Part shown: positions 1 through 64,000 of the stretch, piece by piece
Layout: every line of letters begins with the position of its first letter
How positions within the stretch are numbered: position 1 is the stretch's first letter
DNA from: a virus
DNA length: 64,000 nt
Strand: one strand, 5' to 3'
IMG/VR virus record: IMGVR_UViG_3300049436_000052
Span: 233,433-297,432 of that record
Position numbers and translations under genes: made by a program
The notes under the pieces: generated by a model
What the model was told of the DNA's origin: nothing
The model's database searches: none
What the model saw: only the letters and a program-made list of their open reading frames with translations

Positions 1-452
1 GAATGTTTTTTATTGGATTTCTTGTTAAAGAAAGAAGTTTCCAAGATTTCTTAGGTTTAAGCATCAATTCAATTGCATTTTCAGGCAGCGTGGCAGGTTT
101 GTGTTGACCAAACAACATATAGTTTTCTGATAACGAAACGCAAACATCAGTAAGCATAAATACTTTTTCAGTTTTAAGATCAATATAAAATTTTATGTTT
201 TTCATATTTATTTAATTATTATTACTTTAACTTTGTGAAGATAAGAAAATTTGATAAATTCTTTTTCAATTTCAGTTATATCGTTTGTCCAAATTTTTAC
301 ATCAATACTAGTATTATTTGGATAAACCATTATTGGTAAAATCCACCAACTTAAAAGAAACGAAAATATTGTTTTTTGTTTTAACTGTGCCTGATATACA
401 ATTTCATCATTTTTAACAATCTTCTTTATTTTTCCTAAATAAGTTTTCATAA

Positions 453-680
453 TTATTTATTATTTAGTGGTGATTCCATCAATCTAGTTAAATTAAAACC
501 AATCACATTTCCACAATGATTACATTTAAATCCATATGTTTGTTCAACCATTCTTGACATTGTAGAACAAACTAAACAATATGGTTTCCATCCATCATAC
601 CAAGTACCCCCTTTTGCTTCTTTTATTCTTTTCAATTTTTCGTCATTGGAAAGAATTTCATTTTCTTTAATAGTTTCCAT
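453..680 (-). CDS. small zinc-ribbon protein
   Basis: CLVC...CNHCG cysteine pairs, 75 aa. Confidence 0.6.
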   Translation of the reverse strand: METIKENEILSNDEKLKRIKEAKGGTWYDGWKPYCLVCSTMSRMVEQTYGFKCNHCGNVIGFNLTRLMESPLNNK

Positions 681-686
681 AATTTA

Positions 687-1295
687 CTATTCTTTTTTCG
701 ATTCTTCTTCAAATTTCTTTTTTAAATTTAACAACACTTCATTATCTGCAAGTGTAGTGTGCATCCCACTCATTTTCTTTGCACCAACTTTAATTTCTTT
801 TGGAGAAAGTTCACTAAAACTTTTCTTTATTTGTTTTTGATGAATGGCATATTCAATCTTTTTATTATCTCTAAACATTTCATTGATTGAAAAATCCCTT
901 AGAGCAATAAGTGCAGCAATGCAAATTGGTTTGTCAGATTTATCTGATTTGAATTGTTTAATTGCTTCTATCGACCACCCTTCAGGAATTTTATTTTTAG
1001 AAACTAAATCTAATCGTTTTTGTTCAATTTCTTTATTTATTTTTTCGTCTTGAGTAAAAGCATTTTTCATTCTGCTTATAGATAGATCTGTAATTTCTTC
1101 TAATCGTGGAAACGAGCATCCCATTATTGCACATGGTTTATCTGTTCCAATCGCATAATCTGATTGATCAATAGGTATATAAGCATGAATTAGATGTAAG
1201 ATAAATTTTTGTGCCTTTTCACCAGAATTCCAAATTTCTTGGATTTTCTTATAAGCTTCTTGTATTTCTTTTTCTAATGTTCTTTGTGATTCCAT
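687..1295 (-). CDS. hypothetical protein
   Basis: 202-aa ORF in co-oriented gene run. Confidence 0.7.
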   Translation of the reverse strand: MESQRTLEKEIQEAYKKIQEIWNSGEKAQKFILHLIHAYIPIDQSDYAIGTDKPCAIMGCSFPRLEEITDLSISRMKNAFTQDEKINKEIEQKRLDLVSKNKIPEGWSIEAIKQFKSDKSDKPICIAALIALRDFSINEMFRDNKKIEYAIHQKQIKKSFSELSPKEIKVGAKKMSGMHTTLADNEVLLNLKKKFEEESKKE

Positions 1296-1379
1296 AATAT
1301 TATTTTTATTTGTTAATTATTTTAAAGGAAATCGGTTAATCTTCCATTATTTTCTAAAATTTGTTATAGTTTAGGTAAA

Positions 1380-1745
1380 TTAGTTAAAATCTATTTTTGG
1401 ATTATCGTCACTTTCATTAATTATAGAAAGAAAATTATCTATTTTTGATTTTAAATAAATTACTCGATTTAGAATTTTTTCTTTCAATATATCTAAATTT
1501 TTTGAAATATCTTTTTCAAAAGAGTATGTTGTATATTCAATGGTATTTGAAAAATCAAGATACGATGATTTTATATCCTGAATTGATTGAATATTAATTC
1601 TTCTTTCTATAATTTCTCCCTCAAATTTTCTTGTTAATTTATAAATTGTTTTTTTCTTTTCACAATTCCACTTTGTAATCATATAACCCAAACCTTTCGA
1701 GGTTAAAGATGCACTTATTTTATAAATATGACTATTATTTTCCAT
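1380..1745 (-). CDS. hypothetical protein
   Basis: 121-aa ORF directly downstream of a GAAAC-N17-CGTA promoter. Confidence 0.7.
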   Translation of the reverse strand: MENNSHIYKISASLTSKGLGYMITKWNCEKKKTIYKLTRKFEGEIIERRINIQSIQDIKSSYLDFSNTIEYTTYSFEKDISKNLDILKEKILNRVIYLKSKIDNFLSIINESDDNPKIDFN

Positions 1746-1776
1746 AATTTTTATAATTTAGTTATAATACTTCTTA

Positions 1777-1802
1777 TACGAATAAATTAATAAAAATGTT
1801 TC
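1777..1802 (-). promoter_or_regulatory. ECF-type promoter GAAAC-N17-CGTA
   Basis: Exact motif on minus strand with upstream TTAAC repeats. Confidence 0.75.
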
Positions 1803-2118
1803 CTAGATTTGGTTAATAAAAGTTAAAATTTAGATGACTTTAAAATCAATAAGTTCAAATTTAATATTTGAAAAACCACTAAACCCATTTAAATCTTTTT
1901 GAACAAAATGCGTCCACCAACAAATAAAATTTGCAACATCTTTTGAATACTCGTTTAAACTTATTTCTGCTAAATTTCCAAACATTCTTATTTTAATTGG
2001 TTCTGATAAATCTAAACAGGTTTCGAAAATTAAATAATTGCATCCATGTTGAAGTTTTTCTTTTCTATCTTCAACACTAAGTAACCCAATTTTATTCAAA
2101 ATATTAATTTTATCCATT

Positions 2119-2781
2119 TTATTTAGTTTTTAATGTAAAATATTGAATTTTCTTATTTTTATAGTGATAAGTTTGTAAACCAAATATCCATGCAAATTCA
2201 AGATATTCTTCTTCATTATCAACATAGAAAACATAATCATTTCTTTGATTTAATTCAATCAGTTGAATTATTTTCTTAATTTTTCCTTTACAAGAATATA
2301 TTTTATTTGGTAATATATAGTTTCGTTTTTCGAACCAAGTATTATCAATTGTTGGATTTGCAGAACAAATGACTGTTCTGTTTCTTTCCAAACACAATTC
2401 ATATAATTTTGAAAATGAATTTTCTGTAACTACACCATCAAAATCCAATACAATCAAAACATCCAGTCCTTTGTATAAATCAATTGTTGGAAAGAAATTA
2501 TCTCTGCTGGATTTAACAATATTATTAATATCACCAATAAAATCTCTTGAAAAATGATGAACTTTTCTTATTCGATTGGTCATGTATTCCATATAATTAA
2601 ATAAAGTCCAATTGATCTTATCCAAATACTTTTGAATATCAATATTTTTTCTAACAAAAATCTCAGTTAAAATATGTTTAATATGGATAATTTCATGTCG
2701 AACCAGTAAAGTTTTACATAAACCATATTTTTCAATATCTTGTGGAATGTTAGTTAGATAATTATTGTGATCCATAAACAA
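2119..2781 (-). CDS. HAD-superfamily phosphatase (C-terminal domain)
   Basis: Motif I LDFDGV, motif II CSAN, conserved K, motif IV YVDNEEE. Confidence 0.7.
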   Translation of the reverse strand: MFMDHNNYLTNIPQDIEKYGLCKTLLVRHEIIHIKHILTEIFVRKNIDIQKYLDKINWTLFNYMEYMTNRIRKVHHFSRDFIGDINNIVKSSRDNFFPTIDLYKGLDVLIVLDFDGVVTENSFSKLYELCLERNRTVICSANPTIDNTWFEKRNYILPNKIYSCKGKIKKIIQLIELNQRNDYVFYVDNEEEYLEFAWIFGLQTYHYKNKKIQYFTLKTK

Positions 2782-2975
2782 TTGAATTATAGTTTGACTA
2801 CATCAGAATTTGCGTTCATTGTTTTAATTAATTTGTAATTCTTTTGAGCATTTTTTAAAGAACAAGATTGTCTCATTGATAATTGTTTCCAAGCATCTTC
2901 TTCACTTTCAGCAGAAACTAAATAATAATGAAAACTACGTTTAAAAATAAATAAAGTCCATTCCATAAAAACAAA

Positions 2976-3539
2976 TTATTTTATTCTTTTAATACCAAAA
3001 TCACATTTTCTAATTTTACACATTCTACCATCTGTTTTGTGATGGAATACAATTCCTTCTATATCTACTTCAGGATTTGATAAATAGGTTTTTAATCCTT
3101 CAAAAGAAAAATTAGTAACATTAAGTTTAACACAACCATGTAATATTAATTGATGATCAGCAAAATTTTCAGAATTTCTTTGTATTTTAGGACCACACAA
3201 TTCATAGGTGCTGTCTATTTTCCCAACTAAATTATCAAAACCTTCGAAATGATATTTGTCAGCAGGATTGTTTCTATCACATTTAATCCAATGTGGATGA
3301 TGTCCCGTAATTTCATCTGGTTCTTGACACGGAATTGCATTTGGCGGAACTTCTTTTCCTTTTTTCACATCATATCTTTTATAAAGTTCGCCATTTATAA
3401 TAGCACAAGCAGTTCCATCAAATTTACGAGTTGCAATTCCTTCACCACTATTAACCCATTCATTTTCGGGATTGATCTCATTAATGACTTTACTTAAATC
3501 ATTAGGATCTTTTTTGTATAATGTACTTATTTTTTTCAT
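2976..3539 (-). CDS. RNA ligase-like protein (DUF5565/C12orf29-like)
   Basis: TRKFDGT adenylation motif, YELCGPKIQ, EGIVF, MCKIR. Confidence 0.7.
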   Translation of the reverse strand: MKKISTLYKKDPNDLSKVINEINPENEWVNSGEGIATRKFDGTACAIINGELYKRYDVKKGKEVPPNAIPCQEPDEITGHHPHWIKCDRNNPADKYHFEGFDNLVGKIDSTYELCGPKIQRNSENFADHQLILHGCVKLNVTNFSFEGLKTYLSNPEVDIEGIVFHHKTDGRMCKIRKCDFGIKRIK

Positions 3540-3545
3540 AGTTAA

Positions 3546-3965
3546 CTATTTAGATTTTAATTTCTGTAATTGTTCTTGTTTTTCTTTGATTTCATTTTCA
3601 AGATTTTCAATATATTTACTATATAACTTGTCTTTTTCATATTCGGTTATATCAACAATTCCTAAAGAATCGAGTAAATTACAAAATTCAGGTTCTTGTA
3701 TAATTTCACTATCAAATTCTGCCATTTTTTCTAACAAATCTTTGATTAACCACAATGCAGACCAACTATCTTCAAATGCTTTTAATCGTGCTGCTAATGG
3801 TTTGTTTTTATGAATTTCAATAAATTCAACTTCAAATTCGCCACTTGTTCCACCTTCTGGATGATACATTCCAATCATAATACTTATTTTACCATTTAAT
3901 GATTTAGAATACCATGCATTACTGTTTCTAACATATGCTCTTACACAACCTTCATGATTTTTCAT
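3546..3965 (-). CDS. hypothetical phage protein
   Basis: 139-aa ORF, C-terminal coiled coil. Confidence 0.65.
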   Translation of the reverse strand: MKNHEGCVRAYVRNSNAWYSKSLNGKISIMIGMYHPEGGTSGEFEVEFIEIHKNKPLAARLKAFEDSWSALWLIKDLLEKMAEFDSEIIQEPEFCNLLDSLGIVDITEYEKDKLYSKYIENLENEIKEKQEQLQKLKSK

Positions 3966-3977
3966 AGTTAACTATTT

Positions 3978-4331
3978 TTAAATGTTATTAATATAATATT
4001 TCAAAGCCAATCTAATGGTTTTTTTCCATTGTTTCTTTTGAACAAAAACAGTAAAATTTCCTAGAAGTTTTTGTTTACCAGTTACGACTTGTTGATAACC
4101 GTCTCCAGTAATTGCAAACAATCCATTGTCATCGTAAATTAAACAAGGTGCATACCCAAATCTGGTATAAGTTTCCAATATAAAATCAACTTCGTATTGA
4201 TTGAAATTCTTTTTTATTTCGGTTATAATTTCTTCTTTAATTTCATCAATTCGAATATCATTGTAATCTATTTCTATCAAAGTTTCTCTTTCATCAAGAA
4301 GCTTTAAAAGATATTGTTTTTCGTTTTTCAT
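3978..4331 (-). CDS. hypothetical protein
   Basis: ORF; start moved to MKNEK to avoid overlap with the sigma gene. Confidence 0.6.
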   Translation of the reverse strand: MKNEKQYLLKLLDERETLIEIDYNDIRIDEIKEEIITEIKKNFNQYEVDFILETYTRFGYAPCLIYDDNGLFAITGDGYQQVVTGKQKLLGNFTVFVQKKQWKKTIRLALKYYINNI

Positions 4332-4341
4332 ATAGTTTAAA

Positions 4342-4995
4342 TTAATAATACATTTCGTTAGTTTCAACCACATAATAAACATCATCTTTTTTATTAATTG
4401 ATGTAGTCGTTTTCTTAATGTTGTTATTAAATTTTGATTTATATTCTGCTAATATAGTTTTTAATTTGGTTTTACAAACATGTAATCTGTTATGTACGGT
4501 ATGCGATGGAATGTTCAATTCCTCAGATATTTCATTATATTTTTTGTTTTCAAAATAAAACATGTTAAAGATTATTTGATCAGTTTCTTTTAATGTTGAT
4601 ATTGCTTCAGATATTCTTTTTGACAATTCGTTTTGATCATACTCGTTTTCAATGTCTATTGATTTATCAGCAATATCATACCTTAGTTTGTTTTCGCCCT
4701 TCCATTCACTCCCATTTTCACTTTCAGGGGATAATTGTGAAAAGAATAGAGGTTTATGTTTATATGCATCAAGTCTTGAATTGTCAATTAATAAACGATA
4801 AGCAATATTATATAACCATGTTTTTATTGCTGATTTTTTAGGATCATATTTTGAAATATTTTTAAATGCTTTAGCAAATGCCATTGCAGTTATTTCCTGA
4901 GTCAAATATTCGTTTCTAAAAGTTTTAGCTAAAATTGCCGAATAGACATCTTTATAATATGTTTTATAAATTTCATCAAAAGTAATGTTTTTCAT
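4342..4995 (-). CDS. ECF-family RNA polymerase sigma factor
   Basis: Region 2 (FDEIYKTYYKDVY...QEITAMAFAKAF...KTWLYNIA...IDNSR) and region 4 HTH (YNEISEELNIPSHTVHNRL). Confidence 0.9.
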   Translation of the reverse strand: MKNITFDEIYKTYYKDVYSAILAKTFRNEYLTQEITAMAFAKAFKNISKYDPKKSAIKTWLYNIAYRLLIDNSRLDAYKHKPLFFSQLSPESENGSEWKGENKLRYDIADKSIDIENEYDQNELSKRISEAISTLKETDQIIFNMFYFENKKYNEISEELNIPSHTVHNRLHVCKTKLKTILAEYKSKFNNNIKKTTTSINKKDDVYYVVETNEMYY

Positions 4996-5072
4996 GAGAT
5001 ATTATTTAGGAGTTTAAATCAAATCTTTAAATTTTATAGTCATACTGACTAAGTATTGAGGATATATAACCG

Positions 5073-5357
5073 TTAAGCGCAATAAAGCAACTCATCTAAA
5101 ATGCTCTTAGGTAAATTTGGAGATTCACACGATTTTAGAAATATCCAAATTTGAACATCACCACTATCCATCATTTGATGGATTATATCAGTTACAACAT
5201 AAAATCCTTTTTTTAACTTTAAAAAATCTTGGTCATAATCTTTTTCATATCCCTTTTGCTCTTTTCGAATAGCTATAAATTGATTTTCTTTTAATAATCT
5301 TAAATCAAATGAAAACCCAATATTAAAAATTTCTTTATTATCAATAAAAACTTTCAT
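5073..5357 (-). CDS. hypothetical protein in integron-like cassette
   Basis: ORF bounded by G|TTAAGC upstream and complementary GCTTAAC overlapping its stop. Confidence 0.65.
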   Translation of the reverse strand: MKVFIDNKEIFNIGFSFDLRLLKENQFIAIRKEQKGYEKDYDQDFLKLKKGFYVVTDIIHQMMDSGDVQIWIFLKSCESPNLPKSILDELLYCA

Positions 5358-5371
5358 AATCAATAAAATGT

Positions 5372-5466
5372 GCTTAACGTGCAATATAAATCAGTTGCTA
5401 TTAAGCTATTTTGTAAATTTGAAGCGTATCTGTTGGCAACCGCTTCATATTGCCTTACCGTTAGCT
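5372..5466 (-). mobile_element. attC-like integron cassette recombination site
   Basis: Minus strand: AGCTAAC...GCAATATGAAGCGGTTGC-loop-GCAACTGATTTATATTGC-AC-GTTAAGC; imperfect palindrome with AAC/GTT ends and a GTTRRRY core. Confidence 0.65.
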
Positions 5467-5741
5467 GCAATGCCCTCAAACTCATCCCATAATTCTTTTT
5501 CGGTATGTGGGTAATTGATTTCATACCATTCCCAAAAGTCAAAGTATCGCTGTCTGAAATATCTTAGGTTTTCCAATTCTTCTTTATGCGTATCAATTAC
5601 CCACTGTTCTGGTTTTCCACCAAATCCTGCAACAGGTAACGAAGGTATAACAGCAAATAAATCCAATACTTGCTTTTGTGTGTCAGCAACAGTTATCTTT
5701 CTATCATCAAGTTTCTTAAATATTTCTTTTATCTTTTCCAT
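5445..5741 (-). CDS. hypothetical protein ending in the attC-like site
   Basis: 98-aa ORF; 3' end (GIAANG) reads into the attC R'' box. Confidence 0.65.
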   Translation of the reverse strand: MEKIKEIFKKLDDRKITVADTQKQVLDLFAVIPSLPVAGFGGKPEQWVIDTHKEELENLRYFRQRYFDFWEWYEINYPHTEKELWDEFEGIAANGKAI

Positions 5742-5763
5742 AACTTAATAAAATTTGTTGTTA

Positions 5764-6144
5764 TTAAAACTCATTCAACAAAGCTTCAAGTTTTGATAAG
5801 ATAATATACTCAACCTTCCAATCAGTTGAATTGCCATAGTATTCGTGTCTGGTTTCTTCATTGTCATGAATTAAACTATCGATTTTTTTATACTGAAGAT
5901 AGGTTATATTTGGTTTAAGTTTTTCCAAAATTAAATCCAAAACTTTAAATCTATCTTTTGGGGGTTTTACATTATGTGGTTGTGGTTCATCACCATTATA
6001 ATCTCCCCCAGAATATCCACCAATTTCATATCTACAATAAACAACTGGTTCTTTAATAGATACTGGTATCATTGGTGGTTGAACGAATATCCCTTGATTA
6101 TAAGGGCATTTTTCGTTAATTTCATTAATTTCTTGTTTTGTCAT
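5764..6144 (-). CDS. hypothetical phage protein
   Basis: 126-aa ORF with GGYSGG and EYYGN motifs. Confidence 0.7.
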   Translation of the reverse strand: MTKQEINEINEKCPYNQGIFVQPPMIPVSIKEPVVYCRYEIGGYSGGDYNGDEPQPHNVKPPKDRFKVLDLILEKLKPNITYLQYKKIDSLIHDNEETRHEYYGNSTDWKVEYIILSKLEALLNEF

Positions 6145-6584
6145 GATAATAAATATTATTTTTTCAAAGTATTTAATTCAATCTTTTTATATTTTTCATA
6201 AAAATCTTTGTCAGAAACATATTGTCGTTTATTTTGATAGAGATAAAAAATAATATCAGTACCTCTTTGTATATTTCTTCCAACTTTAAGATTATATTCT
6301 TTTCCTGTTTCAGAATTTATAAATCTTCCAAGTGCTCTAATGTTAGTTAGTTTTGTCATGGTATTTAGTTTTTTATTTATAATAATTACAATCAATTAAA
6401 CAATATCAAAGTCAGTAACTAAAATTCTGTTACCATTCCTATCTATTATAGTTACATTAGGTAAATTATAAAGTGGGTTATTTGTAACTTCAACAATTTC
6501 ATATATTGGATGTATGTTAACTGATAACCTATTACATTTTATTTTCATTCCAACTTTTAATTCTACAACTTTTGTCATAAGTTT

Positions 6585-6944
6585 TTATTTAAAATTCCTT
6601 CTACAATAAAGATGTGCCATTTGTAAAGTAAAATGTGGAAAAGCGTATCTTATAAGTTTTGAAGCTTCAAGAAGTTTACGATTATTCCAACAAATTTTGG
6701 CATTTTCAATTAAATTCTCATTTTCATCTTTTAAACATTCAGATGAAGAAGCAACATTATAAAAATAACTTCCCTGATTGTTATAACCAAGTGAAGAACA
6801 TCCACGAATTTCAACATTTAGAAGATTTGAGATTTTATTACAAAAATTTGCGAAATCTTCCCATGTTGAAAATTCTATTGAGTCTTGGGATAATTCGTCC
6901 CACGCAAAACCAGATTTCTTTATAGTGTAATAAAAAGTTTTCAT
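6585..6944 (-). CDS. hypothetical protein, paralog of 20104..20304
   Basis: Shared TFYY...IEF..WE.F..FCN..S..L..EIRGC...GYNNQGSYFY. Confidence 0.75.
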   Translation of the reverse strand: MKTFYYTIKKSGFAWDELSQDSIEFSTWEDFANFCNKISNLLNVEIRGCSSLGYNNQGSYFYNVASSSECLKDENENLIENAKICWNNRKLLEASKLIRYAFPHFTLQMAHLYCRRNFK

Positions 6945-7247
6945 GATAATATTATATAAAGGTACATAAATAATAAATATTTATTTCCGATTCTTGAAGA
7001 AAATTAATATCAATTTGTTTAGTTTCTTTAATAATTTTAATACTTTTAAAATTAAATTGATTTTCTAATTCATTAATTTTCTCCAATATTTCGTTTTTAG
7101 TATCTTCACTAAATTCATCAATTTCTTTAGGTGTAATATTATTAACGCACAAAGAAATAACATCACCAACATTAAATGGGTTTGAAACCATATTACTAAA
7201 TACGGCTATATTGGTTTGTTCATAATCCGTTAAATAAAAATATATTG

Positions 7248-7532
7248 TCATAATATTATTTTTGAAATTTCATCAACAATAGAATTGTGCTCTTCTCTTC
7301 CTTCTTTTGAAGAGTATGGTCGATATCCACCTGAACCCCATTCGCTCCAACATCTGGTTGGTTTAATGTTTTTTTCCAACAATTCTGCACAATATTTTAA
7401 TTCATATGCATCTGGTGAAGTATATTTATCATCTTCCCCATTTTCAGGTTTCCAATCAGGACTAATACCAGCATATTTATCTAAAAAATTATAGATTCTT
7501 TTTGCCAATTTTTGTGAGTTTGTTTCTTTCAT
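7248..7532 (-). CDS. hypothetical protein
   Basis: 94-aa ORF behind ECF-type promoter. Confidence 0.7.
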   Translation of the reverse strand: MKETNSQKLAKRIYNFLDKYAGISPDWKPENGEDDKYTSPDAYELKYCAELLEKNIKPTRCWSEWGSGGYRPYSSKEGREEHNSIVDEISKIIL

Positions 7533-7563
7533 AATAATATTTTTTAATTGTTTATACTACTTA

Positions 7564-7589
7564 TACGAAAATTGTTATGAATATGTTTC
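7564..7589 (-). promoter_or_regulatory. ECF-type promoter GAAAC-N17-CGTA
   Basis: Exact motif plus TTAAC-N5-TTAAC and TATAAACAA leader. Confidence 0.75.
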
Positions 7590-9443
7590 ACGAATTATGT
7601 TAAAGAATGTTAAATTATATTATAATTAATGAAACATATTACCACCTCTTAAATCAAATTCATCAAAAACAATCGTAAAATTTTCAGAAAATAATGAATC
7701 TAGTAAATTTTCTTTTAATTCTACTGTAAGATAATTATCAAAACTATCCATAAGATATGGATCAAAATCTATTTCAAGTTTCCAAAAAAAATTATTTACA
7801 AAAACAATTGGTTTCAATAGTTGAGATAACATTTTTTTTACTTATTTAACTAAAAAGCCAAACCAATTGCAATTCCAAGGATTAGACCACAGAATAAAAC
7901 AATTAATAGAAATTTGGCACTACTGTTTTCATTTGCCAAATAATATTTTTTAATTGCTTTTGGAACATCACTATTCCAATAAAAGATAGCATTAGATGCT
8001 TCTTCATAATGTTCTAATGTTTTATTCATTAAATCTTTTTGTGGGGTATTATAAGCACGATTTTCCATATTGTTTTTTATTTTAAATTAGTTAATAAATC
8101 TTTTGCAATTAAATACGCACAATTAACATTATGATTTATTTCATTTTATTATATTCTTCAGTTGTAGCATATAACCACAAAATTCGATATTCTTCTAAGG
8201 TTAATTCATATAAACTTTCTTTCTTAAATTTCTCAAAAATAACCTTTTTATTGTTTTGATCATTCCAATCCAATAAATAATAGTATGATGTGGAACTCAC
8301 TTGTGATTTATCTGCTAATGTTTTCATGTTTAATTTTCTTTTGTTTCTTAGATTCTCGATTAAATTTCTTTTCAGAAATTTCTACAAAACCAGTTAAATT
8401 GGGATTTTCAACAGATTTTCCAAATGCATCATAAAAAGAATCTGGAATGTTTTTGATATATTCTGAAATGTGTTGAACTTTTTTTATTAATTCACCAGTA
8501 TTCGAATTTTTGTAATATGTGTAAGTTGTTTTCATATTTTATTTTTAGAAATTTCAGTATTATGATATGCAATTTCAATATTATATTCATCAATTGATTT
8601 GTTAAGTTCACTTATTCTACTCTTGATAATAGAAATGCTTTTTTCGTGATATTCAACTAAAATATTTGATATATATTCAAAAAGTGTTGTCGATTCATTA
8701 ACAAAATCAGGGAAAGATAAAGAAAAAATAACTTTATCTATCTGGCCTTGTCTTGTAAAATTTTTAGATTTTTTTGTCATCAAATTATTATTATCGATTT
8801 TTTATGTTAAATTATATCTTTTTATTATAGTTTTTTATTACTTTTTATCTTTTATTAGTATTTATAGTCAGTTCTTTGATATTTGGTTGTTAAAAAAATT
8901 ATACCTTTTTAACGTAAAATCATAAAGGTCAACAATTTTAGAAACAAGACGTTAAATTAAAATTTAGTTAAATGTTATTATATTAATGTTATTTTATAAA
9001 AATTAATTTTAACGAATCAAAATAATAGTTTCAAATAAAAGCAATCCTAAATACGAAAGTTGATAGGATAGAGGATATGGAGTTTATCCAATACTCAACA
9101 ATGGTATAAAGAAATGATATTATATGTTGTTTCATACTCTTCTTTAAAATTTGGTATATCTTACACAAATAAATTAGAATAATTTAGATTACTATCTTTT
9201 TCATTAATATTTAAATATTGATCGGTAGATCTAAGATGCCAAGCAACAAAAACAATTCCCAATTCGTTGCAATAATCTCCTATCAAATTTTCAACAGATT
9301 CATGTAAATCTATACCAAAATGATTAATTTTTTTTCCATTTAATGGTTCAACCAATTTATTTAAATTAGTTATTATTTCACCAACAGTTATATTTTTTTG
9401 TTTTTCCATGATACTTTTTATTAAATTATTGACTACCCAATTT

Positions 9444-9469
9444 TACGCAAAAATAATAAATAAAGTTTC
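9444..9469 (-). promoter_or_regulatory. ECF-type promoter at strand-divergence point
   Basis: GAAAC-N17-CGTA with upstream TTAAC repeats. Confidence 0.65.
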
Positions 9470-9557
9470 ATGTTCAATGTTAAATTTTGTTAATTGTTAT
9501 TTAATTTAGAATCATTCTAAATGAAACCATTAAATAATGTTAATTTATTTATATTTT

Positions 9558-9588
9558 TTTGTTTTATCGATAATCATCTCTATTTTTG
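9558..9588 (+). promoter_or_regulatory. Bacteroidota primary-sigma promoter
   Basis: TTTG-N19-TATTTTTG matches the -33/-7 consensus TTTG-N19-21-TAnnTTTG; precedes minigene array A. Confidence 0.65.
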
Positions 9589-9611
9589 TAAATCTTATAA
9601 ATATAATAAAC

Positions 9612-12075
9612 ATGTTTAAAATTGAGAAATTAAATAATATTGATCAAACGTTTGACAAACAGTTATTACCAAATGGTTTTATTAGAAATAAATTTGTTGA
9701 TTTATTTTATATAACATTGATGACTGAGTTTAGCCGTTTATTTAATTATGGGGTAATTATTCCCACCACAACAATATTTACAAATACCTTAAAAGATAAT
9801 TAATAATCTAAATTAAGATGTTTAAGATTGAAAAATTAAATGACATTGATCAAATACTTGATGATTTGTTATTATCAAATGGTTTATTTAGATATAATTT
9901 TGTTGATATGGTTTCTGTAGAATTGATGGATGAAGTTGATTTTTTATTTAATCATGAGATAGGTATTTCTACCAAAATAATACTGAAAATATATTAGATG
10001 TTGAATAATAATTTAAAACAGATGTTTAAAATCGAGAAATTAAATAATATTGATCAAATACTTATTAATCATTTGCTACCATATAGTGTAATTAGAGATG
10101 AATTTTATATAATGTTAATGGGTGAGCTTAATTTTTTAGTTCTGAATGAGATAGATATTTATTCTATATGTATATATAAAAATACATTAAAAGATGAATG
10201 AAAGAATAAATCTATTAATTAGTAGAAAGTTATATGAACGATTTGAACTACAAGTATATGTTCTAAGAACTTACTTTGATAATGATATTGATCTTAGTTT
10301 AGATGATATTTTAACAGATATTTTATATTCCAAATTAAAAGATGATTTTGAAAATTTTGGACAAATATTAAATTTAGAAAATGATCAAAAATATAGATTT
10401 ATTATTTGAAAAAAATATATCTGAACAATTCAAAATGAATCCATATTTGTGGCTATATTCTGATAATGATATTGATTTTAAGTTAAAAAGTACTATATTT
10501 AGTTCTCTATTTTCTGAGATAAATATAATTGATAATCAATTTAATCAAATATTAAGTAAAATATTATCTTTATGAATCCGAAAAATAACTTTAACTTTAT
10601 TAATTTCCATATAACATTATTATTGTTTAAAAATTCGTTTGACGTTCAAATAATAGGTTTTGGTGAAATTATTAAGATAGATGTTTGCAATCCAGACGAA
10701 TATTCGCTTGATATTCATTTGTGCGAAACTATGGGAAACTTTTTTATATGAAAAAAATGGTTGGTAAGTTGTCTTTTAAATATTCTTTAACTTTAGAACT
10801 TCAAAAAATGCTGGAAATTGGTTTACATCATTTTGATGTTGGTTTTATTCGTCGTACAATTAATATAGGTATTACTGATGATGATATTGGTGTTGAAATC
10901 AGAAAAAATCCTAATACATTAAATGAACTTTCTGAATTATATATTTTAATTAATGATGTTTAATGGATAGAATTCTTGATATAAATTTGATAAATTTATT
11001 TAAAATCAAAGGATGTTATTCTCGACCAGATTTTATTAATGTGGATTTATTTCAATTAGAATATGAAGTTTGTTTGAGTCATTATATTTAAGATTTCAAT
11101 TAAATATATAATATAGTTTAACTATGGAAAAAGAAACATTGTTTTATGAATTCCTTGATGAAAAAATTATTATGTTGTTTAACATTAAAGGACTATATTC
11201 TGAACCCGATTTCATACCACCATTATATTCTGGTTTAGTGTCGAATGTTTGCCTAAATGAAGTTTACAAATCTTGTCTTGAACTTTATGAGGTTTGTTAT
11301 TAAATCTTAATTTACTGAAAATGAATAAAATAGAACTTAAGACATTAGATAATGTTTTAAAAATAATTGACAATCTATTATTTGATTATTTTAATAATGA
11401 TATTAGTGGAGAAATTAAGAATTCGTTTAATGAAAACATTTCAGAAATTTTATTAGGATTGGATAGTCTTTTTAAAGAAGTGGGTATTGATGAGATCACA
11501 TATATTTTTGAATGAACTTATCTTCAGATAACATGAAAACAATTTATTTATCATTGCAAAATGAGCATAGTAACTTTATAAATGAAATGAATGATGTTGA
11601 AAGGATATTTCAATTTATGATTGGTTATAACTTTATTAAATTATTTTTCGAATTAAAAGGAAATCTTAGTTTAGATCTTGAAGAATTAAATGATATTAAT
11701 TTTTAAATTAAAATATTATATATGGTAAATGTTTTTAGTAACAATGTTTTAAAGGCTATTGAAGAGGATTTAAATTCAAAATGTATCAGATTCCACATTT
11801 CTTCTAAAGCTTATGAAAGAGGTTATGTTGATGTAAATTTTGAGTTATTAATGATATTAAACGATGATTTTGAAAATATTTTAATGGGTGAGATTGTAAA
11901 TTAAGGAAATGTGAAAAATAAAATTTTTGAAGAAAACTTTCAACTATATTTTAATAGATTATATCAACTTGATGAACTAATTCCATTAGAATTAAGAATA
12001 CTTTTAAATGTATTGGAATTTAATAACCAATATCGGAGAGAATTTGATGATATAGTTTTTTTGTTATCTGATTGA
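9612..12075 (+). other. minigene array A (~13 tandem 40-72 aa ORFs)
   Basis: Head-to-tail short acidic Leu/Ile/Asn-rich ORFs; first three begin MFKIEKLN(N/D)IDQ (9612, 9818, 10022). Confidence 0.75.
9818..9997 (+). CDS. minigene (59 aa), absent from ORF track
   Basis: MFKIEKLNDIDQILDDLLLSNGFIRYNFVDMVSVELMDEVDFLFNHEIG..., paralog of both neighbours. Confidence 0.75.
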   Translation: MFKIEKLNDIDQILDDLLLSNGLFRYNFVDMVSVELMDEVDFLFNHEIGISTKIILKIY

Positions 12076-12735
12076 TTTTTCATCATTAACCAACTTGTTA
12101 ATTTATTATGATAAAAGATTTTTAACTTTTTTTAACATAAACATTAAAACAAATTTTAATAATTGTCGTATAAATAAATAAACTTAGAAATTTTAGGTTT
12201 AAATGCCTATAAAAAAATACAAGAATGGAAGATAAATTTTTTTATGTTTTTAAATCTGATCTTGGTACAAAAGAAAGTAAAATAAGAAATTTAAATAAAG
12301 AACTTTCATCTGCTTTATATTATAAATTAAGTGATTTAATACTTGGTACTATTTTTCAAAGTGTTGAAATTGCATTAACATTTGAAGAAGATGTTGTAAA
12401 TGATTTAGAATTGTGTACTTTTTAACTATAATAAATAAAATAACAATGAAAAACTGGAAGGAAGAGGCTCAAAAAATTTTGGATAAACATTTAACAACAA
12501 TGTTAAATAAATACCCAGAATCTTACAAAACATTAGAAGAAATGACAAAATTGCCTGAATATGAAATTATAATTAATGTAATGTTTGAATTTGCCAGATT
12601 GTACGCAAAAGAAGCTTTTGAAGCAGCTAGAAAATTGGTATTAAATAAAGGCAGTTTTGAAAGAAAAGACACTAATGAATGTTATATAAATATGTTTGAA
12701 ACATTTAACGATTTTTTAACTAATAATAAAATATC

Positions 12736-13053
12736 ATGAAAACAAAAAAATTATTTATTGTAATTTTTATAATCCTACTATACTCATTATTAGGATTATT
12801 TGGTTGTACAAAACCAGTTAAAGAAACTGTGGAAGATCCAACAGTAACCACTACAGTAAAACTTCAAGAATTGCCAAAAGATACTGTTGTGATTAGTGTT
12901 GATGATGACAAGCTTTATGTTTTTGATAAAGATAATAAAGTTATTTATGTTACAACGGGTGAAAATATAACAGGAAATGGGATGTTAATATTTTTGTTTA
13001 TATTTTTAGTATTCTTTCTTATAATATCAATATTTGCCAACATTAATCAATAA
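12736..13053 (+). CDS. putative lipoprotein/membrane protein
   Basis: Signal peptide with LFGC lipobox and C-terminal hydrophobic helix. Confidence 0.6.
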   Translation: MKTKKLFIVIFIILLYSLLGLFGCTKPVKETVEDPTVTTTVKLQELPKDTVVISVDDDKLYVFDKDNKVIYVTTGENITGNGMLIFLFIFLVFFLIISIFANINQ

Positions 13054-13069
13054 TTAAAAATTTTCGATT

Positions 13070-13447
13070 ATGAAAACATTAAGAAGAGTTAGCACAAGTG
13101 AAAGACTTCCAACTAAAGAAGGGATTTATTTTGTTGTTAAATTAAACGGTATTATAGATACATTAGTTGCAATACCGAAAAATGAAAATAATAGAATTTG
13201 GTGGAAGCAAGATGTAGAATATTGGTATGAAGAAATTGAAAATTTAAATAATTTTGAATTTGTTATTCCACTACTTGAAGAATTAGGTTTTGTAAAAGGC
13301 GCTAAATATGAACATACAACAGGAACATATACATTAGATGGTGATTTATGTAGTGATGAAAATGGTGTATGTGAAACTGGAAGTGGAAATTATTTATGGG
13401 TTTACTTTAAAGGACTGTGTGCCAAATTAGTGAATAACGATTTTTGA
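13070..13447 (+). CDS. hypothetical protein (DUF551-like N-terminus)
   Basis: VSTSERLP..EG.Y.V...VEYW pattern. Confidence 0.5.
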   Translation: MKTLRRVSTSERLPTKEGIYFVVKLNGIIDTLVAIPKNENNRIWWKQDVEYWYEEIENLNNFEFVIPLLEELGFVKGAKYEHTTGTYTLDGDLCSDENGVCETGSGNYLWVYFKGLCAKLVNNDF

Positions 13448-13631
13448 ACCTAGTAATAAATATTAAAATGAAAACCAATGACATGTTTTGTGAATTGTTT
13501 GATAAAGAATTAAAAACAGTTTGTATTGGAAAAGGATTTATGTGTTTTAATGAAATGCACTTTGAATTGGAGAATGAACTTTATTTAGATCTAGCTAGAT
13601 TTATGAGTAATTTAAATCAAGAAATATTAAT

Positions 13632-13934
13632 ATGAACATAAAAGAACGTTATAAATTAAACAAATCGTTAAAAGTTGGTGATGTTTGCATTTGCCCTTCT
13701 TGTGGAAGTAAATTTATAAAAACTAATTATCAACAAGCTTTCTGCAAAACCAAAAGTAAAACAAAATGCAAGGATAGATACTGGAATACCGTAACACCAA
13801 CTAAAAGAAATAACACAACCAGAATTTCTCCTGCTAATGCTGCGTGGATGAGTAGTAGAGAAAACAGATTTAATCCTGAAGATTATGAACATCCATTTAG
13901 TTGTGAAGGATTAGGACAGTGGATAGATGATTAA
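13632..13934 (+). CDS. zinc-finger protein
   Basis: CPSCG...FC...CKDRYWN. Confidence 0.6.
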   Translation: MNIKERYKLNKSLKVGDVCICPSCGSKFIKTNYQQAFCKTKSKTKCKDRYWNTVTPTKRNNTTRISPANAAWMSSRENRFNPEDYEHPFSCEGLGQWIDD

Positions 13935-14580
13935 TTTACATACCAAATGAAAAGATTTAAAAAAGTTTTTATTGAATTAAAAATATATGAATAAAAACAT
14001 AAACACAATATTGACACAAAACACTATATTTTTGGTGGATGATTTATATAAATTCACACGTACTAATGTGGGTAATATATTTTTTGATGAAATTATGGAT
14101 GAAATAGATGATTTATATTATTTGTTTTTAGTAAATTCAATAAACGAATAAAATATCATAAAACTTTCATAAAATAAAAATCATGGAAAATTTGTTCAAC
14201 ATAATAATTAATAATTCTAAAGAAATATTTAAACATCAAATAGAATCACATCTTGAAATGTTTAGGAATAATTTGAAATTAATTGAGAAAACTAAAAGAG
14301 AATTATTTGATTCTTTTGAATTTCAGTTATCTCCAATGGAAAATTCTAATATACCAATATTTGATAATTTTCAACTAGAAGATAATAATCCCAAATCATT
14401 AAAAGATGTTCTTGAAAAGTATTGCAAAATAAACGATAGAGGGTATTATGAAAATAATAACGTTTCTTGTTGGTTATTAAAAAATTCATTAAATAATAGT
14501 GATTTGGTGGAAGTTTATCAAGGTAATAATCTTTTAGGGAATTTTACTAATATTAATGATTTGATAAGTTTTTTTGAAAA

Positions 14581-15089
14581 ATGATAAATAACAATATTTA
14601 TAAAAATTTAGATAATGTTTTACAGATAAACATTAATGTATTGGATGAATTAAATTTGGAACTTTATTGTGAACTTATTGATAATTTATATAATACTTCT
14701 GAAGATAGGGAACTTCGTATTGTGTTTAATTTTGTGGTTGAGTAATAAATGGAAAATCAGTTTTACGATAGAATTCAAAAATTTAGTTGGTTGTTTGATT
14801 ATGATATTGATCAGAAAATTTCAATAAATATAAAAAACATAATTTCTATTGAACTTAGATTAGAACTATATAAAGAATTAGGAAATTATTTTAGAATTAT
14901 GTTTAACGAAATAGAATGAATGATAAATTTTTAAATAAGGTTTATAGTGTTGATTGGCATTTAAATTCTGATCTTAATTACCCACTTTCAGGATATTTAC
15001 TTAATTTAGTTTATTCTGAACTTAAATCAGAACTCAATGAAGATTTAAATACTAATATTTATGATATATTTAACGAAATAATTAATTAA
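14581..15089 (+). other. three tandem minigenes (below ORF-track cutoff)
   Basis: Abutting ~55-aa ORFs with ELNLELYCEL / IELRLELYKEL / SELKSELNEDL tetrads. Confidence 0.65.
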
Positions 15090-15972
15090 AAATAGGAGAT
15101 AAAAAAAAATGACTTATAATGTAAGCGGTAAAGCAAATTGGACTATTCAAGACACTCCAAAAACAAAAAAAACCAAAGTAGAAGACAAGGTAGAAGAAAA
15201 AACAAATGTGGATTACAAGCCATTTGATAAAGATTCTTTTGATAGATTGTTATCAAATGCTAAAATAGAATATGATCTAACACACTCAAAGAATTTGGGC
15301 GATATCTTAACACATTTGGAAAGAATTGATAATTTACTTAAAATTTAAAACATTATGAAAATATTATGGTTTCTAATCTTTATAATTATAGAACTAACCG
15401 TTATTTGGTTAATAGGCAGTTTCATTGCGATGGATATAAATCCTTTACATTGGTGGTTATTTACTGAAGCTAGTGGAAGAATTGCATCAGTACTAATTCT
15501 TCTTCTATTAATTGCTGGTAATGTTAAAGCACTAACCGAAGATTATTGAAACAACCATTAATGCTAAATCTTCTGAATTAGATAGAATTAGAGAAAGCAT
15601 AACAGTCGATTTATCTGATATGCTTTCTTATTTTCTTTATTGGAAATATACAGAAATGTTTAGAAATATTTTTAATGAATTCGATGAAATTGAAAATATG
15701 TTTAATATCATTAATATACCAGTTAGTGATATTGAATGTATTTTGGATTAATATATTAGAAAATTTGGTATAACAAAAACAATAAAATTTATGCTTCTAG
15801 GGCTTTTATTTCTATTATTGACATTATATTATATAAGTGTTATTATCGCATTAATAATTGGTGATTATCACTCAAAAAAAGAATTCTACTTTGATCTTAT
15901 TCCATTGTTTGGGTTGGTTCAAATATTTATTTTATTTATGAAAATAATGAAAAAATAATATTAACTTAGAAT

Positions 15973-18248
15973 ATGAATAAATTTAATATACAACAGTTTG
16001 ACATTAAAGTACATATTGTCGTTAATTTGTGGTTTAATTTTGACTATGAATTTAAATATAAACTTATATGTGAATTGGAAGATTGTTTAAAAATAACATC
16101 AATGGCGGAGCTTGCAAATCTTGGTAATGAAATTTCAAGAAAATATTAGAATGAATAAAATTTTTGATATAAATTTACATAATAAGATAATTAAAACGTT
16201 TGATTCTATTGAAAATGTAATTGAAAATGATTTTAACTATATCCTATGTGATGAATTGCGTGAACTCATTAGCATTGATAATCGTTTTGGATTGACTGAA
16301 TTAACAAGATCAATTATTGAATGTTTATAATATTCTTTCATAAAAAAATGTTATGGATAAGAAATTTGATGAAAATTTGCTTAATAATATATTTAATATA
16401 ACCAATTTTATTGAAGAAATTGCTAATAACATTCATACTAGATTACTGTTTAAAATTCGTAATATTTTTATCAATAATAACAATACTATTAAATTGAATG
16501 AATTAATGGGTGCGATTGATGAGAACAATTGATTTAACCAGAAATAATCAAATTCTGATGAATATACGAAACTTTGAAAGAAACTTGAATTCAAAACTAA
16601 ATAAGTTTATTTTTGAATTTGAAAATGACTATATTCGATATGATTTTCTTGTTGAACTCTTTAATATTAATATTGATATTGGTGAAGAATATGACTATAA
16701 TATAATTTGTAATGAATAGTTTCTACAATAAATTACTTAGTAAATTTAGTTATAAATATTATAGTGAATTGTTTGGGATTGATAATCTCAACGACAATTT
16801 GTTTTCATTTCTTCGAAATGAATTAGAAATAAACATGGAACTTTATGAGGAGATCGAAACGTTTAATTATAATGAATAGAAATAGGTTATATGATGATTT
16901 GTATAATTTTGTTAATTATAAATTTGATGATGAAATTTGGGATATTGCTTATCTAAATTTAGAAGATAAATTAAACTTATTTCTTCAAAATGTACTTGAT
17001 ATTAATAAAGAGTTATATAATTTAAATGAAAACTTTATTCTTGATGAATGATCAGTTTTATGATATTTTACTTAATAAATTTAACAAGAAGTTAGATTTT
17101 GAATTTAGCAATAAATTAGATAGAAAACTTAATAATGAATTATATCTTACGATTTGGCATGAATTAGATCTTGATGTTATGTACAATATGTTTAATCAAA
17201 GGACTAATTCTGCTTTTTAAAAAACAACATTAATTGTAATAAAATGAATAAATTACACACACCACTTTATAGTAAATTGATATCATTTAATGATCATAAA
17301 CTTGCTGTAGTGACTAAAGAAATTGATGCTGAGTTGTTTTTAGTTCTTTGGGATTTTTTTGAAATGGATGTTTATCATGATATGTTTACTGGTGATAATA
17401 ATTCAGCATTTGAAATAAAATAAGAAATGGAAAATGATATTAATGTTATTGGTGAGTCTGGACACGACTTTGTAGATAAATTATATAATTATACGAATGG
17501 TTTAAATTTAAATTCCTTTATTGATTTAAATTTATTTAAACATTTAGATATTTAGATTTTAATTTTGGAAATTTAAGCAATTTTAAAATATTCTCTAATG
17601 AACTTTCTGAACTATATATTGATACAAAAATTTAGTAATTAATTCTATTTATGAAACGTTTCTTAATCGAAAATGTTTATTTAAATCAAATAGATTCTGA
17701 TTTTTATATGGATTTTGAAATGAAATTTTTATTATCTCTTTGGTCAAAAGTTCATGATGAAATAAAATTAGATATATCTAATCAACAATATGAACTTTAT
17801 CTTGAAATTGAAAAAACATACGAAAATGATTAATAACAAAACATCTTTCGAACCTAGAAAACTTGGTAATAATGAAACTGTTAATGAAATCATCCCTATA
17901 CTTAATATGTTGCTTAATCCAAATCTATATCTTGAGTTAACTGGTAATATATATGTTGAGGTTAATATAGAATTAAAAAATTGTATTGATCTTTCATTAC
18001 ATTTATCTCATTAAATTATGATGAATAGAAATAGATTGTATGTTAAGTTATATAATGGATTAAATCTTAATTTTGATGATGAAATTAATCCTAAACTTGA
18101 TAATTTATTTAACACAAATTTATATGTTGAACTAAAACGACTGTTAACTATTAATTTATATGTTGAAGTTAATAGAGAATTAAAAGACTGTATTGATCTT
18201 TCGTTACTTTTTTATGTTTATATACGAACTTTCTTCAAGGATTTATAA
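15973..18248 (+). other. minigene array B (~12 ORFs)
   Basis: Abutting short acidic ORFs with xxEL periodicity; local paralogs (MNRNRLY twice; NxYVEVNxELKxCIDLSL twice). Confidence 0.75.
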
Positions 18249-18299
18249 AATTTATTATTACAATTTTTTTTGTTATTAACATTTATTAACTAAATGCCT

Positions 18300-18325
18300 G
18301 AAACAAAACAATGATATTTTTCGTA
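18300..18325 (+). promoter_or_regulatory. ECF-type promoter
   Basis: TTAAC-N5-TTAAC...GAAAC-N17-CGTA. Confidence 0.75.
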
Positions 18326-18832
18326 GAACTAATATTATAAACAACAAAAATATCTCATGGAAATTATATTTGTCAATAAAAATCCTAATTTTACAATTGT
18401 ATGTGGATTAGATGAAATTATAAACGGTATTGAAATAACTACATTTGATCTTGCAAATAATCACAAAATTCTTAATCTGTTACATTTCATCTCTATGTAT
18501 GCCGAAAATGATGGTTCTGATAAACAGAAAAAATATGCATTTGATTTCTTTTGTTATTATATTTCTGCGTTTGATAGTGATAATAGTAAAAAGAAATTTG
18601 ATATTTTAAGTAAAAACCCAAAACTTCAAATATTATGTTCTGGGGAATTGCTAGGTAATTTGAAATCAAATTTTTAAACTTAATCACATGAAAAAAAATA
18701 CATTATACTATAAAAAAGAAACTGCCCGAAAAATGATGAATTTTCATGGCAAATTGCTTGCTTGGTCATTAGTTATTGCGGTTTTTATAGTAATTATTGC
18801 AACATTAAGTTAAGAATAAAAAGCGTCTATTG

Positions 18833-18870
18833 AAAATCCTTTAGAATATTATTTTTTAAAGGATTTTTTT
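18833..18870 (+). terminator. intrinsic terminator (ATCCTT...AAGGAT family)
   Basis: AAAATCCTTTA...TAAAGGATTTT hairpin plus T-tract. Confidence 0.7.
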
Positions 18871-18898
18871 TTCATTAACATTATTTAACTAAATTATT

Positions 18899-18924
18899 GA
18901 AACATTTTATCCGATTTAAACGTA
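18899..18924 (+). promoter_or_regulatory. ECF-type promoter
   Basis: TTAACATTATTTAAC-N9-GAAAC-N17-CGTATAAG. Confidence 0.8.
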
Positions 18925-18960
18925 TAAGAACTATATAAACAATTAAAATAAATAAGTATC

Positions 18961-19338
18961 ATGAAAACATATCCACAATTCCCTGAAGATTGGAAAGATG
19001 CAAAACAAACTCTTTATAGAAATTTTTATTTGAAAAGTAGTGTTGATATTGAAATTCTAAAAGATTTGGTTAAAACTCATATTTCTGATAAGGGCAATAA
19101 TGGTGTTTTACGGGCAAGATTGTTAGGCATTCTCAATTCTTATTTTAGTAGAGCTAATGAACTTTTTTGGACAAAACACTATCATCCATATACATATAAA
19201 CTTATTTTATTTTGGAAACATACTGGAGAATGGTTTGCAAGAACTTTCAATACTTGTAAATTTCGTAATAATGTAGAATTATGTAATATTGCCTCCTCTG
19301 TGGTGGATGAAATCCTTGCTGAAGAAAAAAGTAAATAA
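18961..19338 (+). CDS. hypothetical protein
   Basis: 125-aa ORF behind conserved promoter and leader. Confidence 0.7.
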   Translation: MKTYPQFPEDWKDAKQTLYRNFYLKSSVDIEILKDLVKTHISDKGNNGVLRARLLGILNSYFSRANELFWTKHYHPYTYKLILFWKHTGEWFARTFNTCKFRNNVELCNIASSVVDEILAEEKSK

Positions 19339-19563
19339 TAAAATAATAAATATCATGAACCCAAATAAACAAAAATGTCCATTTAAAGATTATGAAATAA
19401 TCAACTCTGAATCTTTTAAATTAAGATATCATTGTGTGGGATATTATGGTTATAGAAAACCAGATGAAATTGCTGAATATCCACACGAAACACATGTTTT
19501 TCAAAGTCATTTTGTAATAAAAATATTCAATTATTGTTTAAACTAATTAAATAAATAAACATC

Positions 19564-19953
19564 ATGGAAACATCAAACAATTGGAAATTTAATATAAAGA
19601 TTAAACATCTTTTTACAAGCAAAACAACGCCTGAAGTAATAATAATCATATGCACTTCTTTAATTCAACAATTAAAATCATTGATTGAAAGTATTGAAAA
19701 ATCAAACATTGTTGAAGACGATAAATATTATTTAACTTCAAATCTTGAAGAGATTAAAGATGGTTTTCAATTTCTTCAAGAACTTGCAGATGGTTCAATT
19801 CCAGAAAATGAATGGGATGATTATTGTTTTGAGGGTGATTTCGAAAGTGAATTTAATGGTAATTTAACAACACTTTATGATCTTGCTGATTGTAAAATAG
19901 AATCAAAATCTGGTGATGATACTATTCAGGAAAAATTTCTTTGGATTGATTAA
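19564..19953 (+). CDS. hypothetical acidic phage protein
   Basis: 129 aa; FNxxLxxLYDxAD...LWI motif. Confidence 0.7.
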   Translation: METSNNWKFNIKIKHLFTSKTTPEVIIIICTSLIQQLKSLIESIEKSNIVEDDKYYLTSNLEEIKDGFQFLQELADGSIPENEWDDYCFEGDFESEFNGNLTTLYDLADCKIESKSGDDTIQEKFLWID

Positions 19954-20044
19954 TTAAAATAATTAAAATACATCTATTAAAAAAATCTCTTATAACTTAA
20001 TTTGTAAGGGATTTTTTTCATTAACATTCTTTAACTAAATTATT

Positions 20045-20070
20045 GAAACAAATTATCTGGTTTGTTCGTA
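20045..20070 (+). promoter_or_regulatory. ECF-type promoter
   Basis: GAAAC-N17-CGTATAAG, preceded by terminator 19982-20018. Confidence 0.8.
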
Positions 20071-20103
20071 TAAGAAGTAATATAAACAATTAAAAAATAA
20101 GTT

Positions 20104-20304
20104 ATGGAAACATTTTATTATTCGATAAAAACGGCAAATAAATCTTGGAATGAAACCAAGCAACATGAAATTGAGTTTGATTCGTGGGAAAATTTTGGAA
20201 AGTTCTGTAATGGACTGTCAAAACATTTAAAAAAAGAAATTAGGGGATGCGAAACTTCTGGCTATAATAATCAGGGATCGTATTTTTATAAATTTTGGAC
20301 ATAG
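20104..20304 (+). CDS. hypothetical protein, short paralog of 6585..6944
   Basis: Clear sequence similarity over its whole length. Confidence 0.75.
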   Translation: METFYYSIKTANKSWNETKQHEIEFDSWENFGKFCNGLSKHLKKEIRGCETSGYNNQGSYFYKFWT

Positions 20305-20418
20305 TAGTAAAGTTTTTTTGTGAATGTTTCTCAATCAAAATGTAGCTGATTTACAAAAAAACTTGCAAATTGTAAAAGATAGTGTATCTTTACAAAAAAT
20401 TAGACTATTTACCAATAG

Positions 20419-21621
20419 ATGAAAGTAATTCACAAATCATACAAGTTTAATATTGCTCCTGATAATGAGCAAAAAGAGCTCCTTGCAAAACATTTCGGAG
20501 CTTGCAGGTTTGTGTTTAATCGTTACTTGAATAATAGGAAAGAAAATTATTTAAATGATAAAACTTCCTTAAATTATTATGACAATGCTAACGATTTAAC
20601 TAATTTAAAAAAACAAAATGAATTTAATTGGTTAAAGGAAATTAATAGTCAATCATTACAATCTTCTTTAAGAAATTTAGATACTGCATACAATAAGTTT
20701 TTTAGAAAGCAAAGTAAATTTCCAAGATTTAAATCAAAGTATGATAGACAAAGTTTTACTATACCACAATCATTAAATGTTGAAGTAGATATGTTGTTTA
20801 TACCAAAATTTAAAGAAGGTATTAAAATAAATTTACATAGAGAAATTAAAGGTAAAATCTTGTTTGGTACAATATCCAAATCTACAACAGGTAAATATTA
20901 TGTAAGTATAACTTGCGAAATAGAATACACTCCTATTGAAAAAACAAATTCAAAAGTTGGTATTGATACTGGAATTAAGGATTTGGCAATATTATCTAAT
21001 GGTAAAACATATAAAAATATTAAAACACTTAAAACCAATTTAAAGAAAATAAAATATAACCAAAGACAATTATCTAAAAAAGCAAAAGGAAGCAATTCCA
21101 GATTAAGACAAAAATCAAAACTTGCAAAAGTACATGAAAAAGTAACCAATATTAGGAAAGACTATTTGCACAAAGTCACTACAGAAATAATCAAAAACCA
21201 CGATGTGATTTGTATTGAAGATTTAGCCGTAAAAAATATGATGAAAAATCATAAATTATCACAAGCATTTTCTGATGTTGCTTTAGGTACTTTTTATACA
21301 ATGTTAGAATATAAAGCTAATTGGAATGATAAGACAGTTGTTAAGATTGACAGATATTTTCCAAGTAGCAAAACCTGTAATGTTTGTAATTACATTAACC
21401 AGGATTTAACATTAGATATTAGGGAATGGACTTGTCCAGATTGTAATACAGTACATGATAGGGATTACAATGCAAGTTTAAATATATTAAAACAAGGATT
21501 AAATATATTATCTGGTTCAGGAATTGAGTCGGATATAAAACAAAAACGTAGTGAGGCGTTGCCATTAGGTGAGTCTATGACCTACGAAACCCAACCTATT
21601 GCTATTAGCGTAGGTGAGTAG
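20419..21621 (+). CDS. tnpB: IS200/IS605-family RNA-guided endonuclease TnpB
   Basis: N-terminal HTH (FGACRFVFN), RuvC D (GIDTG), E (IEDL), Zn finger (CNVC..CPDC), HDRDYNA. Confidence 0.95.
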   Translation: MKVIHKSYKFNIAPDNEQKELLAKHFGACRFVFNRYLNNRKENYLNDKTSLNYYDNANDLTNLKKQNEFNWLKEINSQSLQSSLRNLDTAYNKFFRKQSKFPRFKSKYDRQSFTIPQSLNVEVDMLFIPKFKEGIKINLHREIKGKILFGTISKSTTGKYYVSITCEIEYTPIEKTNSKVGIDTGIKDLAILSNGKTYKNIKTLKTNLKKIKYNQRQLSKKAKGSNSRLRQKSKLAKVHEKVTNIRKDYLHKVTTEIIKNHDVICIEDLAVKNMMKNHKLSQAFSDVALGTFYTMLEYKANWNDKTVVKIDRYFPSSKTCNVCNYINQDLTLDIREWTCPDCNTVHDRDYNASLNILKQGLNILSGSGIESDIKQKRSEALPLGESMTYETQPIAISVGE

Positions 21622-21646
21622 TTCACAATGTGGTTACTTTGCCAAA
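21480..21646 (+). ncRNA. predicted omegaRNA of TnpB-1 (element end GTAGTTCAC at 21618-21626, guide follows)
   Basis: 3' end conserved with the second tnpB up to GTAGTTCAC, then diverges; 5' boundary approximate. Confidence 0.55.
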
Positions 21647-21678
21647 GAAAAAAATTAACGTTCTTTAACTATAATAAC

Positions 21679-21704
21679 GAAACATTTTTAATTAATTTTA
21701 CGTA
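21679..21704 (+). promoter_or_regulatory. ECF-type promoter driving the ncRNA candidate
   Basis: GAAAC-N17-CGTATAAG; lacks the usual TAAACAA leader and nearby ATG. Confidence 0.75.
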
Positions 21705-21713
21705 TAAGTATAT

Positions 21714-21907
21714 ACCCACTGCCTAAAAAGTAGATAAGCGAAACTTATTAAAGATATTTTAGGATGGTATAAAGAAAGTCCAATTCTTTCCTGTGGGTCG
21801 AATGCCGTTCGAATCGGCTCGTTGATTGAGGTTAGGTAAGTGACAAGGTTTAATTCCTTGCAAATTAGTTGATACTACAAACAATCTGGCAGCTTGGAAA
21901 GACAAGC
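21714..21907 (+). ncRNA. structured non-coding RNA candidate
   Basis: ACCCAC/GTGGGT, CCTAAAA/TTTTAGG, ATAAG/CTTAT, GAAAG/CTTTC, GCCG-TTCGAAT-CGGC, CAAGG-TTTAATT-CCTTG, GCTTG-GAAAGA-CAAGC helices; GC-enriched. Confidence 0.65.
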
Positions 21908-22359
21908 AAATTTTTTAAAATAAATTTAATTAACATTATAATGGAATTATTCACAGAAATTGAATTTAAAGTGTCAGAATTTGATAAAATTGATAAGGTT
22001 TTATATTTTTTGACCAATGAAGGTTGGGAAATTATAAATACCAGAGAATTTTCAATTATAAGACCAAACAAACCAAAAGAAATAACAGCAAAAAAATATA
22101 AATTTAGACGCACAATCTAATAATTTTTAGTTACAAAATCATTTTTAAAAAATGCATTATGGAAAATATAAACGTGAATAAAGAAGCTATTCTTAAGCGT
22201 ATTCAAAGACATGAAGAAAATATTAAAACATATATGTTAAAATTAAAAGAAAGTGAAACCGTTCTTGATAGTGAATATTACATTAAATATATTAGGGAAT
22301 TAGAATTAAGAAAAAATGAATTAGGTTTAGTTTTATCAACTTGTTTTGAATAAATTTAA

Positions 22360-22486
22360 TTACCTAAAAACTGACCAAAAAGCTTGTTTTTATGCCGCTA
22401 ATCCTAAGAACGATATTTATTTATGGATTGCACCGAGAAATGTCTTAGATGTCGTTAAAATTGATAATTCAGATGTTCTTTCATAA
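22360..22486 (+). pseudogene. remnant paralog of 27772..27975
   Basis: LPKN/DQKACFYAANPKNDIYLWIAPR vs LPKDTDLLFKVDSKGRYYAAQPENEFFIWISYR; no start codon, internal deletion with frameshift. Confidence 0.6.
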
Positions 22487-22514
22487 TTGATTGTTTATTG
22501 TTTATAATTGTTTT

Positions 22515-22554
22515 AAAATCCCTGAGATTAAATTTAGTTTCAGGGATTTTTTTT
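22515..22554 (+). terminator. intrinsic terminator; core identical to 25603-25636
   Basis: AATCCCTGAGATTAAATTTAGTTTCAGGGATT hairpin. Confidence 0.75.
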
Positions 22555-22642
22555 GTTCCACATAAAACATTATGTTAATATTTATTAAAAATTGTTTACT
22601 TTAACATTTATTTTTTAATTTTGCAAAAATAACATAGCTTAT

Positions 22643-23658
22643 ATGTTCGAAAATAGTTTTGATAGTGTGATTAATGATAATCTTAATTGTTCAGATATAG
22701 GTTTTCCGTTTGATTGTAATACTTTTCCATATAATAAACTTTTAAATTTATTATATGATGATATGGATGTAGAATTGAGTCAGCTAAATTTTAATATACT
22801 TATTCATTGTAGTTCTTTTTCTGATTAATTAATAAGATAATATGACAAATTTTGACAATAAACTACACCAATCAATAACATTTCCATATTTTGATTATAA
22901 TATCTTGCTTAATGATCAACTTATTCATTTCTTGTCTAACAATCTTTATATTGAGTTAAATGATTTAAATAATAACATATCTACTATTTTAATATGAAAT
23001 TACCTAATCCAGAATTTAATGAAGATCTTTTTAATAAATTATTTAGGATTTTCAACAATAAATTATTTGAAAATATACGAAATGAATATTTTCAAATCGT
23101 TGAAAGCAAATCAAATATTGAAATACAAACTGAAGTTAGATTTTCATTAGTGAAAGAATTTAAAATTGATCTACTAAACGAAATTTCTAAACTATTGTAA
23201 TTAATTGGTATATTCTTATGAAAATAGATTTTTATAACACAACTCAAGATGATTTTTATAACATAATTCAAGATAATTTGGATGATAATTTTCGTTTAAG
23301 ATTATTGTATGATATTACTGCATTATATTGTCCAAGCATTGGAGGTAACAAATTATCAAAGCCATTACACCGTGAACTTATAAATACATTTGATTTTATT
23401 AGACTTGAAATATCATTTAATAGGTTATTTGATGTTAGTTTTTAATAATAAAATAATATATAAATGAAATCTATTGAAATAATACTTTATGATAAATTAA
23501 ATGGTTTTGATAAAAATTTATGTAATGATCTTATTAATGGTTATGTTTTATCAATTAAAGGTGAATTAAGTAGTGAATTACACAATGAATTTTATTTTGA
23601 AACTAAACAACTTCTATTTTTTGAAACATTATCCCTTTTGAACTTACCAGGAAAATAA
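22643..23658 (+). other. minigene array C (5 ORFs)
   Basis: Short acidic ORFs behind TAATTTTG (22616-22623). Confidence 0.7.
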
Positions 23659-23691
23659 TAAATCCTTTTAACATTATTTAACTATGTTAAG

Positions 23692-23717
23692 GAAACATTT
23701 TAAAACGTTTAATCGTA
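23692..23717 (+). promoter_or_regulatory. ECF-type promoter
   Basis: GAAAC-N17-CGTATAAG. Confidence 0.8.
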
Positions 23718-23752
23718 TAAGAACTATATAAACAATCTAAAACAATAACATT

Positions 23753-24142
23753 ATGAAAGCAAAATCAAAAAAAATTAAATTTTGGAATCTTCCGAAAGAA
23801 ATAAAATTAATTAAATTTCTATTTGATGGTGAAAAAGATAATAAATATTTAGATATTGTGGAATCTTTTTCATGGTCAGCAAAAAAAGAAAAAAAGTATT
23901 ATAAAATCACCAATCAAATTGATGAACTTGAAGTTTTAGGTAATGGCTGGAGAATTTATTGTTGGTATGACATTAGTGGATATGATTATTGGGTAAAACA
24001 ACAAGAAGAACCTAATTACATTGAGGTTACAATAAGTTTCGATAAAAAGTCAATTTTAAAAAGCGAAATCGGAAATATTGAAAATGCCTTAAACGATATT
24101 CTTAATAAATGCAGAGAAATTGAAAATAAATATTTTAGGTAA
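23753..24142 (+). CDS. hypothetical protein
   Basis: 129-aa ORF in promoter-gene-terminator cassette. Confidence 0.7.
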   Translation: MKAKSKKIKFWNLPKEIKLIKFLFDGEKDNKYLDIVESFSWSAKKEKKYYKITNQIDELEVLGNGWRIYCWYDISGYDYWVKQQEEPNYIEVTISFDKKSILKSEIGNIENALNDILNKCREIENKYFR

Positions 24143-24294
24143 AAATAATGTTAAGATAGGTAATTCTTTAAATAATGTCCCTTGTATAATAACCATATAA
24201 GGGATTTTTTTATTTAACATTTTTTAACTATTTGTTCGAAACAAAACAATGAGTTTTTACATATAAGTAATAAACAATATAAAACATAAGAAAT

Positions 24295-24600
24295 ATGAAA
24301 GCAATAAAAAAACAATCAATCATAATAAAGGTTTATGTGGCCTTTGCACAATTTCTAATTATCCCAAACATAAAAAAATTAACAAGGGATTTAGAACATA
24401 TTGAAAACGAATTGAAAAATGGTAAATGGTCGGATAAATTGCTACGAATTAAATTTTCTGAAAAGGATTTAGTATGTCCTCCTTATAGATATTATCTAAG
24501 TAAAGTTTCTGAAAATGAAAAAAAATCAGTAAAAGAATTCCATTTGAATCTTATTATTGAAGGGGTAAATAACCAAACAATTGAAATCTATTTTTATTAA
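24295..24600 (+). CDS. hypothetical protein
   Basis: ORF behind variant promoter GAAAC-N17-CATA (24238-24263). Confidence 0.65.
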   Translation: MKAIKKQSIIIKVYVAFAQFLIIPNIKKLTRDLEHIENELKNGKWSDKLLRIKFSEKDLVCPPYRYYLSKVSENEKKSVKEFHLNLIIEGVNNQTIEIYFY

Positions 24601-24664
24601 AAATCGTTTCACATAAAACATAATAAAACTTTTGAGTAAGCTATAATTATAAAATAATCAACAA

Positions 24665-25231
24665 ATGAAAAACTTAGAAAGAATAATCCAATTCTTATTG
24701 GAATACAAAATGAATGAGAAAACTGGATATAATATACATATTCAACATGCACCAGATTTAGATGTTACAACTAGTCATTGTTCTGATAATGGAATTACCT
24801 ACAAAGGACATCCATATTATTCAATTTTTAATGATATTTTAAAAACATATGAATCTGATTTTATATATCATGTAAAGAACAGTCAAGAAATTGATTGGGA
24901 AGGTTATTTAATAACTCCAATTCTAGGTTATATAATAAAAATAAACCTACTTTTTATTGATTATGGCACAAATAATGGTTTAGATTGGAATTATTCTATA
25001 ATTGGAATGATCAATTTGCCAAATGTGGATTATATTGCAAAGAATCATAATTTAGTTGAAAAAATAGTACAGCAAATATATTCGGATGAATCTATCTGGA
25101 AGCGAAATAAAAGAGAAAAAAATAAATTAGAAATTCATCCATATAAAAATATTTTTGGTAGAGAAATACAACCCACAAAAGGACTTAGGAAAAGAAAATC
25201 TAAAGCAAAACCTATTCCAAATTTATCATAA
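24665..25231 (+). CDS. hypothetical protein
   Basis: 188-aa ORF. Confidence 0.7.
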   Translation: MKNLERIIQFLLEYKMNEKTGYNIHIQHAPDLDVTTSHCSDNGITYKGHPYYSIFNDILKTYESDFIYHVKNSQEIDWEGYLITPILGYIIKINLLFIDYGTNNGLDWNYSIIGMINLPNVDYIAKNHNLVEKIVQQIYSDESIWKRNKREKNKLEIHPYKNIFGREIQPTKGLRKRKSKAKPIPNLS

Positions 25232-25725
25232 GTTAATTTTTGACATATGGAAGATACACATAAAACTAGGCAATATCTTAAAGAACTAAATGCAGTTTTT
25301 GTAGAAGATAAAATAATAGTAAGTCCAGCAATTATTAATAGTAAAATAGCCGTATTTACTCGAAAATATTATAAAAAAAGAAACAATAAAATTTGCTATG
25401 TTGATACAAACATAGTATTATTTAATGTTGAGTGGGATAAAACCAAAACACACAAAAACGTTTCAAACATCTATATTAATGATTGGAATAATACGTTTTT
25501 TAAAAATGAAATTACAAAAATTTCAAAAGAATATAAAGAGGAACTGATCGAAAAATACATTAAAATACATGTTAGTTAGTTGTTTATAATTGTTTATGCT
25601 AATAATCCCTGAGATTAAATTTAGTTTCAGGGATTAATTATTTTATATAATAGCACTTACATAAATATCGTTTTACATAATAATTTTTAATAAATTACTC
25701 CTAATAAAATATATTTATTACCTTT

Positions 25726-27681
25726 GTGAAAAAATATTCAATAATTAATCTTAATTTAAGTTTTATGCAATTACTATCAGGACTATCAGGTTTAACAGAA
25801 TTTGATTTATTTAATTTTAATTCTGATTTAAAAATTTGTCTTTGGACTGTTCTTTATAGTGAAATTAGAGGTAGTCTAAGTATAGAATTTAATGAACTTA
25901 ACAATAATATCTTTTTATAAATTTGTGACAACAATAGATAATAAACTTAGTATAAATCATTGGTCAATATTTTATCATACAAGAATTACTGAAAGTTATT
26001 TTTGGAATGTTCTTGATGATGAAGGTAAGAATGATTTAGCTATAGAACTTAAAGAGCTTAATATATTATTTTATGTAAATTTATGAAAACAATCGAACTT
26101 AATAATAAAAAGTATTATAAACTCCTAATAGACACACATAGCCTTTGGAGCGAAATTAAATATTGTTTTAATGATGAATATTTAAACCAAATTTATGACA
26201 TATGCAAAGATGAATTTGAGGGGTTGTGGGATGAACTTAAATTAGAATTGGATTATATATTATAACTAATGAATTGTAATGTTATGAAAGAAACAAATGT
26301 AGATGTTAATATAAATTTGGCCAACACTTTAAATAAAATTATAAAAGATATAAACTGTCAATATAATTTAAAACTTTGTATTGAACTTAATAATCTTCTA
26401 TTTATCGATTTATATCCTATGGCTAATGAATTACTTTATATAGATTTATGAAGAAAATATTAAATTCAAGACTAGTTCAAATTGGGGATGATTTTTATAA
26501 GGATCTTGCTAAAAAAATTGAAATTGAACTTCAGAAATTTCTATATAATCAACTCTTGTCTGATTTATATAGTGAATTTTATCCTGAGTCACCATTCGGA
26601 AATCTAAATTTATAAAATTTAAATAACAATGTTAACGTTTAATAAATTAATCGAAATAAAACATTATCAAAATGTTGAGTTCTGCAATAATTTCCATAGT
26701 GAGATTAAGACAGAAGTTTGGAATTTTCTATATAGAGAAATTAAATCAGAATTGCATGAAAATTTTGATAACGAATTTTATATAATATTTAGTGAAATAA
26801 TCAAATAAACCTTGTGTTATGTATGAAATAAATGTTAAGTTTATCACACATTGGTATGATAATATTAATATCTATGATATTTTTTATAGTAATCTTGATA
26901 ATGAACTTTGGGAATTTCTTAACGATAAAATTAATCTTGATTGCTATAGAGATTTCAAAGAACTTGATAGAGAATTAAGTTTTTATAGAAATTTATGAAA
27001 AACAATGGATGATAAACTCAATATATATTGCTATAGTTTTAATTCAGAATTTTGTGATAAAATTTATCACAAATGCGATGATAAACTTTTTAAAGAATTT
27101 ATACATATATTCAATAATGTGTTTACCGATACATGGAATATGCTTACTATAGAATTTATGTTATGAAAAAAACAAATAAAATTTTTATTAAAAATATAAA
27201 TAATACATTATTGGATATTGTGTCATTAGATTTAAATTATTCATGTGGTATAAATTTTTATATTGAACTTAAAGATAAATTATTTAATGATTTGTATCAT
27301 ACATCTAACGAAATCCAATTACTTTAAAATATGACAACACCACATAAAAAAATAGGTATTCAATTTGATAGAGATTTATATTGTGAACTCGCTGAGAATA
27401 ATCTATATGATAATCTTTGGAAATTTCTTTATAAAGAACTTACTAAAGATTTAAATATTGAACTTGATGTTTTTTCAGGAATAAATAAGGAACTTATAGA
27501 TTGTATTAATTTATAAATGAAAAAAACAATATTATTTAATATTATTTTTAATCGATATAATACTCAATTATTCGAAAACCCTCTTATTAAAAATAATGTA
27601 GATAATAAACTTTATGTAGAAATATTAAATATATGTTATGTTGAATTTTTCGAATTGTTTTATGAATTATATTATATTTGA
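25726..27681 (+). other. minigene array D (~11 ORFs)
   Basis: Abutting 50-64 aa ORFs, often ATGA-coupled, with LWxFLYxEL/IEL tetrads; TACCTTTG at 25719-25726. Confidence 0.75.
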
Positions 27682-27705
27682 TTAACATTCTTTAACTAAA
27701 ATACT

Positions 27706-27731
27706 GAAACATTAAATCAAATTTCAACGTA
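27706..27731 (+). promoter_or_regulatory. ECF-type promoter
   Basis: GAAAC-N17-CGTATAAG. Confidence 0.8.
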
Positions 27732-27771
27732 TAAGTATTATATAAACAATTAACAACTAAAAAATATAATC

Positions 27772-27975
27772 ATGGAAACAATAAAATTTGTTCAACTAAA
27801 AAATAATGTTATCGATAAAAAGAATAACATTAATTTGCCAAAAGATACTGATCTACTTTTTAAAGTTGATAGTAAAGGCAGATATTATGCAGCACAACCC
27901 GAAAACGAATTTTTTATCTGGATCTCATATAGAGATATTAAAAGCGAATCTTTTGAAACAAATCCTATAAATTAA
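27772..27975 (+). CDS. hypothetical protein
   Basis: 67-aa ORF with a degraded paralog at 22360. Confidence 0.7.
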   Translation: METIKFVQLKNNVIDKKNNINLPKDTDLLFKVDSKGRYYAAQPENEFFIWISYRDIKSESFETNPIN

Positions 27976-28266
27976 TCAAATAAAATCTTCTCTTATTAAC
28001 AAACAATTATAAAACTTTACAACTATGAAAAAAATTATAACATTCACAATCAACATTAACTTAGATAAAGTTAAATCTTATGTAGTTTTATTATCTTTTC
28101 CAGCTATTATCATAAGCACAATTGTTTATAATTGTATTATTCATGGAACAAATCTACAATTACTAATTTTGTAAAAACCCTTCTTCCAAATAATTTTTAA
28201 TCAAAATCCTTTATAAATATCTTATAGAGGATTTTTTTTATTTTAACTTTTATTAACTATAATATT

Positions 28267-28292
28267 GAAACATTTTAAAACAATATTTCGTA
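28267..28292 (+). promoter_or_regulatory. ECF-type promoter
   Basis: GAAAC-N17-CGTA; 28241-28293 nearly identical to 29319-29371. Confidence 0.8.
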
Positions 28293-28613
28293 TAAGTATT
28301 ATATAAACAATTCTAAAAACTAAATTTATGGCACATATAAAAAACAAATATGTAACAAAGAAAGAAGTTGAAAAATACTTTAAAAATGTCTACTATTGGA
28401 ATTTAAACCCTAAAAAGTATGGTTCAGAACCGAATTGTCTTCCTTGTAAAATCGATTTTAAAAAAGATAAACCAGCAAAAAGACAAATTTGGAATGATCT
28501 TGTCGATTCATTAAAAAAAGATGGAACTATAAATCCAAATAGCAATTGGAATCAACCTAATTTCATTTCAAAGTAAATAATAACTTAATATAAACAATTA
28601 AAACAATATAATC

Positions 28614-29252
28614 ATGGAAACTCCAGTAAGAACAATCAATCACAGAAATTTCGAAATAGAAATTTATCACGATTCTAACAATGTTAATCCAAGTGAAGAT
28701 CAAAACGAAGACATTTTTTTGGTTTATGATCACAAAGATTTTAATATTGAGGTTAAAGGATTTAAACCAATAGACATTTATAGATATCTTCAAATAAAAG
28801 AACAATTAAAACTCCCATTCGTTGAATTAAATCATTACAATGATCTGATAGAAGAACTAAAAGAATATTCAGAATTTGATAAATACGAAATCTTCACAGT
28901 CTTTGCCTATATCCATTCTGGAATAGCTTTAAGCCTAAATACTAATAATTATCCATTTAATTGTCGATGGGATGTTTCTTCAAGTGGTTTTATCCTTGTA
29001 AAAAAAGACATTCAATGGAATAATGAATTAGAAGTTGTTGCAAATTCTTTAATTAAAGAATGGAATGATTGTTTATCTGGCAATGTTTATGGATTTGTTA
29101 TTAATTTTGATGATCAGGAAATTGATGCGGTTTGGAGATTTATAGGAGATATTGACAAATCAGGAATTATTGAAGATGCAAAAAGCCATATTGATTATAG
29201 AATCAGAAACAACCCTGAAAAATATGCAGAACAATTAAACTTGGAAATATAA
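28614..29252 (+). CDS. YxHSG-WD motif phage/MGE protein
   Basis: AYIHSGIALS...CRWDVSSSG...L.GNVYGF motif. Confidence 0.65.
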   Translation: METPVRTINHRNFEIEIYHDSNNVNPSEDQNEDIFLVYDHKDFNIEVKGFKPIDIYRYLQIKEQLKLPFVELNHYNDLIEELKEYSEFDKYEIFTVFAYIHSGIALSLNTNNYPFNCRWDVSSSGFILVKKDIQWNNELEVVANSLIKEWNDCLSGNVYGFVINFDDQEIDAVWRFIGDIDKSGIIEDAKSHIDYRIRNNPEKYAEQLNLEI

Positions 29253-29344
29253 TAATAAAAGTATTTTTTATTTTTCAATCCCTTATATAAAAATCATGTA
29301 AAGGATTATTTATTTTTATTTTAACTTTTATTAACTATAATATC

Positions 29345-29370
29345 GAAACATTTTAAAACAATATTTCGTA
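29345..29370 (+). promoter_or_regulatory. ECF-type promoter
   Basis: GAAAC-N17-CGTA. Confidence 0.75.
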
Positions 29371-29403
29371 TTACACTATATAAACAATTTAAATTTATAA
29401 GTT

Positions 29404-29841
29404 ATGAAAACATATTTATTACAAAGAGCATCATTTAAAAATGGTAAAGATAAGAGTGGAAAGGGTATTGATACTATAATAAGTTTAGATTATATGGGTA
29501 GTTCTGAATTTGAATGGGGAGCATTGCCGAATTCTCTTAAAAATATCAGAAAAGATATTAATGATTATACTTATTTGGACGTACTTGTATCGGATAAGCT
29601 TATTACTGTTTTTTGTAAAGTTTCTCAAAAAAGTGATGTGGAGTTATATTTGATCAACCTTGCAAAAAATAATATGATATTAAAGGAATTTTCTGCATTT
29701 GATTCTTATATTAATAATGATGGATATTTCAAAGATAGGTTTGATTTCTGGTGGGATATTGATAATGATTTAATGTTTTGGAAGAAAAATCAGGAGTTTG
29801 AATTAAAATTTAAAACGATTATTACCACAAAACCATCTTAA
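29404..29841 (+). CDS. hypothetical phage protein
   Basis: LDYMGSSEFEWGALP and FWWDI motifs. Confidence 0.7.
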   Translation: MKTYLLQRASFKNGKDKSGKGIDTIISLDYMGSSEFEWGALPNSLKNIRKDINDYTYLDVLVSDKLITVFCKVSQKSDVELYLINLAKNNMILKEFSAFDSYINNDGYFKDRFDFWWDIDNDLMFWKKNQEFELKFKTIITTKPS

Positions 29842-30049
29842 TATGAAAACAAAAAAAATAAAATATATCTTTAACGGTAAAATTGTAACAGCCAAGATAA
29901 AAAATAATAAGGTTGTAAATACTGGCATAAAACCTAAAAAATAAAAAAGATATCTTGATTGTTTATATAAATTGTTTTCAAAATAATCCTTTTATAATTA
30001 TTCTATAAGAGGATTATTTGTTTTAAATATTATCATTTGACAAAAATTA

Positions 30050-30065
30050 TGTTCCACGTGGAACG
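30050..30065. promoter_or_regulatory. parS-like palindrome
   Basis: TGTTCCACGTGGAACG. Confidence 0.75.
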
Positions 30066-30123
30066 TAAAATAAACTACTTCTAATAAATTTTATGATATT
30101 TAACTTTTATTAACTAAATTCAA

Positions 30124-30149
30124 GAAACATTTTAAAGTCGTTTTACGTA
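30124..30149 (+). promoter_or_regulatory. ECF-type promoter
   Basis: GAAAC-N17-CGTA. Confidence 0.75.
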
Positions 30150-30185
30150 TAACAAGTATATAAACAACAAAAAAACAATATAATC

Positions 30186-31397
30186 ATGAATAAGCAAGTA
30201 GATAAAAAAACAACAATCCTACAACCAAACCAGGGAATTTATTCAATTCTTTATGGTGGTCGTTATGGATATATAACCAAAATCGAAGGCGAACAAAGAC
30301 CAGAAACAATAAAAAGCTTATTAGGAGATGTTTGCGTTAGTGGTGGAAATGCAAATATTTTCATTAGATTTTCAAGTGGTAGCGAAACCAGCGTTCCTGA
30401 ATCAATTGTCAGAGGTGTCCAGTGGGAAATTTATGAGATTTTAACAGAAGAAGAAATAAAAGAAATTGATCAACATTATTTCGAAGCTGTTGAAGATCGT
30501 AAAAAAGCTGCAATTGCAAAAGAATTAAAAGATAAGGAAGAAACAGAATATTTTTTAAACAAATATTCATCATACCTTATTCAGAAAAAAGATCATGCAA
30601 AAGGTGAATTTGATGTTGTTAAGCAAAACATAAGAATCGAACTTAAAAGAGAATTCCCAAATATAAAATTTTCTGTTAGTTCCGATCATTATGGATGTGT
30701 AAATATTAAATGGACAGACGGCGAAACTGTTGAATCTATAAAAAACATTACTTCAAAATATGAAGATCATGAAACTGATTTTACAGGTGATTTTAGGGAT
30801 TATAACCCAAGTAATTTCAATAGAATTTTCGGTGGATGCAATTTTGTTTTCGAAAACAGAAACATAAGTGATAAGTCAAACGAAATTTTATTGGAATGGG
30901 CAAAAGAAAGATTTGCTAATAACGATACTTATAATTGTCATGATGTTCATAATTTAGCTCACAAACTATCTTATCAATATCCAATTTATGATGGGTTTAA
31001 AATTGTAAAAAAAGATGTTGAATTTGCTGTTTATAGCCCTGAAAAATTTTGGCAGATAATTAATGTTAATAAAGAATCTGTAAAAAATGTTGTTAATAAA
31101 ATAAAGGTAAATAACAACAATTTAGATAAAAGTAATTCTTTAAATGTTGTTAAGGAAAATTCTTTGAATAATAATCTATCTATAAAAAGTAAATTACCAA
31201 ATGATAGTAAAGAAACTATTTTAAATATTATTGATTACTCCGAAAAATCATTTGCAATCACAGGCGATACTTATCAAATTAAAGACACATTAAAAGAATT
31301 AAATGGCAAATTTAACAGGTTTCTAACTTGTGGCGCTGGATGGATATTTCCAAAAACCAAACTTAATGAGGTTAAAGAAAAATTGAATATTGTTTAG
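30186..31397 (+). CDS. LPD29 (large polyvalent protein-associated) domain protein
   Basis: IRIELKREFPNIKFSVSS...I.WTDG; C-terminal DYSEKSFAITGDT...LKELNGKFN..L..GAGWIF module; Asn-rich linker. Confidence 0.7.
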   Translation: MNKQVDKKTTILQPNQGIYSILYGGRYGYITKIEGEQRPETIKSLLGDVCVSGGNANIFIRFSSGSETSVPESIVRGVQWEIYEILTEEEIKEIDQHYFEAVEDRKKAAIAKELKDKEETEYFLNKYSSYLIQKKDHAKGEFDVVKQNIRIELKREFPNIKFSVSSDHYGCVNIKWTDGETVESIKNITSKYEDHETDFTGDFRDYNPSNFNRIFGGCNFVFENRNISDKSNEILLEWAKERFANNDTYNCHDVHNLAHKLSYQYPIYDGFKIVKKDVEFAVYSPEKFWQIINVNKESVKNVVNKIKVNNNNLDKSNSLNVVKENSLNNNLSIKSKLPNDSKETILNIIDYSEKSFAITGDTYQIKDTLKELNGKFNRFLTCGAGWIFPKTKLNEVKEKLNIV

Positions 31398-31580
31398 TTG
31401 TTTATATGAATACATTTTCTTTAATCCCTTATGTAAAATATATGTAGGGGATTAATTATTTTAAATAAAATACTTCTAAAAAATAACATTAAATAAATTT
31501 TATTTAATGAATTTAATTGGATTAATTACTTTTACCGAAATTTATAAAACAATTTTAGAAAACTTTAAAAAAATAATGAT

Positions 31581-31730
31581 ATGTGTAATGAATTTAATAA
31601 ACTTGATATTGAACTTTATAGTAAAGTTCATACTAATCTTTTTATTGAACTTTGTAATGAACTTTTTAATGAACTTCGAAATGAGATTTGTAGTGAATGT
31701 GATGAACTTAATAGGAATTGTATGATCTAA
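31581..31730 (+). CDS. minigene (49 aa) with clear 12-nt/4-aa repeat
   Basis: MCNEFNKLDIELYSKVHTNLFIELCNELFNELRNEICSECDELNRNCMI; different frame from ORF-track 31507..31725. Confidence 0.7.
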   Translation: MCNEFNKLDIELYSKVHTNLFIELCNELFNELRNEICSECDELNRNCMI

Positions 31731-31754
31731 TAATATATACCTTAAGATAAATTA

Positions 31755-31770
31755 TGTTCCACGTGGAACA
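31755..31770. promoter_or_regulatory. parS palindrome
   Basis: Perfect TGTTCCACGTGGAACA. Confidence 0.8.
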
Positions 31771-31812
31771 CTAAATATATTTATTTTATTAACATCCTTT
31801 AACTATATTAAC

Positions 31813-31838
31813 GAAACATTTTATCTAATTAATTCGTA
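31813..31838 (+). promoter_or_regulatory. ECF-type promoter
   Basis: GAAAC-N17-CGTATAAG. Confidence 0.8.
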
Positions 31839-32434
31839 TAAGAAGTATATATAAACAATCTAAAACAATAATCTTATGAAAACAATTCAATATTATGTAA
31901 CTTCTGACAATGTTCATCATTTAACAGAAGAACAAGCAAACAAACATGAATCTCAAATCATAGAAGTAAAAAAATTTATCGAAAACGAAGTTAATCAATG
32001 TCATGATGAAGATTTTTTTATCTGTTATAAAACCGAACCATTTCCAAAAAATCATTTATATTGCAATAGACATTATGAATATTTTAACGAATATAACTTA
32101 TATTATGAAATCGTTATACACTCCATATCAACAAGCGTATATTTTGAAATTGGAAATGTAGAAAAAATAAATGTAAGAAAATAAAATTACATAGCATATT
32201 TTGATATAAATTATTTTCAAATCCCTTATGTAAAATATATGTAAGGGATTTCTTGTTTTTAGATATAACGTTTAATAAATTACCCTGAGATAAATTACTT
32301 TTACCGAAATTTATAAAACAATTTCATATATCTGCTTTTAAATAAACTACCTTAAACTAAATTATCTCTCAGAAACTTTGTTTTAAATTTGCCTTGAGAT
32401 AAAATTTATTTCTTACCTTTGTGAAAAAAATGAT

Positions 32435-32593
32435 ATGAATAATAAACTTTCTAATAAAGTTGATAATAATCTTTGTAATGATCTTTCCAAAGATATTACT
32501 AGAAAACTTCATAATGATCTTTCTTTAAAGAACGAACTTTGGTTTAAACTTGAAGTTGAAATTTGGAATAATCTTTCTATTTACAACATTTAA
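32435..32593 (+). CDS. minigene (52 aa)
   Basis: MNNKL-SNKV-DNNL-CNDL-SKDI-TRKL-HNDL...; TACCTTTG at 32414-32421. Confidence 0.65.
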   Translation: MNNKLSNKVDNNLCNDLSKDITRKLHNDLSLKNELWFKLEVEIWNNLSIYNI

Positions 32594-32930
32594 TAAAACT
32601 TACCCTAAATTGAATTACTTCTCAGAAACTTTGTTTTAAATTTACTATGAGTTAAATTACTTCTAATAAACTTTCTAAAACTTATCTTAAGATGAATTGC
32701 GTTTAATATTTACCCTAAAATAAACTTATAAAACAACTTTATATACCTCCTTTTATTGAATTACTTCTCAAAAAATTTATACCAATACCTTTAAAGTATA
32801 ACTTGATATCAAAATGATATCATTATAGTATCATAACATATCTTTAAGGTAATTTATATGTACTTTTACACTCCCAGAATGATTGAATCTAGGGACTTGT
32901 AGGAAGATGAATTACTTTTAAGGAAATTTA

Positions 32931-32980
32931 GTGTAATAATTTGGTAATAAGTGGGGTAAAGTGGGAAATTGTGGAGGCAA
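32931..32980 (+). repeat. 10-bp-phased GTGG(G) boxes, MraZ-box-like
   Basis: GTGTA 32931, TTGGT 32941, GTGGG 32951, GTGGG 32961, GTGGA 32971. Confidence 0.5.
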
Positions 32981-33118
32981 ATTTGAATAATGTAGTGCCC
33001 GCAATCACACTGTCACAGCCTCTTTTGAAATTTCCCTAAACGAAATTTTATAAAAACATACTATTTTACAACAATCCTTTACATAATAAATTTTTAACAA
33101 ATATAAGAAAAAAAGTAT

Positions 33119-33134
33119 TGTTCCACGTGGAACA
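33119..33134. promoter_or_regulatory. parS palindrome
   Basis: Perfect TGTTCCACGTGGAACA. Confidence 0.8.
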
Positions 33135-33559
33135 TAACAAAAATTTATGTTAAAAATGGTTAATAAAAGTTATTATATAAACTTACCTTTAAATAAATTT
33201 TGTTTCAGGGTAAGTTTATATAAAATTTATCTTAAAGGTAATCATGAAACAAATTTATCATATGACTTTTATTTTGCCTTATTTTTTCTAATTTTTGTTA
33301 ATGTTTTATGAAAGGCTTATATAATAATAGTTGTATGAAGTTAAAAATATGAAATAATTATAAAAAATTAAGATTAAACAACATTTTATTAAAATACTCA
33401 TAGATAAAAATTTACTTAATACATATCCTGAAAGAAATTTTGTTAAAGGTAATTCATGAGATTAAATTTATTTAACAACATTTATTAGATCAACTTGAAA
33501 TAAATTTTATCTCACAATTTTATATATAATAACTTTTAACAAAATTTAACTATATATGG

Positions 33560-33585
33560 GAAACTTTTCAAGGTCATTTTTCGTA
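33560..33585 (+). promoter_or_regulatory. ECF-type promoter
   Basis: GAAAC-N17-CGTATAAG. Confidence 0.8.
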
Positions 33586-33611
33586 TAAGAACTATATAAA
33601 CAATTAAATTT

Positions 33612-34898
33612 ATGAAAATAGATAAACTTACAAAAGAACAAGAAGAAAAATTATCTTCATATAGAATAAAATGGTTGAATAAGATATTTAACTATGATTT
33701 GTATAATTCAATAACATTTGAATCTGTAAAAGAAAAAATGAAAGAATTGTATAACTATTGTAATTTAGATGAACCACTAGTAATTTTATGTGATAGTCCA
33801 TTTGCTTGTCAAATTGCTGTTAATATTTTTAAAGTTGAGGATCAAGTTGGGGATCAAGTTAGGAATCAAATTTGGAATCAAGTTTGGAATCAAGTTGGGG
33901 ATCAAGTTGGGGATCAAGTTAGGAATCAAGTTGGGGATCAAGTTAGGAATCAAGTTTGGAATCAAGTTGGGGATCAAGTTGGGGATCAAGTTGGGGATCA
34001 AGTTAGGAATCAAGTTAGGAATCAAGTTGGGGATCAAGTTGGGGATCAAGAATATTTTACATTTTCTTCTTATATAAATTATAGTGATTTTGGATGGCTA
34101 TCTTTTTTTGATTTTTTTCTTAATGAAAAAATAATTAATTCGAATTTAGTAAATCAATTCAACAATATTATAGATTATGTAAATAATTCGTTTTTATCAA
34201 TACAATTAGATAAGTTATGTATTGTAAGCAAATATCCTTCAAAAATAATTAGAAATGAAAATAATCAATTGCATAGTATTTCAGGATCTGCAATTGGATT
34301 TGGAGATGGATATGAACAACATTATTATAATGGCATTTTCATAAAACCTGAACTATTTGAAAAACTTATATCTAAAACATATACTTTTGAAGATTGGACA
34401 AAAGAATCTAACGAAGAAATAAAAAGTTTGGTTTTGGCATTTTATGAAGAAAAGTTTGGAGGTGAATTTGTTTATAGGTTTTTATCAAAACATTTGAATG
34501 AGGTTAATACATATGTTGATAAAAAATCAGACGAGTATTTGAAAAATACGACCAAAGGAATGAATTTAGGGGTATATACATTATTTAAAGGAAATATTAA
34601 TAATAATAAGATAGCGTATGTAAGATGTTATTGTCCTTCAACTGATAGAATGTTTTTTTTAGGTGTGCATCCAAATAACAATAATGCAAAAGACGCTATT
34701 GCATCATTATGTCAAGTTCCAGTAAAATTAAAGGATGAATTAATTTCAATAAACAGACAAGGTGAAATATTTTCGTTTAATTTTACTGAAAAGGGAACAA
34801 ATATGTTAAAAAATAAAGAATTAACAAAAGAAGATTTCCTTAATGTTGTTTCTTTATCAGGAAATGAGTATTTTTGTAAAATAAAATTTGAATATTAA
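33612..34898 (+). CDS. DUF6745-like protein with tetrapeptide repeat
   Basis: MKIDKLTKEQE N-terminus, DSP motif before the repeat, WLSFFDFF, LH...G.AI.F.DG, C-terminal CPSTDRMFFLGV...A.DAIA. Confidence 0.75.
   Translation: MKIDKLTKEQEEKLSSYRIKWLNKIFNYDLYNSITFESVKEKMKELYNYCNLDEPLVILCDSPFACQIAVNIFKVEDQVGDQVRNQIWNQVWNQVGDQVGDQVRNQVGDQVRNQVWNQVGDQVGDQVGDQVRNQVRNQVGDQVGDQEYFTFSSYINYSDFGWLSFFDFFLNEKIINSNLVNQFNNIIDYVNNSFLSIQLDKLCIVSKYPSKIIRNENNQLHSISGSAIGFGDGYEQHYYNGIFIKPELFEKLISKTYTFEDWTKESNEEIKSLVLAFYEEKFGGEFVYRFLSKHLNEVNTYVDKKSDEYLKNTTKGMNLGVYTLFKGNINNNKIAYVRCYCPSTDRMFFLGVHPNNNNAKDAIASLCQVPVKLKDELISINRQGEIFSFNFTEKGTNMLKNKELTKEDFLNVVSLSGNEYFCKIKFEY
33840..34049 (+). repeat. 12-bp coding tandem repeat, 17.5 units
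   Basis: CAAGTT followed by GGGGAT, AGGAAT or TGGAAT = (D/N)QV(G/R/W). Confidence 0.95.
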
Positions 34899-34904
34899 TT
34901 AATA

Positions 34905-35147
34905 TTGAAAACAATGAAAACAAAAGAAAAAGTAAACATTGCAAAAAAATCTACAGAAGGGCATTTTGTAGAAAAACACAAACAAGTAATTTGTTTAGAC
35001 GATACAAAAGAAGCATTTTTTGTTGAGGGTGAAGCTGAATTAAGTACAAAAAACCATCAAACATTAACACTTGAAAAAGATTGTTTGATTATTCCACAGC
35101 AGGTATATAATCCTTATTCAAAATCACTTGAAAGAAGTAGGGATTAA
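34905..35147 (+). CDS. small partner protein typically adjacent to DUF6745 genes
   Basis: TEGH...H.TL.L......QQ.YNP.....SRD pattern. Confidence 0.6.
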   Translation: MKTMKTKEKVNIAKKSTEGHFVEKHKQVICLDDTKEAFFVEGEAELSTKNHQTLTLEKDCLIIPQQVYNPYSKSLERSRD

Positions 35148-35424
35148 TATAATAAAAATCTTTTTTTATATAACTACTTCTAAAGAATTGCTTTTAACTA
35201 AATTTATCTCATAACAATTTATTTAAAATCCTTTATAGAAAATTTCTGTAGGGGATTTTTTTTATTAATAACATTTATCTAATAACTTTAAAAGAAATAT
35301 CTTTAGAGTAAATTATGTTTAACTAAATTTATTTAAGTACTTTTCATTAAATTTTTGTTATGTTCCATAAATATACTTAATAACTATTATCTAAAGACAT
35401 TTAAGAAATTTTAACTATAATAAG

Positions 35425-35450
35425 GAAACATTTTATAACATTTCAACGTA
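35425..35450 (+). promoter_or_regulatory. ECF-type promoter
   Basis: GAAAC-N17-CGTATAAG. Confidence 0.8.
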
Positions 35451-35484
35451 TAAGAAGTATATAAACAACTAAAGCAATAAAGTC

Positions 35485-35772
35485 ATGAGAAAAATAACTG
35501 AAAAGTCAATCGAAAATTTCAACAATAACAAGTTGTATTTTGGTAATAACACTGAAGTACTTGTTGAAAACAATGTAACTAAATTATATTTATTTGGTCA
35601 TTGTATAGCAAAAAAAGAAAACAATAAGTTATTCATTACAAATTGTGGTTATTTTACAAACACCACTAAAGAACATTTAAATGGTTTGCCAAATGTTAAG
35701 ATTTATCAAAAAGATTCTAAGTGGTATCTTAATAATGAACTTTGGGATGGTAATTGGATTGAAGTAAAATAA
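35485..35772 (+). CDS. conserved phage early protein
   Basis: LYLFGHCIA...CG..T.TTK..LN.L..V.I.QK...WY motif. Confidence 0.7.
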   Translation: MRKITEKSIENFNNNKLYFGNNTEVLVENNVTKLYLFGHCIAKKENNKLFITNCGYFTNTTKEHLNGLPNVKIYQKDSKWYLNNELWDGNWIEVK

Positions 35773-35801
35773 TTAAATAGCCCTAAGATAATAACATTTA
35801 G

Positions 35802-36244
35802 TTAAATTTATCTCAGGGTTAATCTATAACAACATTTATCTTAAAATAATTTATAAAACTTAATATTATGCCACTATCGAATAAATGGAATTTAACTGAC
35901 AATGCATATGTGCAAAGTAGATTAAATAATAACATAATAGTAAATTATAATAATGGGGTATTAGGCTTATTTGAAACTAAACATGATGGCAGAGTTAATA
36001 AGTGTATTTTTGATTATGCTAAAACTCATGATAGAAAAGATACTCTTTTGTATAATAACAGGCTATATTTTGGAATTGTAAATCCTAAAGAAGTTCATAA
36101 AGAACAATACGAAACAAATAGAAATTATATTTTAAATTTGTTCAAATAACAATCTTGTTCATTGTCAATAAATGTTTAAATTTATTGAACAAACTTTTAA
36201 TTAAATTTATCTCAGGGTTAATCTATAACAACATTTATCTTAAA
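35802..36244 (+). repeat. 44-bp exact direct repeat (35802-35845, 36201-36244)
   Basis: TTAAATTTATCTCAGGGTTAATCTATAACAACATTTATCTTAAA, flanking gene 35868..36149. Confidence 0.9.
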
Positions 36245-36777
36245 GAATTTTTTATAACATAATTTATTTCATAACGTTTAACTAAAATTTTATAACTATG
36301 GGACCAACAATTCAATTTATCGTATTAGCTATTATTATATTAATAGTAATAGTCTATAAAGCACTTACACGCAAATCTAGTGCAAGCAAAACAGAACCTG
36401 TAATAAACCCTGTAATTAAAGTAGACAATTTTCTTGCAAACTGGAAAAAGAAATGTCAAGAAGAATCTTTTGCAGGTCAACAAGAAGTTGAATTATTACG
36501 AGAATGCAATAAGGAAATAAGAGAGAAAAGCACAGAAAACGCAAAAAAGATTGCAGATTTGAAAAATTTAAATAAATAACTTTTAATGAATTACATTTAA
36601 TGAAATCCTTTAGACTAAATTTTGTTTAAAGGATTTTTTTTATACATTGCCCTGAGATAAAAATTAGTTAAACGTAATTCATGAGATAAATTTTGTTAAA
36701 CGTAATTTAATGCTAAAACCTTAAAAAACAAACAAAACATAATGCTATACCCTGAAATAAATTTTAACTATAATAAG

Positions 36778-36803
36778 GAAACATTTAAAAGTCATTTTAC
36801 GTA
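36778..36803 (+). promoter_or_regulatory. ECF-type promoter
   Basis: GAAAC-N17-CGTA; implies true gene start at ATG 36838. Confidence 0.75.
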
Positions 36804-37276
36804 TAACATAGTATTAAACAATCTAAAACAAAATATTATGACAATTATAGAATCAATAAAAAATGTTCTTGGTTTATCCAAACAAAAATTTGAATCAAAA
36901 AAGGCAACAAAGAAATTAAAGAAAGCAACTGAAGAAGCTAAAAAGAATATTGCCAAACGTTATAAAAATGTAGTATAGTAAATTACCCTGAGATAAATTT
37001 GTTTCAGGGTATCTTTATAAAATGTAATTAAGTAAAATTTATCTAATACCCTTTAATATGAATCGACACAATAAAGTAAAAGAAATTTTGGAACATGCAA
37101 AAGAAATAAATACAAATCTTGCAACTATTGTATTTTTACTAGCAACATTAAACGATAAACAACTTACAAAATTTTATAAGGGATTTTTATCAAAAGTATC
37201 TAATGATACACCCAAAGATAATATGACAAACGAATTAAAATAATTTTATCTCATAGCAATTTATTAATCATAATTT

Positions 37277-37963
37277 ATGAAACATAATGTTATAAAGCAC
37301 GTTTCCAAACAAGACCTTATAAATTTACTTCTTAACTGGAAATTTGGAACACAACCTGCTTCAATACAATATTTAACTCGACCTGCTTTAAACAAAGAAG
37401 GAAAAAAACTATTTGGTTCTATTATAAAACTTGCAAATGTTGGTTGCTTAATTGGATATAACTATCAAAATTCTGTTAATAATAAATTACTAAAAGAAAA
37501 TAAGATAAGAAAATCCAATGAAATAAAAGTTACTAAAGAAAATTTATCAAACGATAATCCTGAAACAAATTTATCTCAAAACAATTCTTTAAATAATAAT
37601 TTATCTCAGGGCAATTCCTTAAACGAATTTAATCAAAAGTCATTTAATAACAAATTTAATTGTAATAAATTTATTAGTGGTGATTTATGGCATGGTAAAG
37701 GTAAAAGGATCAGTTCATGCCTCGTTCAACATACTGAAAAGAATACTTTCTATTTATCATTTAAACACCAACAAACATTTAAAAGCTTCTATCTGACAGA
37801 CGATCTTACTCCTGTTAAGAGTGAAGTACTGGAAAATTATTTGCAAGGCTCTAAACCAACAAACCAAAATGTAAATGAAGGATCTGAAATACTTCATAGG
37901 GAAATTCTAATAGATAACATTAAGAAAATTAAATTCAAAGGGATTACTTACTTAATAACCTAA
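37277..37963 (+). CDS. hypothetical phage protein with repeat-derived insertion
   Basis: 228 aa; central Asn-rich segment built from ATTTATCTCA(GGG) repeats. Confidence 0.7.
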   Translation: MKHNVIKHVSKQDLINLLLNWKFGTQPASIQYLTRPALNKEGKKLFGSIIKLANVGCLIGYNYQNSVNNKLLKENKIRKSNEIKVTKENLSNDNPETNLSQNNSLNNNLSQGNSLNEFNQKSFNNKFNCNKFISGDLWHGKGKRISSCLVQHTEKNTFYLSFKHQQTFKSFYLTDDLTPVKSEVLENYLQGSKPTNQNVNEGSEILHREILIDNIKKIKFKGITYLIT

Positions 37964-38181
37964 TAATAAATGTTGCTAAATAAAGTTATTATATAAATGT
38001 TATTAGGGGAAATTTATTTAATGACATTCTATAAATGTTGTTAGGGGAAATGTTACTAAATAAATTTTATGTTATGACATTTAATAAACAACCTTTTATG
38101 AATTGGTTTTAATTAACAATATTTAATAAACTTTAACATATAAATATGATTAGATAAATTTATTATATAGACTTTTTATTA

Positions 38182-38197
38182 TGTTCCACGTGGAACA
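38182..38197. promoter_or_regulatory. parS palindrome
   Basis: Perfect TGTTCCACGTGGAACA. Confidence 0.8.
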
Positions 38198-38237
38198 TTT
38201 TCTTTGTGTATAATGGACACACACCATAACCGTCCCT

Positions 38238-38345
38238 TAGTACCCCCGCCATACGCGGCTTCTGTGGGGGTGTGGGTACTACATGAGAAATTCCTCTAGG
38301 AAAAAAAATTCTATAAAAAATTTTCTATAAAAAATTTTCTGTAAA
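38238..38345. other. GC-rich inverted repeat plus phased A-tracts (candidate origin or packaging/terminus site)
   Basis: TAGTACCC...GGGTACTA followed by TATAAAAAATTTTC repeats. Confidence 0.4.
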
Positions 38346-39332
38346 GTATAATTAACATTTTATAAATTCCTATAAAGTTATTATCTTTGCATAATTTCTA
38401 AGGTCATAATTTTTTCTAAAAATTTTTTTAGAAGTTTAAATTTAAAGCAAGTTTATTAAATATTTTTTTTTCAGGGCTATAAAACAAATTTATTTTATGA
38501 AATACAAATTAATAAAAGGTATAAAGGAAAGATTATATGATGAATTGATGCGTACTAAGTTTGATAAATATCATATAGATGTGTTATATGATATTTTGTT
38601 TGATGAATTGAATACATATGATGAAGAAATAGATAGGATTATATCGGATTCGCTATATATTTAAATTTAATTAAAAGTATTTTATGGAAAAAATTTTAAT
38701 TGACAATTTAATGAAAAATTTGGTAGATGAATTAATTGACAAGCCTATATTCATCTACTTGCCACCTATTTCAACTATGAAAACGGATTTTTATAAAATT
38801 TTGTTTAATGATTTATATGAAAAATTATCAGAAGATGAATTTGAATTACGAAGATTATTTTAATAAACATTATTTTATGAAAAGTATAGAAAACAATTTT
38901 ATATCGCCATTCAAAAAGAAAATTCATTTAAATGATGAGTTAATTAATTCTCACACTCATTTTTATTGTTTGGGAGATAATAAAGATTTAACAGATGATT
39001 TGATAAAGGAAATTTATTCAAAATTAATTAGAGAAATAAACAGAGAACGTATTTCATTAGAGAATGGTGTATTTTTTTTGATAGCTTAATTACAGAGAAA
39101 AGCATGGGGTTTCTGGATTTGCCAGTAAATTATATTTTAAGAAATATTTAGTTATGAAAGATGAATTAAGAAAGAGAATATCAATAAATTGGGAAGATGA
39201 GTTATTAGACTATGGAATTTTATATGCAGTTAAATTTAGCAAAGATACACGTCTAAGTCTTTTACATAAAATTTTATTTAATGAATTGGATTCACAAGAT
39301 GATGAATTAAAAAACATTCTTGAACAAATAAT

Positions 39333-39722
39333 TTAATTCATAGTAATTTCATGAATCTTATTTAAAATAATAGATTCTTTTTTATAGGTTCTGGGTGAAG
39401 ATAATCTTATGATATGAATTTCATTATCTTTACAAAATCTATTTTTTAATTTATCGGTTTTTCTAATTCGTTTAAGTTTTTTTAAACCATAAATTGGTTG
39501 TGTATGATGTAAACCATCATATTCTATAATAAGATTATACTTAGGAAGATAAAAATCAAATGGTAATAAATTTATATTACGACAACTATTAAACACTTTT
39601 TGATAAATGAATTCTAAATTATTTTTGATTAAAATCTCAGCAACAATTTTTTCACCTGTTGACATTTTATCCTGTGTTAAATTTGTCATAAATTTGTTAA
39701 TTAAATATAAAACAATTCGCAA
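39333..39722 (-). CDS. Vsr/DUF559-like PD-(D/E)XK endonuclease domain protein
   Basis: STGE...LPFDFYLP...IIEYDG.HH...DKLKN.FC...I.IIRL; true start may be MTNLT. Confidence 0.75.
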   Translation of the reverse strand: MRIVLYLINKFMTNLTQDKMSTGEKIVAEILIKNNLEFIYQKVFNSCRNINLLPFDFYLPKYNLIIEYDGLHHTQPIYGLKKLKRIRKTDKLKNRFCKDNEIHIIRLSSPRTYKKESIILNKIHEITMN

Positions 39723-41012
39723 ATTTAAATAAATATTTTATATTTGTTGGTTAATAATCCTGAAATATTTTCATTTAACAACAAATTTACTATGAAGTCA
39801 TTTATTAATAAGAGTTATAAAATTTTAGTTATTGTAATTTATAAAAAAAATGTAAATGATAGATAATTTATTATGTGGTATAAGAAAGAATTTGTATGAT
39901 GAATTAATTCAAAACATTTTTTATCGTGATTATATTTCTGGAAAAATAGTAGAAAGAAAATTTATAGATTTGTTGTTTAATAATTTATTTGAATTAACTG
40001 AACAGGATTTTGAATTGTATGACACTATTGAATAGATAATTTAGCTCAAAAAAATTTATTTCAAAATAATAAGTTTAATTAAATTTACTAAAGAAATTAA
40101 TTATGAAATATAAATTATTAACTGGTATAAAAAAGAATTTGTATGATAACTTTATTGGCGAATATATAATTTATACCACAATTTCTTCAATTATAGATAA
40201 TGGTTTATATGATAATTTGCTAAGTAGTTTATATGATGAATTACGTGATATGGATGATGATTTTCATTTTTTATTATGTAGAACAATTTATTTTATTTAA
40301 ACAATATTTAGAGAAATTTAGTTATTATAATTTATGAAAATAAACAAATTAAATAAAAAATTATTAAATAGTTTGTGTGATGAGTTAATTATTAATTATT
40401 GTTCATTTATTTGTATATCAATAAAAACTTCACCAAATTATATGAAAATTTCAGATAGCTTATCATTTCAAGAATTAAATATGGAATCAGATATATTAGA
40501 TAGTATGTTTTGTCAAGAAATTAGTGAATAAGATTTATTTCATAACAATGTATTTGAAGTGGTTTCTTTACCCTAATTTATAAAAAAAATTAGTTATGGA
40601 CATTGATTTAGAAAATAACATTAGAAGTTTTTTGAATGATGAGTTAATTAATCATTCTATATTTATTGGTATTAATTTGACATATCTGAATAAAGATATT
40701 TATTGGGTTTTATATAATGATTTATTCGATGATTTACATAATATTGAACTTAGGTTACATCAAATAATATCTATAAAAACTTAGTTACTATGTTTACAGA
40801 AAAATTAGATAACAAATTACGAAATTTAGAAATACTTAATATTATATTAACAATAGACAATGATTTAATATATGAATTGTCTGACAAGATTTGGGATGAA
40901 ATACATTTAAATAATCAGGAATTGTTTATAACGATAAGTAATATTTTGTTTAATATCAATGATAATATTAAATATGACTAAGATAAATTTGGATTATAAT
41001 GTTATTGCACAT

Positions 41013-41063
41013 ATTGATAGCAATATTATTGATAGCAATATTATTGATAGCAATATTATTGAT
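41013..41063 (+). repeat. 15-bp tandem repeat inside a minigene
   Basis: ATTGATAGCAATATT x3 (IDSNI). Confidence 0.9.
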
Positions 41064-44000
41064 AATTTAAAGGATGAATTAATATCATCTAATAAATATA
41101 TAATTACATTAGAATTAGATGATATTAATTTTTTATTGGTAAATGAATTAGATGTTATTTTACTTAGAAGTCTTTTTAATGAAGAAAATGATTTACATGA
41201 GTTAATGTTAGATGTTATTTAAAACTATTAGTTAAAGGTAATTTATTAAAAGCAGTTTAATAAACTAAGTTTTATGATAAATTTTAATGAGAACTTATTA
41301 GGAAAAATAAGTAATGAACTTGAGGATTCTTTATTGAAAATAGGTTTAGTGAAGTATAAATATAATATAGAATCGACCATATTTAGTGAATTACATGTGG
41401 AAATATTTAGTGAATTGTATGGGGAAGTATATAATTCAGAATCAGAATTATTTTTCTCAATAACGCAATTATTAGATGATGAAGAATATTTATGATTATC
41501 ATTAATAAAAATTTAATAATGATTTTAGTTAAACGGGATGGGAAATTAATAGCCTTTAAATTATAAAATTGATTAATAAGTATTTTTATCTAAAGGTTAA
41601 TATGTAAAATTTATATTATGATAAATATAATAAGATTTGAAAATCAACTTATCAATAAATTATCAGATGAATTAATACAAAGTGAAATTGCAGTTCCACA
41701 AAATTATTTAGAAGGTCTATTGTGGTTTGATTTGAATTTTTGGGATACTGAATTAATTCATTCTATTAATATTGAATTATAAAGGACTAATTTATAATTT
41801 TTATGTTATGATATCATTACAAAAATTTATCTGACGAATTGATAGATAGAAATATTTTTATATATTCTTATTCTAATAATAGAATATTACGAGATTTGCT
41901 ATTGGTTGAAATCTATGTGTGGGATTTTGATTTATTTGATTCTATTAATATTTGTATATAAGATTTTTAGTGAGCATGTGTTATGATAAACATAGTAAGA
42001 TTTGAAAATATTATTTTGAACAATATGTCTGATAATTTGATAGATAAAAATGTGTTTATAAAACCTTATTCTATAACATTTTATAATATAATATACGATT
42101 TATTAATAACTGAAATAAATGAGCAAGAAAATGATTTATATCGTTGTATTAATAGTAAAATATTTGAATTTTAATAAACATTGTATTATGAAAAACAAAC
42201 TAAATGAAAATTTAATCACAAATTTATCTGATAAATTAATAGATAAAAGTATTGTTATAAGTCCATTTCTTAATAAAAAAATATTATACGAATTGTTGTT
42301 ATTTGAAATAGATCTACAAGACAGTCGTTTGATTATGTGTGTTGATAGATGTCTATTTTTTTAATAAACATTATATGAACATGATGACATGAAAGACCGA
42401 TTATAATAATTAATTAATGGTGTTTAAGTTATGTTTGAGAAATCTTTAGAATTAAAATTTTATAAATATCGTTCTATGCGTTATGCAGTAAGTTTTTTTG
42501 AGAATCTACTTATCAATAATTTATTAGATGAGTTAATAAAAAGTGAAATTGTTTGTTGGTCTGATGTGTGTTTCTCTACATCACTTAAATTATTATACAA
42601 CGAATTGTATTTTGATATTAATAATAGTAATAGCAAATTAATACATCTAATAAATGCACAAGTTTGAATCATATTTTTACAAAATTAAGATTTTATGAAA
42701 ACATTTTTAAATAAATCTTAATTTTTTTAAATTTATAATTAAATACAATGATGGGTTGGTAAGGATTTCAGTAGATTCTGTTAAAAATAAGAAATAATAT
42801 AAAAAAATATGGTTGATAGTCGATTTTCTTGTAGTCATCTTAATAAGTATGACTTATTTTTTGATGCTGTAGAACCCTATGGTGTTTATATAAAAGTTGT
42901 TTTTGGTGATGTAGTAATCAAAGATGAAGAACTTGATTTATTATTAAGAATATCGATTATTAATAATAATATGTAAAAATATGACTAATAAATCTTTTAA
43001 TAAGAAATTTATTCACAAGAAACTAGATAAAGCAATATTTGAATTGGAATTGGAATCAATGGAATACGATGAACTTGGATATAAGTTATATTTTGAACTT
43101 AGAAAAGGTTTATACAATAATATTTTTAGTGATTTACATAACTTAGTAATTTTATCAATTAAATAAAATTTACTAAAGAAATTAATTATGGAATATAAAT
43201 TAATAATTGCTATAAAAGAAAATTTAGAGGTGTTAGCAATTATGAATTGAATGACATTTCTGGTGAAGTTTTTATTTTTTTAAAGAATAGTTTTTCAGAT
43301 ATTGAGGACAGAAATAATGAATTATCTACTTCACTTTTTTACTTTATTTGATTAAATAGATAAATTTGTTGATAATAAATTAATAATATATTTTTAAATA
43401 ATTATGGAATATGTTGAACTAACTTTTGAAGGAACTGTTGAATCTAACTTATTTCATAATTTCATTTATTCTTTAGATGAAGATGTATTTAGCGATGATC
43501 TTATTTATAGTGATGTTGGTAGTATATTACAAGATTTCGAACAACTATTAGATAGTATTTTTGTTTGGGAGTTAATAGATTTAATTTAATAAAAAACATA
43601 TCATATGTTAAGATTTGATATAGATTCTAAAAATAAACTTTCAAGTGAATTATCTGATGAATTAATTAATATTACCAGTATACTTTTTCTATATAGAGAA
43701 GATGTGTTGTCGAGTGATTTATATAAGGAATTGCGTGGTATATTATTTATAGAATCATTTAATATATGTGATGATTTAAATGATATTTTAAAAAATGAAC
43801 TAGGATATGTTTATTAATTTAATTGTTCTTTTCTTAGCATTTTAACAAAAAACGAAAAAATGCTATTACATTTAATAATATAATTTTTATATATGAAACA
43901 AAATTTTTGACTATATTTTCCATCTATGGAAGTTAGAATAAAATCATTATTTGAAGATTCTTGATACCATGCAACCATGTTCTTTTTAAAAATAGTTGAC

Positions 44001-45411
44001 ATGGGTTTGATGATTTTAACTAAAGTATTTTCCATAAAATAGTTTTAAAATAAATAGTTAAACAATAGACAATAATACATTCAAAAAAATATAAATATGA
44101 ATAATATTTTAACCGGAAATCTTCTTAATTCTTTATCTGATGAACTTATCGATAAATTCCTTTGGTTTAATACCAAACCACATTTTTATTACGATCTATA
44201 TCTTGAAATGAGTAATATATTATATTCAGAAATTTCTGAAAAAACTATTGAATTAGATAATGCAATTTCTGCCGCTTTTAACCAAATAAATTTTATCCAA
44301 TGAAAAAAATAGATGAATTATTTTTTGATAGCGATTTAACAAAAAATCTTCTTGATGGAATTTTAGATAGTTTAATTGATAGTTTTTTTATATATTCTTT
44401 GCGCACTGTTTGCATTGATAGGGATTTACAAAAAGAATTAAATAAATTAATAATTGATGAAATGAGGAATAATGACGATCAATTAAACGGAGCGTTTGAC
44501 AATACAATATATTTTTTACCAAATAACGAATTCTAAAACATGAATAATTTAGAAAATATACTTTTAAATAAATTAAATGATGAACTTATTGATAATTATG
44601 CTATTTTTTATTTACCTAATAACTTGTTAGAAGAAAAAGTTTATGTAGAATTGATAATATTGGTGAGAGATGAAATGGAAACTCTTGATGATATGTTAGT
44701 TATTGACTCTTAATTCTTTTGAAATTAAATCTGTAACATCATCCAGTATGTAGTGATTAAATTCTAGGTTATTGAAAATAAAATGCCTTACTAGAACATC
44801 GGTTTTTTTCTCTATTGAAGAATTAAATTTTTCATGTATTTTAACACAAATTTTATCTAATCTATTACAAATCTTTAAAATATTTCTTTTATGAGGGAAT
44901 TTCATTTTGACATATAATTATTTCAAGAATTATTATCTTTTTTCCATTTATTAAAAATTTCTATTTGCCTTTTTGTTAATTCTTCAGCCTTTTCTGATAT
45001 TTTTCTTAAAAGATTATTTTCTTCTTCGTTAGTTTCGTCCCACATTTTATCTTCACGATAACCCAAATAAGATAATAAATCAATAAACATCATTTCATTT
45101 GAAGTTTTTAATTTACTTTCTAGTGGAATGCTTTTCATCAAATCTTCTATTAATTTTGATGTATATTCTTTGGGTTTAGGAATCTTTTTCATTATTATAT
45201 AACATTAACATTAAATCATGTTCAAAATCTATTTTTAGTAAATCACCAATTTCTAAAAAAAGTCTTCTACTAACCTCATAAAAGAAATCTTTATCCTTCA
45301 TAGTAGTAAAATATTTACATTTTTTTAAAACTTTTTGACGTGTTTTAATGCTATTAGTTTTAAGTAAAGCAAGTGTTGAAGAATCAATGTGGTTAAAATT
45401 CATAGCATATT

Positions 45412-46053
45412 CTATTTTAAATCATAAAATGGATAATTTTCTGAAAACGATGATGAAATTGTAATCATATATAAACCATTATCTGATTTAAATATAATTG
45501 CACCATCATTCCATCCAGCAATATGACTAAAATCTTTACAGTCAAAATAGGTTAAGATATTTAATAAACTTCTAAAATATTTAATTTTAAATTTAATTGA
45601 ATTAATAGTAAATATCTCTTCATCACGTGGGACTAAATTATCAATTTCTTTATAAATTCCAGTTCCATTACAATTTTTACAATCGTTTGTATGTCCACAA
45701 ACATTACACGAAATCTTACCAGTTCCATCACATGATTCACAGTCAATAATTTCTTTTGTTTTTGGACATTTATCAATTATTTCCTGAAGAGTTTCGGTTT
45801 TTATTGTAAATGGGTGGTTTATATGTGTATGATTTAGTAAATTAGTTATTTTAATTGCAGCATCTTCATCTAAAAATGAAATTTCATCAATATCTGGATC
45901 TGAAACAATATCTAATGGAAATAACCAAATAACTGTAGTGTTCGTTGCACCAATATATTTAATATCGTTCCATATAATAAAGAATGGTTGTGAATATTCT
46001 ACATGATGTGAATTCTGTTCTACACAATATTTTTTTAAAAATTTTATAATCAT
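45412..46053 (-). CDS. protein with DnaJ-type zinc finger
   Basis: CESCDGTG...CNVCG...CKNCNGTG. Confidence 0.7.
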   Translation of the reverse strand: MIIKFLKKYCVEQNSHHVEYSQPFFIIWNDIKYIGATNTTVIWLFPLDIVSDPDIDEISFLDEDAAIKITNLLNHTHINHPFTIKTETLQEIIDKCPKTKEIIDCESCDGTGKISCNVCGHTNDCKNCNGTGIYKEIDNLVPRDEEIFTINSIKFKIKYFRSLLNILTYFDCKDFSHIAGWNDGAIIFKSDNGLYMITISSSFSENYPFYDLK

Positions 46054-47296
46054 AATTTAATTATAGATAAAAAATAAATGTTTTATTAAAAATAATGACC
46101 AAATGTTTTTATTTTCTCAAGAATGTTTGTATTATTACTTTCTTTGATTTTATTAATCAAAGGTTTGTGCACTTGTTTGAATTCACCATTATATAATTTT
46201 ATTAAATAAATATCGTTTCTTTTAATTTCGTGAATTCTTCCTATTAATGGAATATGATTAGAATATTGATAGCATTGAACTTCGTCACCAATATTTATTT
46301 TATTCGAATTATTCTTCAACATCATTATATGAATTTATTTCTTATTATTTCTTTTAATCTTTTTAAAAAAGAGGTTGATGAATTATTAATTTTAGATAAA
46401 ATTTCTTCAATTTCTTTTTCCATGCCAGAAATTACATAATTTGCTTTTTCAAGTTCTTCTCCAAGCAATTTATTGTCTTTGGTTAATTCATTAATTGCTT
46501 CGTTTGTAGTGTAGTAGGCGTCTTTTAGAATATGAATACCTCCAAAAAAACTATTACTTTGTTTAACATTAGCAAAATAAACCTTACCATCAATTATTTG
46601 TTTTTTAAATTCTTTAAGTTCCTTTAATAATTCTCTGTCTTTTAGATATTCGCTAAGACTTATTGTTACTTTATTTTCTTCCATAATTCTTTTTATTACC
46701 TTTATTATTATTTTTAGATTCTTTTTTATTTATAAATGTTTTATATTCAACTTTACATTTTGGACATAAGATTCTTTTCTTTACATCTAGGACATTTGTA
46801 GCTTTTGTTTTAAAATAAACTTTATGTAATTTACAATAAATTATTACATGACTATAATTTGATTTGTACTTACATTTATCAAAACCACAATATTTTCCCC
46901 GTAGCTCAATTCCTTTTTCAATATATTCTTTATTTGACGAATATTGAATTAATTTAACTAAAGACGATAGTGCAAATATAAGAATAATTAATGGAATTAT
47001 ATAATATAAAATAGCTCTTTTCATTTATCTAAGTTTAAAAAAAATTTCAAAATTAAACAATAAATTCGATAACCAATATAAAGACCAGTTAATTCGATAC
47101 AGAGAATCATATTGTGAAATAAATCAAAGGGTTTGATGATTATTAAAACCAATGCCCAAACAATCACTACCAATATTAAATGTTTCATAATTATTAAATT
47201 AAATTCATAACTAATATTTTCATCTTTTTCTTTTAAAGAATCAAAATGTAAATCTTCTAATTTCATTATATTATACGAATTTATTCAATAATTGTT

Positions 47297-48013
47297 TCAT
47301 CTTTTAATTATTTTTAACATCTCATAAAAGGCTTTGGAGAACATAAACGGAATATTTCTCAAATCGGCAAAACCATAAAATCCTGTTGAATAGAACCTAT
47401 GGCATTCAATTATAAACGTGTGTTGGTAATTAACCCCTACATCTAACGAATATGCAATTGGAGCATCATTGTATTCAATTATCATTTCTTTAATTAAATT
47501 AATATCTGGAAATATTGTAAAATCCCCTAGATAATTCTGAAGTCCAACTAATTTGTTTTCATAAACAAACGCTCGCCATTCTGATTGAATATCAATAACA
47601 TCTGAAATTTGGTAATTTCCTTGAGGAATGTCTTTTATATTGTTTTCGTCATAGATGCCAGTAAAATCAACATCATTTATTTTAAATTTGATAATATCAT
47701 TTGATTTAACGAATTTCTTTCCATAAATATCTTTTTCAGTTCCGTTGATAACGTTTCTTCTGGTGAATTTATAGTGATTTATTGAATCTGGAATATTTAA
47801 CGGTTTCAATTTTATGTTAAAATATGTTAAAAGATAATTTTCAACGAATTCGATCGATCCTATTGGAATGTAATTAGGAAATAATTTCTCATCCGTTAAT
47901 TTAAATTTAATAGAATTTGGTTTGAGCCAATTATTAAATTCAATTGCTTTTAATAAGGTAAAAGCAAATTCATGTTCAATCTTTTTATTGATAGTTTGTA
48001 TTAGGAATTTCAT
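47297..48013 (-). CDS. ATP-grasp domain protein (R2K/DUF4343-like)
   Basis: PIGSIEFV, FVKS, SEWRAFV, AYSLDVGV, IIECH. Confidence 0.75.
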   Translation of the reverse strand: MKFLIQTINKKIEHEFAFTLLKAIEFNNWLKPNSIKFKLTDEKLFPNYIPIGSIEFVENYLLTYFNIKLKPLNIPDSINHYKFTRRNVINGTEKDIYGKKFVKSNDIIKFKINDVDFTGIYDENNIKDIPQGNYQISDVIDIQSEWRAFVYENKLVGLQNYLGDFTIFPDINLIKEMIIEYNDAPIAYSLDVGVNYQHTFIIECHRFYSTGFYGFADLRNIPFMFSKAFYEMLKIIKR

Positions 48014-48077
48014 GTTAAAATTTTAATACAAAAATACAAAAAAATATTTAATTAATCTATTATATAACTAATAAGAT

Positions 48078-50180
48078 TTAAATCATTTCTAATTCTTTTT
48101 TTATTAATTTAATAATATGTTCTTTAATATTAAAAGGAATTTCTGATTGATCAATATAATTCTTTAGGGATTTAATTGGAATTTTTACTTTTTTAGATGG
48201 TTTCTTATCATCCTTGTATTCAATTGTTGCATTAATATATGGTTCATTATTTTCAGAATTATTAACTACATTATTAATAAATAATGTTCCATTTTTCATT
48301 TCCTTTTGAGCAAAACTATTCCTTGTATCTACAAAGTCAAATTTTAATCTTTTTAACTCATTATCGACTTCAGTACTTATTTTTGAATCCACATAATATT
48401 CACTATCTGGATCATCAAGATCATTAAGAATCTTAACCAATTCGTCATTAATTTTACGATTAAGATTATCATAATCTGCATTATTCCATCCAGCTTCAGA
48501 AACAGTATCTATTGAAAAATCTGGAAGATTGTTTTTTATTTGGTCGATAAGATCATCAAATGTCATTGCATTAATTTCATTATTAACCACATATTCAACC
48601 ATATCATCAATTACAAATTTAACATTATTGTCATTATCAAAATCAAACGGTATTTTACTCATTTGGTTATTTGCTTCTTTAATTTCTGCTTCATTGTGTG
48701 CCAATTCAAGTTCTCCTAAATAAACATCTTTTATATCATCTAATTCATATTTTTCGATGAAATTTTTAATTGCACCATCTTCATCATCAAAATCATTAAT
48801 TTTTGTTCTATCATAACCAAAATTCTTTGCAATATCTTTTAATAGATTGAGATTATCGTCATTTAAATAATTCTTTATATAATTCAATTCTTCTTCGTCT
48901 GAATAATAGCCCATATTATATGCATCTTGTTCAGACATTCCTTGTATCCAATTAAAATCACTATAATCAATATCAAAATATTCAATTATTTCTTTTGGTG
49001 TTAATCCAATATAAACATTATTATCAAGAACTTCAACTTTACTCTCATCACCATATTCAGTAACAATATTGCTACTTTGAATTGATGTAATTAATAAATC
49101 AGGTTCATTTTCACCATTTTTTATAACAGACATAATAGAATCTGAAGTATTGGAAATTGCATCAACTAACTTCTTTTTATATTCTACAATATAATTATTA
49201 AAAATATCAAAATTTAAATTTTTTTCTTTAACAATTTTATCTAAATTTGTTTGTCTATCATCTTTTAAATGTGTGGTTGAATGTTCTGGATTTTTTTGAT
49301 CGTATGCAGTTCCAACCAAATAATTAACATTTTCTGCTGGATAATTGAAGTCCCAAATAAAAAAATAATAATTTTTACCTGCTTTATATTGTTTCCAATA
49401 TGAAAAATCTCTTGTAATACACCAATTAGTTGTACATCCTAAAGTTTTAGATGCTTCAAAACTTTTTATCGAAGCAATAATTATATTAGTTTCAGAATTG
49501 TTATAAATAATATCAGCACCACTTGTATTATTAATTTTTTCTTGAATTGAATTAAAATCTTCTTTATTTTCAATACTATTAATATAATTTCTTAAATTAC
49601 TAATAAATGTTCGAATATCTTTATAACCTGAAACTTTTTTTATGAAAAAATTTTGCTGTTCTGGTGTTAAAATAGTGTTATATTTATTTGCCAATTCTTT
49701 TAATCCTTGTTTTTCAAGTTCAGAAAGTGTTGCATATTGTTGTTTTAATGTTGTTGACAATTCATTGTATAATCTTTTCAATTGTCGCATACTCTCCATA
49801 TCATCTAAATCTCGTTTTAATTCACGATAATTAGCATATGTTACAACTGGTTTTGGTAAACGAGTAATGTGTTGTTTATTTTGAATTAAATAATCATGTA
49901 ATTTTTGAATATCGCTAAGTGGCATTCTTTCATTAACTAGAAACTTTGTTAATAAATGCGTATAGCCATCACCTTTAGTAATATTATTAATAGAATCCAA
50001 TATCTCTTTTCCCTTTTGATTATTAGTAGGATCTAAATTCTTTTCTTTTAAGAATTTTATTGCTTGGTTTGGATTTTCAAACAATAATCCTTCTTGTAGA
50101 TAATATTGTGAAGGATTTGATTTCAATACAATATTTAAAATTTCATTTAATCTATTCATAACTTTAACATTAATTAACAA
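48078..50180 (-). CDS. large hypothetical protein (possibly virion-internal)
   Basis: 700 aa; GCTTNWCIT motif, acidic C-terminal half; virion role is inference only. Confidence 0.6.
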   Translation of the reverse strand: MLINVKVMNRLNEILNIVLKSNPSQYYLQEGLLFENPNQAIKFLKEKNLDPTNNQKGKEILDSINNITKGDGYTHLLTKFLVNERMPLSDIQKLHDYLIQNKQHITRLPKPVVTYANYRELKRDLDDMESMRQLKRLYNELSTTLKQQYATLSELEKQGLKELANKYNTILTPEQQNFFIKKVSGYKDIRTFISNLRNYINSIENKEDFNSIQEKINNTSGADIIYNNSETNIIIASIKSFEASKTLGCTTNWCITRDFSYWKQYKAGKNYYFFIWDFNYPAENVNYLVGTAYDQKNPEHSTTHLKDDRQTNLDKIVKEKNLNFDIFNNYIVEYKKKLVDAISNTSDSIMSVIKNGENEPDLLITSIQSSNIVTEYGDESKVEVLDNNVYIGLTPKEIIEYFDIDYSDFNWIQGMSEQDAYNMGYYSDEEELNYIKNYLNDDNLNLLKDIAKNFGYDRTKINDFDDEDGAIKNFIEKYELDDIKDVYLGELELAHNEAEIKEANNQMSKIPFDFDNDNNVKFVIDDMVEYVVNNEINAMTFDDLIDQIKNNLPDFSIDTVSEAGWNNADYDNLNRKINDELVKILNDLDDPDSEYYVDSKISTEVDNELKRLKFDFVDTRNSFAQKEMKNGTLFINNVVNNSENNEPYINATIEYKDDKKPSKKVKIPIKSLKNYIDQSEIPFNIKEHIIKLIKKELEMI

Positions 50181-50257
50181 TAAATACTGAAAATTTTTAT
50201 AACAAATTTAGTTTTTTTTCGTATAATATAATAAATAATATTTAAAAATTTGTTCAT

Positions 50258-50686
50258 ATGCCAAACGGTAAAACGCACGATATTATAGCCTTTGTAACAA
50301 CACCAATAGTTGTAGGAATAGCCTATTATGTTACTACAGACATTAAATCCACTACTATTTTAATGTTTACATATCTTTTCGCCTCATTTATGTTCAATGG
50401 TGATTTAGATATGAATAGTAGGCCATATAATCGTTGGTGGTTGTTAAAGATGATCTGGATACCCTACCAATTACTATTTTATCACAGATCAGTGTTTACT
50501 CATGGGATTGTTATTGGAACAGTTGTTAGATTATTATATCTTGGAATAATTCCTATTATAATATTGACAATTAATGGAGATTTGATAAATATTATTTCAA
50601 CTTTGGATGTTAATATAACATTAACAATATTACTAGGTTTGGAATTAGGATCTATTGTCCATACAATATCTGATAAGATGTTTTAG
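50258..50686 (+). CDS. DUF2227 metal-binding membrane protein
   Basis: MPNGKTHD, DLD, HRS..THG, H...D. Confidence 0.8.
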   Translation: MPNGKTHDIIAFVTTPIVVGIAYYVTTDIKSTTILMFTYLFASFMFNGDLDMNSRPYNRWWLLKMIWIPYQLLFYHRSVFTHGIVIGTVVRLLYLGIIPIIILTINGDLINIISTLDVNITLTILLGLELGSIVHTISDKMF

Positions 50687-51232
50687 TTACAATATATCAT
50701 TTTGTCTTTTTTGAACAATCATAGTAATTTCAAAATTACCATCATTTAATCTTCCTTCTAAATATGTATGAAGTTCAAAACCATCTTTGATTATTTTATC
50801 CAATTCTTCATTGATTTGAGATTCTGTAAAGAATCCATTAATCCTTTTATATTTAATACTTCTTTCCATAATTAATCGTTTAAATTGGTTTTATAAAAAA
50901 ATTCTTTTTTAAATAAATAAACAAAACCCTCATCTTTATCATAATCACTTGACGAAAATTCCAATTCGTTTACATAGTCTTGATAATTTTTCTTATGGAA
51001 ATCAACAAAATCGTCAATTATATCACATATTTCATCATTCTTAGTTAATATTGAACGAATCTCAGGAAATTTTAATAAAAATACTATCCATGATTTTAGA
51101 TCAATAGATAAATCATTATGTTTCTCTTTAATATAACTTATTCCAATTTCAAAGATATTTGCTAGTTGTTCTTTATTTTCACAACTTTTAATGAATTCGA
51201 AAAGTGGAAAATATTTTTTTACTAAATCAATT

Positions 51233-52312
51233 TTATTTGTTGAAACGATCATAACTATTTTTTGTTATTTTACAAAAATTAACTTTTCCTATAAAATTAT
51301 CAAGTGTTTTACAATTACAGTATGACATTGCACTTCTAAGATAATGATTAAAATTCTCTACCCATCCATTTAAAGTATATTCAACATTCCGAACTCTATG
51401 TACGCCTTCAGAAGTTTTTATAATTGTCTTTCCTAGTGCCTTTTGAACTGCTTTAGTTGACATACCTCTATAATGTTTTTTTATCGTAAAACCTTTTTTA
51501 AAAAGAAATCTGGCTATTTTAATATTTATTCTAAATTTCCAAATATAGTTAGGAGCACAACTTTCAATTGCTTTGTTAAATATAGAACCAATCATAACAT
51601 AATCAGAACCAAGACCAATCGATTTTATAATATCAGAATAATCTTTTATTCCACCATCTACAATTATTTTAGGTAAAACAAGATCAGGATTTTCTCCAAT
51701 TAATCTCTTTTTTATTTCATTAATTTCATAAACTAACGAACCTAATGGCATATAAACACCCGTTTGTTTGGCGCTTAAACAGCTTTGTCCACCACCAATA
51801 CCTAGTCTAATGTAGTTGACACACTCATTTTTAACATACCATTCATACGTTTCTGGATTAGCAATATTTCCTACCATAATAACAATATCTGGTCTTAAAC
51901 GCTTGATTTCGGTACAATAATCAACGATTTTTTGCATATGTCCATTTGCTATATCGATAAGAATATGGGCGTTTTCGTGAAAACTTTTTGATTTATCTTT
52001 TATTAGGTTTCTGGTTAGATGATAATCCAAATCATTAAAACCAAAACTGGTAAAAACTGTTTGATATTTCTGAGGATTCTTATCATAAAGCTTTCTTAAA
52101 TCTTCATATTTAACAGTTCTGGGAAGAACAACATTAATATTGTTTTCAAGAAAAACATCTATATTACTTAAATCTACAACAGTATCCATTGGTGCTGTAA
52201 ACAATGGATAGTTTTTTGGTAGTGAAATATCATCATACCTACTATTGATATGCGTTTTTTTGCTAGGGATAATTACAATGTCATTAAAATCAAATTTTTC
52301 TTCAAGAACCAT
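51233..52312 (-). CDS. guaC: GMP reductase (IMPDH/GMPR family)
   Basis: TAPMDTV, IDIANGH, GIGGGQSC, DGGI, YRGMS, SEG, LRSAMSY; no CBS domains. Confidence 0.8.
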   Translation of the reverse strand: MVLEEKFDFNDIVIIPSKKTHINSRYDDISLPKNYPLFTAPMDTVVDLSNIDVFLENNINVVLPRTVKYEDLRKLYDKNPQKYQTVFTSFGFNDLDYHLTRNLIKDKSKSFHENAHILIDIANGHMQKIVDYCTEIKRLRPDIVIMVGNIANPETYEWYVKNECVNYIRLGIGGGQSCLSAKQTGVYMPLGSLVYEINEIKKRLIGENPDLVLPKIIVDGGIKDYSDIIKSIGLGSDYVMIGSIFNKAIESCAPNYIWKFRINIKIARFLFKKGFTIKKHYRGMSTKAVQKALGKTIIKTSEGVHRVRNVEYTLNGWVENFNHYLRSAMSYCNCKTLDNFIGKVNFCKITKNSYDRFNK

Positions 52313-52708
52313 GCTTTTAATTATTTTTTAGTTAAAACTACTATTTTTGCTGTGGTTGAATTTTAAAATAAATTGTTGATTTCTTTATTTGGGAATCGGT
52401 AAATATGAAATTGTCTAATTCATTTATCTCATCTAAAAACGCAACCAATATATCTATATCTTCATTACAAGTGTCTTGTAATTGTTCTTCGTTACTAATT
52501 GAATCAAATCCATAATATTCATCAGTTTCATCGTAATTATCATCACAACTTTCATCATCTACTATGTCATAACGATAAAACAAATAATTTTTATGTAAAT
52601 CAATATCACCTTTTAAATCATCAATAACGTTGTTTTGAATCTTATCATATAATTTCTTTATGTCTAACATATTAATATCTATTTAATGAAGTAATTTTTA
52701 TTCTTGCA

Positions 52709-53998
52709 GTGAACTACCCACCCACGCCAGAGGCGATGGATTGAGCTTCATAGGTCATAGACTCACCTAGTGGTAACGCCTCACTATGTTTTTGTTTTGT
52801 GTCCGACTGCATCCCACAAGCAGACAATATGTTTATTCCTTGCTTTAATATGTTATTAGCTGCATTTATATCTCTATCGTGAACTTCACCACAAGATTCG
52901 CAAGTCCATTCTCTTATCGAAAGTGTTAAATCTTGTTTTATCCATCCACAACTTGAACACTTTTTACTGCTTGGAAAGAATCTATCAATCTTAACGAATT
53001 GTCTATCATTCCAATTGGCTTTATATTCAAGCATGGTGTAAAAAGCGCCCAATGAAACATCGCTCATTGCTTGTGCTAAACAATGATTTTTCATTATATT
53101 CTTAACAGCTAAGTCCTCAACTGATATTATATCGTGGTTTTTGATGATTTCAGTTGATACTTTGTGTAAGTAATCTTTTCTAATGTTTGTGATTTGTTCG
53201 TGTACTAATGCAAGTTTTCTTTTTTGCTTATTTCTTGACTGACTTCCTTTTTGTTTTTTAGAAAGTTGTCTTTGCCCATATTTGATTTTCTTTAATTTGG
53301 TTTTAAGTGATTTAATATTCCTATATACTTTACCATCTGAAAGTATAGCAAGTTCTTTTATTCCTGTGTCCACACCAACGGATTTGCCTGTTTTTTCAAA
53401 CGGCTTATATTCTATTTCACAAGTAATTGAAACATAATATTTACCAGTTGTTGATTTTGATATTGTTGCAAACAATGGTTCGCCCCCCATTTGTCTGTGA
53501 AGGTTCAATTTGATTCCTTCTTTAAATTTAGGAATCACAAGTTTATCATCGTCAACAATTACATTTTGTGGTACTTTAAAACTTTGCCTATCATACTTTG
53601 ATTTGAAACGTGGAAACTTATTTTGTTTATTGAAGAAATTCTTGTATGCAATATCTAAGTTTCTAATAGATGCTTGTAATGATTGACTATTCACCTCTTT
53701 TAACCAAATATATTCATCATCTTTTTTCAGTTCAGTTAAAGTCCTTGCATTATCATAATAGTTAAGTGAAGTCTTTTCGTTTAAATACTTCTTTTTACGT
53801 TCATTCAAGAATCTATTAAACACAAATCTACAATGCCCAAAGTGTTTACTCAGCAAAGATTCTTGTTCCTTTGTTGGGTAAATTCTAAACTTATATGATT
53901 TATGTATCTGTGTCATTCTATTATTAGATAGTCTAAAGGTTAGCGTTTATCGCTTACATCCTATTCATGCTAAAGCGATGAATGGGTTTTACGCTCCG
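52709..53998 (-). mobile_element. IS200/IS605-family (tnpB-only) element
   Basis: Left-end hairpin CCCATTCATCGCTTTAGCATGAATAGG; right end GTAGTTCAC; left boundary approximate. Confidence 0.75.
52714..53916 (-). CDS. tnpB: RNA-guided endonuclease TnpB
   Basis: HTH, RuvC D/E/D (GVDTG, VEDL, HDRD), Zn finger; close paralog of 20419..21621. Confidence 0.95.
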   Translation of the reverse strand: MTQIHKSYKFRIYPTKEQESLLSKHFGHCRFVFNRFLNERKKKYLNEKTSLNYYDNARTLTELKKDDEYIWLKEVNSQSLQASIRNLDIAYKNFFNKQNKFPRFKSKYDRQSFKVPQNVIVDDDKLVIPKFKEGIKLNLHRQMGGEPLFATISKSTTGKYYVSITCEIEYKPFEKTGKSVGVDTGIKELAILSDGKVYRNIKSLKTKLKKIKYGQRQLSKKQKGSQSRNKQKRKLALVHEQITNIRKDYLHKVSTEIIKNHDIISVEDLAVKNIMKNHCLAQAMSDVSLGAFYTMLEYKANWNDRQFVKIDRFFPSSKKCSSCGWIKQDLTLSIREWTCESCGEVHDRDINAANNILKQGINILSACGMQSDTKQKHSEALPLGESMTYEAQSIASGVGG

Positions 53999-54817
53999 TT
54001 TTATAAATAGATAAATATTTTAAAAAAACTCATTTATTTTATTTATAATATATTATCATCACTTTTGCATAATTTCACACCCTATGCAATTATGCAAATT
54101 TTATGATAATATATTAATTATAATGTTTTTGTGAAATAAAAAGTTAAATAATCCAATTCCTTTTCTTCTTCAATTGTTAGAGTAAAATTATTTGTTTTTT
54201 TATAAAAAAGATAATCGAACTTTTCTTTTAATCTTTTGTTTCTTTCGATTTCTTTTTGTTTAAAAATTTCAATTTGTTGGTATTCTGAAAATTGTTTTAA
54301 GCCATCACCTTTAAGGAAATTCAATGTTAATATTTCTAATTCAGATGGTTTTCTTTTAAAAAAATTTAAAAATTTTCTTATCATAAATTTATTAATTATT
54401 CTGTTATTTTAACTATTTCCCAATCATATAACTCAGTATCTAAAACTCCCCTGCAATGATAACCATTCGGATCTTTTAAATTATCAGTAATTCCAAAATC
54501 ACCAAATCTTGAAACCATCCAGATCCTAACCTTAGTGTCTTTGGGACATAAATGTTTACCATTTGTTCTAGTTGTCGAATCCCAAACGTTCATCTCAAAT
54601 TCTTTATTGGTAATTGCAAATAATTGAAATTTATGATAAAATAATAACCAACTAGGATCTGTTTTTACTTCAATAGGATATTTTAAATTGAAAACTTCGT
54701 CAAATGTTAATGATTTTCTTTTAAGCGTTTCACCAACATTTAATAATTTCAATGTTTCAACAAATTCTGTATTCTTTTCCATTTTATAGATTATTTAGTA
54801 AAAAAACAAATAATTTC

Positions 54818-56404
54818 TTAATTTTCAATTGGAAAGGTTTTTATTATTCGTTCACCATTTCTTTTTAAGATAATAATATTTTTTTCTATTTTTTTATAAA
54901 TCCCAACAAAATCATTTCTATTTAATTTTGTTGAAAAATGGCAAGAACTTATATTTATCGAAGCAGCACATTCTTTAGGTGAATTAAATATAATATTATC
55001 TTTAAGAGATAATATTTTAATTTGTGTTGTTGTTTGTATTGTTTCATTATCATAGTTTTCAATTCTTTGTAAATATGATTCATATTTTCTTTCCAAAAAA
55101 ACTGTAGCATTTGAATATATATGGTTTAAAAATTTAAGACCATCTTTATAAAAATAACGCATATATACGTTTTTTTCTTTATTAATAAACTTTTCAAATT
55201 TTGTTGCAAAAATATTATAATTTTTTAAGTATTTTAATATGTCATCAACACATTCCTTTGTTGAAATTATACTAACAACCCTTTTACCAATATGTCCATC
55301 ACCATCCACCAACCCTCTTATTAAATGTTTAATTAAATCATTATTTATTTTTGGAAGATTTAGATTTTTTGTTTTATCACTACCAACGCCCAATTTTAAT
55401 AAATCATTTATTATTTTTTGTGAATAAATAATTAAATATGTTGAATGTATTTCACGACCATTTCTTTTATCGATATAAATACGATCATTAACTGGAGCAG
55501 TAGTTTTTATCAATTCTTTAAACTTTAAAAGAATATTCTTATCCTTAGTGTTTATAGTAAACGCTAATCTTGTTTTTTTTATCTTATCACTAGCAATAGA
55601 TCCATCAGCACAAATAAAACCCAAATAATATGCTTTTTCTTCATTATCTATTATATTGAAAAAATTATCATTTTCTGTTATTTGTGGTTTTTGTTTTCGT
55701 TCAACATTATTTTCTTTAGCAAACTTTACTTTACTTTCTCTAATATTTAATGATATAACTGGTTTTGCAGGAAATTTATTATTATCAAGCCATTGTTCTG
55801 TAATTTCTTTATTAATTGGCCTCGATGTAATGTAACATTCTGGTTCAAATAATAAGTCATTTGATTTGATTAATGGTTTAATGTTTAAATAAAAATCATC
55901 TAAACTGTTATTATTTTTCATTTCTTCAAATCTTTTTAACATTTGTCTATCACAATAATATGTTGAAGGATTTGATGGAATTTCAGAATATATTTCATGC
56001 CAAGCACCCATAAAATCTGCGATAACTCCATCAACATCTAACGATATTTTAGGTAAGTTTAAAATTTTCTTAACTCTATCATCACCTTGAGGAAAATCAT
56101 GATAAAACGCATTTAAAAAATGTGCATTACATGCAAGATGTGCAATATGTAAATTTCCACTTTCTTTATCATAATCTTCACCCTTCTCAATTGCAATAAG
56201 ATGTCTTTTAAGTGAAGCAATTAGAGAAGACCAACTCATACCTTTTTGCCAATTTCTAGGTTCGTATTTGTTTGCCCCGTCTGTCAAGACTTTAACCATG
56301 TCTTCAAGCGCTTTTGAATGAATCAAATCGTGTCTCAATTTACCTTGATTATATCTCAATCCAGTTCCAACACCTGTCGTGAATTTAAATTCATTTTCTT
56401 CCAT
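54818..56404 (-). CDS. dATP/dGTP diphosphohydrolase (DUF5664) + truncated HAD nucleotidase + LAGLIDADG endonuclease fusion
   Basis: GANKYEPRNWQKG...RHL...D.ESG..H.AH.ACN; LDVDGVIADF/ITSR; YYLGFICADG and IRGLVDGDG. Confidence 0.8.
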   Translation of the reverse strand: MEENEFKFTTGVGTGLRYNQGKLRHDLIHSKALEDMVKVLTDGANKYEPRNWQKGMSWSSLIASLKRHLIAIEKGEDYDKESGNLHIAHLACNAHFLNAFYHDFPQGDDRVKKILNLPKISLDVDGVIADFMGAWHEIYSEIPSNPSTYYCDRQMLKRFEEMKNNNSLDDFYLNIKPLIKSNDLLFEPECYITSRPINKEITEQWLDNNKFPAKPVISLNIRESKVKFAKENNVERKQKPQITENDNFFNIIDNEEKAYYLGFICADGSIASDKIKKTRLAFTINTKDKNILLKFKELIKTTAPVNDRIYIDKRNGREIHSTYLIIYSQKIINDLLKLGVGSDKTKNLNLPKINNDLIKHLIRGLVDGDGHIGKRVVSIISTKECVDDILKYLKNYNIFATKFEKFINKEKNVYMRYFYKDGLKFLNHIYSNATVFLERKYESYLQRIENYDNETIQTTTQIKILSLKDNIIFNSPKECAASINISSCHFSTKLNRNDFVGIYKKIEKNIIILKRNGERIIKTFPIEN

Positions 56405-57583
56405 AATGTTAATTTATTTTGAATAAAACTCTAAAACATTAATAATTTCATTTTTTAAATTTTCCATTTTTTGAATGAAATTATCATATTGTTTATTAAA
56501 ATCTTCTAAATTATTTTTTATTTCATCTTTGGTTGTATAACCATCTCTTAACAAATCTTCAAACGGATTTTGAATAAATGATGCTAGTGATTGTATTTGA
56601 TGTCTCATCCGAATAAAATCTTCAAACAATCTTTTTTGATAATCAAAGTCGATATTTTTATTCATATTATTTTCATTAAATTAATCAATGTTATCAGTTT
56701 GTTCGTTCTTTGTCCATTTTTTACCACATTTAGCACATCTAACATAATTTGGCATATTATAAGCTTTCCATATATGTTTACAATGAGCTGAATTGGTAGT
56801 GGTTATAGGCACATACAATTGTTTCTTTTGTAATCTAAACAACCATCTAAAAAGTTTTTTCATTTGTTTCTTTTAATTAAATTTATATATTATTTACACA
56901 ACAATATATATCTACAATCATTTTAGGCATAATACTACGTTTCTTTATTCAAATACCATTCTCCAGTATGCCAAACTATAAATGACATTATAGTATCTTC
57001 ATTAATAGGTGATTTGTAAACAATAATAGTATTCGAATTTTCAAACTCATTACATATTGTATGCACCAAATCACTATCATCCGAATTTGTAACAAGTATC
57101 CTATTACCATTTGAGTTCATGAACACATTATAATCCCCATACACACTATGTCGGTATTGTAGTTTCTTACCTTCTTTTAGTAATGTCATTATCTTTTTAG
57201 CATTACCAATATGAAAAAAACCAATCATTTCATCATTCCAATCACTATTACAAATAAATTCATATTGGTAATGTTTTTTACTTATCTCTAATTGCTTTTT
57301 TAATTCATCAATTTCTTTTTGAATAATTTCAGGTTTTTTTATATCTTTATCCATGTTATCTTTCATTAAATTAATCAATACTATCAACTGCTCTTTTAAA
57401 ACATTCATTATATGCATTTTCAAAAAAATCGTCTGGTAATATTTCTCCACTATCCTCATATGGCCTAGCTAATTCGTCTTCAATATTACTATAGTTTTTA
57501 TTCATAAATTTAATAACATTATGAATATCTTCAATAGAATAGAGTTTTTCGTTGGTATTACTAATCTTTTCCATTTTACTAAT

Positions 57584-58645
57584 TTATTTATTACGTATTT
57601 GTAAAATAATATCATTTACCATGTTTTCATCAACTTCATCAGGTAAGTCTGATTTGGAAAAAACTTCAATCATTTTATTATTTTTTTCCTCTACTAATTT
57701 CATAATTTCATCATAACTTACCATGCCTTTACGAATCGATAACAACCATTCCCTATTTGGTCTTGCAACGTTTACACCCTTCCCCTCACCTATTTCAATA
57801 GCCATTTCCAACATTCGCAAACAATGCATTAAATTTTTACCGTCATAGTTTTGGCTATTATTTATATTATCATTATATCTATGAGGATTTCGTTTTTCGA
57901 CCCACTCCCAATATTCTTTATATTTTTTACAATAACTGGAATATCCATCCTTATTGTAATATAAAAAAGCTTCAACATTGAAGTTTTTGGGAATTTCACT
58001 ATGTTTCAAATCATCACCATTTTTCGAAAGAATGCCTTTAAATCCGTGTATCTGTGATTCATCATAAAAAACTTTATATAGTTGAACACCATTAGGCATT
58101 TCAGACAATCCAATACGATCTTCTATTTTATTGTGTTTTCTCAACCACTGTTCAGCAAGCATCATGTAACCATTTTCCTTTTCAAAGATATAACAAAAAT
58201 CCAATATAGATTTTCTTTCTTTTGGCATTGGATTTACAATTTTCTTGTTTAATCCACGAGCTTTTTTTATTTGAGAAACCGAATATCCACCAAATGTAAA
58301 TTGTAGTTTTTTTGTTAAAAATTTCATTCGATTATCATATAGTGGTTTTATTCTTTCATCAAAATATAATATTTTATCTTCTGGAGTAAATAAAATTTCA
58401 ATAATATTTGGATTATTATCAACCAATAAACTTATAAATCTATTTAATTCATAATAAACTATGTCATTTTTTACATCGTTCAATTGTTCTTTATAACCAT
58501 TGGCTAATAGAAATTCATTTGGTTGTAAATAAATTCCACGAATATCAGTATCTGAAGTTGGTAGTTCTAACCCATATGCTTTACTACCAGTAATTACTTT
58601 AAACAACAAATCTTTTTCAGCTATGTCAAAATTATAATTTACCAT
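57584..58645 (-). CDS. pol-beta-superfamily nucleotidyltransferase (RlaP/YcgL-like)
   Basis: GSKAYGL..PTSDTDIRG, NNPNIIEIL, YDGKN.MHC.R.L. Confidence 0.85.
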   Translation of the reverse strand: MVNYNFDIAEKDLLFKVITGSKAYGLELPTSDTDIRGIYLQPNEFLLANGYKEQLNDVKNDIVYYELNRFISLLVDNNPNIIEILFTPEDKILYFDERIKPLYDNRMKFLTKKLQFTFGGYSVSQIKKARGLNKKIVNPMPKERKSILDFCYIFEKENGYMMLAEQWLRKHNKIEDRIGLSEMPNGVQLYKVFYDESQIHGFKGILSKNGDDLKHSEIPKNFNVEAFLYYNKDGYSSYCKKYKEYWEWVEKRNPHRYNDNINNSQNYDGKNLMHCLRMLEMAIEIGEGKGVNVARPNREWLLSIRKGMVSYDEIMKLVEEKNNKMIEVFSKSDLPDEVDENMVNDIILQIRNK

Positions 58646-59369
58646 TTCCTAGAAAATTTTAACGTTAAACAATTCTTCTAATTCTTTAGGGGTTGCTTCA
58701 TAATTCTTAGTTTCTGTTTTAACATCATTATCGACTGAATATACTTCCATTTCAGAAACACTCATTTGATAATCGACAACGGCCATAATTTTTTCTTGTT
58801 CGTTTCTGATTTTAATTGAGGTAACGTAGGTAAATATTGCTCTTAAATAACCAGGTCGTAAATCGGGGTGATCTACGATTCTTAACGATCCAAAAGGTTT
58901 ATTTGTTTTTTCATTTTTCAAAATCCAACGACCATCAACCCTGTTTTCAGTTACATAACCCTTTAGTCGTTCCCAATATAAATCTTCAAAATTATATGAA
59001 TCCATTATTTATTTTTTTTGTAAAATTAAAATAAAATAATGAAAACAACAAATTAAATTTTAAAAAATGTTAAACTTTTCTCCTGATTTAATTTTCATTA
59101 AGAAATAACATTTTCTTCAAACCATTTCTTAAATTCATCAAAACTTGCCATTCTATTTGCATTATCATATATTTCACGTGTGGTGGGAACTGGTGTTTGT
59201 TCTACGATCCTATCTATTGCCATTATATTTTTTTCTATTTCTATTGAATCATCATCATCTCGATAACATCCACTTACACCCTCATAACAATTAATACTAT
59301 CAGACATTACAGCATATTCCCAATAAAAACAATCTCTACATTTTACCCATTTTTTCATATTAATAATTT

Positions 59370-60032
59370 TTAATAACCATAATAAATCATTATATTACGT
59401 TTCCAATCAAACGTCTTATATATTCTAACAAGTTCGAAAACTTCATATTCAAATTTCCAACTTGTAGTAACTTCATTTCCGCGTTCTAAATCATATGGAA
59501 CTGTATCCATAAAAGTATTTATACCCCATTCTCTTCCAAAACTTCTAATATGTTTAATAATTTTAAACAGTACAGTCTGTTCATTATCGCTTATTTTAGT
59601 AAAATCAAATGTATATTTAACATCATCAGAAGATAAATATTTTGTTTTAAGTGAATTTAAGAATTCACTAGGTTCTTTTTCTTTAAAAAATGGATCAAGC
59701 ATTTCTGAGTAATAGTTTTTTATTTTACTGGTAAAATGTTCAATTATGTATTTTAAAAAATTACTATCCACTACATATAAATCTCCATCTGAATATTCTT
59801 CTTTTAGTTCCTTTTTCTTAAAAAAAGATTTCATAGCTTTTTTAGGAGGATCAAATTCGACATACTTTCCAAATCTGTATAAACTAGTTCCAAAGTCATA
59901 AACACCAATATATGGCTTTTCACCATCTTCGCCCCTCACACGATAAAATTCATATAATTCGTTCTTTGTCAACGATTTTATTTTATTATATTCTTTTTTT
60001 GGCATCATACCAATATACAATCTATATCCCAT
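59370..60032 (-). CDS. hypothetical protein
   Basis: 220-aa ORF. Confidence 0.7.
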   Translation of the reverse strand: MGYRLYIGMMPKKEYNKIKSLTKNELYEFYRVRGEDGEKPYIGVYDFGTSLYRFGKYVEFDPPKKAMKSFFKKKELKEEYSDGDLYVVDSNFLKYIIEHFTSKIKNYYSEMLDPFFKEKEPSEFLNSLKTKYLSSDDVKYTFDFTKISDNEQTVLFKIIKHIRSFGREWGINTFMDTVPYDLERGNEVTTSWKFEYEVFELVRIYKTFDWKRNIMIYYGY

Positions 60033-61295
60033 TATTCAATTTTTATTATTGATTGGTATCAATTTCTTTCCAATGAGTAGGTTTTCTGAAATCAACAGTT
60101 TTCTCTGGGTTTTGTAATATTGTCCAAGTACCATCAGATCTTAATCTACCAGTAGATTGCCAACCTTCTCGTTCTGGTGATCCAACACCAATTGGTTCAT
60201 ATTTAACTTCAACTAGTTTATTAAATTCGGGTTTAGATTTGGTTAAACTTCTCCAACCTTTGTAATTATTCATTTGAAATTAATTTAAAGGACAATCAAA
60301 TTCATTTAAAATGGCACTATTAACTTTTGATTTACTCATGTTATTGTTTAATAAATCATGATTAACTATTAAATTAACAGTATCATCCAAATAACCAGAT
60401 AAAATATTTTCATTATTTGCTGTAGATAAAATTTCATGATCTCTAATAAAAATTTTACCAAAAACATTGTTTAATAATCTTTTTATTTCGCCATAGAAAT
60501 ATTTACCATTACCGTCTGAGGCAAGAAACATTTCGTTTATGTTCAAATCATTGTTCATAATTACATTAATAAATTAAATAATTATCATATAAATTATTCA
60601 TAAATAGTTTATCAATTTCAATCATATCTTCAATAATGTTTGAATAACAATTAAAATCAATCCTTCCCCATTTTAATTTAACTTGACATATTTGAAATTG
60701 TGAATCAACACTAATACACAAATCTAAAACCTTATCAATAATCTCATTCCAAACTGGATAAATTGGAGTTCCAATTGAAAATCCATAATGACCATGAGGA
60801 ATATATTTTTTATATTTAAGTAAGAAATAATCATCGCTTCTTCTTGGTTCATATTTTTCGCATTCTTTTGGAAAATCTCTCAAATAATCATAAATATTCC
60901 TATAATTATTAGGTAGAATATTTATTCTTAGCCATTTATATTTCCACAACCATTTAGTTAAACTATAATTCTTACTCCAGTGTTTTTTATAATTTGATTT
61001 AACTTTTTTCAAATCATTCTCATAATTCGAAAATATTATTTTGACATCGTTTATTAATTTCATTTTATATATTTTCTAAAATTGTTTTTATTTGTTCATC
61101 GGTTAATTTGAATCGTAATTTCAATTCATTTGCACCACATGTATGGTTTTTTATTTCACCATATGCATCTTCAAAAATAACAATCATTTTATCTTTATGT
61201 TCATCAGAAAATGGCTTTAATATTGTAATGGCACAATCTTCCTGATTTGGAACTACTAATGTTATTGCTTTTCTTTTTCTCATTTTATACAAATT

Positions 61296-61586
61296 TTAAT
61301 ATAAATTTTCTGAAAATAAATTTTTAAACAATTCTTTTGTTTGTTTAGCATTAAATGCAATTTCTGCTGCTTCTGTTCTATCTACAAATCTATTTGTGTT
61401 TGTTAAGAATCCTTGTATATATTCACCAACTTCTGATTGATATTTCCCTGTCATTGCAATCATTTGATGTATGCAATGTGGATGTCTGTGTCCACAGAAA
61501 ACAATTCCTTTATCCACATTTCTTACAGTATAAATAGGGGTTGGTAATTCCTTATACCAAATTGCCGCACATAGAATATATTCCAT
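61296..61586 (-). CDS. conserved phage hypothetical protein
   Basis: ILCAAIW...GHRH..C...QGFLT...RFVDR.EA..IA...LFSE.LY. Confidence 0.75.
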   Translation of the reverse strand: MEYILCAAIWYKELPTPIYTVRNVDKGIVFCGHRHPHCIHQMIAMTGKYQSEVGEYIQGFLTNTNRFVDRTEAAEIAFNAKQTKELFKNLFSENLY

Positions 61587-61708
61587 ATTTTTATCTAATG
61601 TAAAGGAAGAAACATCTAAAAAACTTCCTTAATATATTAACAATTGATTATATACACTTAAATTAACATTGTTAATAAAAATTACTATGTGATGTTTTTT
61701 GAAAGAAT

Positions 61709-62284
61709 TTATTTATCTTCTGAGTTTTTGATATCTTCTTTAAGAATATCTTCAATCCTTTTTTTTTCATTCCAAATTTCACTCAAAACTTTTAAACAGT
61801 TTATGTATTGTGTTGGATTGCCATAGTATAAATTTTTAACAGATTTGTAAAACTCAGTAATCAATAGTTGATCTTTAAACACAATCTTTGGCAAATGAAA
61901 TGTATATTTTTGGTTGTAGTTAAAAACAATTTCTTCACCAGTTTTATAGTGATTTATTAATGCTCTCATTATCGTTCTACTTTTATCAGCAGAACAAGTA
62001 CTTCCTTCAATCTTTTCAATCCAATATTCAAAATGATGTTTTATGAATTGTGAATTTTTATAAATAAAAACCAATTCATCATTATTAGATATTTCAGTTC
62101 TAACAAAACCTGAAAGAAATTTTTCAAAAGGATAAATTAGTTTAAAATAAAAACTGTTAAAATCACTTAATTCAGCAACATTAAACTCATTTTCTCCAAT
62201 TATTTTCTTATATAGATCAATGTTTTCCTGACTAATAGAATTAAACATATTATCAAGAAAATTTTTTATTTGATTGTTTTCCAT
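61709..62284 (-). CDS. hypothetical protein
   Basis: 191-aa ORF. Confidence 0.7.
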   Translation of the reverse strand: MENNQIKNFLDNMFNSISQENIDLYKKIIGENEFNVAELSDFNSFYFKLIYPFEKFLSGFVRTEISNNDELVFIYKNSQFIKHHFEYWIEKIEGSTCSADKSRTIMRALINHYKTGEEIVFNYNQKYTFHLPKIVFKDQLLITEFYKSVKNLYYGNPTQYINCLKVLSEIWNEKKRIEDILKEDIKNSEDK

Positions 62285-62971
62285 TTCTTTAGTTTTTATT
62301 ATATTATACGAAAAAATTAACTATTATTATTAAAATATTTCTTAAAAATTGTTAAATAAATATTAAATTCTGGTTTTTTCATTGGGATCAAAACCTCACT
62401 CCAATCCATTTTAGTAAATTTGTTAATCCATTCAATGTCATTATACATAGGATGATTTCTATCAGGATTTTTTGTCAAATTTTCATAACATTTAATAGCA
62501 TCATCACCATTTTTCTGAACCAATTCTTTTATCAATAATAATTTATCTATGAACTGTTTTTCAATGAAATATCGCTGTTCGGCATGAATAAAACCAACCA
62601 AACCATCGTCATTTGAAATTGTTTGAGGAGAATAAATCTCATTTAAATTCTTATCAAAAAATTTAAGATTTTCAGCGATTTCAAATAAATCATTTTCTTT
62701 TATTATCTGTAAAATCATATATAAAACGTTTTTTAATTATCTAATCCGACATATCCACATGCCAGTAAATCTTGCATTTATCACAAATATAAATAACATC
62801 ACTACACCTATTTAAGTACGTTGAATTGTCAAATTCCCTATGTGAATGATTCAAATCGTGACATTTCTTAATTTCATCAGAATTGCCTGAATGTTTTTGC
62901 CAACCAAGATCAGTATAGTTTTTATCAAGACTTAATTTTCCTTTATTATAATTTTTTTGCCACATATTATT

Positions 62972-63133
62972 TTAATTTCTTATTTTATTGTATATTACAT
63001 GATAAAGATCGTTATCTAGTTCCATATCAAGCTGATCTTCAATCAAAATTTGAAGTTCATTTATAAGAATTTGTTCAAGTTCTAAATTTAACTCTATAAA
63101 ACCCTTAATATTAATTAAAATTGTTAGATCCAT
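62972..63133 (-). CDS. minigene (53 aa)
   Basis: MDLTILINIKGFIELNLELEQILINELQILIEDQLDMELDNDLYHVIYNKIRN. Confidence 0.7.
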   Translation of the reverse strand: MDLTILINIKGFIELNLELEQILINELQILIEDQLDMELDNDLYHVIYNKIRN

Positions 63134-63282
63134 AATTCATCTCTAATTACATAATAAATATCATCATCAACCTCCGTATCAAGCTGGTCATAAAGCAAAT
63201 CGCTAAGATCAAACAAAAGATTGTCATCAAGTTGATTTTCAAGTTCATCAAAATCGTCAATATTAAATAACCTATCATGCAT
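63124..63282 (-). CDS. minigene (52 aa, very acidic)
   Basis: MHDRLFNIDDFDELENQLDDNLLFDLSDLLYDQLDTEVDDDIYYVIRDELWI. Confidence 0.75.
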   Translation of the reverse strand: MHDRLFNIDDFDELENQLDDNLLFDLSDLLYDQLDTEVDDDIYYVIRDELWI

Positions 63283-63286
63283 TATT

Positions 63287-63445
63287 TTAAATTTTTAAAG
63301 TATCCCATATTACATCACTAAATTCTATATCAACCTCTATATTAAGCTGGTCATAAAACAAATCGCTAAGATCATACCAAAGAGAGGTTTCAAGTTGATC
63401 ATCAAGATCGCCAAAATCATCAATATTTTTTAATTTATCTCGCAT
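63287..63445 (-). CDS. minigene (52 aa, very acidic)
   Basis: [52 protein letters not shown]; close paralog of neighbour. Confidence 0.75.
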   Translation of the reverse strand: MRDKLKNIDDFGDLDDQLETSLWYDLSDLFYDQLNIEVDIEFSDVIWDTLKI

Positions 63446-63978
63446 TATTTTTTATGTAGATATGGTGAAAATCCGCCTTGATAGCAACCAACTACAGGAA
63501 TCATATTATCCCCACGAACATCAACATGATTTAGTTTTATAATATTATTATACCAAGTTTTCTGATACTCAATATCTATTTTAGATAGTTCTATTAAAAG
63601 ATGGAAGCCACCCCTAGTTTGCACAATATTAATAGATTCTTCATTTAAATATTTTCTTATTTCATCAATCATATCATATGTTGGTTTACCATCAAAGTTA
63701 TTTGGATCAAATTCTGGATATAAATCAAAATCAATGTCAAAATATATTTTTCTACTACAAGCTTTTTGAATTTCACTCATTAATTCTTGGTGTGGATTAT
63801 AACCAGAATATGGTCTTGTTACTAAATTTGCAAGTTTTATTAAACCGTTTTTGGCAGCATTTTCAAAAGATCTTGGATTTGGATTAATGTATAGTGCCAA
63901 TGATTCTTGTGGTAATGGATTGTGTTTTTGATAATAAGATCCAACTTCACATTCCAATTGTTTTATTTTTTCAAACAA
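63445..63978 (-). CDS. AEP (primase-polymerase)-like protein, probably 5'-truncated by window edge
   Basis: YINPNPR, FDIDFD, TRGGFH motifs. Confidence 0.55.
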
Positions 63979-64000
63979 AAATTCTTTATTAGAAGTAAAC

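Follow-up and report, generated by a model that had tools for sequence, protein, structure and literature searches.

Hua et al. (2017, PMC5646251) reported that over 30 similar genes lie in tandem in phages G and 121Q, and Iyer et al. (2021, PMC7824862) described a lineage-specific zinc-ribbon expansion of ~35 copies in Bacillus phage G. The arrays that we describe here resemble these in that tens of small-gene copies lie head to tail in a giant phage, a layout read as tandem duplication and lineage-specific expansion. They differ in having no sequence relation to them, as searches of Pfam, PHROGs and PDB sequences returned no match to the minigene proteins; in encoding far smaller proteins, ~62 aa long and predicted to form one or two helices, without a zinc ribbon or globular fold; in comprising several subfamilies rather than very similar genes; and in showing an exact four-residue (12-nt) periodicity, with some members that consist of the repeat only. 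With tens of adjacent homologs in a genome of >200 kb and within one lineage, the arrays belong with the tandem, lineage-specific gene expansions of jumbo phages. The statement in the original prediction that no system with this architecture has been described was therefore too strong, given the arrays of phages G and 121Q and the phage G expansion.

Tandem families are also found in large eukaryotic DNA viruses. The ASFV MGF110/360/505 genes and the poxvirus host-range families are variable-copy tandem families, subject to both gain and loss of copies, and presumably target host defences. Like them, the minigenes form tandem families in a fast-evolving region of a large viral genome; unlike the minigenes, they encode much larger, folded proteins, and their hosts belong to another domain, so that no homology is expected. 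The SPO1 gp37-60 cluster and the T4 early small genes are host-takeover modules, dense runs of small genes that are mostly mutually unrelated. The minigenes share with them a dense, operon-style arrangement on one strand with start/stop overlaps (11 ATGA overlaps were counted here), but about half of the minigenes are paralogs. T7 Ocr, T4 Arn, phi29 p56, PBS2 Ugi and many anti-CRISPRs are small acidic inhibitors or DNA mimics that are encoded by single genes and have defined folds and known targets. The minigene products are likewise small, acidic, predicted to be helical, orphan and encoded in an accessory region, but they have no sequence or fold match to these inhibitors. We know of no small phage inhibitor that occurs as a ~70-copy repertoire or as a tetrapeptide-repeat product. 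Phage small proteins have been reviewed (PMC11323111).

Small-gene arrays in a jumbo phage genome

The arrays are located on a 334,326-bp single contig of an uncultured jumbo phage (>200 kb). The contig is recorded as a virus with 100% completeness (CheckV) and encodes a terminase large subunit, a family B DNA polymerase and SbcC. We analyzed a window of 64,000 nt, corresponding to positions 233,433 to 297,432 of this record (IMGVR_UViG_3300049436_000052). Head-to-tail small ORFs, plus singletons, were present at every place where they had been predicted (Table 1), although the trio at 63.0-63.4 kb sits on the minus strand. Minus-strand genes break array E at 39333-39722, 42707-42838 and 43814-44035. 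Further arrays of the family lie beyond the window, at genome 16.2-18.1 kb and ~53.6-55.4 kb. Approximately 20 kb of the 334-kb genome is taken up by ~70 minigenes of ~62 codons apiece. About 20 small ORFs of the block are clearly of another kind, encoding membrane or basic proteins. The non-array genes of the block mostly have no function assigned by Pfam; comparison of 20 mid-size block genes with Pfam yielded only Kyano_Gp96 and a sub-threshold DUF2726.

Table 1. Minigene arrays and associated features, in window coordinates
Feature	Position	Strand	Description
Array A	9612..12075	+	13 small ORFs; MFKIEKLN trio 9612/9818/9998; pairs 10194/10381 and 10963/11124
Array B	14581..15089	+	3 small ORFs, including the B-type 14749 and 14916
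Array C	15973..18248	+	12 small ORFs; linked 16712/16845/17790/18018; pair 17026/17244
Array D0	22643..23658	+	5 small ORFs; terminator hairpin upstream at 22515-22550
Array D	25726..27681	+	11 small ORFs, mainly B-type; terminator hairpin upstream at 25603-25636
"Young" tetrad ORF, 49 aa	31581..31730	+	12-nt tandem repeat x5 at 31638-31697; terminator upstream at 31421-31455; matched by both the E profile and the U profile
Single B-type minigene	32435..32593	+	12-nt repeat x4 at 32440-32487; upstream terminator 32219-32251; TACCTTTG box at 32414
Array E	38497..44713	+	~23 small ORFs, 19-20 of them E-type
Decayed E-type copy	43160..43403	+	Copy of gene 40103; 2-nt indel, premature stop
Acidic trio, 52-53 aa, very acidic	62972..63445	-	163-nt unit duplicated, 80% identity
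Promoter example	27682..27771	+	TTAAC/GAAAC/CGTATAAG class with TATATAAACAAT leader
ECF-type sigma factor	4342..4995	-	Sigma70_r2 + r4_2

Several observations, among them their coherence in strand, indicate that the small ORFs are genuine genes. Between 9.5 and 44.8 kb, the plus strand holds 109 ORFs of at least 50 aa, compared to 9.0±2.9 in Markov shuffles, and ORFs cover 76% of this stretch rather than 4.6%. For 90 of 91 small ORFs, the frame that agreed best with large-gene codon usage was their own, and the JGI gene calls, which were made independently, include array proteins. ORF number and coverage are thus far beyond what chance would give; ORF lengths and stops as in random AT-rich DNA were one of the outcomes that had been named as refuting the original prediction. 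The small ORFs are also of nearly constant length (median, 62 aa; interquartile range, 55-70) and, relative to the phage's large genes, rich in Asp, Glu, Asn, Leu and Ile, both as anticipated, with Phe over-represented as well. Their net charge averages -2.5, and that of family members averages -3.5. The basic N-terminal stub that had been proposed as a family trait proved unspecific (+0.53, versus +0.56 to +0.64 in other genes). A Shine-Dalgarno signal was absent from minigenes and large genes alike, so this signal cannot be used as evidence of translation.

Periodicity, paralogy and turnover

A four-residue rhythm had been predicted for the minigenes, and it is exact, detectable at both the residue and the nucleotide level, and confined to array genes. 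Residue identity at lags 4, 8 and 12 was 0.114, 0.102 and 0.090, against ~0.07, while nucleotide identity at lags 12, 24 and 36 was 0.374, 0.370 and 0.353, against 0.33; both signals are missing from the other small and large genes of the phage. Glu/Asp recur at lag 4. Hydrophobic power reached its maximum at a period of 3.8-3.9, and hydrophobic autocorrelation was positive at lags 4 and 8 but not at 3 and 7, unlike the periodicity of coiled coils (heptad, 3.5; hendecad, 3.67). A few ORFs still consist plainly of 12-nt tandem repeats, and the lag signal persists once ORFs with detected repeats are taken out. A repeat of 12 nt, in 18 copies, is also held by an unrelated DUF6745 gene.

Paralogy was detectable for 41 (E≤1e-3) to 47 (E≤1e-2) of the ~93 small ORFs, at ~4-10% false discovery, and about half of the small ORFs had no detected paralog. 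At E≤1e-3 there were 104 matches among real sequences, 9 of real to reversed sequences and 1 of real to shuffled sequences. The biggest linked group comprises 16-32 in-region members. The description of 75-80 paralogous genes was accordingly too strong. The clearest family is the "L..L.DELI" (E) type, with its 19-20 copies at 38.5-44.7 kb and another 7 at other places in the genome; its profile search converged at 26 members with no decoys. In E-type proteins, a hydrophobic linker joins an N-terminal L..L.DELI helix to a C-terminal LY..L..EL helix, and B-type proteins have a long helix with the pattern L...L...LY.EL..EL.

Iterated profiles joined members of groups A2, B, C, D and E without any shuffled decoy, but reversed-sequence decoys start to match near E 1e-3. 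Groups A1, A3, C2, D2 and F remained apart in these searches, the 63-kb acidic trio had no HMM link to the other families, and hhalign gave a probability of 48% for E-type versus B-type. Linkage between the arrays is, at the level of sequence, only suggestive. Because the link between families is weak (hhalign, 48%), the minigenes may represent several unrelated families that were given a like shape by one repeat process. It is also conceivable, although we consider it rather unlikely, that several unrelated small-gene families have simply gathered in one accessory region and owe their likeness to an extreme, AT-rich codon bias (Asn, Ile, Leu, Lys, Phe, Asp, Glu) and helical tendency. Such an origin would account for the weak pairwise and profile links between subfamilies, for reversed decoys that match at ~1e-3 and for the half of the small ORFs without a detectable paralog, but not for a lag-4/8/12 signal that is missing from small and large genes of the same composition and that survives removal of repeat-bearing ORFs, nor for iterative searches that unite A2, B, C, D and E while recruiting no shuffled decoys.

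A 340-kb relative of the phage, from sample 3300028666 and with a DNA polymerase ~60% identical, contains 69 small ORFs with a median length of 62 aa, a charge of -3.1 and the same periodicity, and it too has repeat ORFs, with a 12-nt unit in 13.6 copies. Minigenes make up ~1/8 to 1/9 of all genes in both phages, and their minigenes have almost no sequence in common. Relative to this genome, the block is the least conserved part, where a match was obtained for just 8 of the 92 small ORFs and 3 of the 24 large ones; outside the block, 132 of 291 large ORFs were matched. Searched with a profile, 1.84 billion proteins gave no match beyond the window's own genes, no E-type match was found in five relatives, and B-type matches were confined to the same clade. 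Fused or longer B-type forms were not found either, which is weak evidence. One minigene alignment had no part conserved well enough to serve as a query for related loci, and a pattern search with a single minigene returned 44 pattern matches and no relatives among them. Searches of cultured phages with the DNA polymerase and the proteins of the window gave distant matches only, to uncultured 630-640-kb phages and, at ~25% identity, to Salinibacter and Nostoc phages. Judged by these searches, the minigene families are restricted to one phage lineage.

Neighbors are often each other's closest relatives, as had been noted: the best paralog lay within 500 bp in 27 of 59 cases, compared to 1.6 expected. 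The 163-nt unit at 63.1-63.4 kb is a recent duplication, and gene 40103 and its decayed copy have a near-identical 5' leader and start. That copy is the one clear pseudogene, and one truncated copy was also seen. Among paralogs the median dN/dS was ~0.63, with several pairs near 1, values that are distorted by strong AT bias and only moderately below 1. After correction for composition, the excess identity between paralogs was highest at codon position 2, followed by position 1 and then position 3, the order also observed for true orthologs. In simulations, 3.3% of neutral copies were still open at 30% divergence and 1.7% at 40%, such that ~2-3% would keep their frame open at the observed paralog divergence; the minigenes are diverged and nonetheless open, as had been claimed. 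Adjacent best paralogs, the pseudogene, the 163-nt duplication, a dN/dS of ~0.63, low conservation and open frames together bear out the proposal of a diversifying repertoire under birth-and-death evolution.

Could the minigenes be a mutational by-product, in which 12-nt slippage and tandem duplication yield open ORFs with a Leu/Glu period and little or no activity, either expressed junk or a stock from which new genes arise? Their periodicity might reflect mutation and not a selected design, and the plain 12-nt repeat ORFs, the 18-copy repeat within the DUF6745 gene, the paralog pairs with dN/dS near 1 and the near absence of sequence conserved with the relative would all fit. We nevertheless find this improbable: neutral copies would nearly all be expected to contain stops, against a single clear pseudogene and a single truncated copy; with composition corrected for, conservation is lowest at codon position 3; and length, charge and periodicity are kept between genomes as far apart as their DNA polymerases indicate. 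We are highly confident that the arrays are real, selected, tandemly duplicating gene families.

Promoters and transcription of the block

The phage promoter has the form TTAAC-N5-TTAAC-N9-GAAAC-N16/17-CGTATAAG with a TATATAAACAAT leader, and it has 19 matches in the window, compared to 0.6 expected. The 13 plus-strand copies at 12.1-33.6 kb all lie outside the arrays: the one at 21655 stands ahead of non-coding DNA, and each of the others ahead of a gene that is not part of an array; a phage-specific promoter class thus splits the block into arrays and ordinary genes. The ECF-type sigma factor at the left of the window, which has a second copy at genome 182.3-182.9 kb, is a candidate reader of these GAAAC...CGTA promoters.

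Candidate boxes of a host type lie ahead of two arrays. A TTTG-N19-TAnnTTTG match at 9558-9588 ends 24 nt upstream of ATG 9612, and a TAATTTTG box at 22616 is 27 nt upstream of the first ATG of array D0. The Bacteroidota-type TTTG-N17-21-TAnnTTTG is not enriched (4 versus 6.9 expected), and TAnnTTTG matches, at 76 and 66 on the two strands, show no excess over chance, so these array promoters are assigned by their position only. Sites that match the sigma-70 consensus were less frequent than in shuffles. Some of the arrays come after a terminator and have no ECF-type promoter, which fits transcription by a different, possibly host, form of polymerase. Arrays B and C, however, lie downstream of an ECF-type promoter with no intervening terminator, so an "early" class would not be general.

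Predicted structure and possible function

AlphaFold2 modeled the B-type member 26629 as a single 55-residue helix (pLDDT, 90.7) and the E-type as two helices (pLDDT, 67.6). A complex model of four B-type helices scored 0.01 against a mark of 0.42, with controls not included, and speaks neither for nor against self-association. Foldseek comparison of the single-helix model with the PDB gave no match, and the ESM Atlas returned nothing usable by features and only unspecific helical overlaps by structure. No similarity in sequence or fold to a DNA mimic of the Ocr/ArdA type emerged, as neither Pfam, PHROGs and PDB-sequence searches nor Foldseek gave a match.

The design of the minigene products (62 residues, negative charge, four-residue rhythm) is retained while their sequence is not, which points to a rapidly adapting binder set. 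As a whole, the explanation that we tentatively favor, and that we would give close to an even chance, is one of lineage-specific, tandemly duplicating families of acidic helices that are probable host binders. Whole-gene tandem duplication would yield new copies encoding acidic proteins of ~62 residues, with one long helix in the B-type and helix, hydrophobic linker and helix in the E-type, and slippage of 12-nt units encoding x-x-Glu-Leu would lengthen the helices. Fast divergence would then follow, with selection limited to keeping the frame open, the length and negative charge steady and the polar/hydrophobic pattern intact, and part of the copies would decay. Made within the infected cell, the proteins may act as a diversified binder set in which an amphipathic acidic helix docks on a host protein and blocks or redirects it. 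Candidate targets would be a defence component, a nucleic-acid-binding protein or other host machinery, and rapid turnover would track host variation. Taken separately, a host-binding or counter-defence function is possible but somewhat doubtful.

A more specific version, which strikes us as unlikely, is that of a de novo generator: slippage of 12-nt x-x-Glu-Leu units would make open, acidic, helical ORFs that are then duplicated and diversified into ~70 single-helix "rods," the carboxylates of which, four residues apart (~6 Å of helix length), would mimic a nucleic-acid backbone or another polyanion, and which would divert, as decoys, the DNA- or RNA-binding defence proteins of the host. If this were true, repeat expansion would be a generator of variable binders without a dedicated diversity-generating enzyme. 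A role directed at the phage itself seems very unlikely, whether as acidic coiled-coil rods that self-assemble into scaffolds, as internal or ejected proteins that balance charge, or in partnership with the basic DNA-binding proteins of the phage: a lone 55-residue helix, as modeled, would probably be unstable and need a partner or self-association, and Leu at every fourth residue with an adjacent aromatic gives a broad hydrophobic stripe, but structural parts are usually conserved among relatives and the minigenes are not, seventy diverging copies are ill-suited to a stoichiometric structural role, and the arrays are set apart from the genes for terminase and tail-spike-like proteins (genome 11-15 and 126-129 kb), among genes of no assigned function.

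Under the favored explanation of duplicating acidic-helix families, repeat-only, diverged and decayed copies adjoin one another, and the emergence of a protein family out of a 12-nt repeat is caught in progress. Should the proteins target host defences, many new inhibitors could be drawn from the arrays; otherwise, the arrays would still stand as a clear example in nature of the origin and turnover of small viral proteins.

Coding status and genomic setting of the minigenes

Nearly all long ORFs at 9.5-44.8 kb, the block that holds the small-ORF (minigene) arrays, lie on the + strand. That strand carries 109 ORFs of at least 50 aa covering 76% of the block, compared to 16 on the minus strand and to 9.0±2.9 ORFs (4.6% coverage) in first- or second-order Markov shuffles of the block. 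Under a codon model trained on 96 large genes, all from outside the block, 90 of the 91 small ORFs scored best in their annotated frame; the controls gave 168/168 for held-out ordinary genes, 28/43 for antisense ORFs and 6/19 for overlapping off-frame ORFs. The small ORFs were also independently predicted as genes by the collection's own gene caller. Their median length is 62 aa, they are enriched in Leu, Ile, Asn and Phe and depleted in Gly, Ala, Pro and Thr, and their mean net charge is -2.5, versus 0 in other small ORFs. ATGA overlaps occur at 11 gene junctions, as operons predict.

The window covers bases 233,433-297,432 of a single contig of 334,326 bp (25% G+C; virus record rated complete). 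Among the contig's products are a terminase large subunit, a tail-spike-like protein, a family B DNA polymerase and an SbcC-like nuclease. Since its proteins are known from one JGI/IMG contig alone and have only remote matches in cultured phages, we regard it as an uncultured jumbo phage. No Shine-Dalgarno signal was found upstream of the phage's genes. Both TnpB/IS605 OrfB genes (400 aa each) match the same gene of a relative phage, G001 (E 1e-198 and 4e-177), and the first is followed 3' by a non-coding, G+C-rich stretch. A dATP/dGTP diphosphohydrolase N-terminal domain is fused to, or split by, a LAGLIDADG domain, possibly representing an intein or a homing endonuclease, and close to this gene is one that resembles IMPDH/GMP reductase. 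The perfect palindrome GTTCCACGTGGAAC, similar to chromosomal parS sites, recurs at intergenic positions scattered through the block.

The window contains 19 copies (0.6 expected) of a promoter motif that consists of TTAAC-N5-TTAAC-N9-GAAAC-N16/17-CGTATAAG and then a TATATAAACAAT leader; there are 41 TTAAC-N5-TTAAC sites genome-wide. The motif is highly conserved, resembles an ECF-sigma promoter that has a phased direct repeat upstream, and is probably read by the two phage-encoded ECF-type sigma factors. The 13 + strand copies at 12.1-33.6 kb all precede ordinary genes or, at 21655, a non-coding stretch, and none lies inside any array. Two arrays (D0 and D) and two single ORFs (31581 and 32435) each have a strong terminator hairpin ahead of them; a TAnnTTTG box, not enriched over chance, lies immediately 5' of several of these four. 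No terminator separates arrays B and C from the ECF-promoter unit that they extend. Words like CCCTGAGATAAA, related to the hairpins, recur many times at 32.2-33.1 kb.

Coordinates of features (window positions unless marked genome)
Feature	Position	Strand	Remark
Array A	9612-12075		
Array B	14581-15089		
Array C	15973-18248		
Array D0	22643-23658		
Array D	25726-27681		
Array E	38497-44713		
B-type members	14.7-15.1, 16.7-18.2, 23.5, 25.7-27.5, 31.6, 32.4 kb		
TTAAC/GAAAC promoter copies	12122, 18276, 18875, 20021, 21655, 23668, 24214, 27682, 28243, 29321, 30100, 31789, 33536, 50164	+	
TTAAC/GAAAC promoter copies	1826, 7613, 9493	-	
ECF-type sigma factor, first	4342-4995	-	Sigma70_r2 plus r4_2
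ECF-type sigma factor, second	genome 182.3-182.9 kb	+	Sigma70_r2 plus r4_2
Similar terminator hairpins	22515-22550, 25603-25636, 31421-31455, 32219-32251, 35225-35259, 36602-36637, 36984-37011		AATCCCTGAGAT...CAGGGATT and AATCCCTTAT...AAGGGATT
12-nt unit, five copies	31638-31697		inside small ORF
12-nt unit, four copies	32440-32487		inside small ORF
24-nt unit repeat	41379-41430		inside small ORF
12-nt unit, x18	33832-34050		within DUF6745 gene 33612-34898
TnpB/IS605 OrfB, first	20419-21621	+	
Non-coding, G+C-rich	21714-21907		
TnpB/IS605 OrfB, second	52714-53916	-	
IMPDH/GMP-reductase-like gene	51233-52312		
Diphosphohydrolase/LAGLIDADG gene	54818-56404	-	
Palindrome	30051-30064, 31754-31771, 33119-33134, 38181-38198		intergenic

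Tandemly duplicating and decaying families

The original prediction spoke of 75-80 paralogous minigenes, a figure that describes the look-alike ORFs well and overstates the demonstrated paralogs. All-against-all phmmer searches with shuffled and reversed decoys returned, at E<=1e-3, 104 real-real matches, 9 real-to-reversed and 1 real-to-shuffled (false discovery ~4%, corrected for the number of comparisons). Of ~93 small + strand ORFs, 41 have a paralog at E<=1e-3 and 47 at E<=1e-2; the largest linked group takes in 16-32 of these ORFs and a further 8-9 genes from other parts of the genome. Some 25 more look alike by eye without a significant match, and about 20 are plainly different proteins.

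The best-defined family, the E-type (alignment A1), converges on iterative search at 26 members with zero decoys. In its proteins a hydrophobic linker joins an L..L.DELI helix at the N-terminus to an LY..L..EL helix at the C-terminus; 19-20 of the family's genes, one with a truncated N-terminus, lie at 38.5-44.7 kb. B-type proteins (alignment A2) carry Leu at each fourth residue and terminate in LY.EL..EL..E. Outside the window, two further arrays, each with six or seven minigenes that are E-type or related to it, lie at genome 16.2-18.1 kb (-) and 53.6-55.4 kb (-), so that the families are spread over at least three loci.

Iterated profiles join genes from all of arrays A, B, C, D and E, but only weakly: a reversed decoy came up at 1e-3, and hhalign of A1 versus A2 gave 48% probability. 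A less likely reading is thus that several unrelated families were given a like shape. The trio at 9.6-10.2 kb, the minus-strand trio at 63.0-63.4 kb and several pairs were not joined to the rest.

Best paralog matches fall within 500 bp in 27 of 59 cases and within 2 kb in 40, compared to 1.6 and 5.0 under random pairing. At 63.1-63.4 kb lie two copies, 80% identical, of a 163-nt unit, and at 43160-43403 the leader and start are a near-exact copy of the gene at 40103, followed by a 2-nt indel and an early stop. Were the arrays largely a neutral by-product of slippage, few frames would have survived: simulated neutral copies were still open in 3.3% of cases at 30% divergence and 1.7% at 40%, whereas almost all array frames in the phage are open. 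Excess identity between paralogs, corrected for composition, is 0.47/0.35/0.26 at codon positions 2/1/3, the same order as in true orthologs of like divergence (0.60/0.47/0.23), and dN/dS over 18 paralog pairs, a rough measure owing to AT bias, was 0.3-1.0 plus one outlier (median ~0.63). Selection therefore retains the frame and the polar/hydrophobic pattern, and little else.

Four-residue rhythm and 12-nt units

The predicted tetrad (xxEL) periodicity was borne out: residue identity within the small ORFs is 0.114, 0.102 and 0.090 at lags 4, 8 and 12, against ~0.07, and nucleotide identity is also raised at lags 12, 24 and 36. Neither signal was found in the same genome's other small genes or large genes. 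The proposed basic N-terminal stub, by contrast, is common to this genome's genes generally and does not mark the family. The lag signal comes mostly from Leu, with contributions from Glu, Asp, Lys and Phe, and persists without the ORFs bearing detectable tandem repeats. The maximum of hydrophobic power is at a period of 3.8-3.9 residues rather than 3.5-3.6. Because the lags are exact integers and some ORFs are still DNA repeats, slippage of 12-nt units fits better than plain helical amphipathicity; the helices are built from such units.

The process seems to be at work outside the minigenes as well, in a DUF6745 gene whose repeat encodes (Gly/Arg/Trp)-(Asp/Asn)-Gln-Val tetrads; its counterparts, a 355-aa paralog (genome 203,133-204,200) and a 343-aa G001 gene, are shorter.

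AlphaFold2 models the B-type member at 26629 as a single helix (residues 4-58, pLDDT 90.7) and the E-type member at 44540, with low confidence, as two helices (pLDDT 67.6). A lone 55-residue helix implies a partner or self-association.

Distribution across relatives and possible role

The minigene families are restricted to a single clade of jumbo phages, all uncultured. An E-type profile search of one representative per 50% cluster of ~15 billion proteins returned 17 proteins, all the window's own, plus one low-complexity false match. Word-indexed B-type searches returned seven proteins, each of which belongs to this phage, to one of its 340-kb relatives or to a single 3.2-kb contig, and no longer B-type forms. 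Pfam, PHROGs, PDB sequences, Foldseek and Atlas gave no match to the minigenes.

DNA polymerases at 54-64% identity occur on 14 IMG/VR contigs. One of these, G001, is complete (339,898 bp with terminal repeats), and we analyzed its whole sequence. Matches in G001 exist for 8 of the 92 small ORFs and 3 of the 24 large ORFs of the block, compared to 132 of 291 large ORFs elsewhere; neither G001 nor any of four other relatives yielded an E-type gene. A block of G001's own, at 36-64 kb, contains 69 small + strand ORFs (median 62 aa, mean charge -3.1) whose residue identity is likewise raised at lags 4, 8 and 12. Two ORFs of that block, in which a 12-nt unit is repeated 7.1 and 13.6 times, are nearly pure (x-Ser-Glu-Leu)n. 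B-type profiles weakly matched ~15 G001 genes, some of which had gone into the profile. Across the clade, the minigene design is conserved and the sequences are not.

Tandem expansion of small genes is already a known kind: phages G and 121Q carry tandem arrays of >30 similar genes (PMC5646251), and phage G a zinc-ribbon expansion of ~35 copies (PMC7824862). Relative to these, what is new here is the family itself, the very small proteins of one or two helices, the division into several subfamilies, the exact tetrad periodicity with repeat-only members, and a design kept between relatives without sequence.

The minigenes are real, selected families of tiny acidic helical proteins. Their fast turnover, many copies and acidity, a single helix's need for a partner, and a location among genes of unknown function are all features shared with the host-interaction repertoires of viruses and with small inhibitors from phages; we tentatively suggest that these proteins could bind host proteins or act in counter-defense. 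Less likely is a role in assemblies of the phage itself.

What the first reader, a model, noticed from the sequence alone, without database searches (positions are those of the whole stretch)
33612..35147. DUF6745 repeat protein may be the full-length counterpart of the minigene library
Seen: the DUF6745-like gene carries a ~70-aa insert of 17.5 (D/N)-Q-V-(G/R/W) tetrads, written almost entirely with three 12-nt words. Variation is confined to first codon positions, so it is non-synonymous, while third positions are invariant. The minigenes have a similar length and the same register, (N/D/S)-E-L-(Y/F/W/R/H), including visible 12-nt repeats at 31581-31730. Inference: minigenes are free-standing versions of this variable repeat segment. 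They could act in trans on the DUF6745/partner complex or its target (decoy or tuning subunits), or serve as donors for cassette-like variation.
Basis: partly seen in the sequence, partly recalled or inferred. Interest (0 to 1): 0.8.

Follow-up and report, generated by a model that had tools for sequence, protein, structure and literature searches.

The report
Phage DUF6745 hypervariable four-residue repeat
A jumbo phage gene of an unstudied family (DUF6745) carries a fast-changing four-amino-acid repeat; the phage's roughly 50 mini-genes are free-standing versions of that kind of repeat, but they most likely serve a second, repeat-less DUF6745 copy elsewhere in the genome, not this gene.

Summary
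Gene 33612-34898 is a DUF6745 protein with 17.5 (D/N)QV(G/R/W) tetrads, written as an 18-copy 12-nt tandem repeat that varies only at first codon positions.

The repeat is not a peculiar insert. Most of 394 homologues carry a tetrad array at the same site. In 29 arrays, variation is confined to codon positions 1-2 of two residues.

A 77-aa partner gene follows in 43 of 43 related loci.

The link to the minigenes is right at family level. A minigene profile searched against 1.84 billion proteins found only this phage's own minigenes and tetrad-array proteins, mostly DUF6745.

The specific counterpart is probably wrong:
- This gene keeps its own QV-type array, which the minigene profile does not match (-0.3 bits).
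- Two sister jumbo phages that have minigenes lack this gene.
- A second, array-less paralogue lies about 30 kb before the window. Its relatives carry SEL arrays (40-48 bits).
- In the sister phages the minigenes surround that paralogue.
- A complex model docks a minigene beside its array site (0.74; best control 0.01).

The cassette-donor idea is rejected, because the array shares no DNA homology with the rest of the genome. The function is unknown.

This scan has already noted detached DUF6745 repeats in other genomes.

The parts
33612..34898 (+). DUF6745 paralogue 'A', 428 aa: N-terminal helical part (aa 1-75), tetrad array (aa ~76-146), C-terminal alpha/beta core (aa ~150-428)
   Evidence: ORF. 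Pfam PF20530 at E 6e-8, above the cut-off. phrog_31813 at E 1.4e-5. 394 homologues. AF2 model with pLDDT 88.
33832..34050 (+). 12-nt tandem array, 18.2 copies, encoding 17.5 (D/N)QV(G/R/W) tetrads. The model shows it as two helices, aa 80-106 and 109-142.
   Evidence: TRF, sequence, codon tables, AF2 secondary structure with pLDDT 66-87 in this stretch.
34914..35147 (+). 77-aa partner gene (alternative TTG start at 34905), 16 nt after the stop of gene A
   Evidence: A homologue lies directly downstream of the DUF6745 gene in 43 of 43 related loci, phmmer E 1e-15 to 7e-40. No Pfam or PHROG family. Its C-terminal 35 aa align to the 126-aa partner of paralogue B, hhalign E 1.3e-4, probability 54%.
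35225..35259 (+). Terminator-like hairpin plus T-tract that closes the two-gene unit
   Evidence: Consensus scan: 3 terminator-like sites found against 0.2 expected.
31581..31730 (+). 49-aa EL-type minigene with a visible 12-nt DNA repeat (31638-31697)
   Evidence: TRF period 12, 5 copies. Minigene HMM E 1e-4.
32435..32593 (+). 52-aa EL-type minigene with a 12-nt DNA repeat (32440-32487)
   Evidence: TRF period 12, 4 copies. Minigene HMM E 2e-7.
10194..18248 (+). Minigene arrays, first block (12 HMM-positive ORFs, 54-76 aa)
   Evidence: Iterated HMM built from 39 paralogues; genome-wide it gives 52 hits, 43 of them on the + strand at window 10.2-44.7 kb.
22842..27681 (+). Minigene arrays, second block (11 HMM-positive ORFs)
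38497..44713 (+). Minigene arrays, third block (18 HMM-positive ORFs, 'L..L.DELI ... LY.EL' type)
   Evidence: One member (44097-44303) was used in the complex model.

Best explanation
Gene 33612-34898 and the 77-aa gene after it form a complete, self-contained copy ('A') of a widespread phage two-gene module: DUF6745 plus a small partner.

Its (D/N)QV(G/R/W) tract is the family's standard variable element. This is a run of four-residue units (a = V/L/I, b = hypervariable, c = semi-variable, d = Q/N/E/S) inserted at a fixed site between the N-terminal helices and the C-terminal core. The model shows it as a helical hairpin projecting from the core.

Shown: the array is built from 12-nt units. 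These units are kept identical at every silent site within an array, which implies rapid turnover by slippage or unequal recombination. Meanwhile several versions of residue b (and c) are retained. Arrays differ in length and unit order even between genes whose remaining sequence is identical.

Inferred: the b/c stripe is a selected, fast-changing recognition surface that sets what the module binds.

The phage's roughly 50 EL-type minigenes are the same kind of element detached from its protein. They most likely work in trans on the genome's second, array-less DUF6745 paralogue ('B', 355 aa, about 30 kb before the window, with a 126-aa partner) by docking beside the vacated array site. They probably do not act on gene A, which already holds its own array in cis. 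On this reading one phage runs the same machine in both a fixed (cis) and a library (trans) configuration. The biochemical activity of the core is unknown.
For: Family-wide array:
- Most of the 120 listed homologues, and about 30 of 43 loci, carry tetrads at the same site, with a lineage-specific constant residues.

Site-specific diversification across 29 arrays (674 units):
- b1 varies in 28 arrays, b2 in 24, c2 in 12, c1 in 6.
- a3, b3, c3 and d3 vary in only 2, 6, 2 and 3 arrays; a2, d1 and d2 in 0 to 1.
- Gly and Arg use GGG and AGG/CGT inside arrays, but GGA/GGT and AGA in the rest of the same genes.
- Silent positions differ between arrays, which points to concerted evolution.

Turnover:
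- L029 vs L030 and L016 vs L020 have 100% identical 3' 780 nt but different arrays.
- 12 of 41 IMG/VR contigs end inside the array.

Module:
- The partner gene is adjacent in 43 of 43 loci.

Minigenes are the same element:
- A profile search of 1.84e9 proteins gave 29 hits: 15 are this phage's own minigenes and 14 are tetrad-array proteins. Of the 14, 8 have Pfam DUF6745 and 3 more are DUF6745-like.

Paralogue B:
- It matches the DUF6745 HMM at E 1e-42, is 27% identical to A, and has no array.
- Relatives P0130, P0145 and P0127 (42-48% identical) have SEL arrays exactly where B has a 40-aa linker.
- In the tree, B, its two sister orthologues and P0130 form a clade (SH-aLRT 97), while A nests among NQV-type arrays.
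- Minigene HMM scores: SEL arrays 40-48 bits, A's array -0.3 bits.

Sister phages:
- L047 has 12 minigenes between the B core and its partner, and more on both sides.
- L046 has a 509-aa all-tetrad ORF at that place.
- Neither has an A-type gene.

Complementarity and type matching:
- Array-less loci L035, L036, L033 and L023 carry SV- or QV-type minigenes.
- A strict scan found no free-standing tetrad ORF in the array-bearing loci; its only positives there lie inside L006's own DUF6745 gene.

Docking:
- B core plus minigene 44097-44303 scored 0.74, with 0.01 as the best of 3 controls.
- That mark was reached by 58 of 80 solved complexes and 2 of 110 mismatched pairs; these counts hold only roughly here, because my own alignments were used.
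- The runs agree in at least 78% of contacts, and the partner's pLDDT is at least 64.
- Contacts on B include residues 119-142, directly after the array site.
Against: - In this genome the minigenes flank gene A on both sides (10-45 kb of the window), whereas B lies about 40 kb from the main arrays.
- Binding of minigenes to A was not tested.
- The minigene-to-array similarity is a periodic pattern, so it cannot by itself prove common descent. A periodic profile will favour any long L-x-x-E array.
- The complex model is a prediction. It had no co-evolution signal, because the minigene alignment consists of paralogues.
- The tree is a quick search with SH-aLRT support only, and P0130 sits on a long branch.
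- The array differences between near-identical genes come from short-read metagenome assemblies, which are error-prone in tandem repeats.
- Several array-less homologues (L037-L039, L026) have no visible minigenes, so the array is dispensable for some members.
- No function, target or fold relative was found for the core.
Confidence: 0.6

Rival explanations
1. One reading: the minigenes act in trans on this gene's product (A) or its 77-aa partner, as decoy or tuning subunits that compete with or extend A's own array.
For: Gene A lies in the middle of the minigene arrays on the same strand. The tetrad register is the same. A is homologous to B, whose modelled interface with a minigene lies beside the array site, so A's core could have a similar groove.
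Against: A's site is already occupied by its own array. The minigene profile does not recognise QV arrays (-0.3 bits). Array-bearing homologues in 20 other phage records have no free-standing matches. Sister phages with minigenes lack A. The detached minigenes seen elsewhere match the tetrad type of their own array-less core.
Confidence: 0.15
2. The minigenes are silent donor cassettes that recombine into the A array (pilin- or VSG-like gene conversion).
For: Many diverged copies lie near an expressed repeat gene, and two neighbouring minigenes show 12-nt DNA repeats.
Against: BLAST and k-mer comparison of the array against the rest of the 334-kb genome gives only chance-level matches, and those lie in the AT-rich flanks. 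The minigenes encode L/E tetrads with different codons. Each has its own start codon and a near-constant length, as expected of expressed genes.
Confidence: 0.02
3. There is no relationship: minigenes and array are independently evolved amphipathic or low-complexity helices in an AT-rich genome.
For: hhalign of the minigene alignment against the DUF6745 alignment gives no match. Mean identity among the minigenes is 17%. Periodic profiles inflate scores, and the bias scores are high.
Against: The periodicity is strictly lag 4/8/12 with depletion at lags 3 and 7, unlike ordinary helices and unlike the control ORFs. Among 1.84e9 proteins the only non-self hits are tetrad arrays, mostly DUF6745. 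In sister phages the minigenes sit between the B core and its partner. Free-standing tetrad ORFs and built-in arrays are complementary across loci. The docking model passes its controls.
Confidence: 0.12
4. The A array is a neutral, slippage-prone linker (spacer) with no selected sequence content.
For: Copy number ranges from 2 to more than 50 among homologues, and some members lack the array entirely.
Against: Across 29 arrays the variation is almost entirely non-synonymous and confined to two residue positions, while silent sites are homogenised. The frame is always kept. The b residues come from a narrow set (W/R/G/E or D/Y/R/G/S).
Confidence: 0.08
5. The variation is written by a targeted mutator, such as a diversity-generating retroelement.
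For: Variation is restricted to defined codon positions and is purely non-synonymous.
Against: Invariant codons in every unit (AAT, CAA) are full of adenines that never vary, which is the opposite of adenine-directed DGR mutagenesis. The genome holds no template copy of the array. No reverse-transcriptase family was listed among the neighbours in L001 or L002. The few linked unit types fit duplication of whole units.
Confidence: 0.02

Closest known systems
DUF6745 (Pfam PF20530; phrog_31813), an uncharacterised family of phages, prophage-like elements, Bacteroidota, Cyanobacteriota and others
   Same: Gene A matches the Pfam model above its cut-off. It shares the conserved C-terminal motifs, the array at the canonical site and the downstream small partner.
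   Different: Nothing is published on the family: no paper holds 'DUF6745' or 'PF20530'. The Pfam model covers only part of the core and says nothing of the array or the partner. This genome also holds an array-less paralogue that Pfam does not detect.
Detached-repeat DUF6745 systems noted earlier in this scan in other phage genomes (notes e1-5679444, e1-5669528, e1-5679442, e1-5669532)
   Same: An array-less core plus partner, with tens of free-standing tetrad minigenes predicted to dock at the array site. I reproduced this independently in L035, L033, L023, L047 and L046, and for paralogue B of this genome.
   Different: Here an intact array-bearing module (A) coexists with the split one (B) in a single genome. 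The minigenes lie around A rather than around B.
In-frame tandem-repeat 'contingency' proteins that change by slipped-strand mispairing, such as surface proteins of bacterial pathogens and the NANP tetrapeptide repeats of the Plasmodium circumsporozoite protein (from my own knowledge, not tested here)
   Same: Short in-frame DNA units, fast change of copy number, and concerted evolution of the units.
   Different: In this family a single residue position per four-residue unit is kept diverse within each array, the array is intracellular and phage-encoded, and it can be replaced by trans-acting minigenes.
Repeat proteins with a per-repeat specificity residue (TALE RVDs, PPR/PUF codes) and LRR recognition domains (from my own knowledge)
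   Same: It may work like these: a constant scaffold with one or two variable residues per repeat in a regular stripe. A cluster of cyanobacterial proteins combines LRR domains with DUF6745; their order along the protein was not checked.
   Different: The unit is only 4 residues, no ligand is known, and there is no sequence or fold relationship. This is an analogy only.
Diversity-generating retroelements and silent-cassette gene conversion (pilE/pilS, VSG)
   Same: Localised non-synonymous diversity in one gene, with many related copies nearby.
   Different: There is no template repeat, no adenine specificity and no DNA homology between the array and the minigenes.

Membership tests
DUF6745 (PF20530) two-gene module | Match to the Pfam model above the gathering score | tested here: met
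   32.6 bits against a cut-off of 27, E 6e-8, aa 199-279. The own-genome search gives the same single Pfam match.
DUF6745 (PF20530) two-gene module | Conserved C-terminal core shared with homologues | tested here: met
   394 homologues at up to 72-75% identity. Invariant G241, N267, E268, G283, C339, S343, D345, R346, R382, Q383 and G384 in 68 sequences.
DUF6745 (PF20530) two-gene module | Tetrad array at the fixed site between the N-terminal helices and the core | tested here: met
   Array at aa 76-146. The same site is used in homologues with QV, NV, NI, SV, AV, QL and EL types.
DUF6745 (PF20530) two-gene module | Small partner gene directly downstream | tested here: met
   43 of 43 related loci, phmmer E 1e-15 to 7e-40.
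Split (detached-array) DUF6745 system | The core lacks the internal array | tested here: not met
   Gene A keeps 17.5 tetrads. The feature is met by paralogue B outside the window, at G000:203132-204199.
Split (detached-array) DUF6745 system | Free-standing minigenes whose tetrad type matches that of the core's array-bearing relatives | tested here: not met
   For A, the minigenes are L/E-type and A's clade is QV-type; the profile score is -0.3 bits. For B the feature is met: SEL arrays of its relatives score 40-48 bits.
Split (detached-array) DUF6745 system | A minigene product binds the core at the array site | not tested
For B the model supports binding: score 0.74, best of 3 controls 0.01. 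The mark was reached by 58 of 80 solved complexes and 2 of 110 mismatched pairs (counts rough, own alignments). At least 78% of contacts are shared between runs, and the partner's pLDDT is at least 64.
Diversity-generating retroelement target | Variation at template adenines only, with a template repeat and reverse transcriptase nearby | tested here: not met
   Adenine-rich codons AAT and CAA are invariant. There is no second copy of the array in the genome. A reverse transcriptase was not searched for genome-wide.
Silent-cassette gene conversion system | DNA homology between donors and the expressed locus | tested here: not met
   Only chance-level BLAST and k-mer matches.

The most novel reading that the evidence does not exclude
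One phage runs the same unknown machine in two configurations. The first is a fixed one (A), whose hypervariable four-residue helical hairpin is built in and evolves by unit shuffling. The second is a combinatorial one (B), whose hairpin has been detached into 50 or more interchangeable minigene products that dock on a single core. That would give dozens of specificities from one enzyme or adaptor, a protein-level 'library' strategy not described for viruses. The b-residue stripe (W/R/G/E or D/Y/R/G/S) would act as a recognition code for variable host targets such as defence proteins.
Probability: 0.4. Interest if true: 0.85.

Novelty: new variant of a known kind. Interest (0 to 1): 0.68.

Why it matters
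DUF6745 plus its small partner is a common but wholly unstudied phage module.

This work establishes three points about it:
- Its repeat is a family-wide element.
- The repeat is diversified at specific sites: non-synonymous variation at one or two residues per four, with silent sites homogenised.
- The same element can exist either inside the protein or as a library of separate minigenes.

Together these give a concrete, testable model for a new kind of variable recognition system in phages. They also offer an explanation for the otherwise puzzling expansion of about 50 micro-proteins in a 334-kb phage.

For this finding in particular, the result redirects experiments from the repeat-bearing gene A to the repeat-less paralogue B as the likely receptor of the minigene products. 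Gene A then serves as a natural cis control within the same genome.

Tried and rejected
- Fold searches. The full model (pLDDT 88) and the C-terminal domain model (pLDDT 84) were searched against PDB by Foldseek and VIA-align wide. No E value reached 0.001, and the best Z was 5.8/5.1, on a 49-residue beta-meander only. The ESM Atlas search returned only DUF6745 clusters, one of them combined with LRR domains.
- Family libraries. PADLOC and NCBIfam gave nothing meaningful. PHROG and Pfam gave nothing for the minigenes, for the 77-aa partner or for paralogue B; the 126-aa partner matches phrog_27831, which has no known function. The Atlas search with the 126-aa partner returned only unnamed viral and bacterial clusters.
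- hhalign of the minigene alignment against the full DUF6745 alignment gave no match. This is uninformative, because array columns are mostly gaps in that alignment.
- Word-indexed search with the minigene profile returned only the phage's own proteins. The 'longer' search for fused forms found none.
Two exact-pattern scans of metagenome contigs with the array flanks found nothing.
- tblastn of the core against 50,697 GenBank phage records gave no match at E 1e-5.
- Literature. No paper holds DUF6745, PF20530, or 'tetrapeptide repeat' together with phage and hypervariable.
- The looser generic scan for tetrad ORFs gave Fisher p = 0.001. On inspection, its positives in array-bearing loci are ordinary helices, so the strict scan is the better evidence.
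- The sigma-70 promoter scan was at background level.
- DGR and cassette-donor mechanisms were considered and rejected.
A plus a minigene and A plus its partner were not run.
Full report
**Setting.** The window is part of a 334,326-bp virus record (window = G000:233433-297432) with about 23% G+C. Earlier notes of this scan call it a jumbo phage of Bacteroidota.

- ORF 33612-34898 (+) encodes 428 aa. It matches Pfam DUF6745 above the gathering score (32.6 bits against 27) and phrog_31813.
- Tandem Repeats Finder reports a 12-nt repeat at 33832-34050, with 18.2 copies and score 312.
- In frame this gives 17 tetrads plus DQ of (D/N)-Q-(V/I)-(G/R/W).
- The units are three 12-nt words plus one ATT variant.
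- Every difference is at a first codon position, and all third positions are identical.

**The repeat is a family feature, not an insert**
- A search with the C-terminal 289 aa found 394 homologues of 241-614 aa.
- Most of them carry a tetrad run at the same N-proximal site. The a and d residues are constant within a lineage (QV, NV, NI, SV, AV, QL, EL) and one position is variable.
- 41 IMG/VR loci and two metagenome contigs gave the DNA.
- Across 29 arrays (674 units), variation occurs at b1 in 28 arrays, b2 in 24, c2 in 12 and c1 in 6.
- The third positions a3, b3, c3 and d3 vary in only 2, 6, 2 and 3 arrays. The a and d codons almost never vary.
- V-type arrays use NGG/GAG at b (W, R, G, E, L, M, V). 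L-type arrays use NNT or NNC (D, Y, R, G, S, N, H, C).
- Gly and Arg codons inside arrays (GGG, AGG/CGT) differ from those in the rest of the same genes (GGA/GGT, AGA).
- Silent positions differ between arrays but not within them. The units are therefore homogenised faster than silent changes accumulate, while several b (and c) variants are kept. This is the signature of concerted evolution plus selection for heterogeneity at b/c.

**Array turnover**
- The gene pairs L029/L030 and L016/L020 have 100% identical 3' 780 nt but different unit number and order.
- 12 of 41 contigs end inside the array.
- Both observations come from short-read assemblies, so they are suggestive rather than proof.

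**The module**
- A 77-aa gene (34914-35147) follows gene A after 16 nt, and a terminator-like hairpin closes the unit.
- A homologue of this small gene lies directly downstream in 43 of 43 related loci.
- AF2 with 68 sequences gives pLDDT 88. The array forms two helices (80-106 and 109-142; block pLDDT 66-87) between an N-terminal helical part and an alpha/beta core.
- Neither the whole model nor the core alone has a convincing PDB neighbour. The activity remains unknown.

**The minigenes**
- All-against-all phmmer followed by an iterated HMM defines 39 paralogues in the window and 52 in the genome. 43 of the 52 lie on the + strand at window 10.2-44.7 kb.
- They are 49-93 aa long and acidic (median net charge -4).
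- They are strictly four-periodic. L autocorrelation is 2.1, 1.9 and 1.6 at lags 4, 8 and 12, and 0.60 and 0.77 at lags 3 and 7. Ordinary amphipathic helices and the control ORFs do not show this.
- Their register (a = L/I/F, b = Y-rich and variable, c = D/N/S/K, d = E/N/K/D) parallels that of the arrays.

**Are they related to DUF6745 arrays?**
- An exhaustive HMMER search of 1.84 billion representative proteins with the minigene profile gave 29 hits at E <= 0.001.
- The 15 short hits are all this phage's own minigenes.
- The 14 long hits all contain tetrad arrays. Eight have a Pfam DUF6745 match. Three more (P0127, P0130, P0145) have the DUF6745 architecture by alignment.
- The remaining three attach similar arrays to other domains, for example a Ras-like GTPase.
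The minigene family itself is so far unique to this phage lineage.

**Which DUF6745?**
- Prompted by earlier scan notes, I searched the genome with an HMM of the DUF6745 alignment.
- This found a second paralogue, B, at G000:203132-204199. It is 355 aa, scores E 1e-42, is 27% identical to A, and has no array. A 126-aa His-motif partner follows it.
- The B relatives P0130, P0145 and P0127 (42-48% identical) carry S-E-L-x arrays exactly where B has a 40-aa non-repeat linker.
- In a tree of the C-terminal core, B, its two sister-phage orthologues and P0130 form a clade (SH-aLRT 97). A nests within NQV-type arrays. This was a quick search, and P0130 is on a long branch.
- The minigene HMM scores the SEL arrays at 40-48 bits, an SQL array at 27.5 bits, A's array at -0.3 bits, and other QV arrays below zero.
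- The genome has no V-type small ORFs.

**Synteny and complementarity**
- Two sister jumbo phages (327 and 340 kb) have only the B-type gene, and it is array-less.
- In L047, 12 minigenes lie between the B core and its partner, with many more on both sides.
- In L046, a 509-aa all-tetrad ORF occupies that place, and two minigenes follow the partner.
- On the A side of the family, the array-less loci L035 (at least 40 minigenes of SV type with conserved ends), L036, L033 and L023 (QV type) carry free-standing tetrad genes of their own clade's type.
- A strict scan found no free-standing tetrad ORF in the array-bearing loci; its only positives there lie inside L006's own DUF6745 gene.
- The minigene profile found none in 20 full records that hold an A-type gene; every match fell inside the DUF6745 gene itself.
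- Built-in and detached arrays are thus largely complementary, and they match in tetrad type.

**Docking**
- The complex model of B core (alignment A3) with minigene 44097-44303 (alignment A2) scored 0.74; the best of 3 controls was 0.01.
- That mark was reached by 58 of 80 solved complexes and 2 of 110 mismatched pairs. The counts hold only roughly here, because my own alignments were used.
- The runs agree in at least 78% of contacts, and the partner's pLDDT is at least 64.
- Contacts on B include residues 1-23, 47-68 and 119-142. The last stretch lies immediately after the array insertion site.
- The model supports binding but does not show it.

**Rejected ideas**
- Cassette donation: the array has no DNA homology elsewhere in the genome.
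- A DGR-like mutator: adenine-rich codons are invariant and there is no template copy.
- A neutral linker: this does not fit the site-specific non-synonymous pattern.

**Verdict**
- Gene A is an ordinary, complete member of an unstudied family. Its repeat is that family's hypervariable element.
- The minigenes are the detached form of the same element. The weight of evidence assigns them to paralogue B rather than to A.
- The main counter-argument is position: in this genome the minigenes surround A, not B. A plus minigene binding was not tested.
- This scan had already recorded detached DUF6745 repeats in other genomes. New here are the coexistence of cis and trans forms in one genome, the type-matching rule, the codon-level rule across 29 arrays, and the complementarity test.

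Noticed in passing
L030:6566-8422 (compare L029): In L030 the array is read in two frames within one open 619-aa ORF. S-E-L-x units switch to A-N-L-(V/I) units, which are the +1 frame of the same 12-nt word, and then return to frame before the core. This is either a pair of compensating frameshifts or an assembly artefact. The window's own array is also open in a second + frame (33790-34077, 'GIKL') and on the minus strand (33786-34049, 'LIPN').
   Followed up: partly
L005, L007, L008, L009, L018, L019, L020, L022, L025, L026, L028, L031 (locus starts): 12 of 41 IMG/VR contigs that carry a DUF6745 homologue end inside or at the tetrad array. The array systematically breaks short-read assemblies, so many database 'proteins' of this family are truncated.
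   Followed up: no
L046:11060-12589: A 509-aa ORF made almost wholly of EL-type tetrads lies between the array-less DUF6745 core and its partner in a 327-kb sister phage. It looks like about eight minigenes fused into one protein, or their precursor.
   Followed up: partly
P0129, P0144, P0146 (hits): Tetrad arrays of the same L-(Y/H/D/R)-x-(E/K) type are attached to other domains: a Ras-family GTPase (P0129, 471 aa, very AT-rich composition) and an unknown C-terminal domain (P0146). The array is therefore a module used outside DUF6745.
   Followed up: no
ESM Atlas cluster, row 2: A cluster of 72 cyanobacterial proteins combines LRR_4/LRR_8 domains with DUF6745. If the LRR sits at the array position, that would support a recognition role for the array. 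The domain order was not checked.
   Followed up: no
window 33832-34050: Each D-type unit (GAT CAA) creates a GATC site. There are 10 GATC sites in 219 bp, against 124 in the whole 64-kb window. This is probably a by-product of the codons, but it would be a dense Dam or MboI-type target cluster.
   Followed up: partly
window 30186-31397: A 403-aa protein carries LPD29 and LPD30 domains (large polyvalent-protein-associated domains) as a stand-alone gene, just upstream of the two repeat-bearing minigenes and gene A.
   Followed up: no
L035:10815-19028: At least 40 head-to-tail minigenes of 51-104 aa share nearly identical ends (start 'MILGKSIKDKV', end 'SVPKIKE') and have variable x-x-S-V tetrads between them. 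The first one overlaps the stop of the array-less DUF6745 gene. This is a much more regular library than the one in this window.
   Followed up: partly
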